Assembly: GCA_035482895.1 (NCBI GenBank)
Contig: DATHQH010000061.1
Coordinates: 96-64,095, forward strand
Source: Alloacidobacterium sp.
GTDB lineage: Bacteria > Acidobacteriota > Terriglobia > Terriglobales > Acidobacteriaceae
Reading direction: 5' to 3'
Length of the DNA: 64,000 bases
Shown piece after piece: positions 1 to 64,000 of this stretch. Under the pieces are notes generated by a model, which worked only from the letters and a program-made list of their open reading frames with translations, was not told where the DNA came from and searched no databases. Within the stretch, counting starts at the first letter, position 1. Every line of letters begins with the position of its first letter. The translations under genes and the position numbers were made by a program.

Positions 1-943
1 GCTGACCAACACAAATTGGGATTTGTTGAAAGTGAGAATGCATCCCATAAAGAAGAAGGGCCAGCACATCTCGAGATTTCCATCGAGCGCTCAAGGAAGA
101 CCGCAAAGAGAACCCCGAGAATATGGCACACCAAAGAATAACTGGCAGCACTGATTGAGAAAGAATGGATGCAATTATCGCAACGATAGGGGAAAGCCCC
201 CAGAATATTCCCCGTTTCAAATTATTGGTCCGCTCAGAACTCCAAAAAGGATTTTCCGTGTCCCGATATCGCCGCGAGACCTCAGCATATGCATACCCGG
301 TTCGAACAGCGCGCTTCCAATACTGCCGAAACCGCGTCATGGCTAGATCGTGACCCACCATTGGGGCATCCATGTTAAATATGCGATAACCGTGAGCTCT
401 GATTCTGCAGCATAGTTCTGGTTCCTCGCCAGCGATGAGGGTCGCATCGTAGCCCCCTGCCGCTTGGAGGGCACACCGACGCATAAGAACGTTTCCTCCG
501 CATAAGTCCACCTCACCCGTGGGATAGATCCAATCCAGATCGAGAACCCTGTTGTATAGGGAGGCTTCCGGGTGGATTTCGCGTAGACGACCCCAAACTG
601 AGGCAAGCGATGAATCTGCGGTGATCATGTCAAGGGCCCGAGAGGGAAAGTCGGGATGAAGGACGGTATCGCCATCTAAAAACAGAACAAAGTCAAAGGA
701 CGCACTTCTCCAACCTGTATCTCTTCCAAGAGCCGCGGTGGGCCGATCCGTATTGAGTATAATGACTCTTGCTCCAAACGATGCTGCAACTTCTGGACTG
801 CCATCGGTTGACCCAGAGTCCACGTAGATCATTTCAATCTCAGCCCCGAGGTCGTGCACGTCATGAATCGACTGCAGGCATCGCATCAGGCGCGGCCCTT
901 CATTCCGGCCTATCACCACAATAGAGAGTCCTCGAGTAGTCAT
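1..943 (-). CDS. Glycosyltransferase family 2 (N-terminal ~314 aa; 3' end runs off the left window edge)
   Basis: Own translation of the minus strand from ATG at 943 gives MTTRGLSIVVIGRNEGPRLMRCLQSI...YVDSGSTDGS...FLDGDT (GT-A fold with DxD). I checked every codon of this frame down to position 2 and found no stop. It is missing from the ORF track because it has no in-window stop. Track ORF 343..606 is a different frame. Confidence 0.8.
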   Translation of the reverse strand, partial: MTTRGLSIVVIGRNEGPRLMRCLQSIHDVHDLGAEIEMIYVDSGSTDGSPEVAASFGARVIILNTDRPTAALGRDTGWRSASFDFVLFLDGDTVLHPDFPSRALDMITADSSLASVWGRLREIHPEASLYNRVLDLDWIYPTGEVDLCGGNVLMRRCALQAAGGYDATLIAGEEPELCCRIRAHGYRIFNMDAPMVGHDLAMTRFRQYWKRAVRTGYAYAEVSRRYRDTENPFWSSERTNNLKRGIFWGLSPIVAIIASILSQSVLPVILWCAIFSGFSLRSSLSARWKSRDVLALLLYGMHSHFQQIPICVGQ

Positions 944-1081
944 TGGTTTCCCTTCAATCCGCTTCGATGTTCGCAAGGTTGGCTGACCACCTGTTGATTG
1001 AGTTGCGAACCGAAGCGCGCAACGATTCGACGATAAGACGAATGACAGGCAGGCGGTCCTGTCACCGTCATTGAGGGACAA

Positions 1082-2500
1082 CTAGGAACCGTATTCAGCC
1101 TGGGCTTTTTCTCTTTTATCGGCGATCCCGTACTTCTGCAGTTTGTAGAGAAAAGCTCTGTACTCTAGATTGAGCCGAGCTGCGGCCTGGCGACGATTCC
1201 ACCGTGTTGCTTCAAGGGCTTCCAGCAAGAGCTTAGATTCAGCCTGGCGCGATTGTTTGGCAAGACGATCCATCGAAAGACTATTGTCTCCATCCACAAG
1301 ACGATCGTGGCCCGAAGTTGCAACAGGTTTTGATGCGGAGCAGTCCCCACTCTGAGTCAGTTCATCGATGAGCATCGAAGAACTCTGATAAACAAGAAAA
1401 CGACGCATGATATTTTCCAGTTCGCGCACGTTGCCCGGCCAACGATACTCCAGTATCGCTTGTCGCAGTTCGTCCGTGATCTCAGGCATTACCGCGCCCG
1501 GTCGCAGGTGTCTGCGCAAAAGCACTTCAGCCAGAGGCAAGATTTCGTTTTTACGATCACGCAAGGGAGGAATGAGAAGATTGATAACGTTCAGGCGGTA
1601 ATACAAATCTTCTCGAAAGGTACCTTGTTCAATGGCTCGCCGCAAATCGCGGTGAGTCGCCGCCAAAATCCGCACGTTTACTTTGACCGTACGGTTACTG
1701 CCCAAAGGCTGTATCTCACCATCCTGCAATACCTGGAGAAGCTTCGCTTGAAGGCGAATATCCATATCGCCAATTTCATCGAGAAGGATCGTTCCTCCTT
1801 GGGCAATCTCAAACTTACCCGGCTTGTCGATCACAGCGCCGGTGAACGCTCCCTTCTCATAACCGAACAGTTCACTTTCAACGAGCTCTGAAGGCAGAGC
1901 TGCACAGTTCAATTTAAGAAACGGTTTATGGGCGCGGGGGGAATACGCGCAGAGGCGCCGGGCCATGACTTCTTTTCCTACACCGGTTTCACCATGTAGA
2001 AGAACCGGGACGTCCGCCATGCCAACACGCGTCAGAAATGCCGTGGAGAACAAGGGCAGATTTCCACCCAGTGATTCTTCCGATTCGACATTTCTCTCAT
2101 CCTGTTTCGCCTTCTCCGCTAGAATTGCTGCAGTGCTCACTGAATTCTGAACTGTTTCTACCAGACCATCCAAAGCAGAGGGCTTTGGCAACATGTAGAT
2201 GTTGCCATTTCGGACAGGCAGATCGATTGGCAGGCTTCTCGAATTTTCTGGAAGCAGAAGAATCTGAAGATGCGGATGAATTAAGGAGATTTCCGACAAC
2301 ACGTGGAAATCCTGTTCGCGTCGCATGGTTACGTTGCAGAACAGTGCAACCGACGCGGCGCACGCTGGGTCACGAAGATACAATACAGCCTCGGGAATGT
2401 CTTTCAAGGAAAGAAGACTGTAATCTCTTTCTCCAAGCCCTTGGTTCAGACAGGCATGCACTTCCCTATGTTCCCCAACCACCACAATTTCACCTAACAT
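1082..2500 (-). CDS. Sigma-54-dependent transcriptional activator (bacterial enhancer-binding protein) with degenerate receiver-like N-terminus
   Basis: AAA+ core motifs are present: Walker A GETGVGKE, the sigma-54 contact loop [15 protein letters not shown], Walker B ILLDEIGD, and [10 protein letters not shown]. The C-terminus carries a Fis-type HTH ([20 protein letters not shown]). I chose the start at ATG 2500 (MLGEIVVV) because AAGGAAA precedes it; the track ORF extends to 2596. Confidence 0.9.
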
Positions 2501-3062
2501 ATTTTCCTTAACTCGTATCTGCCAGAATGTTAGAAGAATCTCTAACTGATAATTCTTCGTCTGTGCGACGCATTGACCCATCAACCCATTTGCCATTATT
2601 TACGTCGCTCAACGTTTGACCGTACAGTCGAGTCCAATTGCTGTTGTGGGCAACAACTTTTTGCATTAGCACGAGCAGAAGTGGGTACACTCTTAATACT
2701 GTTACATTCCGCGTGCTGTAACAACCATTCTTTTGTATTTGTTACCATTTACCTTCAGTCGTATACCCTTTCCGTTCCAAAAGTAAGTTACTTGATGGCA
2801 GGATCGATATGTCTTTGCCACAAATCGTTCCCCATCGTGAGAAAACTCCTTATATATCATCAAGATCGGAGTTTTCTGCTTCTCTCATATGTTCTTTTTG
2901 GGTTGCTCTTTTGAACATCTGGCCCCCCATGCACAAAAGCCAATCAACTTTTCAGAAACTTTTCGTCTTTTTGGAAACATTGAAGAAAGATCGGAAGGCT
3001 TCAGAAGGCTTTCCCTTCCCCGAAGTGCAACAAAATGTTGACACACGCTCGATTGAGGACTT

Positions 3063-3077
3063 TGGCACAGCGATTGC
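3063..3077 (+). promoter_or_regulatory. Candidate sigma-54 (-24/-12) promoter TGGCAC-N5-TTGC
   Basis: The sequence is TGGCACagcgaTTGCc, with GG at 3064-3065 and GC at 3076-3077 (exactly 10 nt between them). It lies ~30 nt upstream of the GTG start at 3107 and is followed by AAGGGG (3092-3097) as a ribosome-binding site. The sigma-54 activator gene is divergent from it. Confidence 0.6.
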
Positions 3078-3106
3078 CTAATGGAAAGTAGCAAGGGGTA
3101 CCAACA

Positions 3107-3370
3107 GTGCCAATTCATCGTGATCTCTATCCAAATTTGAAGCTGAGGATCTACACCAGCGGTCTCCGCCAGAACAGAATGGCGAAAATCCTGGGGATCG
3201 ACGAAGCACACCTCAGCAAAATCATCAATGGCTTCCGTGAGCCCAGCGATGACCTGCGAACGCAGATTGCGGAAATACTGCACTGCGATGCGGAGTGGTT
3301 ATTCCACAAGGTTTTTATAACCGAGGACGACCCGATTATCGATGGCAACCAAATGCAACCGAACAAATAA
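3107..3370 (+). CDS. Small XRE-family helix-turn-helix transcriptional regulator
   Basis: 87 aa with an HTH_3-like segment: LRQNRMAKILGIDEAHLSKIINGFREPSDDLRTQIAEIL. It starts at GTG with a ribosome-binding site 9 nt upstream. Confidence 0.7.
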   Translation: MPIHRDLYPNLKLRIYTSGLRQNRMAKILGIDEAHLSKIINGFREPSDDLRTQIAEILHCDAEWLFHKVFITEDDPIIDGNQMQPNK

Positions 3371-3500
3371 AGATTCGGGCATTCACTTTACCTATTTCTC
3401 GTTGTGTTATTTCCGATAAGCACGTAATGAATGGTTGAAATCAGTCATGTGACTGACATGGGCGAAGCCCGCCCGCAACACGAAGGACTGCAATAGGAAT

Positions 3501-4049
3501 ATGGAAAACAATACATGCAACGCTACTGCCTGGTTCGCTCTTCAAACTCGATATCGGTATGAAGATCGTATTGCAACCGAGCTGCATAACAAGGGGTTTG
3601 AAAGCTACCTCCCCACTTTGCGCGAAACCCACATATGGAAAGATCGCAAGAAGGTCATGGATGTTCCGGCATTCGGCGGCTACCTGTTTGCCCGCTTTGA
3701 GCCCTCTCTCCATAATCGCGTGCGCGTTCTGGAAACTGCGGGAGTGGTGAAGCTGCTTGGAAACCATGGAATGCCCGAGCCAGTTTCGCAGACAGAGATT
3801 GAATCATTGAGATTAGCGCTTCAAAGCGGGATGCCCTGCTCCAGGGAACCCTATGTTGAGATCGGTGCGCCGGTGCGTGTTTGCCGCGGGCCGCTATCTG
3901 GTCTGGAGGGTCGAGTTCTTCGTAAAGGGAACAAGCTGACAGTTTTCGTAAACATCGCATCCGTGTGCCAGGCGATCGCGGTCGAAGTTCCGATGGACGA
4001 TCTCCAACCAATGGATGGGACGCAAGCGATCCCCCTTCTCTTAAATTAG
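3501..4049 (+). CDS. NusG-paralog transcription antiterminator (UpxY/RfaH/LoaP-like), NGN + KOW
   Basis: The NGN-like N-terminus reads WFALQTRYRYEDRIATELHNKGFESYLP...VPAFGGYLFARF. The KOW-like segment reads GAPVRVCRGPLSGLEGRVLRKGNKLTVFVNI. It sits at the head of a long polysaccharide operon. Confidence 0.8.
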   Translation: MENNTCNATAWFALQTRYRYEDRIATELHNKGFESYLPTLRETHIWKDRKKVMDVPAFGGYLFARFEPSLHNRVRVLETAGVVKLLGNHGMPEPVSQTEIESLRLALQSGMPCSREPYVEIGAPVRVCRGPLSGLEGRVLRKGNKLTVFVNIASVCQAIAVEVPMDDLQPMDGTQAIPLLLN

Positions 4050-4102
4050 CAGTCAGCGACCACCGGCTTGTGCCTTTACAGCTCCCCCAGAGAGCGATAT
4101 GC

Positions 4103-5398
4103 ATGGCAACGACACTTCCGTACACCACAGCTGTATTAGGTGTGCCATTTCACAGCGTAACGATCGATGAAGCAATTGATTTTATAGAAGAAAAAATTGA
4201 CGAAGGCGGCTTCCATCAGGTTGCCACTGCAAACGTTGATTTCCTCATGCATTCCATGCGTGATAAAGGCCTGCAGGAAATCCTCTGCTCCTGCGATTTA
4301 GTGGTGCCGGATGGGATGCCGATTCTTTGGGCGGCTAAGTTACTTGGCAGTTCACTGAAAGAACGTGTTTGTGGAATCGACCTGGTTCCACGGTTGGCGA
4401 AGCTTTGCCTAGAACGTCATTTTAGTATTTTTCTCCTTGGCGCCTCCGACGCTGTTTCGGCCCGTGCTGCGGACAATTTGAAAAGAAGCTTCCCTGGACT
4501 TCGCATTGCAGGACGCTACTCACCGCCAGCCCGTCCACTCAAGCAAATGAACCATGAAGAAATTCTTCAGAAGATCGCACAGGCAAAACCGGATATCCTG
4601 CTTGTCGCCTTCGGCAATCCTAAGCAGGAAAAATGGATAGCCATGCATCGTGATCGGCTCCGGGTTCCGGTATGTATTGGAGTAGGTGGTTCATTCGACT
4701 TTGTGGCTGGCTCAGTATCCCGCGCGCCTGGGTGGATGCAGAATTGCGGGCTGGAATGGCTCTACCGTGTATCACAGGAACCGAAACGTCTTGCACAACG
4801 GTATTTTCATGACGCAGTTGGTTTAGCCGTACATATGCCGTCCCAACTCTTTACAACTGCCCTACAGCCGCGCAACAAGGTCCGATCGGGTGTCTTTCTT
4901 GACCACATCGGAACTACAGATGTCATTTCGGTCTATGGCGACTTTACTGGACCAATGGTGAAAGAGTTTCAGTCTCTCGCCAGCACAGCGATCGCAAATG
5001 GAATGAATATGGTCATGAATCTTGCAGAAACAACATATATAGGAACGGATGCTCTTGGTTCCATGATCCAGATTTCGTCGGCCCTGCGGCAATCCAAGCG
5101 AGAGCTCTGGCTGGCAGAAATGCGCCCTCATTTGCGGCGTATGCTGCAAAGCGCGCACCTCAACATGTATTTCATGACGACGACAAGCGTTGATGATGCA
5201 ATTCACAGGGCTGAACGGGCAGAACAACGTCATCACACACGCGCGACAGCGACACGTCGAGCAAACCGCATGGCACACGCGACCGTTCAGGTCAGATTTG
5301 AAATCTTGCAGGACATTTGCCAGAAAATTGCGGTCAACACTCCCGACATGCGCCATACGGCTCGCGGTACATCAGCAGGTTATGTACTTCCTACGTAA
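4103..5398 (+). CDS. WecB/TagA/CpsF-family (GT26) glycosyltransferase fused to a C-terminal STAS domain
   Basis: GT26 motifs: LGVPFHSVTIDEAIDFI...VATANVDFLM...LVVPDGMPILWAAK...FGNPKQEKW...GVGGSFDF...PGWMQNCGLEWLYR. The C-terminal ~110 aa aligns position by position with the RsbV-like protein at 39835..40185 (ISVYGDFT...MVMNLAETTYIGTDALGSMI...LWLAEMRPHLRRMLQSAHLNMYF). The start is taken at ATG 4103 (MATTLPY); the track ORF begins at 3965, inside the upstream gene. Confidence 0.85.
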   Translation: MATTLPYTTAVLGVPFHSVTIDEAIDFIEEKIDEGGFHQVATANVDFLMHSMRDKGLQEILCSCDLVVPDGMPILWAAKLLGSSLKERVCGIDLVPRLAKLCLERHFSIFLLGASDAVSARAADNLKRSFPGLRIAGRYSPPARPLKQMNHEEILQKIAQAKPDILLVAFGNPKQEKWIAMHRDRLRVPVCIGVGGSFDFVAGSVSRAPGWMQNCGLEWLYRVSQEPKRLAQRYFHDAVGLAVHMPSQLFTTALQPRNKVRSGVFLDHIGTTDVISVYGDFTGPMVKEFQSLASTAIANGMNMVMNLAETTYIGTDALGSMIQISSALRQSKRELWLAEMRPHLRRMLQSAHLNMYFMTTTSVDDAIHRAERAEQRHHTRATATRRANRMAHATVQVRFEILQDICQKIAVNTPDMRHTARGTSAGYVLPT

Positions 5399-5464
5399 AG
5401 ATCGAGATTAGAACTGGAACACTAAACCGCGATCAGACCTTAGCAGGCGCAGCAAATATTCCCG

Positions 5465-6655
5465 ATGCTCTCAATGCATATATTGTTTTCCATAATCGGT
5501 TCGTTTCTCGTGGTCATTACGGCACCATTGGTTGTCGAGCTTTTGCTCGTTACCATCGCGAGCCTGCTGCCCAGGGGAGATACACAAAGCGTAATCGGGC
5601 ACGACACTCATCGACTGGCCGTAGTCATACCAGCGCACAATGAGGAAACTTCTATCAGCCGTTGTGTCGAAAGCTTGCGTGTTTCGGCAGATCACAGTGT
5701 CAAAGTGTACGTTGTCGCTCATAACTGCACCGATTTGACGGCCCAGCTAGCAAAGTCCGCAGGTGCCGAAGTTCTCGTCTATGACGATCCTGAGGCCATC
5801 GGGAAAGGGCATGTGCTCCGGTTTGGTTTTCAACATTCGATCCAGTGTGGAGCAGATGCTGTTTTGGTCGTTGACGCAGACTCTGTTGTATCCGTGAACC
5901 TTCTCCCCGCGGTGCAAAGTGCTTTCTCTCAAGGCGTCGAAGCCGTCCAATGCCGCTATGAGATGAAAGGCGCAAAAGGACAGGTTAAGACCGAGCTGAT
6001 TTCGCTCGCACTCCGCGGTTTCAACTTCATTCGTCCACTCGGACGTCAGCGAATCGGATTATCTGCAGGAATCTTAGGTAACGGTTTTGCGCTCTCTGCA
6101 AATGTCCTCAAGGATGTGCCCTATGATGCGCTGTCGGTTGTTGAGGACCTTGAATATCATCTGCATCTGGTTCTGGCAGGCAAGCGCGTTCATTTCCTCG
6201 ATGAAGCGGTCGTTTCATCTGAACTTCCGACCTCAACTAAAGGTGAGACCGTACAACATTCCCGTTGGGAGGGAGGCCGGTTACGGGTTGCGCACACGTG
6301 GCTGCCTAAACTGCTCAAGGAGCTTTTACGCGGCAAACTGACTGTCCTTGAACCGCTGCTCGACCTGGCCGGGTTGCCCATTGCCTTCGGTATGATGGCC
6401 TTGCTATCAGCCGCCTGCTTACCTTTGTCATGGGTGCGCCTATATGTGGTGCTGGCAATGACAGTCTTATTGGCCCATGTTTTAAGGGCAATCTCGGCCG
6501 GTCCAAGACGTCTTCATGCGCTTCGCGTGTTATTGCTGGTGCCCTTTTATCTTCTTTGGAAGCTCCGTCTCATTCCGAGTGTCTTGCGCGCTTCCAGCGC
6601 GAAGGCGGCATGGATCCGGACTGATCGCAAAGCAGAGGACAGGATTGCTGCATGA
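5465..6655 (+). CDS. Membrane-embedded processive family-2 glycosyltransferase (synthase-like, QxxRW)
   Basis: It has an N-terminal TM helix and GT-A motifs VVIPAHNEE and VVDADS, plus an ED motif (VVEDLEYH). QHSRW lies at 6254..6268, and several C-terminal TM helices follow. Confidence 0.85.
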   Translation: MLSMHILFSIIGSFLVVITAPLVVELLLVTIASLLPRGDTQSVIGHDTHRLAVVIPAHNEETSISRCVESLRVSADHSVKVYVVAHNCTDLTAQLAKSAGAEVLVYDDPEAIGKGHVLRFGFQHSIQCGADAVLVVDADSVVSVNLLPAVQSAFSQGVEAVQCRYEMKGAKGQVKTELISLALRGFNFIRPLGRQRIGLSAGILGNGFALSANVLKDVPYDALSVVEDLEYHLHLVLAGKRVHFLDEAVVSSELPTSTKGETVQHSRWEGGRLRVAHTWLPKLLKELLRGKLTVLEPLLDLAGLPIAFGMMALLSAACLPLSWVRLYVVLAMTVLLAHVLRAISAGPRRLHALRVLLLVPFYLLWKLRLIPSVLRASSAKAAWIRTDRKAEDRIAA

Positions 6656-6726
6656 ACACCTGCCCACTGCAACATATATCTCACACGAACCGATCGCTCA
6701 CACGTGACATCAAGAGGTTCTCTCTT

Positions 6727-7725
6727 ATGAAATATTCATCCTTCATCTTTACTACGTCCGTAATTGCATTGACCGTGCTGCTATTTCCATCAAATGGTAA
6801 TGCCCAACAGGCTGTTGCTAACAATCCGCAACCCGACACGCCGCAGCTCAAGATCAGCCCGTTGAAAGCCATGCAAAACTTTGAACCGCCGGCAGATGAA
6901 GAATATGAGATTGGGCCAGGAGACGAAATCAATATCGATGTCGCCGGATATCCTGAACTAACTGGGAAGCGTACTGTGGGCCCGGACGGAAGAATTACGT
7001 TGCCGGTTGCCGGCTCGATTCAAATTGCAAACCAGACACGCGAGAAAGCGGCCAAGACCCTTCAGGATGCGCTGACCTCTTATTACACGAACCCTTCTGT
7101 CACAATTGGCATTGACAAATACGGCTCGAATCGCGTGTTGATCCTCGGCAATGTACAACACCCCGGCGTGTTGTATTACGACACGACGCCGACGCTTCTG
7201 GATGCAATTGCTCGAGGAGGCCTGATGGCCAATTCGAACACGCGAGACAGCATTCCTGAAAAATGCATAATCTACCGTGGCAACGATCAAGCTTTGACCG
7301 TTGAGCTGAAACAACTACTGCAAACCGGAAGCTCAATGGCCGATATTCGCCTTCGCCGTAACGACATTGTCTTTGTCCCTGTACAGCAACAAGATTTTGT
7401 ATCCATACTCGGCGAAGTGCAGCATCCAGGCCCCCAACCTCTTACACCGGAGTTGAACCTCCGACTGGCAATTACCGAGGCGGGCGGACCTACCGACGGG
7501 GCAGGGGAAACTCCCACAATTCACATTGTTCAACCGTCGACCAACAAGACCCTTACCATTACGTGGAAAGAACTCATGACACCAAGTGGCGGGAACGAAG
7601 TGACATTGCATGCAGGCGACATGATCTTCATCCCCAAAAGTGGTTTCGAAAAATTTGCCACCGTCGTTTCAAAGATCAGCCCTCTGGCCACACTTATGAC
7701 AGTCGGAGCGTTGGCTGCACCTTAG
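6727..7725 (+). CDS. Polysaccharide export protein (Wza/Poly_export + SLBB type)
   Basis: The signal peptide is MKYSSFIFTTSVIALTVLLFPSNGNAQQ. The Poly_export motif is YEIGPGDEINIDVAGYPELTGKRTVGPDGRITLPVAGSIQIA, and SLBB-like repeats follow (ILGNVQHPG, ILGEVQHPG). An alternative start at 6652 (ATGA overlap with the upstream stop) would add 25 aa in front of the signal peptide. Confidence 0.85.
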   Translation: MKYSSFIFTTSVIALTVLLFPSNGNAQQAVANNPQPDTPQLKISPLKAMQNFEPPADEEYEIGPGDEINIDVAGYPELTGKRTVGPDGRITLPVAGSIQIANQTREKAAKTLQDALTSYYTNPSVTIGIDKYGSNRVLILGNVQHPGVLYYDTTPTLLDAIARGGLMANSNTRDSIPEKCIIYRGNDQALTVELKQLLQTGSSMADIRLRRNDIVFVPVQQQDFVSILGEVQHPGPQPLTPELNLRLAITEAGGPTDGAGETPTIHIVQPSTNKTLTITWKELMTPSGGNEVTLHAGDMIFIPKSGFEKFATVVSKISPLATLMTVGALAAP

Positions 7726-7822
7726 CATGGACCACAGATTCTGCAACCTTGCACTCGATAGCTGACACAAGAATCCCCCGACACTGGATGAATAACGACC
7801 AGATACTAAGGAACCCATCACA

Positions 7823-10057
7823 ATGTACATGACCCCGGTGAATCCTCAAGAAGCACGCAGCGCTTCTACCACCCCTCAGCTGCCGCTTCGTCCTTCCCCA
7901 AAAGGGCCCTTTTTTCGAATCAATGTGCTCGGAAGTCTGCGACTGCATGCAGTTGCGGCTGTTCTTGTCGCCCTTGTCGTTCTTGGTCTCGGTCTTGCTA
8001 TTCTTCTGCGTCGAGGAGTTAGCTATGTTACCGAAAGCACTGTCTATGTATCGCCAACCTTCCCGAAAACGCTCAATGACGATCGTGAGCAGGAATACCC
8101 GTACGACTCGTATGTGCAGCAGCAGGTGCACTCCATCACCCGCTATGACGTGATGGAAGATGCGCTTCATAAGCTTCCGCCGGGGATGTGGAAGCTTACA
8201 AAGGAGACAGATCGGGCCGCGATCGAACGATTGCAGAAGGCTCTCGATATCAAACGTGTAGGTCTGACGTATCAGGTTTCGATCACGCTCCATGGTTCGA
8301 CACCCGACCATCTCGCCGATATCGTAAATGCTATTACACAATCCTATTTGGCCAAGACAAAGAATGAGGAATTCTACGGCCGCGATGAGCGTCTCTCAAC
8401 ACTGCGTGACACGCGCGATGATCTGCGCAAGGAGCTCGACACACGCATCGAGGAGCTATCCGGCATTACGGAAACTCTTGGAATGGCCAAGGTAGGCACT
8501 GAGGGTCCTAACCCCTTTGACGACCAGCTTTCAAAAATGCGCGCTGACCTGACAGCTGCTCATAATCAGCGTGTTCAGGCTGAGGCAGAGTTGTCATCAT
8601 TGAAAAACAGCGATCCCTCGGTTCCGAATGCGGCCTTGAATGCTGCGGCCGATGAATTGATAGCGAGTGACCCTGGGCTGCTGGCTATGAAAGCAGACCT
8701 GGCGAAGAAGCGGAGTGCCCTGGTAGAGCAGCTCAGCACCCTTACGCCAAATCATCCGCTGCGCAAACAGACCGAAGATCAGTTGTCTCAAATTAATCAG
8801 ACGCTACAAGATATGCAGACGGATTTGCGCCGCAAGGCAGCCGCTCGTCTTGAAACCAAGAACCGTGCAGAGTTCAATCGGACTTCGACGATCGAAGCAA
8901 AACTGCTGAGCGACTTACAGCAAGAGACAAAAGCCGCGACATCAGCTGCTCCGAAACTGCAGCGCGCAGAAGAGCTGAAGGCTGAGATTACTCGTCTTCA
9001 AACACGTTATGCCGAAGTCGATGACCGAATCAGCAATTTGGAGCTTGAAAGCAGCTCTCCTGGGTCGATCCATCTATTCGCTGCAGCTCTGCCTCCGACC
9101 GGACCCGAATCAAGTAAATTCCGCCTTTTGATACTTGCGCTTTTTCCAGTCTCAATCTTGTGCGGAATCGGAACTGCTGTGGCCCTGGATATCTTCGATC
9201 CATACGTTCACACCGGAAGCGATATAGAGGCTCTCCTGGGATTTGCACCCATTGGTGTGCTGCTGAACGATCGTGACATCACGCAGCGAGTCTTTGACGA
9301 GTGCTCACTTCGGCTCGCTGCTGGAGTCGATCACGCTGTCCGCAGCGCAGGAGCGCGCACATTCGTGGTGACAAGCGTGGGAAGTGGTGCAGGAACAACA
9401 TCGATTGTTCAGACTATGGGCAGCACGCTGGCGCGACTTGGCCACAAAACCTTAACCATCGATGCGTCCGGTCATACAGAACCTATCGCTTACGTAACGA
9501 TGGGAATCCATGACAGCGTGGCTGGATCAGGTCATGAATCTCACTTCGAAAGCGCGGATCATTTTCAGTCGATGTCGTCGGTACCTCTGCAAACATCGGC
9601 AATTTTTTCTCAGCCTTCATCTTTGAGCAAAGCACCTCTATATAGTTTTGCTGCAAAAACTTTCCAGAAGCTGACTTCCGAATACGACGTAATTCTCATG
9701 GATACGGCGCCATTGCTCATCTCGGCTGAAACGGAATATCTTGTACGCGCGGCAGACGTCACCATTCTCGTGGCAGAAGCCGGTAAGACCAGCAAGCGCA
9801 AGTTGACCCGCTGCGCCCGCCTGCTTGAGCGGCTCGATGTAGCCGGTGTAGCCGCCGTCATCAACAAAGTTCGCTTGCTTCGCGCGGAAACCGATCTGCG
9901 ACACGATTTGCAGGAATCGGAGGCGCGCCTGAATGAGACGAATCTGAGATGGCGTTCGCATCGCAGTCCCGATCATGCCTCGGTGTCGCCGTTCGAATCA
10001 ACACCGGAGGAATCGATGGAAAGTGAAGCAGCCGCCTTTGCAACAAGCAGCAGATAG
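7823..10057 (+). CDS. Polysaccharide co-polymerase / Wzc-like chain-length determinant with degenerate P-loop ATPase domain
   Basis: The Wzz-type N-terminus has a TM helix, a long coiled-coil periplasmic region and a second TM. The C-terminal P-loop domain has VVTSVGSGAGTTS where BY-kinases have GxxxxGK(S/T). Walker A'-like (ILMDTAPL) and Walker B-like (VTILVAEAGKTS) segments are present, and the tail contains no tyrosines. Confidence 0.85.
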   Translation: MYMTPVNPQEARSASTTPQLPLRPSPKGPFFRINVLGSLRLHAVAAVLVALVVLGLGLAILLRRGVSYVTESTVYVSPTFPKTLNDDREQEYPYDSYVQQQVHSITRYDVMEDALHKLPPGMWKLTKETDRAAIERLQKALDIKRVGLTYQVSITLHGSTPDHLADIVNAITQSYLAKTKNEEFYGRDERLSTLRDTRDDLRKELDTRIEELSGITETLGMAKVGTEGPNPFDDQLSKMRADLTAAHNQRVQAEAELSSLKNSDPSVPNAALNAAADELIASDPGLLAMKADLAKKRSALVEQLSTLTPNHPLRKQTEDQLSQINQTLQDMQTDLRRKAAARLETKNRAEFNRTSTIEAKLLSDLQQETKAATSAAPKLQRAEELKAEITRLQTRYAEVDDRISNLELESSSPGSIHLFAAALPPTGPESSKFRLLILALFPVSILCGIGTAVALDIFDPYVHTGSDIEALLGFAPIGVLLNDRDITQRVFDECSLRLAAGVDHAVRSAGARTFVVTSVGSGAGTTSIVQTMGSTLARLGHKTLTIDASGHTEPIAYVTMGIHDSVAGSGHESHFESADHFQSMSSVPLQTSAIFSQPSSLSKAPLYSFAAKTFQKLTSEYDVILMDTAPLLISAETEYLVRAADVTILVAEAGKTSKRKLTRCARLLERLDVAGVAAVINKVRLLRAETDLRHDLQESEARLNETNLRWRSHRSPDHASVSPFESTPEESMESEAAAFATSSR

Positions 10058-10157
10058 CAACATCAACGGTGATGTAACAGGCACGACTCTTACATCACCG
10101 CGGAAATATATAAGCTATTCAGACCATTACGATTCTTTGCTGAAAAGTCTGTCTCCA

Positions 10158-13100
10158 ATGCACAAAGAAAATAAATTGAATTCAAACTCTGCGCGGCAAT
10201 TCGATGCAAAGCAGTACAACCATTCGAATTCAGAGCAAAAGGCCGCACTCGAAGTATCGATCGCGAAACTTTGGCAAGAATTGCTTGGTCTGCCGAGCGT
10301 CGGTCTCGAAGACAATTTCTTCGAGATGGGTGGCACATCCTTAATTGCTACAGTGCTGCTCACAAAACTAAACCAGGCACTGAACTTGAGTCTCCCTATC
10401 GCAGCCGTCTTTGAATATCCGACCGTGCGTGCCATGACAGAATTCCTGAGCGACAAGGACAACTTTGGGGTGGAAGAAATTGTCCAGTCCACGCCGCGCA
10501 AGCAGATTGACAAGTCGAATACATCCTCTGCAATCGCCATCATCGGCATGACCGGGCGCTTTCCAGGGGCGGAATCTGTCGAGGACTTCTGGGCGAATCT
10601 CTGTAATGGAGTGGAATCCATTTCTTTCTTCGACCAGGAAGAATTGGAATCGCAGGAGCGGTTCACTGGCTTGGCACCCAACTATGTTGCAGCCCGGCCC
10701 ATTCTCCAAAACACGGCGATGTTCGATGCGGACTTCTTCGGAATTTATCCCAAGGAAGCTGAACAGATGGATCCGCAACACCGCGTATTCCTCGAGTGTG
10801 CATGGGAAGTTCTTGAACGCGCGGGATATGATCCGGCGCACACAAAAGACGCGGTAGGAGTTTTCGCCGGATGCAGCATGAATACCTACTTCATGCACAA
10901 CCTGGCTGCAAATCGAAGCTTCCTCGAAACTTTTACCGGCGGGTATCAGGTCGGCTCATACGTAACGATGCTCGGCAACGACAAGGATTTTCTGCCTACA
11001 CGCGTCTCCTACAAACTGAACTTGCGTGGCCCCAGCATCAACGTCCAAACTGCTTGCTCTACGTCACTGGTCGCGGTTTGCCAGGCGTGCCAAAGTCTAT
11101 TAACTGACGGCTGCGACATGGCGCTCGCAGGGGCCGTATCCATTACTTTTCCCGAACGACGCGGCTACATTCCACAGGAAGGTGGGATCGTCTCAGAAGA
11201 CGGTCATTGCCGTCCATTCGACCATCGTGCTACTGGAACCGTCTTCGGATCAGGTGCGGCCATTTTATTGCTGAAGCGACTGGATGACGCCATTGCCGAC
11301 GGCGATCAAGTGCTCGCCGTCATCCGCGGTTTCGCGTTAAACAACGATGGTTCCAATAAAGTTGGCTACACCGCGCCGAGTGTTGAAGGTCAGTCCCAGG
11401 TCATTCTACGGGCTCAACAGATGGCGGGAGTCACAGCTGACTCCATCTCCTATATTGAGGCACATGGAACGGCCACACCGCTTGGCGACCCTATTGAAGT
11501 TGCAGCACTAGCAAAAGCATTCAGCAAGTCCACACATGCCCGGCAATTCTGCTCCATCGGCACAGCCAAGGCGAATGTTGGCCATCTGGATGTCGCCGCA
11601 GGAGCTACTGGGCTGATCAAAACCGTATTACAGATCGAAAATCGCACCATTCCTAAGCTGCTTCATTTTGAAAAGCCGAATCCTCATCTGGATCTGAACA
11701 ACACTCCGTTTAAGGTTGCCCAAAATACTCAGCCATGGAAAACAGACAGCCTGCCACTCCGTGCAGGCGTGAGTGCCTTTGGTATGGGCGGAACAAACGC
11801 TCACGTCATCGTTGAAGAAGCCCCAGTTCCCACTCTTTCTGACCAGGGACGCGCACATCAGCTGCTGCTTTGCTCAGCGAAAACGCCAACCGCTCTTACA
11901 ACGATGACCAATGATCTTGCACATTTCTTCGCAACGCAATCAGATGTCAATCTCGCCGACGCAGCCTATACACTCCAGACTGGACGCAGTCGCCACAAGC
12001 ACCGTAGTGCGCTTGTCGCAAGCAGCGCAGAGGAAGTATCGGAAGCGCTCAAGAAACAAAGCAGTGAAATTCTGCGCGAAGACACACCTTTAGAAAATCC
12101 ATCCATCGTCTTTTGCTTTCCCGGCCAGGGTGTGCAGGCGGTGAATATGGGGCGCAAGCTGTATGAGTCCGAGCCGGTTTTCCGGCAAGTGATGGATGAA
12201 TGCAACACCATCCTGCGACCGCTACTTGGCGAGAACCTCCTCGATCTTCTCTACTCCTCTGAAACTGCAACAGACGCAGCGGCGCGCCTGAATGAAACAG
12301 CATACGCGCAGCCGGCGATCTTCGCATTTGAATACGCATTGGCGCAGCTCTGGCTCTCATGGGGAATCTGTCCGGACGCGATGGTTGGCCATAGCATTGG
12401 CGAGTATGTGGCGATGTGCATTGCCGGAGTCTTCTCACTTGAAGATGCCCTGCGACTCATCGCCGTGCGCGGACGATTTATGCAGAAGATGCCGCGTGGC
12501 TCTATGTTGAGTGTGCGCGCCAGTCAGGAAAGAGTTGTCGCGTTGATAGGCAATGATCTTGACCTCGCGGCTGTCAATGGACCACAACTCTGCGTAGTCT
12601 CGGGCCCGGATGACGCCATCGCAGCATTCGCTGCGAAGCTTGATGGGCAAGGAATCGTTCATCGCAAGTTGGCCACATCACACGCCTTCCATAGCCGTAT
12701 GGTGGACCCTGCCCTCGCTCCGTTCGCGGAGTTTGTGCGGGGTATCGTTTTCGGAGCACCAACAATTCCATGCGTTTCCACTCTGACAGGGAAATGGATC
12801 ACAGGACAGGAAGTCGCGCATCCCGAATACTGGACGCGTCAATTGAGAAGCACAGTACGGTTTGCCGACGCCATTCGCGAACTGGCACGCACGCCAGAAC
12901 GAATCTTTCTCGAAGTCGGACCCGCTGAAACGCTTGTGCAACTCATTCGTCCGACAATGAATGAGAAAAGCACCGTGAAAGCGAATGCACACATCGCGCT
13001 TGCTTCGCTGCCTTCGGTACGCGACGGGGTTTCTGAAGATAAAGCCATCCTGAACACGCTTGGACGTCTCTGGCTGTCAGGTGCCACTCCAGATTGGAAC

Positions 13101-16100
13101 ACTTTTCATGCAGGCTACATGCGCAAACGCATCCTGCTGCCAACATATCCTTTTGAGCGAAAAAGATTTTGGGTAGCACCTCCGCGAATTCCAACTTTGC
13201 CCCCGACAACCTATGCAGTGACAGCTCCAGTAGAAGAGGAACAACACCCGATGACCACACCGGTTGCCAACGGTTCTGCAATGTTGAATGAGCTTCAGCT
13301 TCTTATTACCGACCTCTCTGGTATCGATCTCGCAGGTGCCGATCCAGAATCGTCTTTCCTTGAGCTTGGATTTGACTCTCTCTTTCTGACGCAATTGACA
13401 CAGGCAATTCAGGGAAAATACCGCTTAAAACTTACTTTTCGTCAGATCATGGAGAACTATCCTACTCTGAGAGCACTCACAGCGCATCTTGAGGCAAATG
13501 TAACGCCTGAGCTACGCACGGCTGCACCGAGCAATGTGGCGCCTCCCGCACAGATTGCAGCGACGACGAGCGTTCCGGCACTGCTCGCTGCGGCTGCACC
13601 GCTTATCACTCCCACTGGCACTATGGAGGCGCTCTTCACCGCGCAGATGCAGGCTTTGACCGGTCTCTTCCAGCAGCAGTTAGCCATACTTGGTGCGTCA
13701 CAGCTGGACTCTGCACCCGCGTCGCTTTCGATTCAAACTAAGACACAACAAGTTGTTCCATCTAAAGCGATTTCTCCTGCTACGACGGCAACTACAGCTG
13801 CTTCGTCCCCAACGTTTGACGACAAGCCGACGAAGCCAGTCTTTACGCCATTCAAGCCGTTGCAGCTCAGCGACGACAATAAGCTAAACGCTGTACAAGA
13901 AAAATACCTTAGCGACTTCATTCATCACTACAATCAGCGCAGCTCTCGTTCGAAGAAGTTTACGCAGGAACACCGCAAGGTATTTGCCGATGGCCGCGTC
14001 GTATCGGGATTCAATGCACAGATCAAGGACCTCATCTATCCGCTGGTTGTAGATCGCGCCAAAGGTTCGTATCTGTGGGACAAAGACGGCAACCGTTACA
14101 TCGATATTTTGAATGGCTATGGAGCCATCCTCTTTGGCCACTCGCCCGATTTTCTTGTGGATGCAGTGCATAAGCAGCTGGATTTGGGTTTTGCCATCGG
14201 ACCGCAAACTGAGCTTGCCGGCGAATGTGCAGGGTTGGTGCACGATCTCACGGGAATGGAGCGGGTTACTTTCTGCAACACAGGCTCTGAGGCGGTTATG
14301 GGAGCCATGCGTCTGGCACGCACTGTCACCGGCCGCAACCTGATTGTGCTCTTCTCCGGTGACTATCATGGCAGTTTTGATGAAGTGCTGGTAAAAGCTG
14401 TAGGCGGCCACCGCTCGATGCCGGTCGCACCAGGCATTCCACGTGAAAGCGTCGCGAACATTCTTGTGCTCGACTACGGCACGCCGGAAAGTCTTGAAAT
14501 CATTCGCCAGCGCGCCCATGAGCTTGCTGCAGTTCTCGTCGAGCCGGTACAGAGCCGCCATCCCGATCTCCGCCCCGCAGAATTCCTAAAGGAGGTCCGT
14601 CGCATCACCCAGCAAAATGGAACCGCGCTCATCTTCGATGAAGTGGTCACCGGCTTCCGCACACACCCTGGAGGCATGCAGGCTGTCTATGGCATCCAGG
14701 CGGACCTGGCAACCTATGGCAAAGTTGTAGCGGGCGGCCTGCCTGTCGGCGTGCTCGCCGGAAGTTCGGCCTTCATGGACGCGCTCGACGGAGGCATGTG
14801 GCAGTACGGTGATTCGTCTTTCCCCGAAGCGGGCGTTACTTTCTACGCGGGAACCTTCATGAGGCACCCGCTGGCACTTGCCGGTGTGCGCGCTTGCCTG
14901 CAACACATCAAGAAAGAAGGTCATGGACTGCAAGAGCGACTTGCCACCAAGACTGCAAGCCTCGTGCATGACATTCAGGGCATGCTGAAGGATTTTTCCC
15001 ATCCGTCCTCAATCGAGACATATTCGTCGTGGTTCTATCTGCCTGCAGCAACCGACCCCTTCCTCACCCGCATGCTGCATTTCCATCTGCGCGAGCAGGG
15101 CGTGCATATTCAGGAAGGTTTTCCCTGCTTTCTGACAACTGCACATTCGGACGCAGACTTCGACTTTGTTCGCGAAGCCTTTCACAGCAGCTTGCGGGCG
15201 ATGCGTGCTGGGCAAGCGCTACCACAACCCACAGGTACACTGAGTACATTAGAAGAGCCAGCCGCAGCACAATCTGCTTCGTTGGAGACTGCGACCCGTT
15301 CTATTCCGATCACCGAAGCGCAACGCGAAATCCTTCTTGGAGCGCAGCTCGGAGACGACGCGAATTGCTCCTTCAATGAATCGACTTCGCTAGCGCTCAA
15401 GGGCAAATTAAATGAACGGGCATTGATAAGCGGGCTTGAACAGCTCGTTCAACGCCATGACTCTTTGCGTCTCAATTTTGATATGGGCAGCGAGACCGCC
15501 GTTGTCGCTCCGTCAGCTGCAATCAAGGTGGAACGCCACGACCTAAGTCAGCTTTCCGCAAAAGAAAGAGCGGCACAGCATCAGGCCCTCATCGATCAGG
15601 AGAGTTCAACGCCTTTCGATTTAGTGCACGGACCCTTGTTCCGGATTCATTTGATCCGTCTGGCTGCTGATGAACATGTTGTCCTCTTCACGGCGCACCA
15701 CATCATTTTTGACGGCTGGTCGACAAATGTATTCTTTAACGAACTGAGCGATCTCTATAACGCAACGGTAAACGGACATAAGACCAATCTCCCCATTCCC
15801 ATTACCTTCACCCAATTCGCTATCGACCAGCGCGAGCACGTGGCGAATGACAATTGTCGCACCACGGAGACCTTTTGGATGGAGCAGTTCGACACCACAC
15901 CGTTGCCCTTGCAAATCCCTACGGACAGACCGCGTACCACCGTGCGCAGCCATGAAGGCGCAACAAACCGCTACGTTTTTGATAGCGAATTATTCCAAGC
16001 CGTCCGCAAAGCCGGCGCACGCCAGGGCAGCACGTTATTCGCTACATTGCTTGCCGCCTTTGCCCAACTGATCCATCGTCTTTCAGAGCAGGACGACGTC

Positions 16101-18533
16101 GTGATCGGCATCCCGATGGCGGGGCAGTCGAAAATAAACAACGGATCGACGCTTGTTGGACACTGCGTCAACTTCCTGCCGATTCGCAGCCGACTGTTGG
16201 CAGATCAAACGCTTGCTGACTTTCTGAAGCAAACACGCAAGATGCTACTCGATGCCTATGATCATCAGGACTATACATATGGCACGCTGCTACACAAACT
16301 CAAACTGCCACGCGATCCCTCTCGTCCAGGGCTGATTGAAGTTCAGGCGAATGTAGAACAGGTAGGGGCAAGTCTTTCTTTCGATGGGCTATCAGCCGAT
16401 CTTCGCTCCAACGGAAAAAAACATGTCAACATGGATCTGTTCTTCAACTTCGTCGACCGTGGCGCCGAGCTTTGGTTGGAGTGCGACTATAATACTGGCC
16501 TTTTTGACAGTGCAACGATTGACCGCTGGTTCGGGCACCTAAACGCCATACTGCAGGCGTTTGCTCAGGATCTGACACAACCCTGCACTGACGTTTCACT
16601 GTTGACACGGATGCAACAGCAGGAAATTCTTGTTGACTGGAATCGAACATCTACGGACTATCCTCGTAACAATTCCATCCATCGAATCTTTGAACAACAG
16701 GTCATTCAAACACCTGACTCGATTGCACTGATCGCAGGCAAACACAACCTAACCTATGCGGAGATCAACGAAAAAGCCAATCAGCTCGCTCACTATCTCA
16801 TCCGCGCAGGCATCCGGCCTGGCGCGCGCGTGGCGCTCTGCGCAGATCGCTCAGCGGAAGTCATCGTAAGCCTGCTGGCTATACTTAAAACTGGGGCTGC
16901 CTACGTCCCGATCGATCCGAGTTACCCGGCGCAGCGCCTTATATATCTCATCAGCGACTCGGCAGCAAAGATACTGCTCACACGTAGCACGATCGCTGAC
17001 AAGCTGCCGCAACTCGATACGAACGTCCTTTTGCTGGATCAGGAGTGGCCGACAATCGCTCTTGAAAGCAGCTCTAATCTTTCTCATGATGGCCACGCAG
17101 AAGATCTCGCGTACGTCATGTACACCTCCGGCTCTACGGGAAATCCAAAAGGTGTTCTGGTGCCGCATCGCGCGATTGCTCGCCTGGTCAAAAACAATTC
17201 TTTTGCCAGCTTTAGCGCAGATGAGGTGTTTCTGCAGCTCGCACCTCTATCATTCGACGCAGCCACTTTTGAAATCTGGGGAGCATTCCTCAATGGTGGA
17301 CGCCTGGTATTGGCCACTGGCGAACGGATAACACCGGAAGACATTGGACTCCATATCAAGGAGCATGGCGTTACAACGCTTTGGCTTACCGCCGCGCTAT
17401 TCCATCTCATCGCCACAGAGCACATCGAAATTTTGCGTCCGTTGCGTCAATTGCTTGCCGGCGGTGACGTACTGTCTCTCACCCATGTGCGCCGTGTCTG
17501 TGAGCAACTGCCTCACTTAAAGCTCATCAATGGATATGGGCCGACGGAAAACACCACGTTCACTTGCTGTCACACCGTTACGCTTGAAAGTACTACCGCG
17601 GGCACTGTGCCAATTGGAAGACCTATTGCAAATACCCGCATATATATTCTCGATTCGAATATGCGGCCAGTACCTCCAGGCGCGACCGGAGAGCTGTATG
17701 CTGCAGGCGATGGACTTGCCTTGGGTTATTTGAATGCTTCAGAACTAACCGCAGCAAAGTTCATCGACCACATATTCACCAATGACTGCTCAGAGCGCCT
17801 CTATCGCACCGGAGACCTTGCCCGATATCGCGCAGACGGCACAATCGAATTTCTTGGCCGCATGGATACACAAGTCAAGATTCGCGGCTATCGCATTGAG
17901 TTGGCCGAAATTGAATATGCGCTCGAACAGTCTCCCAAAGTGCGTTCTGCCGTAGTCGCTGTACGCACGGACTGGGTTACGCCGAATGACACTCCGGGCG
18001 ATAAGCGGCTGGTGGCATATGTCATTCCAGAACAGCCCGGAGACAATAACTCCCTGATGCAGGAACTTCGGCAATATTTGCTGGAGCGTCTGCCGGAATA
18101 TATGCGCCCAGCGGCGATGATGGTTCTGGAAAGCTTTCCGCGGACAGTGAATGGCAAGATCGACCGACGCGCTTTGCCTGCTCCCGTTCCTGAACAACTG
18201 CTGCGCAAAAGGACAATCGTCTACCCACGTAATCAGAATGAAGAAATTCTAGCGGGCATTTGGACGAAAACGCTTGCGTTGAAAGAAGTCGGCGTGGAAG
18301 ACAGCATCTTTGAGCTGGGAGGAGATTCCCTTCTCATCTTCCGCATCACTGCACTTGCCAATCAGGCAGGGCTGAAAGTAAATGCACGACACTTCTTTCA
18401 GCATCGAACAATTGCCGGCATCTGCTCACAACTGGAAGAAACCGCGACGATCTCAGTCAAAGCTAATGCAGTTGCGCCGATCCAAGCAATCCCACGCTCG
18501 CAGTACCGCCAAAAGCTTCAATCACTTAAGTAA
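10158..18533 (+). CDS. Hybrid type I PKS / NRPS: T(PCP-like)-KS-AT-ACP-aminotransferase(class III)-C-A-T
   Basis: Motifs read from the translation:
- Carrier FFEMGGTSL, Ser codon 10338-10340.
- KS: IAIIGMTGRFPG, TACSTS (Cys 11055-11057), EAHGTATPLGDP, NVGHLD.
- AT: GQGVQ, GHSIGE (Ser 12393-12395), HAFH (malonyl type).
- ACP: LGFDSLFL (Ser 13377-13379).
- PLP aminotransferase: NTGSEAVMGAMRLAR, FDEVVTGFR, YGKVVAGG (Lys 14721-14723).
- C: HHIIFDGWS (15696..).
- A: YTSGSTGNPKGV, NGYGPTE, GELYAAGDGLALGY, YRTGDLARY, GRMDTQVKIRGYRIELAEIE, NGKIDR.
- PCP: FELGGDSLL.
The start is uncertain. The track ORF begins at 9975, overlapping the upstream gene by 83 nt; 10158 is the first downstream ATG. Confidence 0.93.
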   Translation: MHKENKLNSNSARQFDAKQYNHSNSEQKAALEVSIAKLWQELLGLPSVGLEDNFFEMGGTSLIATVLLTKLNQALNLSLPIAAVFEYPTVRAMTEFLSDKDNFGVEEIVQSTPRKQIDKSNTSSAIAIIGMTGRFPGAESVEDFWANLCNGVESISFFDQEELESQERFTGLAPNYVAARPILQNTAMFDADFFGIYPKEAEQMDPQHRVFLECAWEVLERAGYDPAHTKDAVGVFAGCSMNTYFMHNLAANRSFLETFTGGYQVGSYVTMLGNDKDFLPTRVSYKLNLRGPSINVQTACSTSLVAVCQACQSLLTDGCDMALAGAVSITFPERRGYIPQEGGIVSEDGHCRPFDHRATGTVFGSGAAILLLKRLDDAIADGDQVLAVIRGFALNNDGSNKVGYTAPSVEGQSQVILRAQQMAGVTADSISYIEAHGTATPLGDPIEVAALAKAFSKSTHARQFCSIGTAKANVGHLDVAAGATGLIKTVLQIENRTIPKLLHFEKPNPHLDLNNTPFKVAQNTQPWKTDSLPLRAGVSAFGMGGTNAHVIVEEAPVPTLSDQGRAHQLLLCSAKTPTALTTMTNDLAHFFATQSDVNLADAAYTLQTGRSRHKHRSALVASSAEEVSEALKKQSSEILREDTPLENPSIVFCFPGQGVQAVNMGRKLYESEPVFRQVMDECNTILRPLLGENLLDLLYSSETATDAAARLNETAYAQPAIFAFEYALAQLWLSWGICPDAMVGHSIGEYVAMCIAGVFSLEDALRLIAVRGRFMQKMPRGSMLSVRASQERVVALIGNDLDLAAVNGPQLCVVSGPDDAIAAFAAKLDGQGIVHRKLATSHAFHSRMVDPALAPFAEFVRGIVFGAPTIPCVSTLTGKWITGQEVAHPEYWTRQLRSTVRFADAIRELARTPERIFLEVGPAETLVQLIRPTMNEKSTVKANAHIALASLPSVRDGVSEDKAILNTLGRLWLSGATPDWNTFHAGYMRKRILLPTYPFERKRFWVAPPRIPTLPPTTYAVTAPVEEEQHPMTTPVANGSAMLNELQLLITDLSGIDLAGADPESSFLELGFDSLFLTQLTQAIQGKYRLKLTFRQIMENYPTLRALTAHLEANVTPELRTAAPSNVAPPAQIAATTSVPALLAAAAPLITPTGTMEALFTAQMQALTGLFQQQLAILGASQLDSAPASLSIQTKTQQVVPSKAISPATTATTAASSPTFDDKPTKPVFTPFKPLQLSDDNKLNAVQEKYLSDFIHHYNQRSSRSKKFTQEHRKVFADGRVVSGFNAQIKDLIYPLVVDRAKGSYLWDKDGNRYIDILNGYGAILFGHSPDFLVDAVHKQLDLGFAIGPQTELAGECAGLVHDLTGMERVTFCNTGSEAVMGAMRLARTVTGRNLIVLFSGDYHGSFDEVLVKAVGGHRSMPVAPGIPRESVANILVLDYGTPESLEIIRQRAHELAAVLVEPVQSRHPDLRPAEFLKEVRRITQQNGTALIFDEVVTGFRTHPGGMQAVYGIQADLATYGKVVAGGLPVGVLAGSSAFMDALDGGMWQYGDSSFPEAGVTFYAGTFMRHPLALAGVRACLQHIKKEGHGLQERLATKTASLVHDIQGMLKDFSHPSSIETYSSWFYLPAATDPFLTRMLHFHLREQGVHIQEGFPCFLTTAHSDADFDFVREAFHSSLRAMRAGQALPQPTGTLSTLEEPAAAQSASLETATRSIPITEAQREILLGAQLGDDANCSFNESTSLALKGKLNERALISGLEQLVQRHDSLRLNFDMGSETAVVAPSAAIKVERHDLSQLSAKERAAQHQALIDQESSTPFDLVHGPLFRIHLIRLAADEHVVLFTAHHIIFDGWSTNVFFNELSDLYNATVNGHKTNLPIPITFTQFAIDQREHVANDNCRTTETFWMEQFDTTPLPLQIPTDRPRTTVRSHEGATNRYVFDSELFQAVRKAGARQGSTLFATLLAAFAQLIHRLSEQDDVVIGIPMAGQSKINNGSTLVGHCVNFLPIRSRLLADQTLADFLKQTRKMLLDAYDHQDYTYGTLLHKLKLPRDPSRPGLIEVQANVEQVGASLSFDGLSADLRSNGKKHVNMDLFFNFVDRGAELWLECDYNTGLFDSATIDRWFGHLNAILQAFAQDLTQPCTDVSLLTRMQQQEILVDWNRTSTDYPRNNSIHRIFEQQVIQTPDSIALIAGKHNLTYAEINEKANQLAHYLIRAGIRPGARVALCADRSAEVIVSLLAILKTGAAYVPIDPSYPAQRLIYLISDSAAKILLTRSTIADKLPQLDTNVLLLDQEWPTIALESSSNLSHDGHAEDLAYVMYTSGSTGNPKGVLVPHRAIARLVKNNSFASFSADEVFLQLAPLSFDAATFEIWGAFLNGGRLVLATGERITPEDIGLHIKEHGVTTLWLTAALFHLIATEHIEILRPLRQLLAGGDVLSLTHVRRVCEQLPHLKLINGYGPTENTTFTCCHTVTLESTTAGTVPIGRPIANTRIYILDSNMRPVPPGATGELYAAGDGLALGYLNASELTAAKFIDHIFTNDCSERLYRTGDLARYRADGTIEFLGRMDTQVKIRGYRIELAEIEYALEQSPKVRSAVVAVRTDWVTPNDTPGDKRLVAYVIPEQPGDNNSLMQELRQYLLERLPEYMRPAAMMVLESFPRTVNGKIDRRALPAPVPEQLLRKRTIVYPRNQNEEILAGIWTKTLALKEVGVEDSIFELGGDSLLIFRITALANQAGLKVNARHFFQHRTIAGICSQLEETATISVKANAVAPIQAIPRSQYRQKLQSLK

Positions 18534-18538
18534 GCAAC

Positions 18539-21500
18539 ATGGACCGACAATTGATGTCCGCTGATCATGAAGAGCTCACTCCAAAGGCTGGACCCATGAC
18601 CCTACCCGTGCAAGATGCTTCAGCAGAAATACCACAAAAAACTGAGGATGTGTATCTCTTCCCCGCTAGCTTGGAGCAGCATCGTTACTGGATTTTAGAT
18701 CAGGTCGACCAGGCTTCTACGGCTTCCAACATGGCCATCACTTTTCGCCTTGTTGGAGAGATAGATGACATATTGGCGGAGAAAAGTATTTGTGCGCTTA
18801 CTTTGCGTCACGAAGCGCTACGCACAACATTCAGAATGATCGATGGTGCTCTCAATCAGGTCATCTCAGAAGAGCCGCTCTATCATTTTTCTGTATCCGA
18901 TCTCAGGATTCTTCCCAAAGAAGAGCGCTCAGAACAGGCGGAGAAGATCATTCGTGAGCATAGTCATGTCGCGATGAATCTGGCTACGGGGCCGCTCTTC
19001 TTCGCGCGTCTTATTCACGTAAGCGATCAGGATCACTTTCTCGCCTGCACCATGCACCATATTGTGTGTGACGGGTGGTCGAATGGAATCCTCGTACGCG
19101 ACTTCGCGGAATTCTACTCCGCATACTCGCAGGATCGTTCGCCCGAACTCGCCGAACTTCCTTTCCAATTTGCCGACTTCACCATTTGGCAAAAAGAATG
19201 GCTGGCCAGCGAAGCGGCCGAAGATGCATTGAATTTTTGGAGAGAACAGATACGGCGTGAGATACCTGCTGTCGATCTGCCTACGGATTATCCGAGAAAT
19301 GCCCGCAAGGATGGTCCAGGCGATATCGAATCCCAGTTGATGCCCCCACCTCTGAACGAGCGGTTGAAAAGGTTTTGCCGCGAGCGGGGGACGACAAACC
19401 ACCAGGTTCTACTGGCCGTTTTTCAATGCCTTATTTCACGCTACACCAGCCAGGAGCAATTTCTACTCGGCTCAAGTATTGCAAACCGCACTCAGGCGGG
19501 AATGGATCATGTGGTAGGCCGCTTTGCGAATCCTCAGGTCATCCTCGCAGACGTTTCCGGCAATCCAGGTTTTGATGAGTTGCTCCATCGCGTAGTTGAG
19601 TGGACAACCTCTGCCTACGCGCATCAGGATTTGCCTTTTTCGCGTCTTATGGAAGAGTTTCAGCTTGATCAGAGTGGCGCAACATCGCAGTTTTTACAGA
19701 TCTACTTTGTTTATCAGAAAGCCTTCATGCAGCCCCAGAATGCTGGGGCATTGCAAGTTGCTCCCCGTCCTTCCGTGAGCGGCGGCGTCAATTTCGATCT
19801 TTTAGTCAGCATTGTGGAGCGCGCTGAAGGCCCAAGGATGCAGATCGAGTACAACACCGATCTTTTCAAACGAGAGCGCATACGGAAGTTTATTCAGCAA
19901 TACATTCGTGTACTCGCTTCTGTTCTGGATGCGCCGGCTTTGAAGATTTCTCAGTTACCCCTTCTTTCATCCGACGAAGAACTGGCCCTGCGTCGAGCCG
20001 GAAGCGGTCCTTCCCTGTCCCGCATTTATTCTTCCTCCCTTGTCGAAGCATTTGATAGACATGCGTCGGCTTTCGGAACGGCCACTGCTGTCATTGCCGG
20101 CGATGCGCGCACTTCATGGAAAGCCCTTGCTGACAAAAGCATTCAGTTTGCATATGCGCTCCAGAACCTGAATATTGAACAAGGCCAAATCGTCGCACTG
20201 CGCATGGAACCCAACTCGGATGCGGCAGCGGCGGCACTTGCAATCTTGCGTATCGGCGCAGTTGCTTTACCGATTCCGGGCTCGACAAGTGCCGACGAGT
20301 GGAAGCGCATGCTTGCCCAACTGGAACCAGCGGCTGTTTTGGCCGGGTCTGAGTTCTCAAGTGATCTTTCATCACTTATTAGCTTCGAAAAATTGAGTAA
20401 ATTGGCACGTCCCCACGGCGATCTACCATCTATTCTCGCCGGGGCTCCTGCATGGTGCGGATTAAGTCTCGACAAGGCTGGCCAGTACCAGACACATATC
20501 GCTACACACGAACAAACCGCTGCCTCTCTGGCTGGTGCTGCCCAGGCGCTTCATCTTACCGCAGGCGATGCTATCGCAATTAGAGCCGCTTCTACGTCAA
20601 CGGATGCGTGGGTTGATTTACTGCTTCCGTTAACCAGCGGAGCAAGCATCTTGCATTTGCATAACGCGACCGACGCTCAACTACAGGCTATTCTTGTCCG
20701 CGAACAAATCAGCTTTGCATGTGCTACCCCCGGGGAATGGCTTGCACTACTTGACAGCGGTTGGTGTGGCGACCGCAGATTGCAGATGATCTGCCGTGGA
20801 GATCGTCTTCCTTCTACGGTGAGCAAACGCTTTGTTCCACTAGGACGTGTCTGGTCACTTATCTCATCCGCCCTGGCCGGCGGTCCCATAAGCGTGGCGT
20901 CACTCGATAAAGAATCCCCGTGTAAGAATCCGGCTAGCCCGCTACCTGGACAGGCATTTACAGTCATTGATGCGTGGGACAACCCTGTCCCTGAAGGCGT
21001 CATTGGCGAGCTGGTGCTGTCGAATGCCGAGACATCGACCAAGACAGGACTTTTGGCTCAATACCCTCTCGGCGGCAGTTTTGAGGTTGTCGACCAAGTG
21101 CGGAATCGGGTACGCCTGCATGGATACCGTTTACGCCTGGGTGAGATTGAAGATCGTCTCATCGCATGCCACGGAGTGGGATATGCGAAGGCAGCAATTC
21201 AGAATGATTCCAGAGAAAGCCTAGCATTAGTTGCTTATATTGCAGGGACGAATGGAACATCTCCTGATGTTGGCGAAGTGAGCCGGCTCCTTCGTTCTTC
21301 CGCTCCCGGCCATCTTGCTTGTGCAGAACTTTTATCAGTAGACAACATTGTTCTCCGCCCGGACGGATCGCCTGACGCTAACTCACTTTCCCAATTTAAT
21401 GTGACCACAACTGATCTGACGAATAGCGAGGATTACATTCCCCCAAGGGATGAGATTGAATCAAGACTTGTCGAAATCTGGGAAGATGTTCTCGGCGTCA

Positions 21501-22510
21501 AGGGTATAGGCATACGAAATAGCTTTTTCACGCTTGGCGGCTATTCGTTAATGATCGTGCGTCTGTTTGCCCGCATCAATAAGGCAATGAATGCTTCTTT
21601 GCCCATTACTACTATTTTTAATGCTCCGACCGTCGAGCAACTGGCGGACATTCTGAGGGGTCGTCGCGCTTACTCTTCCATTGTTCCCGTAAGAACAGAA
21701 GGCACCAAGCCGCCGTTTTTTATGATCCTTTCGTATCTTCTTTATGGATCGCTGCCGGATGCGATTGGGAGTGAATATCCCTTTTATGGATTAAGAGAAT
21801 TGGACGGCGAAAAAACCACGACACCGGAATTGCGGGCGGCCGCATATGTCAAGGCGATTCGCTCCATTCAGCCGCGCGGTCCCTATTACCTGGGCGGGTG
21901 GTGCGCGGCAGGGCCACTTACGATCGAGGTTGGCCGTCAGCTCATGGAAAGTGGACAACAGGTCGGTCTCGTCACCCTGTTTGACTCATGGCACCCTGGA
22001 TATGCGGAGAGACTGAAACAAGAACAAAAAACAGCCGGGATCTCCACACTCAGCGCGAAGCTGCGTCACAGATATATCTTCCACCGCGATAAAATGCGGA
22101 ACCAGACAGCTGCGGGCGGACTTGGTTACCTTCACACTGTTGCCGTGAATAAACTTCGCTCGATGCGTGATGCTGTTTACTTAAAACACTGGTCTGCCAC
22201 AACAAAGGCCTTCAAAACTCTTGGGTTTCCGCTGCCGGACTTTATGCACAACCTCACAGAAACAACGCTTTTATCGCTTCAACGGTACGAACCTCGGCCA
22301 TTTCGCGGCAACGTTATGCTAATGCGCGCGATGAAGGCTCCAAATCTTCCCGGAGCCGACGCCACGTGCGGGTGGAACAAAATAGTCGAAGGAGCCATCG
22401 ATGTCCGATGGGTGCCGGGGGATCACGAAACCATGTTCCTTGAGCCTAATTTAGAGGCCGTTGGCAAGAACCTCCGAGAAAGCCTTGAACAAGCACAGCA
22501 AAGGCTCTGA
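18539..22510 (+). CDS. NRPS termination module: C - degenerate A-like domain - T - thioesterase
   Basis: The C domain has LEQHRYWILDQ and MHHIVCDGWS. The A-like region keeps A4- and A8-like segments (TSGASILHL, VRLHGYRLRLGEIE) but lacks the A3 P-loop, the A5, the A7 Asp and the A10 Lys. PCP is FFTLGGYSLM (Ser 21545-21547). The TE has GGWCAAG (Cys 21902-21904) and GDHETMF. It begins 5 nt after the upstream stop. Confidence 0.9.
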   Translation: MDRQLMSADHEELTPKAGPMTLPVQDASAEIPQKTEDVYLFPASLEQHRYWILDQVDQASTASNMAITFRLVGEIDDILAEKSICALTLRHEALRTTFRMIDGALNQVISEEPLYHFSVSDLRILPKEERSEQAEKIIREHSHVAMNLATGPLFFARLIHVSDQDHFLACTMHHIVCDGWSNGILVRDFAEFYSAYSQDRSPELAELPFQFADFTIWQKEWLASEAAEDALNFWREQIRREIPAVDLPTDYPRNARKDGPGDIESQLMPPPLNERLKRFCRERGTTNHQVLLAVFQCLISRYTSQEQFLLGSSIANRTQAGMDHVVGRFANPQVILADVSGNPGFDELLHRVVEWTTSAYAHQDLPFSRLMEEFQLDQSGATSQFLQIYFVYQKAFMQPQNAGALQVAPRPSVSGGVNFDLLVSIVERAEGPRMQIEYNTDLFKRERIRKFIQQYIRVLASVLDAPALKISQLPLLSSDEELALRRAGSGPSLSRIYSSSLVEAFDRHASAFGTATAVIAGDARTSWKALADKSIQFAYALQNLNIEQGQIVALRMEPNSDAAAAALAILRIGAVALPIPGSTSADEWKRMLAQLEPAAVLAGSEFSSDLSSLISFEKLSKLARPHGDLPSILAGAPAWCGLSLDKAGQYQTHIATHEQTAASLAGAAQALHLTAGDAIAIRAASTSTDAWVDLLLPLTSGASILHLHNATDAQLQAILVREQISFACATPGEWLALLDSGWCGDRRLQMICRGDRLPSTVSKRFVPLGRVWSLISSALAGGPISVASLDKESPCKNPASPLPGQAFTVIDAWDNPVPEGVIGELVLSNAETSTKTGLLAQYPLGGSFEVVDQVRNRVRLHGYRLRLGEIEDRLIACHGVGYAKAAIQNDSRESLALVAYIAGTNGTSPDVGEVSRLLRSSAPGHLACAELLSVDNIVLRPDGSPDANSLSQFNVTTTDLTNSEDYIPPRDEIESRLVEIWEDVLGVKGIGIRNSFFTLGGYSLMIVRLFARINKAMNASLPITTIFNAPTVEQLADILRGRRAYSSIVPVRTEGTKPPFFMILSYLLYGSLPDAIGSEYPFYGLRELDGEKTTTPELRAAAYVKAIRSIQPRGPYYLGGWCAAGPLTIEVGRQLMESGQQVGLVTLFDSWHPGYAERLKQEQKTAGISTLSAKLRHRYIFHRDKMRNQTAAGGLGYLHTVAVNKLRSMRDAVYLKHWSATTKAFKTLGFPLPDFMHNLTETTLLSLQRYEPRPFRGNVMLMRAMKAPNLPGADATCGWNKIVEGAIDVRWVPGDHETMFLEPNLEAVGKNLRESLEQAQQRL

Positions 22511-22534
22511 AACACGGATTTCGAAAGAACATGT

Positions 22535-23359
22535 ATGTTAAAAACACCTCTTGAGAGTCGTGCGAAATGCATCCCAGAATGCGGGCAAAAAAATGCTTAC
22601 GCTCATAACGCGCCGCAACTTTCCGCATCTCTCGGACCCGCGCCTGAATTGACAGAGGGCCATATTCACGTATGGACAGTTTGCAGACTTCCCGGGAGCC
22701 CTTCGAGTTATTTACCGCTTTTGAGCAAAGAAGAATTCGACCGTGCATCGGTCATGCGCTCTCCGGAACTGTTTCATCGATTTGTTGCTGACCATGGCAC
22801 GCTTCGCCTGCTTTTGAGTGCTTATCTTGAAGCAGACCCACAAACGCTTCCACTAGTAGTCGACCATTATGGCAAGCCTGCCCTGAATATTCCGCGTTGC
22901 CGTCTGCGCTTTAACATGTCACATTCAGGCAAGCTTACGATGATTGCTCTTTGCCTCGATTCTGAAATAGGGATCGACGTCGAAGCGATTCGTCCCATTG
23001 TTGAATGGGAAGACATTGCAGCCACGCATTTCTCATCGCATGAGAGAGAGTCTCTTCAAGCGGAAGATCCTAAAGGGCGAGAAAGCGCATTCTTTCGGTG
23101 CTGGACGCGAAAGGAAGCTGTTATCAAGGCCGTTGGAATGGGGCTCTCTATACCTCTCGACAGTTTCACCGTCAATACGTCTCTGACGGAGCCCGCAGCT
23201 TTATTGCACTGTGCATGGGATCCAGAGGCAATTTCGCGCTGGTCTTTAGTTCACCTGGAACCTGCGACCGGCCACGTCGGAGCGCTTGCTGTCCAAGGCG
23301 CAAATTTGTCTGTACAGCAGTTCAACTGGCCATCGGAATACACCGAGAATTATTCCTGA
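22535..23359 (+). CDS. 4'-phosphopantetheinyl transferase (Sfp type)
   Basis: FNMSHSGKLTMIAL, GIDVE and FFRCWTRKEAVIKAVG are hallmarks of PPTase family II. The gene lies 24 nt downstream of the NRPS. Confidence 0.85.
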   Translation: MLKTPLESRAKCIPECGQKNAYAHNAPQLSASLGPAPELTEGHIHVWTVCRLPGSPSSYLPLLSKEEFDRASVMRSPELFHRFVADHGTLRLLLSAYLEADPQTLPLVVDHYGKPALNIPRCRLRFNMSHSGKLTMIALCLDSEIGIDVEAIRPIVEWEDIAATHFSSHERESLQAEDPKGRESAFFRCWTRKEAVIKAVGMGLSIPLDSFTVNTSLTEPAALLHCAWDPEAISRWSLVHLEPATGHVGALAVQGANLSVQQFNWPSEYTENYS

Positions 23360-23478
23360 TGCCACGGTCCCACTCGTGCTCTGTGATAGGTATCACGCGA
23401 CACAACCTGTAATCAGATACATATCTATAGTTTGGACTCATAACGCAATGCAGCTAGCTCGTTGAAGCTGTTCCTATC

Positions 23479-24861
23479 ATGAAAAATCCGCTCAGCATCC
23501 TATTGTTATTGCCAGCTCTTTTTTCCCTCTACTATGTAGTTCGAGGATATACAGAGAAGGCATTTCTGCAGCTCTACCTTCCGGCTCTTTTAGGACTTCC
23601 ATTTTATTATGCATGTCGTCTGCCACACATGCCTCCCATTTCAGTGGCGGAAGCAATCCTGATTCCAATCGCTTTCGGAACGGTCATTCGATCATTTTCC
23701 AAATGGCGTTTTTGCCGTGTGGACTTATGGGTGGTCTTGTTCATGTGCAGTCTGGCAGCGAGTGAAGTCCTTCGCGAAAACATACTCAATGACGGAATCT
23801 TTGTTGTGCTCAGCGCTATCACGAGCATGCTATTTCCATATATAGTCGGGCGTTTGCTGATCGAACCTCAATTACGCCTCCAAACAGCAAAGCGGTTTGT
23901 CGTCATTTCATTATTCCTTACGTTGATTGGCCTGTATGAATTGAGGATGGGAATCAACCCATATTCGATCATCGCATCCAAGCTGTTTGGCTTCAGCCAC
24001 ATTGAATGGACACTTCAAATGAGGGGCGGTCGCGCACGAATCGCGACATCGTTCAGCGACGCCGAATTAGCAGGAATAGTTTTTACGATTGCGATAGCGT
24101 TGAATTGGTCGCTGATTCAAGTGAATAAGCTTGCTCATTGCAGATTGGACGAACCCCGTGGCTTCTTTGCAAAACTTCAAAGATGGCATCTTCCCGGCCT
24201 GATTCTTTTCGGCTTACTGCTCCTGACCCAGTCTCGAGGACCGTTGCTGGGTGCTGCACTGGCGTTTGCGATCATCCAAATTCCGAAGTTTAAAAACACA
24301 AGACGAGCCAGCATTGTTATGGCAGTTCTCTTAGTACTTGGTGGTCTGGCGGTTTATTCATATTTAGATCGCTATACTGCGTCATCGAACGATGGGGCGG
24401 CTAGTGAACAGCAAGCCAGCGCGGCATATCGACGTCTTCTACTGGAAAACTATAAGCCGATCGTTGAAGAAGGAGGATGGCTCGGGTGGAGCACGATCAG
24501 CCGTCCGCAAGTTCGAGGGCAGGAATCCGTCGATAATGAATTTCTGCTCGTTCAGCTCATTCAGGGCCGACTCGGTTTAATTTTATTTGTTCTGATCGGG
24601 GCGGATACAGTCTGGCGATTAATTCAATCTACATGGCGGTTCAGGAGGCGGGAAGATCTTTATTTCGCGTTTAGCCTACTAGCTGCAATGGGCGCCCTTT
24701 GGTTTACGATCACGACAGTTTATCTGGGTGAACAACTACCCCAAATCGCCTTTCTGTTGATTGGCTGGAGTCAGTCGCTCCATGAGACTCAAGATGGCCG
24801 AGCAGAGCATCTGTCAGCGCCTGAAATCGCGAGATTCAATTTTAAACGGGTGTTTGTTTAA
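23479..24861 (+). CDS. O-antigen polymerase/ligase-family membrane protein (Wzy-like)
   Basis: It is polytopic (~10-12 hydrophobic helices) with a Wzy_C-like segment LLLLTQSRGPLLGAALAFAI followed by a large loop. The locus context also includes Wzx, Wza and Wzc. Confidence 0.7.
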   Translation: MKNPLSILLLLPALFSLYYVVRGYTEKAFLQLYLPALLGLPFYYACRLPHMPPISVAEAILIPIAFGTVIRSFSKWRFCRVDLWVVLFMCSLAASEVLRENILNDGIFVVLSAITSMLFPYIVGRLLIEPQLRLQTAKRFVVISLFLTLIGLYELRMGINPYSIIASKLFGFSHIEWTLQMRGGRARIATSFSDAELAGIVFTIAIALNWSLIQVNKLAHCRLDEPRGFFAKLQRWHLPGLILFGLLLLTQSRGPLLGAALAFAIIQIPKFKNTRRASIVMAVLLVLGGLAVYSYLDRYTASSNDGAASEQQASAAYRRLLLENYKPIVEEGGWLGWSTISRPQVRGQESVDNEFLLVQLIQGRLGLILFVLIGADTVWRLIQSTWRFRRREDLYFAFSLLAAMGALWFTITTVYLGEQLPQIAFLLIGWSQSLHETQDGRAEHLSAPEIARFNFKRVFV

Positions 24862-24926
24862 CAGAGACAATCTCGCTCTTTAATCTGTAACAAGCCGATG
24901 TTCAATGACGTTTTATAAGGGAACTG

Positions 24927-26318
24927 ATGAGTACGAACGTTCTATCCGTTGAAGTTTCAGAGCAGAAAACGGACTTTCACAAGAATCTCGAACAGCGTGC
25001 GCTTAAGGGAACCAGCTATGTGGTCCTTGCCTACGGCCTCGCCACAGGACTCCGGTTAATCAGCAGCATGGTGCTAAGCCGTCTGTTCGCTCCGGCATAT
25101 TTTGGCCTGATGGCCCTGACCACAACGATCATCGTGGGCCTTTATCTCGTTTCGCACCTTGGACTCGAAGATGGCGTAATTCAGCATGCAAATGGAGAGC
25201 AATCCAATTTTCTCTTTACGGCCTGGACACTTCAGGTGATACGGGGTGCATTACTATTTCTTATTACGATTCCGCTCGCCTTCCCAGTTGCCGCTTTCTA
25301 TCACGAGCGACTTCTGATTTCTCTGCTCCCCATGCTTGGTTTTACCTGTATCGTTGGAGCCTTTTCATCACCATCATTATTATTGCTTGCTCGGCAGATG
25401 GGAGTCGCCAGAGTATCTTTTCTAGAGCTATTGACAGCACTTGTTCAGTTCGCAGTTACGGCAATCTGGGCTTTGATTCATGCCGATATTTGGGCGTTGG
25501 TAGGCGGTAAGTTAGTCTCAGAAATCGTACGAACAGCGGTGAGCTATTATATCGCTCCGACTACACGTCCCAGATTTATCCTGGAACCGGAAGCGTTTAG
25601 CTACTTAATCCGATTTGGCCGATGGATCCTGCTAAGTACTGGCTTAACTTTTTTTGCACTCCAATCGGATCGTTTGATATTGGGCAAGCTTATCTCGTGG
25701 CAGATGCTTGGCGTCTATGGCATCGCATATACATTGTCCGACGTGCCAAGGCAGGTTATTAGCCAGTTCTCCAGTCGTGTTGGCTACCCTTTTATTGCAA
25801 GATTTTCAGGCCTGCCACGCCCGGAGTTCCGCAGCGTACTGATGCGTTATCGTGGCTATGTTCTGGCGCTTGGTGCCCTGGCATTGACAGTTGTCATTAC
25901 CACAGGAGACAGGTTTATCTTTCATGTCTACGACAAGCGCTACCATCAGGCAGCCTGGATGGTCGTTATTCTTGGCTGTGGCCTGTGGCATACATTAATT
26001 AGCGCCACAATGACACCTGTGCTTTTATCGATACAAAAAGCCTATTATCACACCATCGCAATGGCTCTTTATTGCCTGACTCTATTCATCTGTCTGCCAC
26101 TTGGATTTCATTTATTTGGAATACTGGGTGCTGTTGTTGCAGTGGCCATCAGCGATTTTCCAGTATATGTTGTGAGCAGCTTTGCATTAGCCCGGGAAAA
26201 GATCTCACTAATCCGACAGGACATGCAACTGACGCTGCTATTCCTGGTTCTGCTTAGCATTGCATTGCTGCTGAGATATAGCGTCGGCTTGCCGACCCCT
26301 TTCCACGCTATACCATGA
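24927..26318 (+). CDS. Oligosaccharide flippase (Wzx / MOP superfamily polysaccharide biosynthesis protein)
   Basis: 463 aa with ~12-14 TM helices. The N-terminus is typical of the family (LKGTSYVVLAYGLATGLRLISSMVLSRLFAPAYFGL), and the gene sits in the EPS locus. Confidence 0.75.
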   Translation: MSTNVLSVEVSEQKTDFHKNLEQRALKGTSYVVLAYGLATGLRLISSMVLSRLFAPAYFGLMALTTTIIVGLYLVSHLGLEDGVIQHANGEQSNFLFTAWTLQVIRGALLFLITIPLAFPVAAFYHERLLISLLPMLGFTCIVGAFSSPSLLLLARQMGVARVSFLELLTALVQFAVTAIWALIHADIWALVGGKLVSEIVRTAVSYYIAPTTRPRFILEPEAFSYLIRFGRWILLSTGLTFFALQSDRLILGKLISWQMLGVYGIAYTLSDVPRQVISQFSSRVGYPFIARFSGLPRPEFRSVLMRYRGYVLALGALALTVVITTGDRFIFHVYDKRYHQAAWMVVILGCGLWHTLISATMTPVLLSIQKAYYHTIAMALYCLTLFICLPLGFHLFGILGAVVAVAISDFPVYVVSSFALAREKISLIRQDMQLTLLFLVLLSIALLLRYSVGLPTPFHAIP

Positions 26319-26528
26319 CGAATCCGCCTTCGAATTTAGTTGCAATAATTTCCTCGTTTTGCTCGCAATGACAGCTAGATAACACTTACAGTCGATCTGT
26401 TTTTAAATGGGCAGATTGTTTCGAGTATGCCTTTCCTCTCAAACTGCACAACGGGTTTATTCGTCGCTTCTAACACGATCGCCTGGATCACTGTCTCAGC
26501 CGAACGATAACTCATTGGAGATAAGTAA

Positions 26529-27683
26529 ATGAAAATCGTCTTTATTCTCCCACAGGAAGGGACTCAGCCTATTGGGGGATTCAAGGTGGTGTACGAATAC
26601 GCGAACCGTCTGGCGAAGCGAGGAAACCAAATACATATTCTTCACCTGGCTTCCGCGATGCCAAGGGGGGTACGTAGACGGCCCAGGGAAAAATTACGGG
26701 CGTTCCGGTACTTCCCATTTGCAATTAGAGGAAATTGGAAACCTGGCAAATGGTTTCAGTTAGATCCTGCGGTCAAGATTTCCTGGATACCATGGCTTTC
26801 TAAAATATTTATGCCTGAGGCTGATGCTTACATCGCGACCTGGTGGGCCACAGCTGAGCATTTGAATTCAATTCGCAACCTCTCCGGCAAACGATTTTAT
26901 TTCATCCAGGGCCTCGAGACATGGAGCGGTCCGCCAGAACAGGTTATGGCCACCTGGAAGATGCCGCTTGAGAAGATTGTCATTGCCAGATGGTTAGAAA
27001 AGATCGCTGCCGACATCGGAGAGCGAAGCCGTTACATCCCAAACGGTCTTGATTTTGCGAAGTTCGGATGTGACGTGCCACCCGAATTACGCGATGGAGA
27101 GCGTATTGCAATGCTATTTAACAGCCAATTTAAAAGAAAAGGATCAGCCGAAGGATTGGCAGCCGCATGCAAGCTGAAAGATAAATACCCAAATCTTAAG
27201 GCCGATTTTTTTGGTATTTATGAACGACCGGCGAAAATGCCTTCATGGATCACCTACCATCAAGATCCTGCTCAGATAGAACTACGGAGAATCTATAACA
27301 GCGCAGCGATTTTTCTTGCCCCAAGTTATAGCGAAGGCTGGGGCCTCACACCTTCGGAAGCAATGACATGCGGTGCAGCGGTGGTAGCGTCCGATATTGG
27401 AGGGCATCAGGAATTTTGTAAACAGAATGAAACAGCTATGCTTGTCCCTGCGCAGAGTTCCGACAAGCTCGCCGATGCGGCTAGTCTGTTAATCGATAAC
27501 CAGGCTCTTCGCATTCGATTAGCCAAGAACGGATGCGACAACATTCACAACTTCACTTGGAGTGCTTCAATAGACGCCTTCGAACGGGTCTTGCTAGGAG
27601 GCTCAGAAGATTCGCCAGAAGGTTACCCCTCAATACCGTCATCGAATAGATCAAATGCAGTTATGGCATCTACGCATCATTGA
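26529..27683 (+). CDS. Glycosyltransferase family 4 (GT-B fold)
   Basis: The C-terminal GT-B/EX7E region reads FLAPSYSEGWGLTPSEAMTCGAAVVASDIGGHQEF. Confidence 0.85.
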   Translation: MKIVFILPQEGTQPIGGFKVVYEYANRLAKRGNQIHILHLASAMPRGVRRRPREKLRAFRYFPFAIRGNWKPGKWFQLDPAVKISWIPWLSKIFMPEADAYIATWWATAEHLNSIRNLSGKRFYFIQGLETWSGPPEQVMATWKMPLEKIVIARWLEKIAADIGERSRYIPNGLDFAKFGCDVPPELRDGERIAMLFNSQFKRKGSAEGLAAACKLKDKYPNLKADFFGIYERPAKMPSWITYHQDPAQIELRRIYNSAAIFLAPSYSEGWGLTPSEAMTCGAAVVASDIGGHQEFCKQNETAMLVPAQSSDKLADAASLLIDNQALRIRLAKNGCDNIHNFTWSASIDAFERVLLGGSEDSPEGYPSIPSSNRSNAVMASTHH

Positions 27684-30600
27684 TTGGTAAAAGTCCAGTT
27701 AGATACTTGATGCGCAGCATCTACGGCCTTTCGTTCGCCAGTGAAGCCAGCATACGCCGCATTGCCGCCCACGGCAGCTGGTATATCCACGGGAAATTTT
27801 TGACTAGCAACTGTTCCAGTTTTTGTGTCTGTCAGTGCGAGCAATAAGGTTGAGCCATCATATGTCAGGCGTGCGTGAAATACATCGCCGCTCTCCAGCT
27901 TGATTCCACTTGTTCCCAGATTAAATATCAGGCTGGCTGGCTCGATCCCATTTATACATATACCCGCAATGCTGACACCCTTGCTCACCGTTTTATCTAA
28001 GGTAAACTTAACCGATACATTGCTGTTTACTTTACTGCCACGCTCATTCCCGAGTGCCCAAATACCTTTGCGGTCATTTTGGAGCGTGAATGTCAGTCCA
28101 TTTCCAGAGACGTCTGTCATCTTGAAGTCGAAATCGGTGCTGAACCGATTCACTGAAACCTTATTCGTATACCATGCGCTTCCTGCCTGCACTGATTTAC
28201 CATTGGCCAACTGAATAGTATTGCTATCAACGGAAGCTGCGCCGTTGGTAGACAGCATCGTAGAATTGATTCGAATTAGACTGGGCGAGTCAGCAGATGC
28301 GGTAGAAGGGCCAATCGTTCGTATGGCTGTAACTGAATCGTTGTCTGTATGCGCTATGACGGTTGCAATCGCTTCATTGGCCGTGCCATTTGTTGAGCCC
28401 GGCTGAGCTTTTGTGCGTGGGCCACCTACAAACTTAAAAGTTGTGGCCGCTGTAGCCGATGATGTAATTGCATTGGAAAAAGTCCAACTGAGGATCTCTT
28501 GAGTAGCAACAGAACCTCCCGTACTTCCCGTGAACCCTACGTAGGCTGAAGTACCACCAACTGCTTTTGGAATATCCACTATAAATGGTAGAGTGGCCAC
28601 TGCCCCGGTCCTCGTGTCAGTCAGGGTTATGGCTAAAGTTGTTCCGTCATATGTGACATGTGCTTGAAATACGTCGCCGCTGTGTAAATTGATGCCACTC
28701 GCACTGAGATTGCTTGCCGGGATTGTAGGCGTGACGCCATCTAAATATAGGCCTGCGGAATCAGACCCCTCGCCCGCGTTGTTATAAAGATCAAATTTCA
28801 GCCCAACACTGTTGTTGATGCCAGCATAGCCCAGCATATCACCGGCACCTCCCATGGCCCCTGTCCCACTTTTATCGCTTTGTATGGTAAAGGTAAAGCC
28901 GTCAGCGACTGCACTTAATAGCTGAAAAGTGAAGTCGGAACTAAAAGTGCCGATTGGGACTTTTGTCGAATACCAAGCGCTACCAGCCTGCATGGGGTTG
29001 CCCAAAGTAAGCCATAAACCGCCATTCTCAACAATCGATGAACCATTCATCACCAGCATATTCGACGTCATGCCATGCGGATAATCGGGAAGACCATTGG
29101 CGTTCCCAATTGCATATGCCGCGGCGGCTAGATCGCTGTTGGTCTCTCCTGAAACTACAGCGACCGCGCGAATTGTTTCATTGGACGAAACACTAATCGG
29201 ATTTTTATAGGCCGTCGAAGAATTCGTGGGTGTGCTGCCATCCGTCGTGTAGTAAATTTGTGCACCCTTCGTTGAGTCAGAAACCGTAACTTGCTGCATA
29301 TCTACATAGTTCCCGCCGGCAGGGCTGAACGTTGGCGTGGATACAATTTGAGGAGTCACTGTATTACTGAATGTCCAGGTCAAAATCTTCTGAGTAGAGA
29401 CAGCGCTGCCTGTACTGCCGGTAAACCCAACATATGCCGTGCTCCCACCCACGATAGCCGGTATATTAGCGCTGAATTGTCGAGTAGCGACTGCTCCCGT
29501 CTTGGTGTCAGTTAAAGTTAATGTTAAAGTATTTCCGTCATACACCACGTGTGCATGGAATACATCGCTGCTGTGTAAGTTGATATTGTTAGAGCTCAAG
29601 TCCATCGCAGGCATCGTAGGTGTTGCGCCGTCCAGATATGTGCCGGTAGAATCTTGCCCTTCACCGGCATTGTTATAAAGATCGAACTTTAGCGCAATGC
29701 TATTACCGATGCCGGCATAACCCAGGCCATCACGGTTTGCACCCAACGTAGTAGGACCACTCGCGGCATTCTGAATCGTAAAGGTGAACCCGTCCGCGAC
29801 AGCAGTCAAAATCTGAAAAGTAAAGTCTGAAGTGAAAGCGCTGATCGGAATCTTGGTTGTGTACCAAACGCTTCCGCTTTCATTCAACTGGCCATTCGTT
29901 AACTGAAGCGCCCCGTCTGATACTGCAGCTGTTCCATTAGTCTCGAGCATCGTCGAAGTAAATCCGGAAGGATAATTCGGCAATCCCGAGGAAGAGGAAC
30001 TTATCGTATACGTGGCCGCCGTGACATTGCTATTGGCATATCCACTCAGTATTGCGATGGCCTCTAATGTCTCACTCGATGAAATAGTAATCGGACCAGT
30101 ATATTTCTGCGAAGAGCTTGTGGGCATTTCACCATTTGTCGTGTAGTAGATAGTTGCCCCGCTGGTCGAATCGGCAATGGTGGCCGTCACAGGCTGGGAG
30201 TAACTTCCACCGGCAGGTGATATGGAAGGTGCTGCAACTTGCGTACTCTGCGGAGATCCGGTTGCCACATAGTCGAGCGCCGTAACGGAATGGGGCGGTA
30301 GAGTTAAAGAATTAGGACTGGAAAGCGTCGTAGTCGTCAAAACGACCTTGGCCTTCGTGGTGTTTGTTACAGTTCCCGTTGGGCTTTCGTTCATGTCATC
30401 CAAACCAGCGGGAGCAAATTGGCGCTGGGTTACTGTTCCTGAAGGCACATTCGTGCCCGAGAAGGCAAGTGTGCGACTATTCGTCAGATCTGTATTGATC
30501 AGGATCAGTGACCGATTATTGCCACTCTGAAAGCAGAACGCATAAAGATAGGGAACATTATTTAACTTGGGAACTCCCGGAGGCACAACTGCCCCATTTG

Positions 30601-32809
30601 CACTGCTCCCCGCAAAGTTATATGTGATGTTATTCGAGATCGGGCACGCATACATTGGACCGATTAGTGACCTATTCATCAGTGACAGGGCAAGAAACTG
30701 GGGACGTACATTGTTTGTCGCTCCCCCCATATCTACAGTATTTCCCCATAACTTGACGGTTCTTCCATCCTGGCCACTGTTATCGAATCCCGCTAGAGCA
30801 AAATAGGCGTTGTTCAGGATGCCATAATATTGAAGATTCAGCAGCGGTTCCAGCGTTGCTACTACGCCTTCCCCTGCTCCAGCATTGATGTAGTCCATGT
30901 GTGTTTGATCAACGCTGCCATTTACGGTTCCTTGTCCCCACTCATAGATATTGACATTGCAGGCTGCCGCGCCAGATGCGCCACAAGCTTTCTGCCCCTG
31001 ATAATCATTAACGGATGTATAAAAATTGGATGGATCGTCGGGATCGATTACTTTGTCATATGGCTCAACCATAGTTGGACCCCAAAGCGCGGCATCGCTC
31101 GACGAGTCATTGACATTTCCATAAGTATAAGCTGCAATTTCAATAGAATCCGGATGAGCTCTGGCTATCTCACCATCCATTTCCCAGTTCACCGCAGTCT
31201 GAGCATTCATGACAAGATCAAATGCAGTTGAAGAATAGGAGCTACTCGTGCGCATCGCAGCAAATATATCTCTTGCCCGCACACTATAGTCATAGAGAAA
31301 TTCGTTTGCAGGTTCGTTGCTCCGCCACGGTAGGCTCTGCCCCGGAAATGTCCCTCCATTCCAGCACTCATTACAGTACGACAAATGGATCTGACTGAAG
31401 ACGCTGGTCCACGGATTTACCTGACCGAGAGCAGCCCGCCGCGCACCATACGTTGTGGATGAGGAACCGCCCAGAAACTCTATCAGTGAAGCGGCGTCTT
31501 TTGTGGAGAAAGTTACGGGAACTTCCAGGTAAGGTTCAGCGTGCAGCAGCTGGCAAATTTCTAAGTAATCTTCGAGCGAAAGCTGAAGAGAGCCACTCGC
31601 GCCAAGACCATCAAAGTACAGTGTTCCGCTTACCGAGGGCTTACGGTTATAGTCCGGCTGCGTCCAGTTATCGATTGTCTCGGCATTCTGATCGAGCCAG
31701 TTACGAAGCATTCCTCCATTTCCGCCGGATGACGTATTGTAGTAAGTCTGCAGTGCGCTGATGACTTCATCGCGGAAAACTGTAGTGTTGGTGGAACTGC
31801 CACCTGTTTTCTCGAAATCTAGATTGTCCAGATCTACGGCTCCACCGCTAACCGAAAAATTGAGCGTGGCTGTTCCTGGCGTCGTGCTGGCCTGGGTTTC
31901 TGAAGCCTTACAACTATATGTATATTGTGTCCACGTAGAACTCAGTGCGGGCGTAAATGAACCACACGAGAATCCCCCCGGAGAAAGGCGCGAAGCGCTT
32001 ACGGAAAGTACTGGCGAGCCAGAGGCCGCTTTCGCCCAAAAGGATATCTGATAGGTTCCGTTCATCAGAACGAAAAGATTCTGCGTACTTGCAGAATCAT
32101 AAAATTCGTTGACTGTGGCTGACGAGCCATTGGCCGTCGCGTTCATCTGCAGTGCCTGCGTGCCGCATGTGGAACAAAGATCGGTGGTGTCGGAAAGTAG
32201 CTTTCCCCCGCCGGACACAGACCCCCATATCCCAGCCTGACCGCCTTCCCACCAGGATTCGGGTGTCGGCGTCGTGGTCTTACTAAAAATGACAATATCG
32301 CCAATATTGAACGGCGCGGCGCACGACGTTGCCATCGTGAATTGAGGGTTTATATTGTTCTCATTCGGGTAATTGGGGCCAGTATTGGAAGCGATCGTGC
32401 CGGTGCACCCAAGCTCGGCTCCATTCGATTGTGAAGCAATTACAGTAAACGTCCCACCTGTCCAATAGTTTGCCGGTACTGGATCGTATTCATCAGGATC
32501 GGTAAATGTTGTTTTGGTTCCGGCCGCTGTCAGCCCCCAAATCTGTTGACTGATTGTCGGTTCAAATCCTGGGTTCAACGAACCAACCAGGTTTTTCAGT
32601 AATTGCCCCGTATCGTAATAATTGATCGAGCCAAGATTGATCCCAGCGCGCTTTGTTGTCTGCTGAATGATCTTGGAATCATTTAGCTGCACAGTTGGCG
32701 TGGATGAAGTCTGGCCAAATCCCACTCCGGAACTGACAGGAAATCCTGCCACGAAGGAAAGAAACATGGCAAATATAGAAAATCGAAGCATTTTATAAAT
32801 AAAGGGCAT
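27677..32809 (-). CDS. Secreted 1710-aa multidomain glycan-binding protein: CBM-like + clan GH-A-like region, then three L-type (legume-like) lectin domains, the first two each preceded by a CHB_HEX_C-like domain
   Basis: The signal peptide is MLRFSIFAMFLSFVAG. Candidate acid/base and nucleophile motifs are LSYCNECWNG and NIYEWGQGT. Two domains read PAGG(S/N)Y...IYYTT(N/D)G..P...S..Y..PI..S. The three lectin-like domains carry legume-lectin motifs: ADGFTFTIQ, (A/G)LKFDLYNN, H(V/T)xYDG.TL...LTDT and YVGFTGSTG. Confidence 0.8.
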   Translation of the reverse strand: MPFIYKMLRFSIFAMFLSFVAGFPVSSGVGFGQTSSTPTVQLNDSKIIQQTTKRAGINLGSINYYDTGQLLKNLVGSLNPGFEPTISQQIWGLTAAGTKTTFTDPDEYDPVPANYWTGGTFTVIASQSNGAELGCTGTIASNTGPNYPNENNINPQFTMATSCAAPFNIGDIVIFSKTTTPTPESWWEGGQAGIWGSVSGGGKLLSDTTDLCSTCGTQALQMNATANGSSATVNEFYDSASTQNLFVLMNGTYQISFWAKAASGSPVLSVSASRLSPGGFSCGSFTPALSSTWTQYTYSCKASETQASTTPGTATLNFSVSGGAVDLDNLDFEKTGGSSTNTTVFRDEVISALQTYYNTSSGGNGGMLRNWLDQNAETIDNWTQPDYNRKPSVSGTLYFDGLGASGSLQLSLEDYLEICQLLHAEPYLEVPVTFSTKDAASLIEFLGGSSSTTYGARRAALGQVNPWTSVFSQIHLSYCNECWNGGTFPGQSLPWRSNEPANEFLYDYSVRARDIFAAMRTSSSYSSTAFDLVMNAQTAVNWEMDGEIARAHPDSIEIAAYTYGNVNDSSSDAALWGPTMVEPYDKVIDPDDPSNFYTSVNDYQGQKACGASGAAACNVNIYEWGQGTVNGSVDQTHMDYINAGAGEGVVATLEPLLNLQYYGILNNAYFALAGFDNSGQDGRTVKLWGNTVDMGGATNNVRPQFLALSLMNRSLIGPMYACPISNNITYNFAGSSANGAVVPPGVPKLNNVPYLYAFCFQSGNNRSLILINTDLTNSRTLAFSGTNVPSGTVTQRQFAPAGLDDMNESPTGTVTNTTKAKVVLTTTTLSSPNSLTLPPHSVTALDYVATGSPQSTQVAAPSISPAGGSYSQPVTATIADSTSGATIYYTTNGEMPTSSSQKYTGPITISSSETLEAIAILSGYANSNVTAATYTISSSSSGLPNYPSGFTSTMLETNGTAAVSDGALQLTNGQLNESGSVWYTTKIPISAFTSDFTFQILTAVADGFTFTIQNAASGPTTLGANRDGLGYAGIGNSIALKFDLYNNAGEGQDSTGTYLDGATPTMPAMDLSSNNINLHSSDVFHAHVVYDGNTLTLTLTDTKTGAVATRQFSANIPAIVGGSTAYVGFTGSTGSAVSTQKILTWTFSNTVTPQIVSTPTFSPAGGNYVDMQQVTVSDSTKGAQIYYTTDGSTPTNSSTAYKNPISVSSNETIRAVAVVSGETNSDLAAAAYAIGNANGLPDYPHGMTSNMLVMNGSSIVENGGLWLTLGNPMQAGSAWYSTKVPIGTFSSDFTFQLLSAVADGFTFTIQSDKSGTGAMGGAGDMLGYAGINNSVGLKFDLYNNAGEGSDSAGLYLDGVTPTIPASNLSASGINLHSGDVFQAHVTYDGTTLAITLTDTRTGAVATLPFIVDIPKAVGGTSAYVGFTGSTGGSVATQEILSWTFSNAITSSATAATTFKFVGGPRTKAQPGSTNGTANEAIATVIAHTDNDSVTAIRTIGPSTASADSPSLIRINSTMLSTNGAASVDSNTIQLANGKSVQAGSAWYTNKVSVNRFSTDFDFKMTDVSGNGLTFTLQNDRKGIWALGNERGSKVNSNVSVKFTLDKTVSKGVSIAGICINGIEPASLIFNLGTSGIKLESGDVFHARLTYDGSTLLLALTDTKTGTVASQKFPVDIPAAVGGNAAYAGFTGERKAVDAAHQVSNWTFTNQ
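27680..30235 (-). repeat. Intragenic tandem coding repeats: two ~295-aa units (CHB_HEX_C-like + lectin) at ~29350..30235 and ~28465..29345, plus a third diverged lectin domain at ~27680..28290
   Basis: The ADGFTFTIQ codons recur at ~29777-29800 and ~28886-28909, a period of ~890 nt. The diverged NGLTFTLQ copy lies at ~28085-28110. Units 1 and 2 share long identical peptide stretches such as KFDLYNNAGEG and AYVGFTGSTG. Confidence 0.8.
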
Positions 32810-33122
32810 ACGGACACTTCTTTCGAAAGTAGTGCAAGGGGGATCTTTGCTTCATTACTAACTTTTGTTTTTATAGTAAAGATACTCAGCAGCCGGTTAT
32901 ATTGCGCAGCAGTACGAGCGATTAGGAGCAGGAAGGAGAGTGATCGCCCGGACTTAAACGATTAAGAGGCTAAAACTGTACTTCTCAGGCTTGTTACGCC
33001 TGATTATAGCGTTGGGATTCTTATAAAATAAAACTAGTTAAGGACCGTCCATTGGTCCAGGAACTTTCGTCACAGACGGGTTCTTCATAACCGCGCGCAA
33101 GAGTAAATAATTCCCTAACTGC

Positions 33123-34418
33123 ATGCAAGAAATACATATACCCCAAGTGGTCTTAGAAAATCTTCCATCTCGTCTGCAGTCGCAAAGGCCGCGAATCGCC
33201 TACTTGCTCAGCCAGTACCCAGCAATTTCCCATACTTTTTTCCTGAAGGAGATACTTGGGCTTAAGCAATTGGGGTTCCAAGTCGAAACAGCATCGATAA
33301 ATGGACCCGATCGCCCCATCGATTTGCTGCCTGACTCCGAAAAACTCGAGGCACGGAGCACGTACTATATTAAGACACTTGGCGTCGGGAAGATCCTGTG
33401 CATCATGGCACTCCTTCTTCTTCGTGAGACGCGAGTCTGCCTGCGTGGACTGGACGCTGCGTTGCGACTCGTCCGCTGGGACATAAGAGACGGCCTCTAT
33501 GCCTTGTTTTATCTGGGTGAGGCACTCCTTCTGGGGGAGTGGATGCGGCGCCGCGGTCTGCACCACCTGCATACCCATTTTGGGGGGCCTGTTGCCACGG
33601 TTGGCATGCTGGCCGCACGTGCATGGGGCTTCTCGTATTCGTTGACCATCCACGGCCCCGAAGAGTTTTACGACGTGGAACAATTCTATCTGCCGCAGAA
33701 AATTCAGCATGCCAGCTTTATCTTCTGCATTAGTAACTTCTGTCGCAGTCAATTAATGAAGTGCTCGCATCCCTCGCAATGGGACAAGTTCCACGTACTG
33801 CGCTTAGGCGTCGATCCACAAGAGTTTGCTCCTGTGGCCCGCCGCCCGCAAGACACGATTCGAATCGTTTCCGTCGGACGTCTGGTTCCGGCAAAGGGCC
33901 AGCTCATCCTTTTACAAGCCTTTCACAAGCTGCTCGATCAGGGTCGAAACATCCAGCTTGTATTTGTCGGGAACGGACCAGACAAAGAACACTTGCAACA
34001 ATTTGTTGACGAGCAAGACCTCGGGCAACACGTTATCTTTTGCGGTGCGCTCAATCATGATCAGACACGGCAGCAGTTGGAGCAGGCACATATCTTTGCT
34101 CTCGCCAGTTTTGCCGAGGGTGTTCCGATCGCGCTCATGGAAGCTATGGCTATGAAGATCCCCTGCGTCAGCACGTCCATCGCAGGCATTCCTGAACTGA
34201 TCCGGCATAATGTGGATGGGCTGCTTGTGCCCGCCTCTTCTGTCGAGGGCCTGGCCTCGGCCGTCGACCAGCTCGTCACGAATGAGGAGCTGCGCCGAAG
34301 GCTCGGCTCTTCCGCCCGTGAGCGCGTCATAGACCGATATAACCTTCCCCGCAATCTACAGTTACTTGCCACCGCTTTTGACGAATGTCTTTCACAAAGG
34401 ACTGCGCTGGAAATATGA
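33123..34418 (+). CDS. Glycosyltransferase family 4 (WcaL-like GT-B)
   Basis: The N-terminus is IAYLLSQYPAISHTFFLKEI and the C-terminus is ASFAEGVPIALMEAMAMKIPCVSTSIAGIPELI. Confidence 0.85.
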   Translation: MQEIHIPQVVLENLPSRLQSQRPRIAYLLSQYPAISHTFFLKEILGLKQLGFQVETASINGPDRPIDLLPDSEKLEARSTYYIKTLGVGKILCIMALLLLRETRVCLRGLDAALRLVRWDIRDGLYALFYLGEALLLGEWMRRRGLHHLHTHFGGPVATVGMLAARAWGFSYSLTIHGPEEFYDVEQFYLPQKIQHASFIFCISNFCRSQLMKCSHPSQWDKFHVLRLGVDPQEFAPVARRPQDTIRIVSVGRLVPAKGQLILLQAFHKLLDQGRNIQLVFVGNGPDKEHLQQFVDEQDLGQHVIFCGALNHDQTRQQLEQAHIFALASFAEGVPIALMEAMAMKIPCVSTSIAGIPELIRHNVDGLLVPASSVEGLASAVDQLVTNEELRRRLGSSARERVIDRYNLPRNLQLLATAFDECLSQRTALEI

Positions 34419-35413
34419 CGTCTGCTGTTACACCTCTGCCCGATGTCTCAGTTGTGATTGTTTCCTTCAACACTCGCGATATCCTGCGGGAATGCCTTCA
34501 GTCCATCGAGCGCGAATCTGATGGACTCAGTGTAGAAACCTGGATTGTCGACAACAATTCTTCCGACGGCTCCCAGAAGATGGTCGAGCAGGAGTTTCCT
34601 CACGTTCATTTGGTATGTAGTCCGACCAATCTCGGGTTTGGGGCGGCGAATAACGCTGCGCTCGGCAAAGCACGCGGACGCTACATCATGCTACTCAATT
34701 CGGACGCCTTTCTCTGCCCGGGCTCATTACGTCTAGCCGTCAAGCATATGGATGAACATCCGCAGGCAGGACTTGGCGGGGCAAGGCTCATTGGACGCGA
34801 TCAATCCTGGCAGCCTTCTGGACGAATGTTTCCTACCGTACTAAACGATGCTTTCGTTTACTTCGGCCTTGCTTCTCGCTATCCCACCTCGCGTATTTTT
34901 GGACGATTTGATCGTACCTGGGCGGACCAGTCGCTGGCTGCGGAGGTTGACTGGGTGGTGGGCGCTTTTTCCATCATCCGCGCCGAAACGCTTGCCAAGG
35001 TGGGAGGTTTCGATCCCGCATTTTTCCTTTACTCAGAAGAAGTTGATCTTTGCCGCCGAATCAAAGCTGCTGGTTATCAAATCTGGTACTGGCCGGACAT
35101 TGTCGTCATTCATATCGGAGGAGAATCCTCGCGTCAGGTGAAAACGCTGGAGATGTCCTCCACTGGCGCGCAACTTATTCGTTGGAGAATGCGCAGCACC
35201 CTGCTTTACTACCGGAAGCATCATGGTATCGCGGCATGGTTGTCGAAAGCGCTGGAGCTGACGCTCTACAAGCTGGTCGTCTGGCGCAATTCTTTCAGTA
35301 GTGACCCTCGCCGCAAAGCGCGGGCGCTCGAACATCGCAATCTCGCTATCCTCATGCAGCAGGCGTGGCAGGACACCTCGGGAGGACGTGTCTCCCCGCC
35401 ACGTCCCTGGTAG
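34415..35413 (+). CDS. Glycosyltransferase family 2
   Basis: VSVVIVSFNTRDILRECLQSI, VDNNSSDGS, LLNSDAF (DxD-type) and EEVDLCRR. The ATG at 34415 overlaps the upstream stop (ATGA), which suggests translational coupling. Confidence 0.85.
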   Translation: MTSAVTPLPDVSVVIVSFNTRDILRECLQSIERESDGLSVETWIVDNNSSDGSQKMVEQEFPHVHLVCSPTNLGFGAANNAALGKARGRYIMLLNSDAFLCPGSLRLAVKHMDEHPQAGLGGARLIGRDQSWQPSGRMFPTVLNDAFVYFGLASRYPTSRIFGRFDRTWADQSLAAEVDWVVGAFSIIRAETLAKVGGFDPAFFLYSEEVDLCRRIKAAGYQIWYWPDIVVIHIGGESSRQVKTLEMSSTGAQLIRWRMRSTLLYYRKHHGIAAWLSKALELTLYKLVVWRNSFSSDPRRKARALEHRNLAILMQQAWQDTSGGRVSPPRPW

Positions 35414-35433
35414 TACGTGGCGGCTCTATTTTT

Positions 35434-36042
35434 ATGAAGCGACTTCTCAAAATCATTATTGGCACGCCGCTGACATCTCTTCTGCGGCTCACGCGGCCAG
35501 TGCGCGAAAACTTTCGTCGCCTGCGAGCACACGCCATGCTGGCGGCGGATATTTCCACTCCGTTGCCGGTATCCGCTGTCATTGAAGGAAAGGTCGACGT
35601 CTATGGAACGCGAAATATCCAGATCGGCACAGACGTTCTCTTCTTTCCAGAGATTCACTTGGAAACGCGCGAAGATGCCTTCATTCGGATCGCCGAGGGC
35701 GTAGTACTTTCACGCGGCGTTCACATCGTCGCTTTTTCCGGCGTTACCATCGGACGCGGAAGCATGATCGGCGAATATTCCAGCATTCGCGACGGGAATC
35801 ATAACCGTTCTGAAGAAGTCGCCATTCGCGATGCGGGACATACGGCGCGCCCGATCACTATCGGCTCTGAGGTCTGGATTGGCCGCGGAGTCACTGTGCT
35901 CAGCGGTATTACCATCGGCGACAAAGCTACGATTGGAGCAAATGCGGTTGTAACAAAAGATGTGCCGGCTGGCTCGATCGTAGTGGGCGTTCCGGCTGCT
36001 CCCATTGCATCCCGCAGAAATTCTTCCCCAAAGAGCATCTAG
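35434..36042 (+). CDS. Left-handed beta-helix (hexapeptide repeat) O-acetyltransferase
   Basis: Hexapeptide repeats: IGRGSMIGEYSSIRDGNH...VWIGRGVTVLSGITIGDKATIGANAVVTKDVPAGSIVVGVPA. The start is taken at ATG 35434 (MKRLLKII). Confidence 0.8.
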   Translation: MKRLLKIIIGTPLTSLLRLTRPVRENFRRLRAHAMLAADISTPLPVSAVIEGKVDVYGTRNIQIGTDVLFFPEIHLETREDAFIRIAEGVVLSRGVHIVAFSGVTIGRGSMIGEYSSIRDGNHNRSEEVAIRDAGHTARPITIGSEVWIGRGVTVLSGITIGDKATIGANAVVTKDVPAGSIVVGVPAAPIASRRNSSPKSI

Positions 36043-36163
36043 GGCACTCAGCACGAGTTGCCATCCGCCAAAAGGTTGAGAACAAAACCCGCCATCGTGC
36101 TCAAGACGAAGCATCCGTCAGTCCGTAATCTAATCACGTCTCTTGATACACCCTACCTCCTGA

Positions 36164-36196
36164 CCCCAATCTTCACTGATTGGGGCTTTCTTTTTT
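36164..36196 (+). terminator. Rho-independent terminator closing the second EPS gene block
   Basis: CCCCAATC-ttcact-GATTGGGG forms an 8-bp stem, followed by cTTTcTTTTTT. Confidence 0.6.
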
Positions 36197-36199
36197 ACT

Positions 36200-37462
36200 T
36201 CAACGCTTCCATATACTGCCGATCTGCTGAGCCATCAGCATAAGGGATAGCCCAGTCACTATGATTGCTGTAAGCCACGCTACAGCATTGAACCAATGTG
36301 AGTTAATATGCTTTCCCATCAGATCTTTGCGATTGATCAGCAGCAGCATGAAGACAATCACAATAGGAAGCAGAATTCCATTAAGCATCTGAGAAAAAAT
36401 GGAGAACTGCACGAGCGGAAAATTCGGAATCAGAACGACCGCTACGCCGCCCGCAATCAACAAGGTGTAAAGCCAGTAAAAAAACGGTGCCTGGCGAAAG
36501 TCTTTGTCTACGCCCGACTCAAAACCCAAGCCTTCGCAAACGGTATACGCTGTCGAAAGGGGCAACACGGAAGCTGCAAAAAACGAAGCATTGAACAAGC
36601 CGAAAGCAAAGAGGAGAAACGCGTACGGACCGGCCAGGGGCTTCATCGCTTCTGCCGCGTCTGAAGGCACGATAATATTTCCCATGCCATGTGTCCAGAG
36701 CGTTGCCGCACAGGCCACGATAATGAACCACGCAACTATGTCGGTAAAAACCGAGCCGATGATCACATCCAGCCTGGTCGCGGCGTATTTCCTGATGCTG
36801 ACGCCTTTTTCTACAATCGATGATTGCAGATAAAACTGCATCCACGGAGCGATCGTCGTTCCGATCACGCTGACCACCATGAATACATAACCATTCTGGC
36901 TCCACGCCGATCGCGGCGGCAGTTTGACAGTTGCAACAACTGCAGTGCGCCAGCTCGGTCCGGCCAATACACCGGTAACGATGTAGGCGATATAGAAAAC
37001 CGAGGCGATAAGGAATATCTTCTCGACGCTTTTATAATCGCCCTTTACAGCAAGCAGCCACACAAGCACCGCACAGACGGGCACCGAGATGTATTTCGAA
37101 AGGTGAAAAAGCTGAAGGCTGCCCGCAATGCCCGCAAACTCTCCGATCACATTTCCGAAATTCACGATCACAAGCAGTACCATGACGATGAATGTCATGC
37201 GCAGGCCAAACTCTTCGCGAATAAGATCGCTTAGGCCCTTGCCGGTAACCACGCCCATGCGCGCACACATTTCCTGCACCACAATCAGTGCCAGCGTAAT
37301 GGGAATGATGGTCCACAGTAGTGAATAGCCGAATTGCGCACCCGCCTGCGAATAGGTCAGGATCCCGTTCGGGTCATTATCTACGTTAGCTGTAATAAAT
37401 CCCGGCCCAAGCACAGCAAGGAACAAAATGATCCGGGTTCTCCAAGGTTTCAGTTTCAGCAT
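36200..37462 (-). CDS. Nramp/SLC11-family transporter with non-canonical metal site (NRMT-like, candidate Mg2+ transporter)
   Basis: 420 aa with ~11 TM helices and an Nramp-like TM1 (GPGFITANVDNDPNGILTYSQAGAQFGYSLLW). The site residues differ from the canonical ones: DPNG instead of DPGN (D30..G33), and GTTIAPW instead of GAxxMPH (T202, A205, W207). Confidence 0.75.
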   Translation of the reverse strand: MLKLKPWRTRIILFLAVLGPGFITANVDNDPNGILTYSQAGAQFGYSLLWTIIPITLALIVVQEMCARMGVVTGKGLSDLIREEFGLRMTFIVMVLLVIVNFGNVIGEFAGIAGSLQLFHLSKYISVPVCAVLVWLLAVKGDYKSVEKIFLIASVFYIAYIVTGVLAGPSWRTAVVATVKLPPRSAWSQNGYVFMVVSVIGTTIAPWMQFYLQSSIVEKGVSIRKYAATRLDVIIGSVFTDIVAWFIIVACAATLWTHGMGNIIVPSDAAEAMKPLAGPYAFLLFAFGLFNASFFAASVLPLSTAYTVCEGLGFESGVDKDFRQAPFFYWLYTLLIAGGVAVVLIPNFPLVQFSIFSQMLNGILLPIVIVFMLLLINRKDLMGKHINSHWFNAVAWLTAIIVTGLSLMLMAQQIGSIWKR

Positions 37463-37786
37463 GCGGTATGAGCCATTAAAGGATTAGGAAGTAGCATTAG
37501 AACTTTTGGATAGCTTATAGACCAGGCACCATTCTGACGGCCGGAGGGAAAGCCCATCTCGAGCAGAAAGCCGAAGGAAAGAATCTCAATGATGCATCCA
37601 CGCTAACCTCACTGAGATTTTGTTTCGAGCAGAATGACGTTTTTCCGGTTTTTAGCTAAGCCTAAACTTGTTGAAAATTACTACCCGCGTTTGCGCGTCA
37701 AATTCGAATTACGGGCCACGCAAATTCTTCTATTCTATTTTGCGAAATCTTTCTCCAAATATCTGTTAGACAGTAGCCACACATCC

Positions 37787-39040
37787 TTAATGGCTATCTC
37801 TTAAAAACGCGATTACATGGTCGGCTTCCACCACGCCTACCAACCGTCCCTCTTCATCCAACACCGGCAATGCTCGCAAGTTGTATTTGTCGAATAGTTC
37901 CGCTACCTGTTTCTGATGCGCATTCGCCTGGCATGAAATGAAGCGCGCCTCCGCCAGTACTGCCAGTCGGACCTCGGGCTTGGCCACAATGATTCGTCCC
38001 AGCGGCACAACGCCCTTCAATATATCCCCGCCGTCAACCAGATACACTTCAGTCACCGTCTCCAGGTCGCCGTCAAAATTTCGCAATGCCTCCACTCCGT
38101 CCGCTACCGTGGCTTCAAATGGGACCTGCACGAATTCAGTCGTCATTCGCCCGGCGGCAGAATCTTCGCGGAATTCGAGCAGGTCTTCCACCTCCTGTCG
38201 TTCTTCCGGGGCCATTTCTTCCAGAATGGCTTCAGAACGCTCTTCGGGCAGTTCGGCCAGCAGATCGGCGGCCGCTCCTGGGTCCATCTCTTCAACGATT
38301 CCAGCGACAACCTCCGAGTCCAGCGACTCCACAAATGCTTTTTGCAGCCTTGGCTCAACTTCTTCCAATGTCTCCGCTGCGACCTCTTCATCGAGCGTAG
38401 TGAGAATTGCCTCACGCTCGGCAGGAGCCAGATCTTCCAGAATGTCCGCGATATCGGATGGATGGAGCTGCGCAAGCCGTTCGTGTTCGATCTTCAGCTT
38501 CACCCGCCGAGCAGGATCCACCTCGATCACGTCCACAAACTCCCAGGGAATGACTCGTGTAGGAAACTGCCGCGCCAAACCGTCGAGGGCGCGCTTGGGG
38601 AGAAGGCCGAGAAAGAGCCTTCGGACTGCGCCCCGCAGACCGACTTCTACCTCGCGGACCCGCAGATCTTGCTTTTCATCTCGAGAAAACCACTGCAGGT
38701 CGACATCATTGACGCGGACAACTTTGCGTCCATGCACATCGATAATCTGGCGATCCAGAAGATCCTGTTTTAGCAGGATGAAATTCTCGTCGTCGCGTAG
38801 AGGTTGTAGAGCCTCGACAGAACGCAGTTCCAGCATGCCACTCGGCGTACCCATGACCTCTGTGGCCGGAACCAGTTCCAGCCCTTTTTGGGTCTTCAGA
38901 ACCAGTCCGGCAATCTGCCCCGCATCGGCGCCCGTCGCCACGGCGACGTCTTTCAGTCGCCCCAGCACGCTTCCGTGCGGCTCCAGCACAGGAGTACCGA
39001 GCAGCAGACTCAGGCTGGGTCCGTTGCGTTTTTCGCTCAT
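37787..39040 (-). CDS. Soluble PRC-barrel + MgtE N-domain + tandem CBS protein (MgtE cytoplasmic sensor module without the membrane domain)
   Basis: The MgtE_N-like acidic helical region reads HPSDIADILEDLAPAEREAILTTLDEEVAAETLEEV...IVEEMDPGAAADLLAELPEERSEAILEEMAPEERQEVEDLL. A CBS pair follows (MTTEFVQV...VYLVDGGDILKGVV...NLRALPVLDEEGRLVGVV). The protein has no TM segments. Confidence 0.8.
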   Translation of the reverse strand: MSEKRNGPSLSLLLGTPVLEPHGSVLGRLKDVAVATGADAGQIAGLVLKTQKGLELVPATEVMGTPSGMLELRSVEALQPLRDDENFILLKQDLLDRQIIDVHGRKVVRVNDVDLQWFSRDEKQDLRVREVEVGLRGAVRRLFLGLLPKRALDGLARQFPTRVIPWEFVDVIEVDPARRVKLKIEHERLAQLHPSDIADILEDLAPAEREAILTTLDEEVAAETLEEVEPRLQKAFVESLDSEVVAGIVEEMDPGAAADLLAELPEERSEAILEEMAPEERQEVEDLLEFREDSAAGRMTTEFVQVPFEATVADGVEALRNFDGDLETVTEVYLVDGGDILKGVVPLGRIIVAKPEVRLAVLAEARFISCQANAHQKQVAELFDKYNLRALPVLDEEGRLVGVVEADHVIAFLRDSH

Positions 39041-39344
39041 CTTGATTCGTGTCCCGCGTGCAGTCTAACAGGCATTCGCATGCCTGTGATTTCCTCCAGG
39101 AATTTCCTGCAGACTGCTCGATATCTTCAATCTATTCCGCAATCCTGTCACATGCAGACAACCTCTCGAATCGCCTTTGCTTTCTCATTGAAAATGCCGT
39201 CGCTTGAGTGTTCCTACGGCCCACTTCGGCCACGGCACGGCAACTAACCCTCTGTAAAGGGAACAAATTTCACCACGGCTCGTCTTCGCCTGCTTGACAT
39301 TGCTTCGCCAAGCAAGCAAACTGCCGTACAGGTTAAAGATAAGG

Positions 39345-39815
39345 ATGTCCATGCAGTATGGCGAGGAACATCAATTGACAGGATCGCAGGCAAGCCGGAT
39401 AACGTATACTCTTGAATCCTCGCTAGACAGCGTGAATCGTGTGGAACAAACTGCGGAGCAGATGGCGAAAAAGGCCGGCGTAGACGAAGATGAAGTCTTT
39501 CGCATCGCGATGGCGGTGCGCGAGGCAGCAGTCAACGCGGTCCTTCATGGGAACTCCTACGATCCGGAGAAGCGCATCACGGCATCCTTTGAAAACACTG
39601 GCGAATCGCTGGTCATACGCATCGCAGATCAGGGAAAAGGCCTCGATCCCGAAACGCTCCCTGACCCGCTGGCTCCTGAAAATTTATTGCGCGGCTCAGG
39701 CCGCGGAATCTTTCTTATCCGCTCGTTCATGGATGAGGTACACTTCAAGCAATTGCATCCTGGAACCGAGCTGACATTGATCAAGCATCTTGGGACCGCC
39801 CAAACCGGTACTTAG
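39345..39815 (+). CDS. Anti-sigma regulatory factor / STAS-kinase (RsbW/SpoIIAB-like HATPase_c)
   Basis: The N-box reads REAAVNAVLHGN and the G-boxes read IADQGKGLDPE and GRGIFLIRSFMDEV. The start is taken at ATG 39345, preceded by AAGGA; the track ORF begins at TTG 39294. Confidence 0.8.
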   Translation: MSMQYGEEHQLTGSQASRITYTLESSLDSVNRVEQTAEQMAKKAGVDEDEVFRIAMAVREAAVNAVLHGNSYDPEKRITASFENTGESLVIRIADQGKGLDPETLPDPLAPENLLRGSGRGIFLIRSFMDEVHFKQLHPGTELTLIKHLGTAQTGT

Positions 39816-39834
39816 CTTTAAGGAGGAATTCTAC

Positions 39835-40185
39835 GTGAGCATGAAGGTGAATACCCGTCAGGTGGACGGCATAACGGTTTTAGATCTTAGCGGTCGCATT
39901 ACCCTCGGCGAAGGCAGTGTGCAGTTGCGCGATGCGGTTCGGGATCTGCTGGCCAAGGGATCGAAACTGATCCTGCTCAATCTGGCCGACGTAAACTACA
40001 TTGACAGCTCAGGCATCGGCGAGCTGGTAAGCGCATATACTACTGTCCGCAACCAGGGCGGCGAACTAAAGCTTTTAAACCTGACCAAAAAGGTTCATGA
40101 CCTGCTTCAGATCACGAAGCTTTACACCGTCTTCGATGTGAAGGACGATGAGGCGAGCGCGATTGCCTCGTACTCGCGCGCATAA
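39835..40185 (+). CDS. Anti-sigma-factor antagonist (STAS, RsbV/SpoIIAA-like)
   Basis: ITVLDLSGRITLGEG...LILLNLADVNYIDSSGIGELV...GGELKLLNLTKKVHDLLQITKL, including the DSSG phospho-site motif. AGGAGG lies 8 nt upstream of GTG 39835; an ATG at 39841 is the alternative start. Confidence 0.85.
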   Translation: MSMKVNTRQVDGITVLDLSGRITLGEGSVQLRDAVRDLLAKGSKLILLNLADVNYIDSSGIGELVSAYTTVRNQGGELKLLNLTKKVHDLLQITKLYTVFDVKDDEASAIASYSRA

Positions 40186-40212
40186 ATTTCGCTCCGGGCA
40201 CGAGCCAAAATC

Positions 40213-40241
40213 AAAAGGCTGCCGGTTTGGCAGCCTTTTTT
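40213..40241. terminator. Bidirectional rho-independent terminator between convergent genes
   Basis: AAAAGGCTGCC-ggttt-GGCAGCCTTTTTT. The 7-bp GC-rich stem is flanked by an A-run and a T-run, so it can act on either strand. Confidence 0.75.
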
Positions 40242-40260
40242 CTATGCATCCGTAAATCAG

Positions 40261-40524
40261 CTAGTGAGGCCTGCGATATTCAATGTCCTCGTCGCGCAGA
40301 TAATATTCTGCCGAGCAGTTGTTTGCACCACAGATCATCGATTCAAGACCGGCAAACTGCGTCCTCGTAATCAGCCCCAGCGCGCCGCAGCTCGGGCACG
40401 CCAGCACGGCCCAGTAGGGATTTTTCGCGTCACCCATCGTTCCTGCGTTTTCAAGCACAAACAAGGTTCCCGGCTCCATCTGCTCCGGTATCCACTCTTC
40501 TAACAATTGCAGTTCTGCGGACAT
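40261..40524 (-). CDS. Small hypothetical protein with putative zinc ribbon
   Basis: 87 aa with a CPSC...(21 aa)...CGANNC arrangement. It lies downstream of the MerR gene on the same strand. I recognised no family. Confidence 0.45.
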   Translation of the reverse strand: MSAELQLLEEWIPEQMEPGTLFVLENAGTMGDAKNPYWAVLACPSCGALGLITRTQFAGLESMICGANNCSAEYYLRDEDIEYRRPH

Positions 40525-40591
40525 GATGCCTCCTCCGTTGGGGAATAGCTTTTATGTACGTTCCTTATATAGTGCTCTGGATTCCCGTTTG

Positions 40592-41110
40592 TTACGCTGT
40601 GCTCAGTTCTTCCTGCGCCCTCCTTCTGCTCCCATGCTTGGCAACTGGCTTTCGCGACGTTTTGGCCAGGACTTCCTTCACGTCAACCTTCAGGCGGCTG
40701 ACTGTGTCCGTTAAACATATCAACAGCATCGGCTGATCCGTGTTGCGCATGAGATCCACAATTTGTCGTGAATCGGATTCGAGATAGACGTGTTTCCCAT
40801 CGAGCAGCAGATGGTGTTCCCGGCTGCCCTGCACGATATCAGACAACCGGACGTGTACCTCCTTGCGGAGGAAGCGTAAGACCCGCCGCACCTGCTGCAG
40901 CGAAATATGCCTGCGGCGAAGCTCTTCAATCACGAGGATTTCTACCAGGTCGGCGACCGAATAAATGCGGTTGCGCCCTTCCCGTTCCGGCACGACAACA
41001 CGCCTTTCGTCCCACCATTGCAGCTGCCGGGCGCTAACGCCAGTCAGTTGCAGAACATCGCTGGTACTGAAGCGTTCTGCCAGCATTGGCATGCAGATGA
41101 CCTCAAACAT
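40592..41110 (-). CDS. MerR-family transcriptional regulator
   Basis: The N-terminal MerR HTH reads FSTSDVLQLTGVSARQLQWWDERRVVVPEREGRNRIYSVADLVEILVIEELRRRHISLQQVRRVL. The start is uncertain; ATG codons occur at 41110, 41092 and 41086. Confidence 0.75.
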   Translation of the reverse strand: MFEVICMPMLAERFSTSDVLQLTGVSARQLQWWDERRVVVPEREGRNRIYSVADLVEILVIEELRRRHISLQQVRRVLRFLRKEVHVRLSDIVQGSREHHLLLDGKHVYLESDSRQIVDLMRNTDQPMLLICLTDTVSRLKVDVKEVLAKTSRKPVAKHGSRRRAQEELSTA

Positions 41111-41197
41111 TTCTAGGCTGAAATGTTTGATGCAATTTTTCTCCTTACCGACTTCGGTGTCAATCCCTCATTGGTTCCAGGCGGTAATCTTTCGTAT

Positions 41198-42307
41198 TCA
41201 CCTGGTAACCACGGTGCTGTTGACCGCCTGCCGTACGCCCTGGGTGATCTGTGTAATCTGCTCTTGAGTGAGGTAGGGGTGCATGGGTAGGCTCAGCACA
41301 CGCTTTCCTGCGCGCTCCGAGTGCGGAAAGCTGCCTTCGCCGAGGTGCATGCCGGCAAAGACGGGTTGCAGGTGCAACGGCACCGGATAATGGACGGCGG
41401 TAGGAATTCCTGCCAGTTGCAGAGCCTGCTGGACAGTGTCGCGGTCATCGACTTCGATCGTGTATTGCGCGTAGGGGCTGGTGTATCCATCGCGTACGAC
41501 CGGTGTCTGCACTACATCCTTGAGAAGTTCGTTGTAGGTTGCTGCGGCCTTCCGACGCGCCGCCAGTTCCTCCTCGAAGACTTCCAGCTTGGCGAGCAGA
41601 ACTGCGGCCTGGATCGTATCGAGGCGGCCGTTGATGCCGATGCTGGTGTGGTGGTAGCGGCGGTCCTGTCCGTGATTGTGCAGCTCGCGGATGCGGCGGG
41701 CGAGATCGTCGTCATTGGTGAAGCAGGCTCCGCCATCGCCGTAGCAGCCCAACGGCTTCGACGGGAAGAAGCTGGTGCAGCCGATGGTGCTCAGGTTGCC
41801 CGATTGGCGCCCCTTGTACGTGCCGCCGAAACTCTGTGCTGCATCTTCAATCACAGCAAGACCATGTCTGGCGGCGATTTCGTTGATCGGGTCGAAGTCG
41901 GCGCACTGTCCATAGAGGCTGACGGGCATGATGGCCTTCGTGCGCGGCGTGATGGCTGCTTCGATCTTCGCCGGATCGATGTTATAGGTCTCCGGATCGA
42001 TATCAACGAAGACAGGCAATGCTCCGAGGAGAGCGATCATCTCCCCTGTGGCGAAAAACGTGAAGGGCGCAGTGATGACTTCGTCGTCGGGGCCGATGCC
42101 GAGCGCCATCATCGCCAGCAAAAGGGCGTCGGTGCCGCTGGTGCAGCCGATGCAGTGCTTCGATCCCGTGCGTGCGGCGAGGCGAGACTCCAGCTCGGTG
42201 ACCTCGGGGCCGAGGATATATTGGCCATGCTCGAGAACTGTCCGAATGCGGAAATCGATGTCCGCTTTCAGACTGCGATATTGCGTTTTCAGGTCGATGA
42301 ACTGCAT
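41198..42307 (-). CDS. DegT/DnrJ/EryC1/StrS-family PLP-dependent sugar aminotransferase
   Basis: MQFIDLKTQYRSLKADID...ILGPEV.ELE...CTSGTDALLLAMMALGIGPDDEVITAPFTFFAT...SFFPSKPLGCYGDGGA (the Lys in the SKP motif). The start is taken at ATG 42307, which gives the typical MQFIDLK N-terminus; the track ORF extends to 42460. Confidence 0.85.
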   Translation of the reverse strand: MQFIDLKTQYRSLKADIDFRIRTVLEHGQYILGPEVTELESRLAARTGSKHCIGCTSGTDALLLAMMALGIGPDDEVITAPFTFFATGEMIALLGALPVFVDIDPETYNIDPAKIEAAITPRTKAIMPVSLYGQCADFDPINEIAARHGLAVIEDAAQSFGGTYKGRQSGNLSTIGCTSFFPSKPLGCYGDGGACFTNDDDLARRIRELHNHGQDRRYHHTSIGINGRLDTIQAAVLLAKLEVFEEELAARRKAAATYNELLKDVVQTPVVRDGYTSPYAQYTIEVDDRDTVQQALQLAGIPTAVHYPVPLHLQPVFAGMHLGEGSFPHSERAGKRVLSLPMHPYLTQEQITQITQGVRQAVNSTVVTR

Positions 42308-42674
42308 TCCTTTATTCTCGCGCATTGCGGGCCCATTGCGCTGGAATTGCAGAAAGCCTCCTCGGCCGGTTGTATCGAGATCATTTATTTTCAGTGCCTT
42401 ACAGTCACGACCCGAGACGCAGACCTTTTTATTTTCAATTACGCACACGGAAAATTGCATGCTCTACGAAATAGTTCGTATTAGTGGCTTGCGGATTGCA
42501 TAGACCTTTTTAACTGGTGATTTGAAACTCTGTCGTTCCATGACTTCTTAACAGCGCTCTATGGGCCAAAAGAGCGCTGCTAAAAAACGAGTTTAAACAT
42601 TGGTCTTTGCTATTTATGGGGTGGTCGCAATGTTCTTCCAGCTCGGGCGAAAAGCCGAGCGAAATGGAGGTTGT

Positions 42675-43628
42675 ATGCGGCGATTTCCAGCTTTTTTCAT
42701 GACTTTCCTGCTGCTCCTAGCAAGCCGGACCAGCTCAGCCTTATCCGTAGACCAAAAACTTCTTGCCCTTGTCCCGTCTGGCGCCCAGATTGTGGCGGGA
42801 GTAGATTCGTCACCGCCGAAAGGCCAATCGGGAAGTTTTGTCTTCATCACTTACAACAACATTATCGATTTACAGGACTACTTTGCACTGACCGGAGCCG
42901 ACAGCTCGCTCATGGTCCGCCATACTATTTTTGTCGCAACGGATGACGGGACAAAACAGTTGGGAAAACACAGTCTTATCATGCGCGGACATTTTGACCG
43001 GACGCGCGTCTACAAATCCGCGGCTGATGGCGGGGCCAAAATCATCGAATATCACGGCCTCTCTGTTCTTGAAGTCCAACCTTTTGCCCGCGAGCAGGGA
43101 GAGTTTCATGAAGTCCGCTGGCTCGCGATTCTCGACTCGGATGTTCTGCTGTTCGGAACCGTTGCCAGCGTGCAACAGGAAATGGATCGCTATTTATCCG
43201 GCAGCGCGGCCGATCCATTGCTGGCGCGTCGTCTGGCCAGCATGCGCCCGGATGACCAGACCTGGTGTGTGCTCTCTGTATCTCCTGCCCGGAATCCAGA
43301 GATATGGGGTGCGTTACGGGCTTTCGACGCAAAGATGGCAGAACTCGCCGAGCATGCCGATGCATTTCAGTTTGGCATTCGTTACGGCAGACAGGTGGAA
43401 CTCGAGTATCAGGCCACTACAGCAGCCATTCGTACGATCTCGAACTCTCTCTTTCCGTCTGTGACTGGGTCAAAGCCAGGGACCTCGTTGTTGCCCAGCG
43501 CTGACATAGGCGAAGATCCCCATACAGAGCGGGGGGTCATTAAATTCTCGATGGGCCGATATAACGCATGGTTGACTGAAGTTTCCACCCATAATAATGG
43601 TCCGAGTATGACTTCTCCATGGAGATGA
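42675..43628 (+). CDS. Hypothetical secreted protein
   Basis: GGAGG sits 5 nt upstream of ATG 42675. The signal peptide is MRRFPAFFMTFLLLLASRTSSA. I recognised no family. Confidence 0.5.
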   Translation: MRRFPAFFMTFLLLLASRTSSALSVDQKLLALVPSGAQIVAGVDSSPPKGQSGSFVFITYNNIIDLQDYFALTGADSSLMVRHTIFVATDDGTKQLGKHSLIMRGHFDRTRVYKSAADGGAKIIEYHGLSVLEVQPFAREQGEFHEVRWLAILDSDVLLFGTVASVQQEMDRYLSGSAADPLLARRLASMRPDDQTWCVLSVSPARNPEIWGALRAFDAKMAELAEHADAFQFGIRYGRQVELEYQATTAAIRTISNSLFPSVTGSKPGTSLLPSADIGEDPHTERGVIKFSMGRYNAWLTEVSTHNNGPSMTSPWR

Positions 43629-43756
43629 AGCGCTGTCCATTTCAAGGCAAATATGGAACTTAATCCGTCAAATCTGATATTTTCTTGACGCTTCCCTGTG
43701 GTAATCCCACATAAAGTGTGCGATTGTTTATGTGGTTGCACCACAGGAGAGAACCG

Positions 43757-44110
43757 ATGGGTGATTCGAAGCTCGATCTTCTACAGGGAACCCTGGATTT
43801 GATGGTTCTGCAGACGCTAGCGGCGATGGGATCGCTGCATGGATACGGGATTGCGCGGCGTATTGAGCAGATCAGCGGCGACGAGGTGCTGCTGAACCAG
43901 GGAACGATCTACGCATCCCTGGTGCGGTTGCAACAGCGCGGGTGGATAGACGCCGCATGGGGCACATCGGACAACAACCGCAAGGCCAAATTTTATTCGA
44001 TCACTGAGACGGGCCGGAAACAGCTTGCTCAGGATGCCGCTTACTGGGAGCGGCTGGCTGGTGTCATGGGCCGGGTGCTGGCCATGCAGAACGAAGGCGG
44101 GGGTCAATGA
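43757..44110 (+). CDS. PadR-family transcriptional regulator
   Basis: LLQGTLDLMVLQTLAAMGSLHGYGIARRIEQISGDEVLLNQGTIYASLVRLQQRGWIDAAWGTSDNNRKAKFYSITETGRKQL. GGAGA lies 6 nt upstream. The stop overlaps the next start (ATGA at 44107). Confidence 0.9.
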   Translation: MGDSKLDLLQGTLDLMVLQTLAAMGSLHGYGIARRIEQISGDEVLLNQGTIYASLVRLQQRGWIDAAWGTSDNNRKAKFYSITETGRKQLAQDAAYWERLAGVMGRVLAMQNEGGGQ

Positions 44111-46800
44111 CAGGTACAACCAAATCATCTTCCAAGACCGTATCTAAGACCTCGCTGGCCGCCTCACTCCGACGGGCGTTCGGCCGCCTTCGTTCTTTTT
44201 TCCGCAGGAAGCCGCTTGATCAAGAGCTGAATGACGAGATGGCTTCACACATTGACCTGGCAATCGAGGAAAACATGCGACGTGGAATGCCCGAGGAAGA
44301 AGCGCGCCGGCAGGCTCTGGTTCGGTTTGGTGGAGTGCAGCAGGCGCGCGAACAGCATCGGGAGACTCGCGGCCTTCCGTGGATGGACATTCTGATGCAG
44401 GACGTGCGCTTTACCTTCCGAACGCTGCGCAAGGATCGTGGTTTCACGATTGTCGCGATTCTGATTCTCGGGCTTGGGGTTGGCGCGAATGTCGCCGTCT
44501 TCAGCGTGGTGAATACGATTCTTTTGCGACCACTTCCCTTCCATGATGCCCAGCAACTGGTGTGGATCACAGGAAACAAGGGCGAAGGCGGGCAGTCGTC
44601 CATGACCTATTCGGTAGACGCATATGAAGATTACAAGGCGGCAAATCAGACGCTTCAGGGCGTCACCGCGTATTTTGCTTTCTACGGGCAAGGCGATTAC
44701 AAGTTGACCGGATACGGCGACCCGCAACCCGTGAATGGCGTGCCCGTAGCGGGAAATTTCTTCCAGGTTCTGGGCGTGCAGCCGAAGCTGGGAAGATTGT
44801 TTACTCCGGAAGAGTTGGTGAAAGGCGGCAGACCCGCGGTTCTGCTGGGCGAGCCTTACTGGCGGCGGCAGTTCCACGCTGATCCAAACATCGTGGGACA
44901 GACAATTCAGTTGAACAAGACTCCCACAGTCGTTGCCGGAGTAATTCCTGCGACATTCGACTTTGGATCGGTCTTCGCGCCGGGGACAAGGATGGACATT
45001 TTCGTTCCCGCCGTCATGAACGATATGCGCGAGTGGGGGAATGTTTTTTTCTTCGTTGGCCGGATGAAGCCTGGCGTCGGCATCGGGCAGGTGCAGGCAG
45101 AGGCTGACATGCTCTTTCCGCGCTTCTACCACAGTAAGAAACAACCTGAGTCCAAGGGCGATTACACGGGAACTGTGTGGGGCTTGAAGGAGTATGTAAG
45201 CGGCAAGTTGCACCGCTCACTGGTTGTTCTGTGGGGAGCAGTGGGTCTGATTATGCTGATCGTCTGCGTTAACTTGTCGAACCTGTTACTGGCGCGCTCT
45301 GCAGCACGTGGCAAGGAGTTCGCGATGCGCAGCGTGCTGGGTGCAGGACGCGGACGGCTGATTCGTCAACTGTTGACGGAGAGTCTTGTATTGTCGGCTG
45401 CCGGTGCTGTGCTGGGACTCGGAATTGCCTATGCAGTGGTGACGTGGCTAGCACATCAGGGGTCGATTGCGCTGCCGCTGCTTTCAAGCATTCGTGTAGA
45501 CGCGAGCGCGCTCGGGTGGACGTTGGTGATCGCAGTAGCAGCTGCCGTGTTCTTCGGGCTGGCTCCGGGATTGAAGATGTCGAGCGGAGATCTGCAGGAA
45601 TCGCTGAAAGACAGTGGCCATGGCGCGAGCGTAGGTAGAAAGCATGACCGCATGCGCTCGGTCCTGGTGGTGTCGGAAGTGGCTCTGGCGTGCATTTTGC
45701 TGGTGGGCGGTGGGCTGCTGCTGCGCAGCTTTCTGCGCGTGATCGATATAGACCTGGGCTTTCAGCCTCAGCGGGCTGCTGCAATGGCAGTCTCGTTTGA
45801 TGATGGAAACAAGCAGGAGAATGTTGGGCCGGTTCTCGAAAACATGCTCGATCATGTGAAGGCGATTCCGGGAATCGAAGCGGCCGGCATATCCGATATG
45901 CTGCCGCTGGACCGGAATCGAGGCTGGAACCTGTGGCGGAAGGATAGAAATCCCGACCAAGCGCCGGAGACAGGCACTTTTGTGCAGATCGTAACGCCGG
46001 AATATATCAAAGCCTTTGGCATGCGGCTGATCAAGGGACGTGATTTCAGCTGGAATGACTCGACACACGCCCAGCATGTGGTGATCATCAATGAGTATCT
46101 GGCACGCCGGGAGTGGCCGGGGCAGGATCCTATTGGGCGTCTTGCGGTGACGAATGACGAAATCTCTCAAGTGATTGGCGTAGTTGCAGACGTGAAAGAA
46201 ACCGGCCTGGAGACGGACCCGGGAGCGGAGATGTATCTTCCGATCACGCAGTGGGGACCCGCAGGCGCTGAGCTGGTGGTGCGAACCAACCTGCCGCCCG
46301 ATGCCTTGGCTGCGAGCGTGATGAAGGTTCTGCGGCAGTTGAATCCGGGGCAGCCGGCGACAGAGTTCCGGCCCATTCAGCATCTCGTGGATCATTCGGT
46401 TTCGCCACGAAAATTCTTCGTGCTGCTGGTGTCGCTCTTTGCGGGGCTGGGGCTGTTCCTGGCCTCGCTGGGGATTTACGGGGTCATCTCGTATTCCGTC
46501 ACGCGGCAGACGCAGGAGATTGGGATTCGCATGGCGCTGGGCGCGACGCGGTCCAAAGTGCAGCTTAGCGTAATTGGCAAAACGCTGCGACTGGCAGCCA
46601 TCGGCATCGCGGTGGGCGCAGTGCTTTCGTTCGTCCTGGCGAGAGGCATTGCTTCCCTCCTCTATGGGACAGAGCCTACCGATCCAGTTACGTTTGCCGG
46701 GATGGTTGTATTGCTGGGGCTGGTGGCATTGGTTGCCGGGTATCTTCCGGCGCGGCGGGCTTCCCGGATTGATCCGATGATTGCGCTGCGGACGAATTGA
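44107..46800 (+). CDS. Duplicated MacB/FtsX-type ABC permease (ADOP family), paralog 1
   Basis: 897 aa with the conserved N-terminus LDQELNDEMASHIDLAIEENMRRGMPEEEARRQALVRFGGVQQAREQHRE. It has two MacB_PCD-like periplasmic domains and two FtsX 4-TM bundles (LRMALGA..., IDPMIALRTN). Confidence 0.9.
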   Translation: MTGTTKSSSKTVSKTSLAASLRRAFGRLRSFFRRKPLDQELNDEMASHIDLAIEENMRRGMPEEEARRQALVRFGGVQQAREQHRETRGLPWMDILMQDVRFTFRTLRKDRGFTIVAILILGLGVGANVAVFSVVNTILLRPLPFHDAQQLVWITGNKGEGGQSSMTYSVDAYEDYKAANQTLQGVTAYFAFYGQGDYKLTGYGDPQPVNGVPVAGNFFQVLGVQPKLGRLFTPEELVKGGRPAVLLGEPYWRRQFHADPNIVGQTIQLNKTPTVVAGVIPATFDFGSVFAPGTRMDIFVPAVMNDMREWGNVFFFVGRMKPGVGIGQVQAEADMLFPRFYHSKKQPESKGDYTGTVWGLKEYVSGKLHRSLVVLWGAVGLIMLIVCVNLSNLLLARSAARGKEFAMRSVLGAGRGRLIRQLLTESLVLSAAGAVLGLGIAYAVVTWLAHQGSIALPLLSSIRVDASALGWTLVIAVAAAVFFGLAPGLKMSSGDLQESLKDSGHGASVGRKHDRMRSVLVVSEVALACILLVGGGLLLRSFLRVIDIDLGFQPQRAAAMAVSFDDGNKQENVGPVLENMLDHVKAIPGIEAAGISDMLPLDRNRGWNLWRKDRNPDQAPETGTFVQIVTPEYIKAFGMRLIKGRDFSWNDSTHAQHVVIINEYLARREWPGQDPIGRLAVTNDEISQVIGVVADVKETGLETDPGAEMYLPITQWGPAGAELVVRTNLPPDALAASVMKVLRQLNPGQPATEFRPIQHLVDHSVSPRKFFVLLVSLFAGLGLFLASLGIYGVISYSVTRQTQEIGIRMALGATRSKVQLSVIGKTLRLAAIGIAVGAVLSFVLARGIASLLYGTEPTDPVTFAGMVVLLGLVALVAGYLPARRASRIDPMIALRTN

Positions 46801-46812
46801 GTTTCGTGCTCT

Positions 46813-46865
46813 CCCATCCTTTCGGCGAAAAAGCGCCGAAAGGATGGGGCACCCGGCATCCGGGT
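46813..46865. repeat. Paired hairpin (REP-like) element downstream of ADOP paralog 1
   Basis: CCCATCCTTTCGGCG-aaaaag-CGCCGAAAGGATGGG forms a 15-bp perfect stem. It is followed by ACCCGG-cat-CCGGGT. A related element lies at 52261..52286. Confidence 0.7.
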
Positions 46866-46899
46866 TCGTACTTCAGCGGACTTTGAAAGGCGGGATTCG

Positions 46900-49548
46900 A
46901 TGGCTTATCTTCTTCGGTACATGCTGGCTCGTTTAAGGTCGTTCTTTCGCAAAGCGCCTCTGGATCGGGAACTTGATGCGGAGATGACATCGCATCTTGA
47001 GATGGCGGTCGAAGAGAATATTGGTCGCGGCATGCACCCAGAGGAAGCGCGGCGGCAGGCTCTGGTCCGCTTTGGCGGCGTGCAGCAGGCGCGTGAGCAA
47101 CAGCGCGAAACGCGCGGCCTGCCCTGGCTCGACGTTCTGTTGCAGGACCTGCGCTTTACGCTTCGGACACTGCGGCGGGATCGTAGCTTCACCATCGTTG
47201 CCGTGCTGATTCTTGCGCTTGGCATTGGCGCAAACATCGCCGTCTTCAGCGTGGTGAATACCCTCCTGCTCCGGCCGCTTCCCTTTCACGATTCGCAGCA
47301 GCTGGCGTGGTTCGCGGGGAACAATGGGATTGGCGGCCTTTCGGATGTGACGTACCGGGTCGATGCGTATGAGGATTACGCGCGCGCGAATCATTCGTTT
47401 CAGGAGATGACCGCGTTTTCGCCTTACTACTCACTCTCGGAAACCAAGCTCGTTGGCAAGGGCGAACCGAAGCCGCTGCAAAGCGTGTGGGTGGCTGGAA
47501 ATTTCTTTCAGATGCTCGGCGTGCGACCTGTCCTGGGACGGCTGTTCCTTCCGGAAGAAAGCATGAAGGGCGGCAGTCCCGCTGCGCTGTTGAGCTATGC
47601 GCTGTGGCAGCGACAGTTCCATGCTGATCCGAAGATCGTCGGCCAGGCGGTCACGCTCGGTCAGGATCGTGTGACTATCGTCGGTGTGCTTCCCGAGACA
47701 TTTGATTTCGGCGCTGTCTTTGTGCCGGGCATGAAGATCGACCTCTTTGTTCCGCTGAAGATGGACACCATTCGCGGGTGGGGGCACATGCTGTCAGTGA
47801 TTGGGCGTTTGAAGCCGGGCGTGACGATTGCGCAGGCACAAGCTGAGGCGAACACTCTTTATCCACAGTTAAGACTTCAGGCTCACGGTGATGATTCGTG
47901 GAGCACCGATATTGTGACCTCGATGATGGGGCTGAAGGAATATATAAGCGGCAAGCTGCGGCAGTCTCTGATTGTGCTGTGGTGCGCGGTCGGGCTGATT
48001 CTGCTGATCGTCTGCGTGAACCTTTCGAACCTGCTGCTGGCGCGCGCGTCTTCGCGCAGCAAAGAGTTTGCCATGCGCAGCGCGCTGGGCGCGGGACGCG
48101 GGCGGCTGGTTCGCCAGTTGCTGACGGAGAGCCTCGTGCTCTCTGGCGCGGGCGCCGTGCTGGGCCTGGCGTTTGCATATGCAGTGGTTGTTTATCTCGC
48201 GCATCAGGGATCGATTGCCCTGCCGCTACTGAGCAGCCTGCGCGTGGATGCAAGCGTGCTCGGCTGGACGCTGCTGGTTGCTTTGGCCGCAGGGCTGCTC
48301 TTCGGGATGGCTCCGGCGTTGAGGACATCGGGCGGCAATCTGCAGGATGCGCTTAAGGACGGCGGCCACAACGCGAGCGATGGCAGAAAGCATGAGCGGA
48401 TGCGGGCGCTCCTGGTCGTTTCTGAGATTGGGCTGGCCTGCGTGCTGTTGGTGGGCGCGGGGTTGCTGCTGCGCAGCTTTTTGAATGTGCTGCGCGTCGA
48501 TCTGGGATTCGAGCCGAGCCGTGCGGCGGCGATCAAGGTGGACTATGACGATGGCCGAAACCCAGAGCGACGTGGCGCAATTCTTCAGGAGATGCTTCAA
48601 CGCGTGGATGCAATTCCCGGGATCGAAGCGGCGGGTATTTCAGACATGCTGCCGCTCGACCGCAATCGCAGCTGGGAGTTGTACGCCAAAGGCACCTACG
48701 ACAAGACGAAGAATTACGATGCGTTCGTCTACGTAGTCACGCCGGGATACATCAAGGCCATGGGCATGCGGCTGCGCTCGGGTCGCGATTTCTACTGGAA
48801 TGACGCAGGCAAAAGCGAGCACGTGATCATCATCAATGAAGCTGCGGCTCGCCGTGAGTGGCCGGGGCAGGACCCGGTCGGGCGGCTGGCGGATGGGATC
48901 GGCGATGGCGATACACGTGTGGTCGGCGTGATCTCGGATGTGCGCGAGAGTGGCGTCGAAGAAGCGTCCAGCCCTCAAGTGCTGGTGCCGGTCATGCAGG
49001 CAAATCCGAATGGCGCAGAGCTGGTGGTGCGCACGAAGCTGCCGCCCGAGGTGCTGGCGTCGAGCGTAATGGGCATAATGCGGCAGATGAATCCGGGACA
49101 GCCGGCAACGGAGTTCAGGCCGGTCCAGCAGATCGTCGATCATGCGACGTCGCCTCGGCGATTCTTCGTGCTGCTGGTTGCGACCTTCGCAGCGCTCGGG
49201 CTGCTTCTGGCTTCGCTGGGGATTTATGGCGTGATCTCGTATGCGGTAACGAGGCAGACGCAGGAAATTGGGATTCGCATGGCGCTCGGCGCGACGGCGG
49301 GTCGGGTGCAGAAAGACGTGCTGGCGAGGACATTACGGCTGGCATTGATAGGAATTGGGCTAGGCACCGTCGCATCTTTCATCACGGCAAGATGGATTGC
49401 ATCTCTACTCTTCGGCACTGAACCCACGGATTTACTCACATTCTCAGGGACGATTTTGCTTCTGGCAATGACGGCCCTGATTGCAGGGTATATCCCGGCG
49501 CGACGAGCTTCGCGCATCGATCCCATGATTGCGCTGCGGGCGAACTGA
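46900..49548 (+). CDS. Duplicated MacB/FtsX-type ABC permease (ADOP family), paralog 2
   Basis: 882 aa, collinear with paralogs 1 and 3. It shares long peptide blocks with them, such as ALVRFGGVQQAREQQRETRGLPW and LIVCVNLSNLLLAR. Confidence 0.9.
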   Translation: MAYLLRYMLARLRSFFRKAPLDRELDAEMTSHLEMAVEENIGRGMHPEEARRQALVRFGGVQQAREQQRETRGLPWLDVLLQDLRFTLRTLRRDRSFTIVAVLILALGIGANIAVFSVVNTLLLRPLPFHDSQQLAWFAGNNGIGGLSDVTYRVDAYEDYARANHSFQEMTAFSPYYSLSETKLVGKGEPKPLQSVWVAGNFFQMLGVRPVLGRLFLPEESMKGGSPAALLSYALWQRQFHADPKIVGQAVTLGQDRVTIVGVLPETFDFGAVFVPGMKIDLFVPLKMDTIRGWGHMLSVIGRLKPGVTIAQAQAEANTLYPQLRLQAHGDDSWSTDIVTSMMGLKEYISGKLRQSLIVLWCAVGLILLIVCVNLSNLLLARASSRSKEFAMRSALGAGRGRLVRQLLTESLVLSGAGAVLGLAFAYAVVVYLAHQGSIALPLLSSLRVDASVLGWTLLVALAAGLLFGMAPALRTSGGNLQDALKDGGHNASDGRKHERMRALLVVSEIGLACVLLVGAGLLLRSFLNVLRVDLGFEPSRAAAIKVDYDDGRNPERRGAILQEMLQRVDAIPGIEAAGISDMLPLDRNRSWELYAKGTYDKTKNYDAFVYVVTPGYIKAMGMRLRSGRDFYWNDAGKSEHVIIINEAAARREWPGQDPVGRLADGIGDGDTRVVGVISDVRESGVEEASSPQVLVPVMQANPNGAELVVRTKLPPEVLASSVMGIMRQMNPGQPATEFRPVQQIVDHATSPRRFFVLLVATFAALGLLLASLGIYGVISYAVTRQTQEIGIRMALGATAGRVQKDVLARTLRLALIGIGLGTVASFITARWIASLLFGTEPTDLLTFSGTILLLAMTALIAGYIPARRASRIDPMIALRAN

Positions 49549-49598
49549 AGCGATCACTGCACAAACAGACCTTACGTCACTTGAAGAGGTAAGAACGG

Positions 49599-52244
49599 AT
49601 GACTCACATCGTTAGAGAAATGCTGTATCGGCTACGCTCCTTTTTTAGCAAAACGCCTCTGGACCGCGAGTTGAATGCAGAGATGGCGTCTCATCTTGAA
49701 ATGGCGATGGAAGAAAATCTGCGGCGAGGCATGTCTCCGGAAGAAGCGCAGCGGCAGGCTTTGGTTCGCTTTGGCGGTGTGTCGCAGGCACGCGAGCAGC
49801 ATCGCGAGACGCGCGGTCTGCCCTGGCTCGACATCCTGATGCAGGATTTGCGGTTTACCTTCCGGACCTTGCTGCGGGATCGCGGTTTCACGTTTGTTGC
49901 CGTACTGATTCTGGGGCTGGGCATCGGCGCGAATATCGCTGTCTTCAGCGTAGTGAATACCATCCTGTTGCGGCCGCTTCCCTTTCGCGACCCGCAGCGG
50001 CTGGTCCGGATCGTCGAACGAGATCCAAAGGGCGGCGAATCGAGCATGACGTATTCGGCGGATGCTACCCAGGAATTTCAGCGGCAGAATCATTCTTTTG
50101 AGTCTGTGAGCGGCTATTTCGCCTTTACGGGGCCCGACAATTTCAAGTTGATGAGGGAGGGCCAGCCTCTGCCGGTTACGGGCATCATGGTGGCGGAGAA
50201 TTTCTTCCAGACGCTCAGTGTCGATCCTTCGCTTGGACGATCGTTTATCGCTGAGGAGTTCCTGCACCACAGCCGGCCTGTGGCCCTATTGGGCCATGCA
50301 TTCTGGAAACGGCAGTTTGGCGGCGACCGCAGCATGATTGGAAAAGCAATCGACCTGAGTGGCACGCCGGTGACGGTGATAGGAGTGTTGCCAGAGAGCT
50401 TCGATTTCGGCTCGGTCTTCTCGCCGGGTGCAAAAGTAGATCTCTTCGTGCCCTACATCATGGATGACTTCCGCGACGACGGAAACGACCTGGCTCTGAT
50501 TGGCCGTTTGAAGCCGGGAGTGAGTCTGGCAGCAGCGCAGTCCGAGTCGGACTCACTCTTTCCTCAACTCTATTTCAGAAACACACACCCGGAATACGGG
50601 AAGGGCTACACAGGCCAGCTCTTTACGCTGAAAGACTATGTCAGCGGCAAGCTGCGTCGGTCGCTGATTGTGCTGTGGTGCGCGGTTGGGCTAATTCTGC
50701 TGATCGTCTGCGTGAACCTTTCGAACCTGCTGCTGGCAAGGACGGCAGCGCGCAGCAAGGAGTTCGCCATGCGCAGTGCGCTGGGCGCAGGACGCGGGCG
50801 GTTGATTCGCCAGCTGCTTACGGAAAGTCTGGTACTCGCGGGCGTTGGTGCGGTACTGGGCCTGGCAATCGCATTTGCCGTAATCACATATCTTGCCCAT
50901 CAGGGATCGATTGCTTTGCCGTTGCTGAGCAGCGTGCGTATCGACGGCAGCGCGCTCGCGTGGACATTACTGATCACCGTGGCTGCGGCTGTTCTCTTTG
51001 GGCTGGCACCGGGGCTGCGAATGTCGCGCGGCGACCTGCAGGAGGCGCTCAAGGACAGCGGGCACGGAACCAGCGAGGGCAGAAAGCATGAGCGGATGCG
51101 CTCAGTGCTCGTTGTCTCAGAGGTTGCGCTGGCCTGCGTGCTCTTAGTCGGCGCGGGACTGCTGTTACGCAGCTTTCTACGGGTGTTGGATGTTGATCTG
51201 GGTTTCGAGCCGAGTAGAGCTGCCGCGATCAGCGTGGATGATGGAAATCCGGGTACTGCCGAGAAGGCTCGTGTTCGCTGGCAGGAAGTTCTGGGACGTG
51301 TTCAGAACATTCCAGGCATCGAGGCTGCGGGTATCTCCGACAACCTGCCGTTAAGCCGGAATCGCAGCTGGGGTATCTCGGCCAAGAGTCATGGCGAATA
51401 TCGCAAAGGAGAGTTGGAGGGTACCTTTGTCTATATCGTTTCGCCGGGGTATCTGAAGGCGATCGGAATGCACCTGGTAAAGGGCCGGGATTTCAACTGG
51501 GACGACGGATTCCAAGGCGGGAATACGGTCATCATCAACGAGACGGTGGCGCGAAAGCTGTGGCCGGGACAGGACGCGATTGACCGAATCGCAGAAATCA
51601 ACGGGAAAGATGTCCGCGTGATTGGCGTGATTGCCGATGTACATGAAAGCAGTGCGGAGACGGCAGCAGGTTGGCAGATGTACCTGCCTCTACCGTATGG
51701 GCCTGAGGGCACGGAGCTGGTGGTACGAACCAAACTGCCTCCTGCCACGCTGGCGTCGAGCGTGATGGGGGCGCTGCGACAGATCAATCCGGAACAGCCT
51801 GCGACGGAATTCCAGCCTTTGCAGAATCTGGTGGATCATGCCACCTCGCCGCGGCGTTTCTTTGTGCTGCTGGTGTCGATCTTCGCAGGGCTGGGGCTGT
51901 TTCTTGCTTCGCTGGGGATTTACGGCGTCATCTCCTACTCGGTCACGCGGCAGACGCAGGAAATTGGCATCCGCATGGCGCTGGGCGCGACACAGGCGCG
52001 GGTGCAGCTCACCGTCATCAGGAAGACACTTTGGCTGGCTTTGATCGGGATTGCTGTAGGAATTGTGGTGTCGTTTGGAGTATCGAGTTTGATTGCATCG
52101 CTTTTATTCGGGACAACTCCGACGGACCCGATTACGTTCCTCGCGATGGTGCTATTACTGGGACTGGTCGCGCTGCTTGCCGGCTATATTCCGGCGCGAA
52201 GAGCTTCGCGGATCGATCCGATGATCGCACTGCGCACGAATTAG
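49599..52244 (+). CDS. Duplicated MacB/FtsX-type ABC permease (ADOP family), paralog 3
   Basis: 881 aa with the same architecture. The stretch near 50690-50740 is nearly identical at the nucleotide level to 47995-48045 in paralog 2 (ctgctgatcgtctgcgtgaacctttcgaacctgctgctggc). Confidence 0.9.
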   Translation: MTHIVREMLYRLRSFFSKTPLDRELNAEMASHLEMAMEENLRRGMSPEEAQRQALVRFGGVSQAREQHRETRGLPWLDILMQDLRFTFRTLLRDRGFTFVAVLILGLGIGANIAVFSVVNTILLRPLPFRDPQRLVRIVERDPKGGESSMTYSADATQEFQRQNHSFESVSGYFAFTGPDNFKLMREGQPLPVTGIMVAENFFQTLSVDPSLGRSFIAEEFLHHSRPVALLGHAFWKRQFGGDRSMIGKAIDLSGTPVTVIGVLPESFDFGSVFSPGAKVDLFVPYIMDDFRDDGNDLALIGRLKPGVSLAAAQSESDSLFPQLYFRNTHPEYGKGYTGQLFTLKDYVSGKLRRSLIVLWCAVGLILLIVCVNLSNLLLARTAARSKEFAMRSALGAGRGRLIRQLLTESLVLAGVGAVLGLAIAFAVITYLAHQGSIALPLLSSVRIDGSALAWTLLITVAAAVLFGLAPGLRMSRGDLQEALKDSGHGTSEGRKHERMRSVLVVSEVALACVLLVGAGLLLRSFLRVLDVDLGFEPSRAAAISVDDGNPGTAEKARVRWQEVLGRVQNIPGIEAAGISDNLPLSRNRSWGISAKSHGEYRKGELEGTFVYIVSPGYLKAIGMHLVKGRDFNWDDGFQGGNTVIINETVARKLWPGQDAIDRIAEINGKDVRVIGVIADVHESSAETAAGWQMYLPLPYGPEGTELVVRTKLPPATLASSVMGALRQINPEQPATEFQPLQNLVDHATSPRRFFVLLVSIFAGLGLFLASLGIYGVISYSVTRQTQEIGIRMALGATQARVQLTVIRKTLWLALIGIAVGIVVSFGVSSLIASLLFGTTPTDPITFLAMVLLLGLVALLAGYIPARRASRIDPMIALRTN

Positions 52245-52260
52245 AGTTGTTATGGCCGAT

Positions 52261-52286
52261 CCCATGTCTCAAAAGCGAGACATGGG
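52261..52286. repeat. Hairpin (REP-like) element downstream of ADOP paralog 3
   Basis: CCCATGTCTC-aaaagc-GAGACATGGG forms a 10-bp stem and is followed by GCACACGGCATGC. It shares the CCCAT...AAAAGC...ATGGGGCAC.CGGCAT frame with the element at 46813. Confidence 0.65.
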
Positions 52287-52295
52287 GCACACGGC

Positions 52296-53864
52296 ATGCA
52301 ATTTATATCGTTTGCGCGGCGGTATACTTCGATCATGGAAGCCCGGCCGTCTTCCGCCGTCACACTGCCCTGCGCACTGTTCCTGCTTTGCCTGCTGAGC
52401 TGTTTTTCCGCCATAGCACAAGCGCAAGGTACAGCAAAATCCATACCTCCAAAGGCGGCTGACGAGCCTTCAGAGCTTGCCATTCTTTCTCAGCAGATTC
52501 AGGACCTGACCACATCTGTTCCGCCGGAACTGGCTGCATATGCGTTGCTGCGCCTGGTGGAAGCTAATGCGATAAGCCAGCCGGAGCAACGCAGGCGCCT
52601 CATCGAACAAGCGTATATGCTGGCCGGACTAAGTCCCTATCCTGTGCGGATGACCACGTCTGGCGGAGCCAGTGATACGCGGGCCGGTTATCTGTCGCAG
52701 GCGCTAACGCAAGGCCTAGATACGCTTTCGCTGCGGACGAGAGCGATAACGGCTATGCTGAAGATCGATCCGGAGCGGGGACGCGATCTGTTTCAGCAAC
52801 TGCGTCCCTTGTCGCTTGCAAACCGAAGCTGTGGCGACTCGATGATCTATGACCCGTCTGCGTATTATCGTTCAGCAGGCGATGTCTACAAGAAGGGCTT
52901 CAGCCAGGAAGATCAGGCAAAAGGCCTGCCTGAGGATTTTCTCGAATCGGTCTTTCGCGATGTGAACCAGGCGAGCGAGGTTGGTCCGGCAGCGGATCTG
53001 CTACGCACGCTGCAGTTTGATCCTGAGATGCTGGCGCGGGCCGAAGGTGCGTTCGCGCGTTCACTCAGCGGAATCCGCGGCGATTACCGGTCGTATACCG
53101 CGACACAGGGCAGCCTGACCCGGAATGTAACACGGCTGGCACAGGCGCAGGGACGCGCGAGCCACGCGATGCTGGAGGCGACGAGGGCCTATGTGATTGC
53201 GAATGAATCGGGTGCTATTTGCGGGGACAGCACGGGAACAACCAGCTCTACATCATCACCAAATATAGATTCATTTGTGACGCTGAATCAGGTGCTGGCA
53301 CGATACAGCATCGCCCCCATTGGTACCGCGGATGTAAAGCCGGGATCGATTATAGCGATCAACACCAACAGCACACAGGCCTATTGGCAATCACCCACGG
53401 CACAGCAATTGCTTGCCAGCGTTCGCGCTCTGCGCTCTGGCGACAGGAGTTCGTCGCAGTGGCAGGAAAGTGCATCGAGCACTTTCACGTCATTGCGAGA
53501 ATGGATCGATGCTTCAAGTGAACCCTCGGAGGAGGATTTCTATATCGAGAAGGCGGTGCTGTATGCGCAGATGCTTTCCGCGGTCACACCCGACTCTCTC
53601 TTCTATGAAGAGGCCCTGAACGAATATATCGCCTTCTTAAGTGAGGAGCCGCCAAGCGACGATGTGCGGATTTACTGGCTTTGGAATATTCAGAACCTGG
53701 TGCAGCGGTTGCGGATGAACAGGTCAACCGCAGACTCGGCACGTCTGAAGATGGAATCTGCGATTGAGGATGCGCCAAGTCCATCCATAGCTCTCTATGG
53801 CTATCTGCTGGCACTGGAGCGGGTGCAGCGGGCGGCGTTTGGACGGGGCTATACCTCGCGCTGA
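52296..53864 (+). CDS. Hypothetical secreted protein
   Basis: 522-aa ORF with a signal-like segment LPCALFLLCLLSCFSAIAQAQG. I recognised no family. The start could instead be ATG 52335. Confidence 0.5.
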   Translation: MQFISFARRYTSIMEARPSSAVTLPCALFLLCLLSCFSAIAQAQGTAKSIPPKAADEPSELAILSQQIQDLTTSVPPELAAYALLRLVEANAISQPEQRRRLIEQAYMLAGLSPYPVRMTTSGGASDTRAGYLSQALTQGLDTLSLRTRAITAMLKIDPERGRDLFQQLRPLSLANRSCGDSMIYDPSAYYRSAGDVYKKGFSQEDQAKGLPEDFLESVFRDVNQASEVGPAADLLRTLQFDPEMLARAEGAFARSLSGIRGDYRSYTATQGSLTRNVTRLAQAQGRASHAMLEATRAYVIANESGAICGDSTGTTSSTSSPNIDSFVTLNQVLARYSIAPIGTADVKPGSIIAINTNSTQAYWQSPTAQQLLASVRALRSGDRSSSQWQESASSTFTSLREWIDASSEPSEEDFYIEKAVLYAQMLSAVTPDSLFYEEALNEYIAFLSEEPPSDDVRIYWLWNIQNLVQRLRMNRSTADSARLKMESAIEDAPSPSIALYGYLLALERVQRAAFGRGYTSR

Positions 53865-55531
53865 TAGTCGGCGTAGACAGGCTCCCAGATACCGGCTTCC
53901 AGATGCTCGCGGAATGCGGCTTCATCCTGAACCGCGGCAAGTCCGTCTGCCAGCGCCTGTTTGCCGACAGCCTCTGCCACGATCCGGCTGACCTCCCGCG
54001 ATTGCGACAGCGGAGGCAGGAGGCTTGCTGTTTTGTCTTTCCGCGTGGGCGAGAGGCCGACAAGCGCTTTTGCGGCAGCCATGATCATCGAATCGGAGAC
54101 GCGCCTTGCGCGCGAGGCAATAATGCCGAGAGCGAGGCCGGGAAAGATATAGGAATTATTGGTCTGGTCGATGTGGATCTGCCTGCCATTGAACGTGGCG
54201 GGCGGGAACGGGCTTCCGGAACCGATGAGCGCTCGGCCTTCAGTCCACGTGAGGAGGTCCTGCGGCGTGCCTTCGCTGCGGGATGTCGGATTCGACAGCG
54301 GAAAGATGATGGGCCGCTGGGCATTCTTTGCCATCGAGCGAATGGCCTCTTCGGTGAAGGCTCCCTGCTGGCCGGAGACCCCGATCAGTACGGTTGTTTT
54401 TGCATTACGAACGACATCGAGCAGGCTGATTTCGTTTTGATCGGAACGCTGCCAGCTCTGCACTTCTTCCTGGCTGCGCGCGAAGGGCTGCTGCTCCGGG
54501 CGGATGTCCTTGCCGCCTTCAACGATAAGACCATAACGGTCGATGGCGTAGAAGCGCTTGCGGGCTTCAGTTTCGCTCAGGCCTTCTTCGCGTATTTCCG
54601 CGAGCAACAGGTTGGCAATGCCGATGCCCGCGGTACCAAAACCGAGGACGGCGAGCTGTTGGTCTTTGAGCGGAATGCCGGTGACGTTGACGGCGGAGAG
54701 CAGCGTTGCGGTGGCGACGGCTGCAGTCCCCTGAATGTCGTCGTTAAAGGTGCAGAGTTGATCGCGGTAACGGGCAAGCAGGCGCGCCGCGTTGGCCCCG
54801 GCAAAGTCTTCCCACTGCAGAAGAACATGGGGCCAGCGCTTTTTTACCGCCGAGACGAAGGCTTCGACGAAGTCGTCGTACTGCTCTCCGCGGATGCGCT
54901 TGTTGCGCCAGCCGACGTAGATGGGATCTTTCAGGCGCTCCTCATTATCCGTGCCAACATCGAGCAGCACGGGCAGGCAGTGCTCGGGATGAATGCCTCC
55001 GAGCGCGGTGTAGAGAGCCATCTTACCGATGGGAATGCCCATGCCTCCAGCGCCCTGATCGCCCAGGCCGAGGATGCGCTCACCGTCGCTTACGACGATG
55101 CACTTCACGTAGTCGTAGCGTGCATGCGCGAGGATCGTTTCAATGCGATGTTTGTTCGGGTAGCTTAGGAAAAGCCCGCGCGGCTTGCGCCAGATTTCGC
55201 TGAAGCGCTGGCAGCCTTCGCCGACCGTCGGCGTGTAGACGATGGGCAGAAGCTCTTCGACGTGGTGCTCTAACAGGGCATAGAACAGCGTTTCGTTCGT
55301 ATCCTGAATATCGCGCATGTAACTGTATTTGTCGAAGTCGTTGGCGTGACCATCGAGCACCTTTTTGCGGCGCGACATTTGCTGGTCGAGCGTGCCGATG
55401 TGAGGCGGCAGCAGGCCATGGAGACTGAAGATATCGCGCTCTTCTTCGGTGAACGCCGTACCCTTGTTCAAGCGCGGATTATTGAGAAGGTTGAAGCCGG
55501 AGAGTTTTGTCTTGATGGGTGCTATGCTCAT
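53849..55531 (-). CDS. maeA: NAD(P)-dependent malic enzyme (oxaloacetate-decarboxylating malate dehydrogenase)
   Basis: LLNNPRLNKGTAFTEEERDIFSLHGLLPP, YTPTVGEGCQ, VVSDGERILGLGDQGAGGMGIPIGK and FNDDIQGTAAV are classic large-form malic-enzyme motifs. Confidence 0.93.
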   Translation of the reverse strand: MSIAPIKTKLSGFNLLNNPRLNKGTAFTEEERDIFSLHGLLPPHIGTLDQQMSRRKKVLDGHANDFDKYSYMRDIQDTNETLFYALLEHHVEELLPIVYTPTVGEGCQRFSEIWRKPRGLFLSYPNKHRIETILAHARYDYVKCIVVSDGERILGLGDQGAGGMGIPIGKMALYTALGGIHPEHCLPVLLDVGTDNEERLKDPIYVGWRNKRIRGEQYDDFVEAFVSAVKKRWPHVLLQWEDFAGANAARLLARYRDQLCTFNDDIQGTAAVATATLLSAVNVTGIPLKDQQLAVLGFGTAGIGIANLLLAEIREEGLSETEARKRFYAIDRYGLIVEGGKDIRPEQQPFARSQEEVQSWQRSDQNEISLLDVVRNAKTTVLIGVSGQQGAFTEEAIRSMAKNAQRPIIFPLSNPTSRSEGTPQDLLTWTEGRALIGSGSPFPPATFNGRQIHIDQTNNSYIFPGLALGIIASRARRVSDSMIMAAAKALVGLSPTRKDKTASLLPPLSQSREVSRIVAEAVGKQALADGLAAVQDEAAFREHLEAGIWEPVYADYQREV

Positions 55532-55558
55532 TCACGCCTCGTTCTATGACTGCGATGT

Positions 55559-56035
55559 CTATGCAGACCCAAGCATAGTAAAGAAGTCGATGAGGTTTCC
55601 GTCAGGATCGCGAAAATATATGGAACGGGTGCCCCAGGGCTGGTTGGTGGGTCCCTTGACCCACGTCTTCACAAACTCATGCAGTCGCGCGTATTCGTCA
55701 TCGACATCGTTGACTCTGAACTCAAGGATCAGGCTGTGATTTTCGCCAGGTCTCGCCGAACCAGGAATGTATTTCTCCTGCGCTTTCGCGGAAAAGATAG
55801 CCAGGACTCCGGCGGTGGTCTGAAACTCGATATAGTCGTCGCCTACTCTTTGCGGCTTTGTTTTGAGGACCTGAGCATAGAAGGTGGCGAGTCGATTGAC
55901 ATCATTCGTGATCAGACAGGTATTGATCAGGGTCGGCAGCGTATCCGATGTTTGCTGCGCTGCAGGCTTTGAGACTGGCGTCGCGGCGGCCAAACTAAGT
56001 GTCATACATATTGCCGAGAGCACACGTCTTTTCAT
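55559..56035 (-). CDS. VOC (glyoxalase/bleomycin-resistance fold) family protein with signal peptide
   Basis: The C-terminus is WGTRSIYFRDPDGNLIDFF and the signal peptide is MKRRVLSAICMTLSLAAA. The start is taken at ATG 56035; the track ORF extends to 56098. Confidence 0.7.
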   Translation of the reverse strand: MKRRVLSAICMTLSLAAATPVSKPAAQQTSDTLPTLINTCLITNDVNRLATFYAQVLKTKPQRVGDDYIEFQTTAGVLAIFSAKAQEKYIPGSARPGENHSLILEFRVNDVDDEYARLHEFVKTWVKGPTNQPWGTRSIYFRDPDGNLIDFFTMLGSA

Positions 56036-56094
56036 GGCTGAGCCTACTCTCTCTTTTGACGATGATCTCTGAGGTTTGCATCGCCTAAAAATGC

Positions 56095-58497
56095 TCAATG
56101 AGCAGCCGAGGCACGCTCCTGCGTGGTCGAAGCGTGGTCGAGCTCGCGATAAATCTGCTCATTGCGAATGATGGCCTGCACATACTCGCGGGTTTCGGTG
56201 AATGGGATCGATTCAACGAATTCATCCATGCCGCTGTAGTGGCCTATCGCCTGCCAGTCGGCGACGCGGTTGTCTCCCGCGTTGTAAGCGGCGAAGGTGT
56301 ACTCCGGTTGGCTGTTAAATCTGTCGAGCGTCTGGCGCAGATAGCGGGTGCCAAGGCGAATATTGGTGTCCGGTTCGAGCAGGTCGTTGGTTGCGAAGTG
56401 GTGAATGCCTTCTTCCTTTGCCATACTCTTGCCGACGGAAGGCAGAAGCTGCATCAGGCCATAGGCGTTGGCGTGGGAGACGGCTCCGGGGTTAAACTCC
56501 GATTCCTGCCGGATGAGCGCGGCGACCATGTAGGGATCGAGGCCATTCTTTTCCGACTCGGATTTGATGGTCGGCCAGTAGGCCTGTGGAAAGAGAATGC
56601 GCCAGTATCCCATGGGCAACGCGTCGATCGGCGCCGAAGTGTAGAAAGGGATCGCCCGCTTCATGGAGCGCATGGCGCGCCAGTTCTCGCCGTAGGACGC
56701 GTAGATTTTTGCTTCGGCGAGCGCGCCCCATTCCTCGCTGCCGTCGGCGGCCTGAATCTCGGGAGCGATGTATTCGTTCAAGCCCGCGTTCGCGAGCAGG
56801 TGTGCGCGTACAACGTGCGGATCATCCTCGGGCACGTCATCGGAGAGCGTTGGGATGGGCTCAGGATGCATCGCTTCGAGCGAAGACATATTGGCCGGGG
56901 TTACGCTGCCGAGTTCGGCGAGACGCTGCTGCGCAATGGAAGCATAGTAGTAGTGGCGATAGACGCGCGAAACCGTTGTATAGTAGGCGGCCGCCATATC
57001 GTTACGGCGCTCCTGATCCTGATAAAGCCGTCCGCGCCAGTAAAGGGCCGAGGGAATCTCCTTGCCGCCGTGATAGACGGCGATCTGCTCGTCCATGAGG
57101 CGCGCGGCCTCTGAATACTGCCCGATGCGGTAGTTGAACCACGCGGCACGCCAGTGGGCGCTCGGCGCGTAGTTCGAGCGCGGAAAGCGCTTCGCCAACT
57201 CGCCATAATACGCAATGGCATTGGGAAAATCTTTGCGCAGCAGATACATGTTGCCGCTGGAGTAGAGGGCTTCGGCCAGCCAGGGGCTCGATGGGAAGCG
57301 CGTCTCCATCTGCTCGACGATGCTGCGCTGTGTTTCGCCATCGTCCTTGTTGCGGGCAAGTTCCATCAAGAGATAGAGGCGGCGCGCTCCTGTCTCGTCA
57401 TTGCTGTCGGGAAGACGCTCGAGCGTCTCTTTGCTGAGGCGCTTGAGCTTCCAGTCAGAGGAGGCAGCGGCAACAAGCAGCGAGCTTCTCAGTCCTTCGG
57501 TCACGGCGGGATCGGCAGCAAGGGCGCGGTATTCCTCGGCTGCGTCGTTAAACCGGCCCGCATTGTAAAGAGCGTCAGCATGATGGCTGCGCTCTTCGAC
57601 CGTAAGCGATGATGTTGCACCTAAAGCGGCGAGCTGGGTCTTGGCCTGTGCTGCTTCATTGCTCAGAGGAAAGCCGAGAAACGTGCGGCGGAACAATTGC
57701 GTCGCTTCCGGCAGACGGCCCGCCATCTGGTAAGTCTTCGCGAGAGCGAGCTGGTAATCGGCGTGGTTCGCGATGGCCTCGCCCTTGTGCGCCTCGAGAA
57801 TGCGCAGAGCGGCCTGCGGGTCACCTTCCTGCAAAAAGAGGTTCGCCTGCAGCACCGGCACGCTGACGACAAAGATGCTGTCAGGGTGTTTCTCCGCGAA
57901 GGTGCTGAGAATGGTTTCTGCCTGCGGCAGATTGTTGCTCTGCAGATGAGCCTGCGCTTCGAGGTAGTCGGCATAATCGTCGAGCGCGGTGCCTTGCACG
58001 TTTGCCTGACGGAAGGCGTTTACGGCTTCAGGAAACTTGTGGTCGAGCAGATAGGCATGGCCAAGCGCAATGTATGCCGCTGCGGAAGCTTCACCGGTAT
58101 GAGCGTGGGCATAGGCCGAAACGCCCGCGTAGGCCGCTGGACTGCGCATGCTGGCCAACTGCTGCGCCATAGGCCGCAGCTGCGATGACGCCACGAAGGC
58201 CTGCTGCAGCTTGTGGCTCCTGGCCTTTTGTTTGGCTGTCAGCGGACGGCGATGCTTGCTGTGCGCAGATGTCTTGCTGTGGGCGGAAGCCGCAGTCTTA
58301 TGCGTGGACGCGTGGCTCGTCGTACTTTGGGCTGCATGAGAATGACTGGATGCGCTCTTGCTCGCGGCTGATGGATGCTTTTTGTGCGCTGCCGATGTAG
58401 ATGACGAAGTGCTTTGCGACCAGCACGCCGCCGACATCATGCCCGCCAGAACCAGGGCTGCAACTTTATTATTTCTAATGCGAAAAACTCGATTCAC
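56095..58497 (-). CDS. slt: Soluble lytic murein transglycosylase (Slt70-like: superhelical TPR-like domain + SLT catalytic domain)
   Basis: The catalytic region reads ALIRQESEFNPGAVSHANAYGLMQLLPSVG...AAYNAG (ES catalytic Glu motif). It has a long alpha-helical repeat N-terminus and a signal peptide. Confidence 0.85.
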   Translation of the reverse strand: MNRVFRIRNNKVAALVLAGMMSAACWSQSTSSSTSAAHKKHPSAASKSASSHSHAAQSTTSHASTHKTAASAHSKTSAHSKHRRPLTAKQKARSHKLQQAFVASSQLRPMAQQLASMRSPAAYAGVSAYAHAHTGEASAAAYIALGHAYLLDHKFPEAVNAFRQANVQGTALDDYADYLEAQAHLQSNNLPQAETILSTFAEKHPDSIFVVSVPVLQANLFLQEGDPQAALRILEAHKGEAIANHADYQLALAKTYQMAGRLPEATQLFRRTFLGFPLSNEAAQAKTQLAALGATSSLTVEERSHHADALYNAGRFNDAAEEYRALAADPAVTEGLRSSLLVAAASSDWKLKRLSKETLERLPDSNDETGARRLYLLMELARNKDDGETQRSIVEQMETRFPSSPWLAEALYSSGNMYLLRKDFPNAIAYYGELAKRFPRSNYAPSAHWRAAWFNYRIGQYSEAARLMDEQIAVYHGGKEIPSALYWRGRLYQDQERRNDMAAAYYTTVSRVYRHYYYASIAQQRLAELGSVTPANMSSLEAMHPEPIPTLSDDVPEDDPHVVRAHLLANAGLNEYIAPEIQAADGSEEWGALAEAKIYASYGENWRAMRSMKRAIPFYTSAPIDALPMGYWRILFPQAYWPTIKSESEKNGLDPYMVAALIRQESEFNPGAVSHANAYGLMQLLPSVGKSMAKEEGIHHFATNDLLEPDTNIRLGTRYLRQTLDRFNSQPEYTFAAYNAGDNRVADWQAIGHYSGMDEFVESIPFTETREYVQAIIRNEQIYRELDHASTTQERASAAH

Positions 58498-58888
58498 TGC
58501 GAACCATATGCTCCTATTTCACTGTAAGCCGAAATGAGCTGGAATTGCTGTGTCTTGAGCAGGATTCACCGGAAAAACGTTCCTCCTTGGGCAATGTCGG
58601 GACGATTCTTCAGGGGGTTGAAATCCACAGAGACTGAACCTGTAAGTTCGGCTAAAACCATGCCCTGCATAGACTCTACCTTCACAGAACGGAAGGGGTT
58701 ATGCCCTATTAAAGTCCGTGAGGTTTGTCGCGCTCTCGCTCTCGCGTTGCCAACAAACGCGGAATGAGCCACTTTGCTGTTCGCAGCGGCAAATCATTTA
58801 CTATGAAGGTAGGGCGGAGCCGCGGCCAAACCGGGCAGTGCAGTTTCCGCTCCCGTCACGAAAGGTCGATTTCCTGAAGCCATCTGTC

Positions 58889-59518
58889 ATGCCAAACATC
58901 CAAACACAAGGAACAGAGGAAGTTCACCCCGACGTTCTGCTCGTAAACCGGGCGCGCGAAGGGGATGTGCAGGCTTTTGAAAAGCTGGTAAAGCAGTACG
59001 ACCGCCAGGTTTTCCGAATTGCCCAGCACATTACCCAGAACCGCGAAGATGCGGAGGACGTGGTACAGGACGCCTTCTTGAAGGCGTACGAGAAACTGGA
59101 CCAGTTTCAGGGAAACTCGAAGTTTTACACTTGGCTGGTGCGGATCGCGGTGAATGAGTCGCTGATGCGTTTGCGGAAACGGCGCACCGGTCGCATGGTT
59201 TCGATCGACGAGGATGTGGAGACCGAAGAAGGTTCCATGCCGCGCGATCTGGCGGATTGGAGTCCAAATCCGGAACAGCAGTACGGCCAATCGGAGCTGG
59301 CCGACATTTTGCGGAAGACGATTCAAGGTCTGCCGCCCGGTTTTCGTGTGGTATTTGTTCTGCGGGACGTAGAAGGTCTCTCGACAGAAGAGACTGCAGA
59401 GACTCTGGGACTAAGCGTCCCGGCTGTAAAGTCGCGCCTGCTTCGGGCACGGCTGCAATTGCGGGAGCGGCTGAGCCGTTACTTCCGCAAGAACAAAAGG
59501 GATGGTGGTGCGGAGTGA
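58889..59518 (+). CDS. ECF-subfamily RNA polymerase sigma-70 factor
   Basis: Region 2: FEKLVKQYDRQVFRIAQHITQNREDAEDVVQDAFLKAYEKLDQF...FYTWLVRIAVNESL. Region 4: VFVLRDVEGLSTEETAETLGLSVPAVKSRLLRAR. The start is taken at ATG 58889. Confidence 0.9.
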   Translation: MPNIQTQGTEEVHPDVLLVNRAREGDVQAFEKLVKQYDRQVFRIAQHITQNREDAEDVVQDAFLKAYEKLDQFQGNSKFYTWLVRIAVNESLMRLRKRRTGRMVSIDEDVETEEGSMPRDLADWSPNPEQQYGQSELADILRKTIQGLPPGFRVVFVLRDVEGLSTEETAETLGLSVPAVKSRLLRARLQLRERLSRYFRKNKRDGGAE

Positions 59519-59748
59519 CGTGCACAGAGTTTATTGCGCAACTGGATGACCTGCTCGAGGAGCGAGTTACGGTAACACTAAGGGCAGATCTTGAAGAACA
59601 CCTGCGCGGCTGCGAGCACTGTGTGATCACGATGAACACGACGCGCAAGACGATTGAGATTTATCGCAATCATGAGATCTATGAGCTGCCGAACGATCTG
59701 CGCGCACGGCTGCAGAAGGCTATCCTGGCGAAGTGCAAGAAGTGCTGA
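59515..59748 (+). CDS. Anti-sigma factor (zf-HC2 type, short cytoplasmic form)
   Basis: The GTG start overlaps the sigma stop (GTGA). The H-x3-C-x2-C motif lies in LEEHLRGCEHC. The protein is 77 aa with no TM segment. Confidence 0.7.
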   Translation: MTCTEFIAQLDDLLEERVTVTLRADLEEHLRGCEHCVITMNTTRKTIEIYRNHEIYELPNDLRARLQKAILAKCKKC

Positions 59749-59849
59749 ATTGAGCAGCCATAGCTTCGCATGTTGCGACGTAGCTCTGCAACGCGCGACG
59801 TGGGCTGAAATTCTTCCGTTACCAGGGCATCTTCGGTAGACTTCCGAGC

Positions 59850-61565
59850 ATGCCCCGGATACGGACCGTTCTATCGCTAGCAATCTGCTCACTTTCTCTT
59901 TTTTCCTTCGCGCAATCCCCGCGCTTTTCCGTCAGTTTCCCCAAAGATCGAAGCGCAGAGCCAATCGACGGCCGCCTGCTGCTGCTGCTTTCCAACGATC
60001 CCTCAGAAGAACCCCGCATGCAGATCGATGACACGCCGCGGACGCAGATGGTCTTTGGCGTCACCGTCGATGGGCTGAAACCGGGACAGGCTGCCACCGT
60101 CGATGAGACGGCGTTCGGCTATCCCATTCGCAGCCTGAGGGACGTGCCTGCCGGCGATTACTACGTACAGGCCGTTCTGAACCGCTATGAAACCTTCCAT
60201 CGCTCCGATGGCACGACGGTGAAGTTGCACATGGATCAGGGCGAGGGACAGCATTGGAATATCTCGCCCGGCAATCTCTACAGCAAGCCGAGGAAGATTC
60301 ACGTCGGTCCCGGCTCGACTGCTTCACTATCGCTCGACCAGGAGATTCCGCCGATTGCCGAGCAGAAAGACACAAAATATGTCCGGCATATCAGGGTTCA
60401 GAGCCAGTTGCTGACGAAGTTCTGGGGACGGCCTATGTACCTGTCGGCGGTTGTGCTGGTGCCGGAGGGTTTCGACGAGCATACGGAGGCCCGCTTTCCG
60501 CTCATTATTTTTCACGATCACTTTGTTGAGGGCTTCGATGATTTCCGCACCGAGCCACCCGATCCAAACCTGAAGCCCGACTACAGCGAGCGTTTCCACA
60601 TCTCCGGCTACAACCGGATTCAACAGCAGGAGGCGTACAAATTTTATCAGCAGTGGATCAGTCCTAAATTTCCGCGCGTGCTGATTGCGAAGATTCAACA
60701 CGCCAATCCGTTTTATGACGATTCCTACGCAGTAAACTCGGCCAACCTCGGTCCCTACGGCGATGCGATCGAGACGGAGCTGATCCCGGCTATCGAAAAG
60801 CAGTTTCGCGGAATCGGCCAGGGGTGGGCGCGCTTTCTTTATGGCGGCTCGACGGGCGGATGGGAATCGCTGGCCGTGCAGGTCTTCTATCCCGATCACT
60901 ACAACGGCACATTTGCCGCCTGCCCGGATCCGATCGATTTTCGCGGGTACACAACGATCAATCTCTACGACGACACCAACGCTTTCTTCATTCAGGGAGC
61001 GCATAAGCAAGTCCCGCAGCCTTCCATGCGCAACTACCTTGGGCAGACGCTGGCACAGCAGCGGGACAACAACGCGTATGAGCTGGCACTGGGCGATCAT
61101 GGACGATCGGGCGAGCAATACGATATCTGGCAGGCTGTGTATGGGCCGGTTGGAGCCGACGGCTACCCGCAGCAGATCTTCGACAAAGAGACGGGCGTGA
61201 TCGATCACAAGGTCGCTGATTACTGGCGCGAGCACTATGACCTCCGCTCCGTCATGGAGAAGAACTGGCCGACACTCGGACCCAAGCTACAGGGGAAAAT
61301 ACATATCTACGTGGGAAGCGCGGACACGTACTTCCTGAACAACGCTGTCTACTACATGGAAGATTTTCTGAAGTCGACGACCAATCCTCCATACGATGGC
61401 GAGGTGAAGTACGGTGATAAGGCCGAGCACTGCTGGAACGGCGATCCGACGCAGCCGAACTATATGTCGCGGCTGCACTACAACACGATGTATCTGCCGA
61501 AGATACTGGACCGCATCGAAAAGACGGCCCCGCAGGGAGCGGATTTGACGAGCTGGCGGTATTAG
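59850..61565 (+). CDS. Secreted alpha/beta-hydrolase (putative esterase family) protein
   Basis: The signal peptide is MPRIRTVLSLAICSLSLFSFAQS. The nucleophile-elbow-like motif is FLYGGSTGGWESL (GxSxG). Confidence 0.6.
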   Translation: MPRIRTVLSLAICSLSLFSFAQSPRFSVSFPKDRSAEPIDGRLLLLLSNDPSEEPRMQIDDTPRTQMVFGVTVDGLKPGQAATVDETAFGYPIRSLRDVPAGDYYVQAVLNRYETFHRSDGTTVKLHMDQGEGQHWNISPGNLYSKPRKIHVGPGSTASLSLDQEIPPIAEQKDTKYVRHIRVQSQLLTKFWGRPMYLSAVVLVPEGFDEHTEARFPLIIFHDHFVEGFDDFRTEPPDPNLKPDYSERFHISGYNRIQQQEAYKFYQQWISPKFPRVLIAKIQHANPFYDDSYAVNSANLGPYGDAIETELIPAIEKQFRGIGQGWARFLYGGSTGGWESLAVQVFYPDHYNGTFAACPDPIDFRGYTTINLYDDTNAFFIQGAHKQVPQPSMRNYLGQTLAQQRDNNAYELALGDHGRSGEQYDIWQAVYGPVGADGYPQQIFDKETGVIDHKVADYWREHYDLRSVMEKNWPTLGPKLQGKIHIYVGSADTYFLNNAVYYMEDFLKSTTNPPYDGEVKYGDKAEHCWNGDPTQPNYMSRLHYNTMYLPKILDRIEKTAPQGADLTSWRY

Positions 61566-61591
61566 CAATTCACGGTGAATGCCGAGAAAAA

Positions 61592-63697
61592 TCAGTGCCC
61601 ACTGTTGAGCGATGCCTGCTTTTGCTGCACCTTATCGACGGCGTCGAGAACGATGCCCGGAGTCAGCACCTCGGGCAGCACGTGCGGCGGCTCCTGCGGT
61701 GATCCCGGATAGATTGCGTAGGTCGGCACGCCGCTGCGCCCGAGCGTGTTGAGCGTCTGCGTGATGGTCTCGTCGGCGTTGGTCCAGTCGGCGCGGAGGA
61801 GCGCGAATCCACCGTTGCGCAGTTTTTCCTGTACGTCGGCGCGGTTCAGAATCACGCGCTCATTTACCTGACAGCTCAAGCACCAGCTTGCGGTGAAGTC
61901 GACGAATACGGGCCGCCCTTGTGCGCGATACTTATCGACCAGAGCAGGCGAGAACGGCTCCCACTGAGAATTGTTCGCGGTGCTTACCGAAGTTGGCGTG
62001 GCGCCAAGCCTACGCACAGCAAAGATGGGCAACGCCACGGCGAGAATGACTACGACGACGGCGGCGGCGGTTGCCGCTCCCTTGGCTGGCCAGCGGCCAA
62101 GAATCCAGCCCGCGACGGCAAGCAACAAAAAGGCGGCGAGCAATCCGGCAAGGGCATTCGTGCCCGCAGACTGCGCAAAAACCCATACCAGCCAGATGAC
62201 GGTGGCGAAGATAGGAATCGAGGTTGCCTGCTTGAGGACCTCCATCCATGCGCCGGGGCGCGGCAGGAGCCGTGTCCATGCAGGATTGAAAGACAGCAGC
62301 AGATACGGCGCAGCTAATCCCAGGGCCAGCGCGGTAAAGACAAAGAAGCTGACAAAGGCCGAGCGAGACAGCGCAAAACCGATGGCTGCTCCCATAAACG
62401 GGGCAGTGCAGGGAGTGGCGACAACCATCGCCAGCACTCCCGTAAAGAAGCTGCCGGCGTAGCCATGCTGTGAGGCCAGGCTGGAACCTTTGCTGGTTAA
62501 GGAAAGACCAATTTCAAACATGCCTGCCAGCGAAAGCCCGAGGAAGAACAACAGCAGCGCGATGACGGCGAGAAAGCTGGGAGACTGGAACTGGAAACCC
62601 CATCCAAGCTGACGGCCACCCGCTCGCAGAACGAGAAGCAGCGCAACGACAATCCAGAACGAGACAAGAATGCCGAGCGTGTAAACCCATCCATGCGCAC
62701 GCAGCTTGTGGCGCTCCTGTTGCGAAGACTGCACCAGCGATAGCCCTTTGATAAAGAGCACAGGGAAGACGCACGGCATCAGATTGAGAATGATGCCGCC
62801 GAGAAACGCCAGACCAGCCACTTTTGCCAGTCCGGCAAATTTGCTGCCAGATGCTTCGGCTGCTGCAATCGTACCCGGAGCCGCATTGATCTCGAAGGCG
62901 CGGCCATCGGCCAGTACAACGAGGCCATGCAGCTGGCTGGGATTCTGCTGCAGGTTCTCATCTTTCTTCAGACTCAATGCGACGCCATTCTCCAGAGGAG
63001 TAACGGTTTGCGGCGCGGCATTGGCGAGCTGGTTCTGATCGAAGGGGAAAAACTGCGCGGCCGATTCACGCTTTCCGGTAAGGATCGCGAGTGTGAAGCC
63101 TGTAGCCGTGGGCGAAAATTTTGCCTGCATGCCTGCGGGCAGCGGTTGCGGCAATGTATGTTGCAGTCGCGCAATAAGCTGTCGATCGGCATCAACGAAC
63201 GTGGGCGAAGACGGCGGCGAGGCTAGCGCCTTGCGCTCGACATCGAGCACGGCTTTACCGGGGATGCAGACCTCGCGACAGACAAGCCAGTCTACCTTTG
63301 CGCTTAAGGTTACGGAATCAGTCGCCGGCTTGAATTTAGGGCTGACCTGCATCGCTATCGGAAAGAGCACTTCGTCTTCGTAGCCAAAGTCCATCAACGG
63401 ACCGAGCGGCAGGCGCTTTGGCGCGGGAAACTGCATTGCATCGGCGGTGATGCCGTCGGGCAGCGTCCAATGAATGCGGGGCGGCTCGCCGGAGTCACCC
63501 GCATTGATCCAGTAGACGTGCCAGCCGGGTTCGAGCTTGAAGTGGAGGCCGGCCGTGAAGCTCTGGCTCGGATAAATCTCCGCAGGAGGCACGACCAGCT
63601 GCACGGTCAGGTGAGTCGTGGTCGCCGTGGGCGCGGACCAGGCAGCAGAGGCGAACATCAGCAGGCACAAAAGCGGAATCAGGATTCGGGCGCGCAT
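61592..63697 (-). CDS. dsbD: Thiol:disulfide interchange protein DsbD/DipZ (DsbD-N domain + CcdA-like membrane core + thioredoxin domain)
   Basis: The membrane Cys motifs are LNLMPCVFPVL and VATPCTAPF. The C-terminal thioredoxin motif is FTASWCLSCQ (CxxC). The signal peptide starts at ATG 63697 (MRARILIPLLCLLMFASAAWS). Confidence 0.88.
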   Translation of the reverse strand: MRARILIPLLCLLMFASAAWSAPTATTTHLTVQLVVPPAEIYPSQSFTAGLHFKLEPGWHVYWINAGDSGEPPRIHWTLPDGITADAMQFPAPKRLPLGPLMDFGYEDEVLFPIAMQVSPKFKPATDSVTLSAKVDWLVCREVCIPGKAVLDVERKALASPPSSPTFVDADRQLIARLQHTLPQPLPAGMQAKFSPTATGFTLAILTGKRESAAQFFPFDQNQLANAAPQTVTPLENGVALSLKKDENLQQNPSQLHGLVVLADGRAFEINAAPGTIAAAEASGSKFAGLAKVAGLAFLGGIILNLMPCVFPVLFIKGLSLVQSSQQERHKLRAHGWVYTLGILVSFWIVVALLLVLRAGGRQLGWGFQFQSPSFLAVIALLLFFLGLSLAGMFEIGLSLTSKGSSLASQHGYAGSFFTGVLAMVVATPCTAPFMGAAIGFALSRSAFVSFFVFTALALGLAAPYLLLSFNPAWTRLLPRPGAWMEVLKQATSIPIFATVIWLVWVFAQSAGTNALAGLLAAFLLLAVAGWILGRWPAKGAATAAAVVVVILAVALPIFAVRRLGATPTSVSTANNSQWEPFSPALVDKYRAQGRPVFVDFTASWCLSCQVNERVILNRADVQEKLRNGGFALLRADWTNADETITQTLNTLGRSGVPTYAIYPGSPQEPPHVLPEVLTPGIVLDAVDKVQQKQASLNSGH

Positions 63698-63897
63698 GTA
63701 CGTGTCTTCTATTGTAGGACGGTGGAACCGCAACAGCGGTTACAAGGCTTTGTATGGGATGAAGGGATGGGCACCAGAATACTGCAAACGCTGCAAAAGC
63801 AGCTTCCTTCGGCTTCGCCCAGGACAGGCTCTTCGCGCTCAGGATGACAAGTCTTTAAATTTTTACGTGGCACCGAAGGGGCGTGTGCCTGGACGGC

Positions 63898-64000
63898 TAG
63901 TCCCACCCGGCAGCCATACGGTCTTTGAGGATGCAGCGGTCCATGACGAGCTTGATGCCGGCAGCTTCGGCGGTGGCAGCAGCTTCGTCGTGCACGATGC
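63898..64000 (-). CDS. CoA-binding domain protein, C-terminal fragment (5' part outside the window)
   Basis: Own translation of the minus strand gives ...IVHDEAAATAEAAGIKLVMDRCILKDRMAAGWD*. The VMDRC motif near the C-terminus is typical of YccU/YneT-type CoA-binding proteins. Confidence 0.55.

Follow-up and report, generated by a model that had tools for sequence, protein, structure and literature searches.

Why should a hybrid PKS-NRPS assembly line sit among the genes for an exopolysaccharide (EPS)? In the window, by which we mean the whole 64,000-nucleotide stretch of Alloacidobacterium sp. DNA analysed, the initial annotation had two synthase genes and a PPTase gene nested with tight junctions inside a Wzx/Wzy-type EPS run, and our ORF and domain-model checks agree. 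The answer we tentatively favour, a little short of calling it probable, is that the synthases and PPTase are an accessory cassette that would provide the EPS with an acyl-peptide, either as a substituent or as an anchor.

Gene order and transcription

Positions 3107-27683 are a single same-strand gene run according to the ORF list and domain search. The run opens with genes for an HTH protein, a UpxY-type NusG paralog, WecG-STAS, GT2, Wza and a Wzc-like protein, continues with the synthases (PCP-KS-AT-ACP-AMT-C-A(Val)-PCP, then C-A°-PCP-TE, where A° is a degenerate adenylation domain) and an Sfp-type PPTase, and ends with Wzy, Wzx and GT4. The features in and around it are:

1082..2596, minus strand: sigma-54-dependent activator (bEBP), divergent from the operon (Pfam Sigma54_activat 2.4e-64, with HTH_8)
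3063..3078, plus strand: sigma-54-type promoter TGGCACAGCGATTGCC with -24/-12 elements (1 mismatch against TGGCAC-N5-TTGCW)
3107..3370, plus strand: small HTH_3 protein of 87 aa, opening the run (Pfam HTH_3 8.7e-08)
3501..4049, plus strand: UpxY-family NusG paralog, an operon-specific antiterminator (NF033644 108.5 bits, cutoff 100)
3965..5398, plus strand: WecG/TagA-family glycosyltransferase fused to STAS (Pfam Glyco_tran_WecG 1.3e-66, STAS)
5465..6655, plus strand: EpsU-like GT2 glycosyltransferase (domain models)
6652..7725, plus strand: outer-membrane polysaccharide export protein, Wza/OPX type (Poly_export and SLBB; TIGR03027 116.7 bits, under cutoff)
7823..10057, plus strand: PCP/Wzc-like co-polymerase whose kinase-like domain is degenerate (weak eps_fam, EpsF and CBP_BcsQ matches)
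10067..10099, plus strand: stable hairpin in the wzc-synthase gap, without a U tract (-29.4 kcal/mol, z = -3.4)
10158..18533, plus strand, ORF opening at 9975: hybrid synthase (Pfam and motifs)
18539..22510, plus strand: second synthase (Pfam)
22535..23359, plus strand: Sfp/HetI-type 4'-phosphopantetheinyl transferase (ACPS 6.4e-18; HetI the best NCBIfam match, 134.8 bits, under cutoff)
23479..24861, plus strand: Wzy-type polymerase (Wzy_C 36.9 bits, cutoff 31.7)
24927..26318, plus strand: Wzx/MOP-family flippase (Polysacc_synt_3 5.7e-43; MOP flippase model 114 bits, under cutoff)
26529..27683, plus strand: GT4 glycosyltransferase, closing the run, its 3' end overlapping the convergent gene by 7 nt
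27677..32809, minus strand: convergent 1710-aa protein with legume-lectin, CHB_HEX_C and an N-terminal signal-like segment (domain search)
33123..36042, plus strand: GT4, GT2 and hexapeptide acyltransferase, further EPS genes (domain search)

The ORFs from wzc to wzy, all on the plus strand, occupy 7823-10057, 9975-18533, 18539-22510, 22535-23359 and 23479-24861. Strand and junction distances all came out as first annotated: 5 nt between the synthases, 24 nt from the second synthase to the PPTase, 119 nt from there to wzy, and, between wzc and the hybrid synthase, an 83-nt overlap with the ATG at 9975 or a 100-nt gap with the ATG at 10158. The ORF does open at 9975, but the true start is probably 10158, since alignment with orthologs begins only at about residue 43-90 and the Arg-rich stretch of residues 1-61 comes from reading through the 3′ end of wzc. 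The label wzc-like fits the protein in general, but its Walker A motif (GSGAGTTS) lacks the Lys and the Tyr-rich tail of BY-kinases is missing; the G-T-T is invariant across five orthologs.

Shuffled sequence contains terminator-like sites at least as often as the run does, and no junction coincides with one, in line with the initial annotation, which recognised no terminator in 3107..27683. The hairpin at 10067..10099 is not kept in related loci L020 or L021. Upstream, 17 of 19 related loci have TGGCAC-N5-TTGC in the interval that separates the activator gene from the operon (exact in 9), and the activator gene keeps its position in relatives; this activator scores 266 bits against PEP_resp_reg TIGR02915, under the cutoff of 502. 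An ORF of 73-87 aa stands at the position of the HTH_3 gene in L015-L017. A UpxY-type paralog was detected in L015-L017, L019-L021, L027 and L029, and was not detected in some synthase-positive loci, such as L034 and L047; for the window's paralog the RfaH and LoaP models score under their cutoffs. With a sigma-54 promoter that is conserved and an antiterminator of the UpxY type at its head, the run fits a single long transcript. Transcription would start at the promoter at about 3063-3078, under the divergently encoded activator, and the NusG paralog would aid it over about 24 kb up to the GT4 gene. The missing UpxY detections, and the hairpins present in some wzc-synthase gaps, count against an EPS substituent.

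Homologs of the convergent 27677..32809 protein flank synthase-positive and synthase-negative loci alike. In relatives, homologs of the GT2 and hexapeptide-acyltransferase genes of 33123..36042 adjoin the sigma-54 activator.

The assembly line and its predicted product

Pfam reproduced the domain orders first read from the translations, T-KS-AT-ACP-AMT-C-A-T and C-A*-T-TE. Protein 1 has PP-binding (96-158), KS, AT, PP-binding, Aminotran_3 (1356-1677), Condensation (1776-2219), AMP-binding (2239-2728) and PP-binding; protein 2 has Condensation (42-481), a partial AMP-binding match (505-604), PP-binding (976-1038) and Thioesterase (1100-1311). Four domains, all on the plus strand, bear most on the product:

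14040..15005, plus strand: class III aminotransferase (AMT) domain of the hybrid synthase (Aminotran_3 6.3e-49, residues 1356-1677)
16689..18158, plus strand: A1, with a Val code (AMP-binding and AMP-binding_C; every core motif present)
20051..21418, plus strand: A°, degenerate adenylation domain (A3 (P-loop), A5 and A7 missing; A10 Lys replaced, DGSPD)
21836..22471, plus strand: thioesterase with Cys nucleophile (GGWCAAG), Asp and His (motif check)

The N-terminal T is a carrier domain as annotated, though PCP-type rather than ACP-type. Carrier motifs in protein 1 are GGTS (PCP), GFDS (ACP) and GGDS (C-terminal PCP); its KS has Cys361, HGTAT and NVGH, its AT has GHSIG and the malonyl signature HAFH, its C domain has HHIIFDG, and the AMT lysine is present in YGKVVAGG. 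The A1 Stachelhaus code, DAFWLGGTFK, upholds the earlier Val prediction. By motif check no catalytic residue of KS, AT, AMT, C1, A1, C2 or TE is lost, and each of the three carrier serines is in place. The domain annotated as A* is there, but it has lost the motifs listed above, the losses are repeated in nine orthologs, and by its motifs it is a conserved, decaying, inactive relic; mean pairwise identity among orthologs is 39-44% for A°, 70% for C2 and 79% for T2. The second-synthase family comprises at least 120 clusters at 90% identity. With A° degenerate, A1 alone is left as an intact adenylation domain at this locus; domain searches found no further A domain and no loader for the N-terminal PCP in the window, and no fatty acyl-AMP ligase in the locus.

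From the domains, the N-terminal PCP would be loaded in trans with an acyl or aminoacyl starter, the KS would add a malonate unit via the cis-AT, the AMT would turn the beta-keto into a beta-amino group, and C1 would couple this unit to Val activated by A1. T2 is most likely also charged by A1, because C2, T2 and TE are strongly constrained while their module's own A domain is dead; the result would be a beta-amino-acyl-Val-Val unit, off-loaded by the Cys-thioesterase. MycA/ItuA (iturin family), McyE, puwainaphycin synthetase (PMC4219810) and CplA (PMC8313283) likewise have KS-(AT)-ACP and a class III AMT followed by C-A-PCP; modules of the MycA/McyE type condense a beta-amino acyl unit, made from the beta-keto form, with an amino acid. 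Unlike the MycA/ItuA type, the synthases here have a PCP-type carrier in place of an N-terminal acyl-AMP ligase, the AT in cis, only two modules with the second A domain dead, and a TE with a Cys nucleophile, and their genes lie inside an EPS operon rather than a stand-alone lipopeptide cluster.

The best PDB match of the TE is AB3403 (ABBFA_003403; 4zxh/4zxi), which bears GGWCFGG; the two proteins share the C-A-PCP-TE layout (1320 aa in AB3403, 1323 here) and a GGWC.(G/A)G Cys nucleophile, whereas the A domain of AB3403 is active. This match suggests simple release of a free product and weighs against a substituent. Thioesterase domains normally hydrolyse or cyclise, and the A. baumannii A1S_0112-0119 cluster to which AB3403 belongs, with its own ligase, ACP and efflux pump, lies outside any polysaccharide operon. 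That cluster makes the lipopeptide Ac-505 and is required for biofilm formation and surface motility (PMC5376624). A small lipopeptide (biosurfactant, signal or matrix component), secreted free or inserted in the membrane, co-regulated with EPS for biofilm or surface life and not bonded to the glycan, is thus a serious rival, albeit one we think rather unlikely. Co-regulation alone could explain the operon layout; however, Pfam showed no exporter gene within the cassette, whereas the A. baumannii cluster has one.

Conservation of the site and its alternative cassettes

We found Wzc followed directly by the PKS-NRPS and second synthase (NRPS2) genes in 22 distinct Terriglobales loci, among them those of Paracidobacterium acidisoli, Silvibacterium bohemicum, S. 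dinghuense, S. acidisoli, Acidicapsa ligni and Alloacidobacterium. This recurrence in independent loci means that the adjacency is not due to chance, and it persists down to 33% identity for Wzc and 43% for NRPS2. Where the two gene calls adjoin, in nine loci, the gap measures 24-217 nt; in L013 a small VanZ-like gene intervenes. Conservation of the PPTase, also part of the annotated order, is partial: it lies in or beside the cassette in 10 of 15 loci, but not in the rest. In 8 of 15 synthase-positive loci the gene immediately after NRPS2 or the PPTase encodes an AT3 membrane acyltransferase (PF01757), which is missing from the four synthase-negative loci where unk320 comes after Wzc; such a glycan-type enzyme beside the synthases speaks against a free lipopeptide. 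The window's own variant lacks AT3, which speaks against a substituent.

Relatives share a constant head block (activator, WecG-STAS, GT2, Wza, Wzc), WecG-STAS being found in all related loci, and what lies 3′ of Wzc varies: the synthase cassette, unk320 with GT4, GT2b, or a second cassette. By this comparison the synthases occupy the variable, polymer-specific region of a conserved EPS locus. Ten loci have the head block without synthases (L018, L026, L031, L033, L035, L038, L040, L042, L051, L055), and synthase-negative relatives keep Wzy, Wzx, Wza and Wzc, so the EPS machinery does not need the synthases; this favours a free lipopeptide over a substituent. It had been argued that relatives carrying the same EPS locus without synthases and making an identical polymer would speak against a link to the glycan. 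Relatives with the head block minus synthases do exist, but their polymers need not be identical, because most have another ACP-based cassette there.

This type II cassette includes a PF14518-family (Haem_oxygenas_2-like) protein, two alpha/beta hydrolases, an 81-aa ACP, an AMP-ligase, a FabG-like SDR, a long-chain acyl-CoA synthetase and a PLP decarboxylase. Within the sequence examined around each locus it was found in nine loci, all synthase-negative, and in no synthase-positive one. On the Wzc tree, synthase (type I) and type II loci interleave; none of the 60 bootstrap trees separates them by a single split, and all 60 contain the key split, indicating at least two cassette swaps at the same site. 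Its hydrolases best match TIGR03100 and TIGR03101 in NCBIfam ("exosortase A system-associated"), under cutoff, a limit that also tells against the substituent proposal. The exosortase A-associated set of PEP-CTERM EPS loci (TIGR03098, TIGR03100, TIGR03101; ACP, acyl-CoA ligase, hydrolases 1 and 2, decarboxylase) is similarly a carrier-protein-based acyl pathway within an EPS locus, and a distant version of it, with matches under cutoffs, fills the synthase site in the nine related loci; unlike the synthase cassette it consists of discrete small enzymes, not an assembly line. No exosortase gene was found in the window, and we know of no experimentally established function for the set.

Confinement to one post-wzc site in 22 loci, and exclusion of the other ACP-based cassette there, are not readily explained by co-regulation of a free lipopeptide alone. 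They bear too on a fourth explanation, an unrelated secondary-metabolite cluster lodged in a recombination-prone EPS variable region and inherited by descent without functional link to the polymer. Gene exchange is known to be concentrated in the variable parts of polysaccharide loci, the cassette is dispensable for the EPS locus, and G+C is 0.51-0.55 in the synthase genes, 0.48-0.52 in neighbouring EPS genes and 0.56-0.61 in the rest of the window. Yet the adjacency outlasted divergence to 33-50% protein identity despite repeated reshuffling of downstream genes, the same-strand junctions are tight with no promoter or terminator signal, a second carrier-protein cassette replaced the synthases at the same site at least twice, and homolog searches and the related loci gave no synthase ortholog away from the post-wzc EPS site. 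We regard such a passenger as very unlikely.

Partial precedents and the proposed role

Our literature search found no paper describing a synthase-bearing EPS locus of this kind, in line with the annotation's claim that none was known, but there are partial precedents. Carenaemin of Collimonas arenae Cal35 requires both a hybrid PKS-NRPS locus (KS/AT plus aminotransferase) and a Wzx/Wzy-type locus, and its authors propose that the peptide is joined to a lipid-linked oligosaccharide before flipping, with export by the flippase (PMC8313283). The Collimonas gene sets lie at separate chromosomal loci and its synthase has more modules, whereas here the synthases are nested between wzc and wzy in one run conserved across a bacterial family. 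WcbR (Burkholderia) and RkpA (Sinorhizobium) are encoded at capsule loci of the ABC-transporter (Kps) type, with a lipid as their presumed product. Both are likewise type I KS-AT-ACP megasynthases among polysaccharide synthesis and export genes, mono-modular and PKS/FAS-like without AMT or NRPS modules (PMC3908369); here a PKS-NRPS with predicted Val incorporation lies in a Wzx/Wzy locus.

Both precedents lend something to the idea that the cassette makes a lipid which primes or anchors the polymer at its reducing end, or else a glycolipopeptide with Wzx/Wzy-made sugar, setting polymer start or cell retention rather than decorating repeat units. Domain searches found no initiating phosphoglycosyl transferase in the window, and a long acyl chain is possible as the N-terminal PCP starter. 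However, that carrier is PCP-type and a fatty acyl-AMP ligase is absent from the locus; WecG/TagA-type enzymes normally use Und-PP-GlcNAc, which implies a standard undecaprenyl primer; and Wzy, Wzx, Wza and Wzc persist in relatives that lack the synthases. We judge this distinctly unlikely. The searches found no amino-sugar pathway inside the operon; this absence, with those of the phosphoglycosyl transferase and the PCP loader, weighs against the favoured substituent reading.

For our preferred proposal, an accessory carrier-protein-dependent cassette of an Acidobacteriaceae/Terriglobales Wzx/Wzy-type EPS operon, comparative genomics suggests that the unit would be attached, as an acyl-peptide group on N or O, to the lipid-linked repeat unit or to the polymer. 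Its off-loading would fall to the TE or, in many relatives, to the AT3 acyltransferase. Wzx would then flip the modified unit, Wzy polymerise it, and Wzc and Wza export the product.

UpxY of Bacteroides capsular operons and LoaP of Bacillus polyketide operons are likewise NusG paralogs that head very long operons and aid read-through; the present case differs in its phylum, Acidobacteriota, and in its sigma-54-type promoter. If the run is one operon, it would combine polysaccharide genes and an assembly line, the cargoes that UpxY and LoaP serve separately.

Gene content and predicted transcription of the locus

The initial annotation had placed two synthase genes and a PPTase gene (together, the synthase cassette) inside an exopolysaccharide (EPS) gene run on the plus strand at 3107–27683. 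This anatomy was reproduced in our ORF list and Pfam/NCBIfam searches, and the junctions were exact: an 83-nt overlap or a 100-nt gap at wzc, depending on the start codon chosen, followed by 5, 24 and 119 nt.

Features of the EPS locus (window coordinates, strand, description)
3107–3370, +, small HTH_3 protein, ahead of the UpxY-type gene
3501–4049, +, NusG paralog, reaching the cutoff of the UpxY model NF033644 (108.5 vs 100 bits)
3965–5398, +, WecG/TagA glycosyltransferase fused to STAS
5465–6655, +, GT2
6652–7725, +, Wza-type exporter (Poly_export and SLBB)
7823–10057, +, PCP/Wzc-like protein, 744 aa, weak EpsF and eps_fam matches
9975–18533 (ORF), +, hybrid synthase (protein 1), 2852 aa
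18539–22510, +, NRPS (protein 2, NRPS2), 1323 aa
22535–23359, +, Sfp/HetI-type PPTase
23479–24861, +, Wzy_C polymerase (36.9 bits vs cutoff 31.7)
24927–26318, +, MOP flippase (Wzx; Polysacc_synt_3, 5.7e-43)
26529–27683, +, GT4
27677–32809, −, secreted-looking 1710-aa lectin-domain protein (legume-lectin and CHB_HEX_C, chitobiase C-terminal), convergent at the operon end
33123–36042, further EPS genes, beyond the lectin-domain gene

As in Wzx/Wzy loci, flippase and polymerase genes (by Pfam), an OPX (Wza) exporter and a PCP (Wzc) co-polymerase are all present. The scanned ORFs of the window gave no Bac_transf or Glycos_transf_4 match for an initiating phosphoglycosyl transferase (WbaP/PglC or WecA type); in some relatives a Bac_transf gene does lie close by. 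The PPTase can be described as Sfp-type, matching the ACPS superfamily (PF01648, 65.2 bits vs cutoff 25) and lying beside carrier-protein genes; it scores below the HetI equivalog cutoff (134.8 vs 370). BY-kinase Wzc proteins (PCP-2a) have a GxxxxGK(S/T) Walker A motif and a C-terminal tyrosine cluster, but the Wzc-like protein has GSGAGTTS, without the lysine, in its kinase-like domain and no Tyr in its last 60 residues. The G-T-T of this motif is invariant in five orthologs, and the protein is probably a pseudo-kinase co-polymerase. Homologs of the lectin-domain protein flank both synthase-positive and synthase-negative loci, so its gene belongs to the EPS locus and not to the cassette.

The WecG-STAS fusion, with its anti-sigma-antagonist-like STAS domain at the C terminus, is conserved in every related locus, and an RsbW-like kinase and STAS pair is found at 39294–40185. 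G+C content is 0.48–0.55 across the EPS locus (1–37000) and 0.56–0.61 in the right-hand third of the window (44000–64000). The rest of the window is unrelated (Nramp, MgtE-like, DegT, malic enzyme, SLT, ECF sigma factor, DsbD, and three tandem MacB_PCD/FtsX-type permease paralogs of 897, 882 and 881 aa at 44107–52244).

The operon is separated from a divergent sigma-54 activator gene by a region with a sigma-54 promoter consensus (TGGCAC-N5-TTGC), at 3063–3078 in the window and likewise in 17 of 19 relatives; the UpxY-family NusG paralog is the second ORF after this promoter. The earlier claim that no terminator interrupts 3107–27683 held: terminator-like sites were no commoner than in shuffled sequence, and none is at a junction. 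The same was true of sigma-70-like promoters flanking the synthases. When intergenic gaps were folded, the sole stable hairpin found was at 10067–10099 in the wzc–synthase gap (11 bp, z = −3.4); it lacks a U tract, is not conserved in close relatives, and was rejected as a terminator. In two related loci, L016 and L017, the wzc stop is immediately followed by a short GC-rich hairpin. A second sigma-54 promoter before the synthases was also rejected, the nearest matches (9897, 10079) lacking the invariant GG or GC. One long transcript would be driven from the sigma-54 promoter.

Domain structure of the two synthases

Protein 1 has the Pfam domain order PCP-KS-AT-ACP-AMT-C-A-PCP, with the following motifs.

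Motifs of protein 1
N-terminal carrier: GGTS
KS: Cys361, HGTAT, NVGH
AT: GHSIG and HAFH (malonyl signature)
ACP: GFDS
AMT: lysine in YGKVVAGG
C1: HHIIFDG
C-terminal carrier: GGDS

Its adenylation domain, A1, retains every core motif, and alignment to GrsA-PheA gave the Stachelhaus code DAFWLGGTFK, which we take from published codes to specify Val. The N-terminal carrier best matches peptidyl carrier domains (PvdL, LgrA, TycC, McyG A-PCP), not polyketide ACPs, and is missing from the hybrid synthase of the related locus L013. Orthologs align only from about residue 43–90, and residues 1–61 come from translating the 3′ end of wzc and are rich in Arg, so the start is probably ATG 10158 and the 9975 start codon is unlikely.

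As in the MycA/iturin type, KS-(AT)-ACP, a class III aminotransferase and C-A-PCP are joined in one protein with catalytic residues present, and the core KS-AT-ACP-AMT-C-A-PCP works like those of MycA/ItuA and other AMT modules. Two defining features of the MycA/ItuA family are however missing. One is the acyl ligase loader: the window has neither an N-terminal fatty acyl-AMP/CoA ligase nor an adjacent FAAL gene, and protein 1 starts with a PCP-type carrier. The other is the long NRPS continuation to a cyclic lipoheptapeptide, in place of which there is one further module with a degenerate A domain.

That module, protein 2, is C-A°-PCP-TE. C2 (HHIVCDG) resembles elongation C domains, and the carrier T2 has the motif GGYS. 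A° lacks the P-loop, YGPTE and Y(R/K)TGD motifs and has DGSPD at the catalytic Lys position; these losses are repeated in each of the nine orthologs inspected. Between orthologs, mean pairwise identity reaches 70% in C2, 79% in T2 and 56% in TE, but only 39–44% in A°. Selection maintains C2, T2 and TE, and A° is a decaying relic. An extra A-T-TE paralog is known only from three related loci and is absent from the window. In L013 it follows NRPS2 as (partial C)-A-T-TE(Cys) with an intact A domain (L013:14156–17467), and a similar gene is at the opposite edge of two others (L047:71–1606, L025:14–1558). Its A-domain code is Gly-like, about DIMQFGLIYK, and the paralog shows the kind of domain that A° derives from.

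No AMP-binding domains other than A1 and A° occur in the 64-kb window, which has no fatty acyl-AMP ligase or other adenylation enzyme to load the N-terminal PCP or T2. Because A° is degenerate, A1 is the only adenylation domain in the locus; it would charge T1, T2 and perhaps also the N-terminal PCP. The product would be a beta-amino-acyl-Val(-Val).

The TE has Cys at the nucleophile position (GGWCAAG), together with the usual Asp and His. Among solved structures its best match is AB3403 of A. baumannii, which shares the four-domain layout of protein 2 and has Cys at this position too (GGWCFGG). This kinship, with the biofilm role of the AB3403 cluster (PMC5376624), is the best support for a free, co-regulated lipopeptide as the product, a reading that we consider somewhat unlikely.

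Conservation and exchange at the site after wzc

When one genome per species was scanned with protein 2, nine orthologous loci emerged, every one of them from Acidobacteriaceae/Terriglobales, and a large protein database contained at least 120 clusters (at 90% identity) that are 43–99% identical to protein 2. Named sources include Paracidobacterium acidisoli, Silvibacterium bohemicum, S. dinghuense, S. acidisoli, Acidicapsa ligni and Alloacidobacterium. The synteny comparison proposed in the initial annotation bore out the order Wzc, hybrid synthase, NRPS2, which recurs in 22 distinct loci, with identities as low as 33% for Wzc and 43% for NRPS2. Where the two gene calls adjoin, in nine loci, the wzc–synthase gap measures 24–217 nt; L013 has a small VanZ-like gene in between. 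Conservation is just as strong in the block upstream, which runs from the divergent sigma-54 activator through HTH_3, NusG paralog, WecG-STAS, in some loci Wzy, GT2 and Wza to Wzc. Among the gene contexts of relatives examined, no synthase ortholog was found in another setting; a passenger cluster with no functional relation to the EPS genes is very improbable.

Content 3′ of NRPS2 varies. PPTase, Wzy, Wzx and GT4 follow it in the window and three relatives (L001, L002, L008), while an AT3 membrane acyltransferase (with or without PPTase), a 320-aa protein and GT4 follow in seven (L003, L004, L006, L013, L014, L059, L060). In L009 the order is GT4, AT3, FkbH-like protein, MBOAT, Wzy. AT3 genes accompany the synthases in 8 of the 15 loci with enough downstream sequence. 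L009 has two additional genes between the synthases and wzy (L009:12869–17673), one for an FkbH_N-like protein and the other for a membrane acyltransferase of the MBOAT family (DltB/AlgI-type); the pair is another hint of acyl transfer from carrier protein to polymer.

The protein of about 320 aa belongs to a soluble family (52–80% identical) with the DxD-like motif LLDPDLYFPN and no Pfam/NCBIfam match; it always adjoins GT4 and is absent from the window.

Members of the 320-aa family (coordinates of each related locus)
L003:16920–17906
L004:16475–17455
L006:16504–17523
L009:10392–11351
L013:19358–20311
L014:15484–16485
L018:13339–14292

Searching metagenomes with a Wzc alignment, and looking up the relatives of Wza, showed that the head block (sigma-54 activator, WecG-STAS, GT2, Wza, Wzc) also occurs without the synthases. 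Four such loci (L018, L038, L040, L051) have the 320-aa protein and GT4 directly after Wzc, and none of the four has AT3 genes. In P. acidisoli and others these two genes come after the synthase cassette, so the cassette is an insertion or deletion between fixed neighbors.

Nine synthase-negative loci (L018, L031, L032, L033, L035, L037, L040, L051, L055; type II) have a second cassette. Its products are a PF14518-family (Haem_oxygenas_2-like) protein, a pair of alpha/beta hydrolases, an ACP of 81 aa, an AMP-ligase, an SDR resembling FabG, a long-chain acyl-CoA synthetase and a PLP decarboxylase. The second cassette was found in no synthase-positive locus within the locus sequence examined.

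Second cassette (post-wzc region of each related locus)
L018:16038–20913
L033:10100–18223
L051:14984–21500

The sole NCBIfam matches of its hydrolases are "exosortase A system-associated" models (TIGR03100 and TIGR03101), below cutoff, and by these matches the cassette is a distant relative of that gene set. The text of Haft 2006 (PMC1569441) makes no mention of the ACP/ligase set. In a neighbor-joining tree of Wzc the two types interleave, type II forming two clades that are each beside synthase-positive loci. The types could be separated by one split in 0 of 60 bootstraps, and the key split was recovered in 60 of 60. Provided that the Wzc tree tracks locus history, this interleaving implies that one and the same site has undergone two or more swaps.

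Precedents and proposed role of the assembly line

An exosortase/PEP-CTERM (XrtA) system was rejected for the window, which has no exosortase match and where all model scores are below cutoff (TIGR03027, 116.7 vs 180; TIGR03007, 36.7 vs 279; TIGR02915, 266 vs about 503). The nearest functional precedents are WcbR/RkpA and carenaemin. The type I PKSs WcbR/RkpA are located in capsule loci (PMC3908369), but these are mono-modular iterative PKS/FAS proteins in a Kps-type (ABC transporter) locus, whereas here KR, DH and ER are lacking, AMT and NRPS modules are present, and the locus is Wzx/Wzy. The KS/AT-AMT PKS-NRPS locus for carenaemin in Collimonas depends on a separate Wzx/Wzy locus (PMC8313283). 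In neither precedent does the assembly line lie inside the wzc–wzy interval, as it does here, and we found no paper describing the acidobacterial locus. We class this locus among polysaccharide loci that have a carrier-protein-dependent acyl pathway. Here the pathway takes the form of a PKS-NRPS assembly line, which is conserved across one bacterial family and can be exchanged for a cassette of discrete enzymes.

In polysaccharide loci, polymer-specific chemistry is encoded by the stretch that separates the export genes from wzy/wzx/GT. The argument for use of the product in the EPS pathway is positional and evolutionary: the polymer-specific region holds one of two mutually replacing carrier-protein acyl pathways, and the synthase cassette, without its own exporter, is often trailed by a glycan-type membrane acyltransferase. 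The beta-amino-acyl-Val(-Val) would accordingly serve that pathway. That it is covalently a substituent of the repeat unit or polymer has, in our judgment, a little less than an even chance; a reducing-end anchor or glycolipopeptide is improbable. The initial annotation is supported in part: the nesting that it described stands and is conserved, and the glycan-attached product is a putative reading from comparative genomics. In its full form the tailoring reading has the PKS-NRPS acting as a Wzx/Wzy EPS tailoring enzyme that would put a beta-amino-acyl-valyl peptide onto the lipid-linked repeat unit or polymer, with Acidobacteriaceae varying their EPS chemotypes by exchanging this assembly line and a discrete ACP/ligase cassette at a single fixed position after wzc, and with a single sigma-54/UpxY-driven transcript joining glycan and assembly-line genes; as a whole we offer it tentatively.

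Acidobacteriaceae are among the most abundant bacteria of soil and peat, and their exopolysaccharides are thought to be the basis of soil aggregation, desiccation tolerance and metal binding; to our knowledge, neither the genetics nor the fine chemistry of these polymers has been worked out to any extent. Four cultured species with the locus (S. bohemicum, S. dinghuense, P. acidisoli and A. ligni) allow the question to be tested directly. If true, the tailoring reading would give the first megasynthase-decorated bacterial exopolysaccharide. A product on the polymer would mean a new route of polysaccharide decoration, by assembly line instead of single acyltransferases; it would offer a ready natural experiment, with two alternative cassettes at one site, and would explain why genome mining of Acidobacteriaceae counts a "PKS-NRPS cluster" from which no antibiotic ever comes. 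If the product is instead a free lipopeptide, the locus would still show that a lipopeptide is genetically coupled to EPS export in a conserved way.

Follow-up and report, generated by a model that had tools for sequence, protein, structure and literature searches.

In Bacillus, the MycA synthetase has a fatty-acyl ligase domain at its start, and its product is a beta-amino fatty acid; Asn is the first amino acid, and six NRPS modules come after it. In the microcystin and nodularin pathways, McyE and NdaF carry the domains KS-AT-ACP-AMT followed by an NRPS module, and Adda owes its beta-amino group to this AMT. In biotin synthesis, BioF condenses an amino acid with a carboxy-acyl thioester to give an alpha-amino ketone, which is taken to a vicinal diamine through the class-III aminotransferase BioA. 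In MycA, the AMT takes its amino group from Gln when it turns an ACP-bound beta-keto thioester into a beta-amine (Aron et al. 2005, summarised in PMC3870968). The carenaemin loci of Collimonas arenae (cplA-K and a Wzy-type sugar locus) include a KS/AT plus AMT hybrid that feeds NRPS modules, and genetic evidence shows dependence on the Wzy-dependent locus for sugar repeat-unit synthesis and export; its authors propose that the peptide is joined to a lipid-linked sugar unit and then flipped (PMC8313283). [quoted passage not shown]

The locus described here lies on a 64-kb stretch of DNA (the window) from an uncultured Acidobacteriaceae bacterium near Alloacidobacterium. We consider it somewhat probable that it encodes a small Val-primed assembly line within an exopolysaccharide operon, the product of which is joined to the polysaccharide or leaves the cell together with it. 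It shares with MycA, ItuA and BmyA the order carrier-KS-AT(malonyl)-ACP-AMT-C-A-T and the absence of a reductive domain. Unlike MycA, it has a PCP-like carrier and probably a Val starter, has a single further, A-less module with a Cys thioesterase (TE), and is set in a polysaccharide operon; the multimodular NRPSs that build the cyclic heptapeptide of the iturin family on its beta-amino fatty acid are not present in the window. McyE receives a long polyketide from the upstream McyG and McyD and activates Glu, whereas the gene directly upstream of the first synthetase here encodes a Wzc-type co-polymerase, and neither an upstream or other PKS nor a fatty-acyl ligase domain was found in the 64-kb window. 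The two Collimonas loci lie far apart on the chromosome, whereas both functions are combined here in one operon. The features of the window are as follows.

3501..10057 (+), UpxY/RfaH-like antiterminator, WecG-STAS glycosyltransferase, GT2 (EpsU-like), Wza-type exporter and Wzc-type co-polymerase
9975..18533 (+), first synthetase, 2852 aa, T0-KS-AT-ACP-AMT-C-A-T by Pfam
10260..10448 (+), T0, PCP-like carrier, Ser122 in GGTSL (nt 10338-10340); Pfam PP-binding, aa 96-158
10530..11672 (+), condensing KS, Cys361 in TACSTS (nt 11055-57), His497 (11463-65) and His537 (11583-85); Pfam, residue check, alignment
12108..12989 (+), malonyl-type AT, GHSIGE (aa 805-810), Arg832, HAFH (903-906); Pfam, residue check, alignment
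13275..13508 (+), ACP, Ser1135 in LGFDSL (nt 13377-13379), with disordered linkers on both sides; Pfam
13893..15227 (+), class-III PLP aminotransferase (AMT), Lys1583 (codon AAA, nt 14721-14723) and Asp1555; Pfam Aminotran_3, structure match, invariance
15300..16631 (+), condensation domain C1, HHIIFDG; Pfam, residue check, alignment
16689..18158 (+), adenylation domain A1, code DAFWLGGTFK (Val); Stachelhaus code, tree
18237..18434 (+), T2 carrier, Ser2785 in GGDSL; Pfam, residue check, alignment
18539..22510 (+), second synthetase, 1323 aa, C2-A(dead)-T3-TE; Pfam, motif checks, structure match
18662-19981 (+), C2 of the second synthetase, HHIVCDG
20021-21418 (+), degenerate adenylation domain A2, with motifs A3, A4, A5, A7 and A10 lost
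21464-21652 (+), T3 carrier of the second synthetase
21716-22471 (+), TE of the second synthetase, Cys1122 (nt 21902-21904) in GGWCAAG, and His1296
22535..23359 (+), Sfp/HetI-type phosphopantetheinyl transferase (PPTase); Pfam
23479..36042 (no single strand assigned), Wzy-like protein, Wzx flippase, GT4, 1710-aa lectin-domain protein (minus strand), GT4, GT2 and hexapeptide acyltransferase

Domain organization of the synthetases

The first synthetase matches the Pfam models ketoacyl-synt (E 6.8e-70), Acyl_transf_1 (2.9e-57), Aminotran_3 (6.3e-49), Condensation (9.2e-89) and AMP-binding (1e-88), with three PP-binding matches placed before ketoacyl-synt, after Acyl_transf_1 and after AMP-binding. 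An initial annotation of the sequence had begun the assembly line at the KS (10525); the domains that it listed from there on are present, and the conserved N-terminal T0 was missed. Its reading of the KS as condensing rather than KSQ, and of the AT as malonyl-type, is borne out by the Cys/His/His set and by GHSIGE and HAFH, which occur where it had placed them and are invariant across the window protein and 70 full-length orthologues. The catalytic residues of the ACP, AMT, C1 and A1 and the carrier serines of T0 and T2 are likewise invariant in these 71 sequences. Both a KSQ and an inactive AMT are ruled out by the invariant KS Cys/His/His and AMT Lys/Asp.

The region at 13.9-15.2 kb is the class-III aminotransferase that had been predicted, with its lysine codon at exactly the position given. 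Its top match among solved structures is the MycA AMT (6KFM/6KFR/6KFU; E 1.8e-125 over the full length), which scores 422 bits compared with ~197 for the nearest glutamate-semialdehyde aminomutase, and it is the best-conserved domain of the protein in the orthologue alignment. A C-A-T module directly follows, as in synthetases of the MycA/ItuA type, with a predicted specificity for Val rather than Asn. Conversion of a beta-keto into a beta-amino thioester and its subsequent condensation onto a Val-like residue, as predicted at the outset, are thus well supported by homology.

The initial annotation found no KR, DH or ER between AT and ACP, and this was upheld on two grounds. The two linkers that it had marked for checking (aa 1001-1109 and 1168-1333) gave zero Pfam matches even at E<=10, and when aa 1001-1340 were modelled with AlphaFold2 from an alignment of 13 sequences, the ACP alone folded (aa 1101-1178, pLDDT 86-90), with no beta strands in the modelled region and with linker segments at pLDDT <50. 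Reductive domains concealed in the linkers are therefore rejected. A linker of ~130 aa separates the AMT from the ACP, although the two had been described as adjacent.

The adenylation domain of the second synthetase is dead, as its core motifs are lost in 17 sequences; it also evolves faster, with 49% identity to its closest relative compared with 71-87% for the other domains. This in-frame dead A2 is kept together with the Cys-TE in 16 other genomes. The top solved match for T3-TE is AB3403, a C-A-T-TE termination module of Acinetobacter baumannii (4ZXH/4ZXI; E 3.2e-24), which shares the nucleophile-elbow Cys (GGWCFGG, compared with GGWCAAG here) and a GDH histidine motif; its A domain is intact whereas that of the window is dead, and the pathways differ. 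The second synthetase is followed by the PPTase and then by polysaccharide genes, with no further NRPS module.

Starter unit and the wider family

The window protein belongs to a wider family, delimited in this analysis on the basis of 80 genome loci, in which a Val-primed A0-T0 loader is combined with KS-AT-ACP-AMT-C-A(Gly)-T. The core KS-AT-ACP-AMT-C is orthologous across loci (AMT 55-87% and KS-AT 44-78% identity), and ~64 of the related loci, from several phyla, fall outside the window clade. Literature searches returned no account of a Val-primed KS-AT-ACP-AMT family, nor is it mentioned in publications that deal with Granulicella or with peatland BGCs. Outside the window clade, A0 precedes T0 in 38 loci, with a Val-like code in 36 of them (exactly DAFWLGGTF in 20), and is fused in cis in a Bryobacteraceae orthologue; the module-1 A domain carries a Gly code (DILQ.G..W) in 52 of 61 loci. 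Many distant members also have Cupin_8, CmlA-like hydroxylase and PAF-AH-like hydrolase genes. None of these, nor a 299-aa protein that also neighbours the wider family, was found in the window, so they are not components of this locus.

A0 was not found in the window or in any of the 16 clade loci, although T0 is present. No AMP-binding match lies N-terminal to T0, and aa 1-96 have no Pfam match at E<=10. T0 is homologous to the T domain of the separate A0-T0 loader proteins (43% over 69 aa, E 1.8e-14). Because T0 is PCP-like, no acyl ligase was found in the window and relatives carry Val loaders, the expected unit is Val-derived rather than a beta-amino fatty acid, and would be a beta,gamma-diamino acid such as 3,4-diamino-5-methylhexanoate or similar. 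These observations, with the missing upstream PKS, also speak against filing the system as MycA/ItuA/McyE-type, as had been done; the domain logic of the initial annotation was right, but the product class it inferred was probably wrong, and the beta-amino fatty acids that it proposed to look for are probably the wrong target molecule.

The sole intact adenylating enzyme within the 64-kb window is A1, the Stachelhaus code of which reads as Val, a prediction of substrate and not proof; codes in the window clade are DAFWLGGTF or DALWLGGTF (Val), and the module-1 Gly code of the wider family was not found there. The code register is valid, since the same register recovers the canonical Gly code DILQLGMIW in relatives. 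Solved A-domain structures did not tell Val from Gly, with the Val and Gly modules of LgrA scoring alike, so the specificity of A1 is read from the code alone. In a tree, A1 of the window falls in a clade of 38 A0, 16 clade A1 and one other domain, apart from ~60 other A1 domains; it is 48-50% identical to the A0 of relatives compared with 40-41% to their A1. By its sequence, A1 is a domain of the Val-loader type located in module 1.

Exopolysaccharide gene context

The surrounding genes form a Wzx/Wzy-dependent locus in which flippase, polymerase, Wza-type exporter, Wzc co-polymerase and glycosyltransferases were all found. Matches include Polysacc_synt_3 (5.7e-43), Poly_export (6.8e-22), Wzy_C (36.9 bits, cut-off 31.7) and GT2, GT4 and WecG models; the 744-aa Wzc-type protein matches EpsF and tyrosine-autokinase models weakly. 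No initiating phosphoglycosyl transferase of the Bac_transf or WecA type was found in the 64-kb window by Pfam scans, and the window also lacks a match to the PHPT family, which 11 related loci carry. The synthetase genes are flanked by Wzc on one side and Wzy/Wzx on the other, all read in the same direction and spaced 5-120 nt apart, and no dedicated exporter or regulator accompanies them. Terminator and promoter scans scored at or below chance and speak neither for nor against a single operon; Rfam and tRNA scans of the window gave no matches. Soil metatranscriptome contigs match Wzc, the AMT, the ORF1/ORF2 junction and Wzy, although these are a few short contigs in which DNA carry-over is possible and which are too sparse for operon mapping.

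In 16 other Acidobacteriaceae genomes, GT2, Wza and Wzc precede the synthetase in the same order. Cultured bacteria that carry the syntenic locus include Paracidobacterium acidisoli, Acidicapsa ligni and Silvibacterium. Among distant loci, 30 of 64 are flanked by polysaccharide genes in varied arrangements (same strand, 51 of 61), and the linkage recurs with different gene orders in Acidobacteriaceae, Bryobacterales and Gammaproteobacteria. The flanks examined at distant loci span ~4-6 kb, so that missing polysaccharide genes are weak evidence. A tblastn search with the polysaccharide proteins of the window detected nothing in most distant loci, and iterated HMMs found Wza, Wzx, PHPT and GT4 where tblastn had not.

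Proposed pathway and alternative explanations

In the proposed pathway, A1, presumably a descendant of the A0 loaders, would activate valine and charge both T0 and T2, and probably T3 too, a multi-carrier role deduced solely from finding no other A domain in the 64 kb. The KS would condense Val-S-T0 with malonyl-ACP to 4-amino-5-methyl-3-oxohexanoyl-S-ACP and, with the KR step absent, the MycA-type AMT would transaminate the 3-keto group of this alpha-amino ketone to give the vicinal diamine of an ACP-bound 3,4-diamino-5-methylhexanoyl group. These two predicted steps are formally the same chemistry as those of BioF and BioA, which are free-standing enzymes with free intermediates, linked in evolution to the assembly line only via the aminotransferase class. 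C1 would then couple the 3,4-diamino-5-methylhexanoyl group to Val-S-T2, C2 would move the chain onto T3, which its own dead A domain cannot load, and the Cys thioesterase would free the product. Because the genes are nested in a polysaccharide operon and no dedicated exporter or regulator accompanies them, the most likely fate of the product is attachment to the polysaccharide or co-export with it, though gene linkage is not proof of a covalent link. A fuller version, in which the single Val A domain serves three carriers to give 3,4-diamino-5-methylhexanoyl-Val(-Val), the Cys TE transfers this peptide to a lipid-linked repeat-unit sugar to form a cationic exopolysaccharide that it decorates or caps, and Gly replaces Val in related loci of Bryobacterales and Proteobacteria, is speculative and unlikely. 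Against the pathway, an A domain acting in trans, or a FAAL, could lie outside the 64 kb, and a free gamma-amine beside a beta-keto thioester could cyclise and detach before the AMT step.

A FAAL of this kind is central to an iturin-like reading, in which it would acylate T0 so that a beta-amino fatty acid-Val product is made, perhaps as a lipid anchor of the polysaccharide. Such a product would agree with the MycA domain order, with the closeness of the AMT to that of MycA, with the alignment of the T0-KS stretch to the N-terminal ACP-KS of Pks13 and with the need for some trans-loading where no loader is encoded beside T0. It is nonetheless distinctly unlikely, given that T0 with its GGTSL motif is homologous to carriers of Val-specific A0-T0 loaders, that KS-AT is 50-57% identical to KS-AT of Val-primed relatives, that the remaining A domain is of the loader type, and that neither the window nor any syntenic locus among the 16 yielded a FAAL.

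That the product is instead a small peptide-polyketide which diffuses freely, for example a signal or a diamine that binds metal, and that its genes are only co-located and co-regulated with the polysaccharide genes, with neither a covalent nor an export link, appears rather unlikely. The insertion of the window-clade genes between Wzc and Wzy/Wzx, and the recurrence of polysaccharide linkage in three groups of bacteria, argue against this, even though the tailoring genes of distant members are typical of ordinary metabolite clusters and about half of the distant loci have no polysaccharide gene in the flank examined. A decaying, non-functional system is very improbable: the loss of the loader and the fast-evolving, motif-less A2 would fit it, but the catalytic residues of the first synthetase are invariant in 71 sequences, the architecture is retained in 16 other genomes, and transcript fragments occur in soil.

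Acidobacteriaceae are among the commonest soil bacteria, and their exopolysaccharides are thought to help soil to aggregate and cells to survive drying. The presence of a conserved assembly line within a polysaccharide operon suggests that the polymer carries, or is co-made with, an unusual cationic peptide-polyketide group; if so, the chemistry of the polymer would need different analysis. The system would combine, in a single natural example small enough to reconstitute, three NRPS features that are less common, namely an amino-acid-primed KS followed by an aminotransferase, by which beta,gamma-diamino acids could be made, an A domain that apparently serves several carriers now that others are lost and decayed, and a Cys thioesterase strictly paired with an A-less terminal module, a pairing that held in 25 of 25 cases.

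Domain organization and chemistry of the first synthetase

The whole KS-to-carrier stretch lies in a single reading frame, ORF1 (9975..18533, +, 2852 aa), whose domains are recognized by Pfam at E-values of 1e-49 to 1e-89. It opens with a peptidyl-carrier-type domain, T0 (motif GGTSL), that was absent from the initial annotation.

Table. Domains (Pfam) and catalytic motifs (motif reading) of ORF1
aa 96-158, +, PP-binding, T0
aa 186-566, +, ketoacyl-synt N and C (KS), then the KS-AT linker; TACSTS Cys361, HGTAT His497, NVGH His537
aa 712-1005, +, Acyl_transf_1 (AT); GHSIGE 805-810, Arg832, HAFH 903-906
between AT and AMT, +, PP-binding (ACP); LGFDSL Ser1135
aa 1356-1677, +, Aminotran_3, the class-III PLP aminotransferase (AMT); catalytic Lys1583, codon AAA, nt 14721-14723
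aa 1776-2219, +, Condensation (C1); HHIIFDG
aa 2239-2728, +, AMP-binding plus AMP-binding_C (A1)
C-terminal to AMP-binding_C, +, PP-binding, last carrier (T2); GGDSL Ser2785

Every ORF1 motif quoted in the initial annotation was recovered at its position. Across the window protein and 70 aligned full-length orthologues, the listed KS, AT, ACP, AMT, C and last-carrier residues show no variation, and the AMT is the best-conserved stretch (88-93% mean column identity). The first ATG (9975) falls within the upstream Wzc-type gene (overlap 9975-10057); because the first ~50 codons are missing in 97% of orthologues, the real start is probably later, between nt 10023 (GTG) and 10158 (ATG).

The proposed lack of KR, DH and ER domains was borne out, and no cryptic KR appeared in the linkers: the AT-to-ACP (aa 1001-1109) and ACP-to-AMT (aa 1168-1333) stretches gave zero Pfam matches even at E<=10, and in an AlphaFold2 model of aa 1001-1340, built from a 13-sequence alignment, the sole folded part is the ACP helix bundle (aa 1101-1178, pLDDT 86-90), with no beta strands and with pLDDT <50 in four segments (modelled residues 1-16, 48-99, 183-214 and 240-285). 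The ACP-to-AMT linker is otherwise disordered and poorly conserved, yet holds two conserved elements, which may serve the AMT in docking or dimerization:
aa 1217-1238, nt 13623-13688, +, lone helix, EALFxAQxQALxxLFQQQL (alignment/model)
aa 1287-1299, nt 13833-13871, +, motif KPxFxPFKPLQRG (alignment)

The 13.9-15.2 kb region does encode a class-III aminotransferase. Among all solved structures, the top match to the AMT (aa 1301-1760) is the AMT domain of mycosubtilin synthase subunit A (MycA; 6KFM, 6KFR and 6KFU, the last an ACP-AMT construct), aligned end to end with E 1.8e-125 and 422 bits, against 197 bits for the best glutamate-1-semialdehyde aminomutase. In MycA, the AMT has been shown to transfer an amine from Gln onto the beta-keto thioester tethered to the ACP (Aron et al. 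2005, summarised in PMC3870968). By homology to this characterized enzyme, the beta-keto to beta-amino step predicted for ORF1 is well founded. The overall domain chemistry of ORF1 very probably runs as proposed.

Substrate specificity and starter unit

Read at the standard anchor motifs, the A1 specificity code is DAFWLGGTFK, within one residue of the canonical Val signature, and this predicted specificity agrees with the Val-like partner initially assigned; the register is validated by related loci, where it returns the textbook Gly code DILQLGMIW. Pfam detects no adenylation or acyl-ligase domain N-terminal to T0, and the whole 64 kb holds no adenylating enzyme besides A1.

An AMT profile scan of one genome per species yielded 80 related loci (nearest, an Alloacidobacterium MAG, 87%). 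In Acidobacteriaceae (Paracidobacterium acidisoli, Silvibacterium and Acidicapsa ligni among them), full-length ORF1 orthologues fall into >70 clusters, at 60-86% identity; remoter versions of ~3100 aa occur in Bryobacteraceae, with an NRPS-type A domain fused ahead of T0. Outside the window clade (the window and 16 other species-level Acidobacteriaceae genomes), 38 loci carry such a loading domain (A0) immediately upstream of T0, as a separate A-T protein or a fusion. Since 36 of the 38 bear a Val-like code (exactly DAFWLGGTF in 20), the wider family is predicted to be Val-primed, not fatty-acid-primed. Its post-AMT module has a Gly code in 52/61 loci, and a third module with a live A domain is usually Gly-coded too. 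Members of this Val/Gly family occur in Acidobacteriota, Alpha- and Gammaproteobacteria, Cyanobacteria, Planctomycetes and Vulcanimicrobiota. Full-text literature searches found neither the Val-primed family nor its polysaccharide linkage described, and the family seems to be without a described product. The more distant loci share a set of conserved neighbours, none of them within the window: a PAF-AH/PETase-like hydrolase in 21 loci, a ~299-aa protein in 16, a Cupin_8 protein in 15 and a CmlA-like diiron beta-hydroxylase in 7.

By its domain make-up, the window clade is a derived variant of this family: A0 is missing, the A domain after C1 carries the Val code, and the next protein is C-A-T-TE with a dead A domain. 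A neighbour-joining tree of 129 A domains places A1 of the window clade with the loaders (38 A0, 16 clade A1 and 1 other), apart from ~60 other A1 domains, most of them Gly-coded; window A1 is 48-50% identical to Bryobacteraceae A0 versus 40-41% to Bryobacteraceae A1. A loader-type Val domain would thus now sit in module 1 as the only aminoacyl source, and on the simplest reading A1 would load T0, T2 and probably T3, the ORF2 carrier. A trans-acting loader encoded elsewhere in the genome is a possible alternative supply for T0; loading of a Val starter by A1 itself is modestly favoured. With Val on T0, Claisen condensation with malonyl-ACP would give a 4-amino-3-oxo acyl chain that the AMT would turn into a 3,4-diamine, a logic formally like that of BioF/BioA in biotin synthesis, here on carrier proteins.

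Release module

The second synthetase, ORF2 (18539..22510, +), holds an A domain (20021-21418) that is full length and in frame in the window and the 16 other genomes but has lost core motifs A3, A4, A5, A7 and A10. This dead domain diverges faster than the others (49% versus 71-87% identity to the closest relative). In 21 remoter loci, all that remains of A between C and T is a piece of its C-terminal subdomain. The TE has a GDH histidine motif and, where Ser is usual, a Cys nucleophile:
21902-21904, +, TE Cys1122 in GGWCAAG (motif reading)
Its best solved relative, the Acinetobacter AB3403 termination module, likewise has Cys (GGWCFGG). In the 80 related loci, the TE nucleophile pairs with the state of the terminal A domain: each of the 25 Cys thioesterases belongs to a terminal module that lacks a functional A domain, and each of the eight terminal modules whose A domain is intact has a Ser thioesterase.

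Comparison with known systems

The core KS-AT-ACP-AMT-C-A-T of ORF1 works like that of MycA. Strictly, the enzyme does not belong to the MycA/ItuA family, as the acyl ligase, the beta-amino fatty acid logic and the heptapeptide line are missing; a McyE-like reading fails for want of an upstream PKS. The initial annotation was right in its observations, and its beta-amino chemistry and Val partner are supported, but the beta-amino fatty acid lipopeptide that it implied is probably wrong, the relatives' loader A domains being Val-coded. The locus reads as a single-A-domain, Cys-TE hybrid, probably Val-primed, set in an exopolysaccharide operon. The nearest published concept is the Collimonas carenaemin system, in which one secreted product depends on a KS/AT-AMT-NRPS hybrid as well as on a Wzy-type sugar locus, and whose peptide is proposed to be joined to a lipid-linked sugar unit prior to flipping (PMC8313283); there the two loci are separate, whereas the window has both functions in one operon.

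Exopolysaccharide gene setting

The synthetase genes lie in a ~24-kb run in which all annotated genes are on the + strand, with intergenic gaps of 5-210 nt; terminator-like sites do not exceed chance frequency there.

Table. Annotated genes around the synthetases
3501..4049, +, UpxY/RfaH-like antiterminator
3965-5398, +, WecG/TagA-type glycosyltransferase with C-terminal STAS fusion (WecG-STAS)
after WecG-STAS, +, EpsU-like GT2
after the GT2, +, Wza-type exporter
7823..10057, +, Wzc-type co-polymerase, then the two synthetases
22535..23359, +, Sfp-type PPTase
after the PPTase, in this order, +, Wzy-like protein, Wzx flippase, GT4
27677-32809, -, 1710-aa protein, three legume-lectin-type domains and CHB_HEX_C/Fn3_assoc repeats

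Beyond GT4 lie more glycosyltransferases, a hexapeptide acyltransferase and the 1710-aa lectin-domain protein; the latter sits on the opposite strand amid the polysaccharide locus, and Paracidobacterium has a similar-repeat protein in the equal position. The order GT2-Wza-Wzc-synthetase-synthetase(-PPTase) is kept in 16/16 clade genomes. Iterated HMM searches of a few kb of flank found polysaccharide genes (Wza, Wzx, phosphoglycosyl transferase, GT4, GT2, WecG) at 30 of 64 distant loci; they often flank the synthetase genes on both sides, mostly share their strand (51/61), and are ordered differently in Bryobacterales, Gammaproteobacteria and Alphaproteobacteria. Because the linkage outlasts rearrangement across phyla, it argues for a functional tie, the enrichment being judged qualitatively, without a random-locus control. 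Covalent coupling of the assembly-line product to the polysaccharide is a tentative proposal, rather doubtful at present. An initiating phosphoglycosyl transferase (Bac_transf or WecA type) is found neither at 3501-36042 nor elsewhere in the 64 kb; one adjoins the synthetase genes in 11 related loci.

The window sequence occurs in 20 or more soil metagenome runs, and short contigs from four soil metatranscriptomes match it at >=95% identity (11/15 at >=99%), with hits in Wzc, the AMT, the ORF1/ORF2 junction (18415-18600) and Wzy.

A sigma-54 activator (1082-2596, -) and the UpxY-like antiterminator precede the locus, and a HATPase_c_2 anti-sigma-type kinase lies at 39294-39815; STAS being an anti-sigma antagonist domain, WecG-STAS and this kinase hint that the polysaccharide locus is controlled by partner switching.

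Other features of the window

Three tandem genes (44107-52244, by annotation) encode duplicated MacB_PCD/FtsX permeases of ~880 aa each, an architecture typical for Acidobacteria. At about 40000-44000, GC content rises from ~0.48-0.55 to 0.57-0.60 and GC skew turns from negative to positive, with the cumulative skew minimum near 40-42 kb; DNA of different origin may begin here, or the shift may be a landmark of replication.
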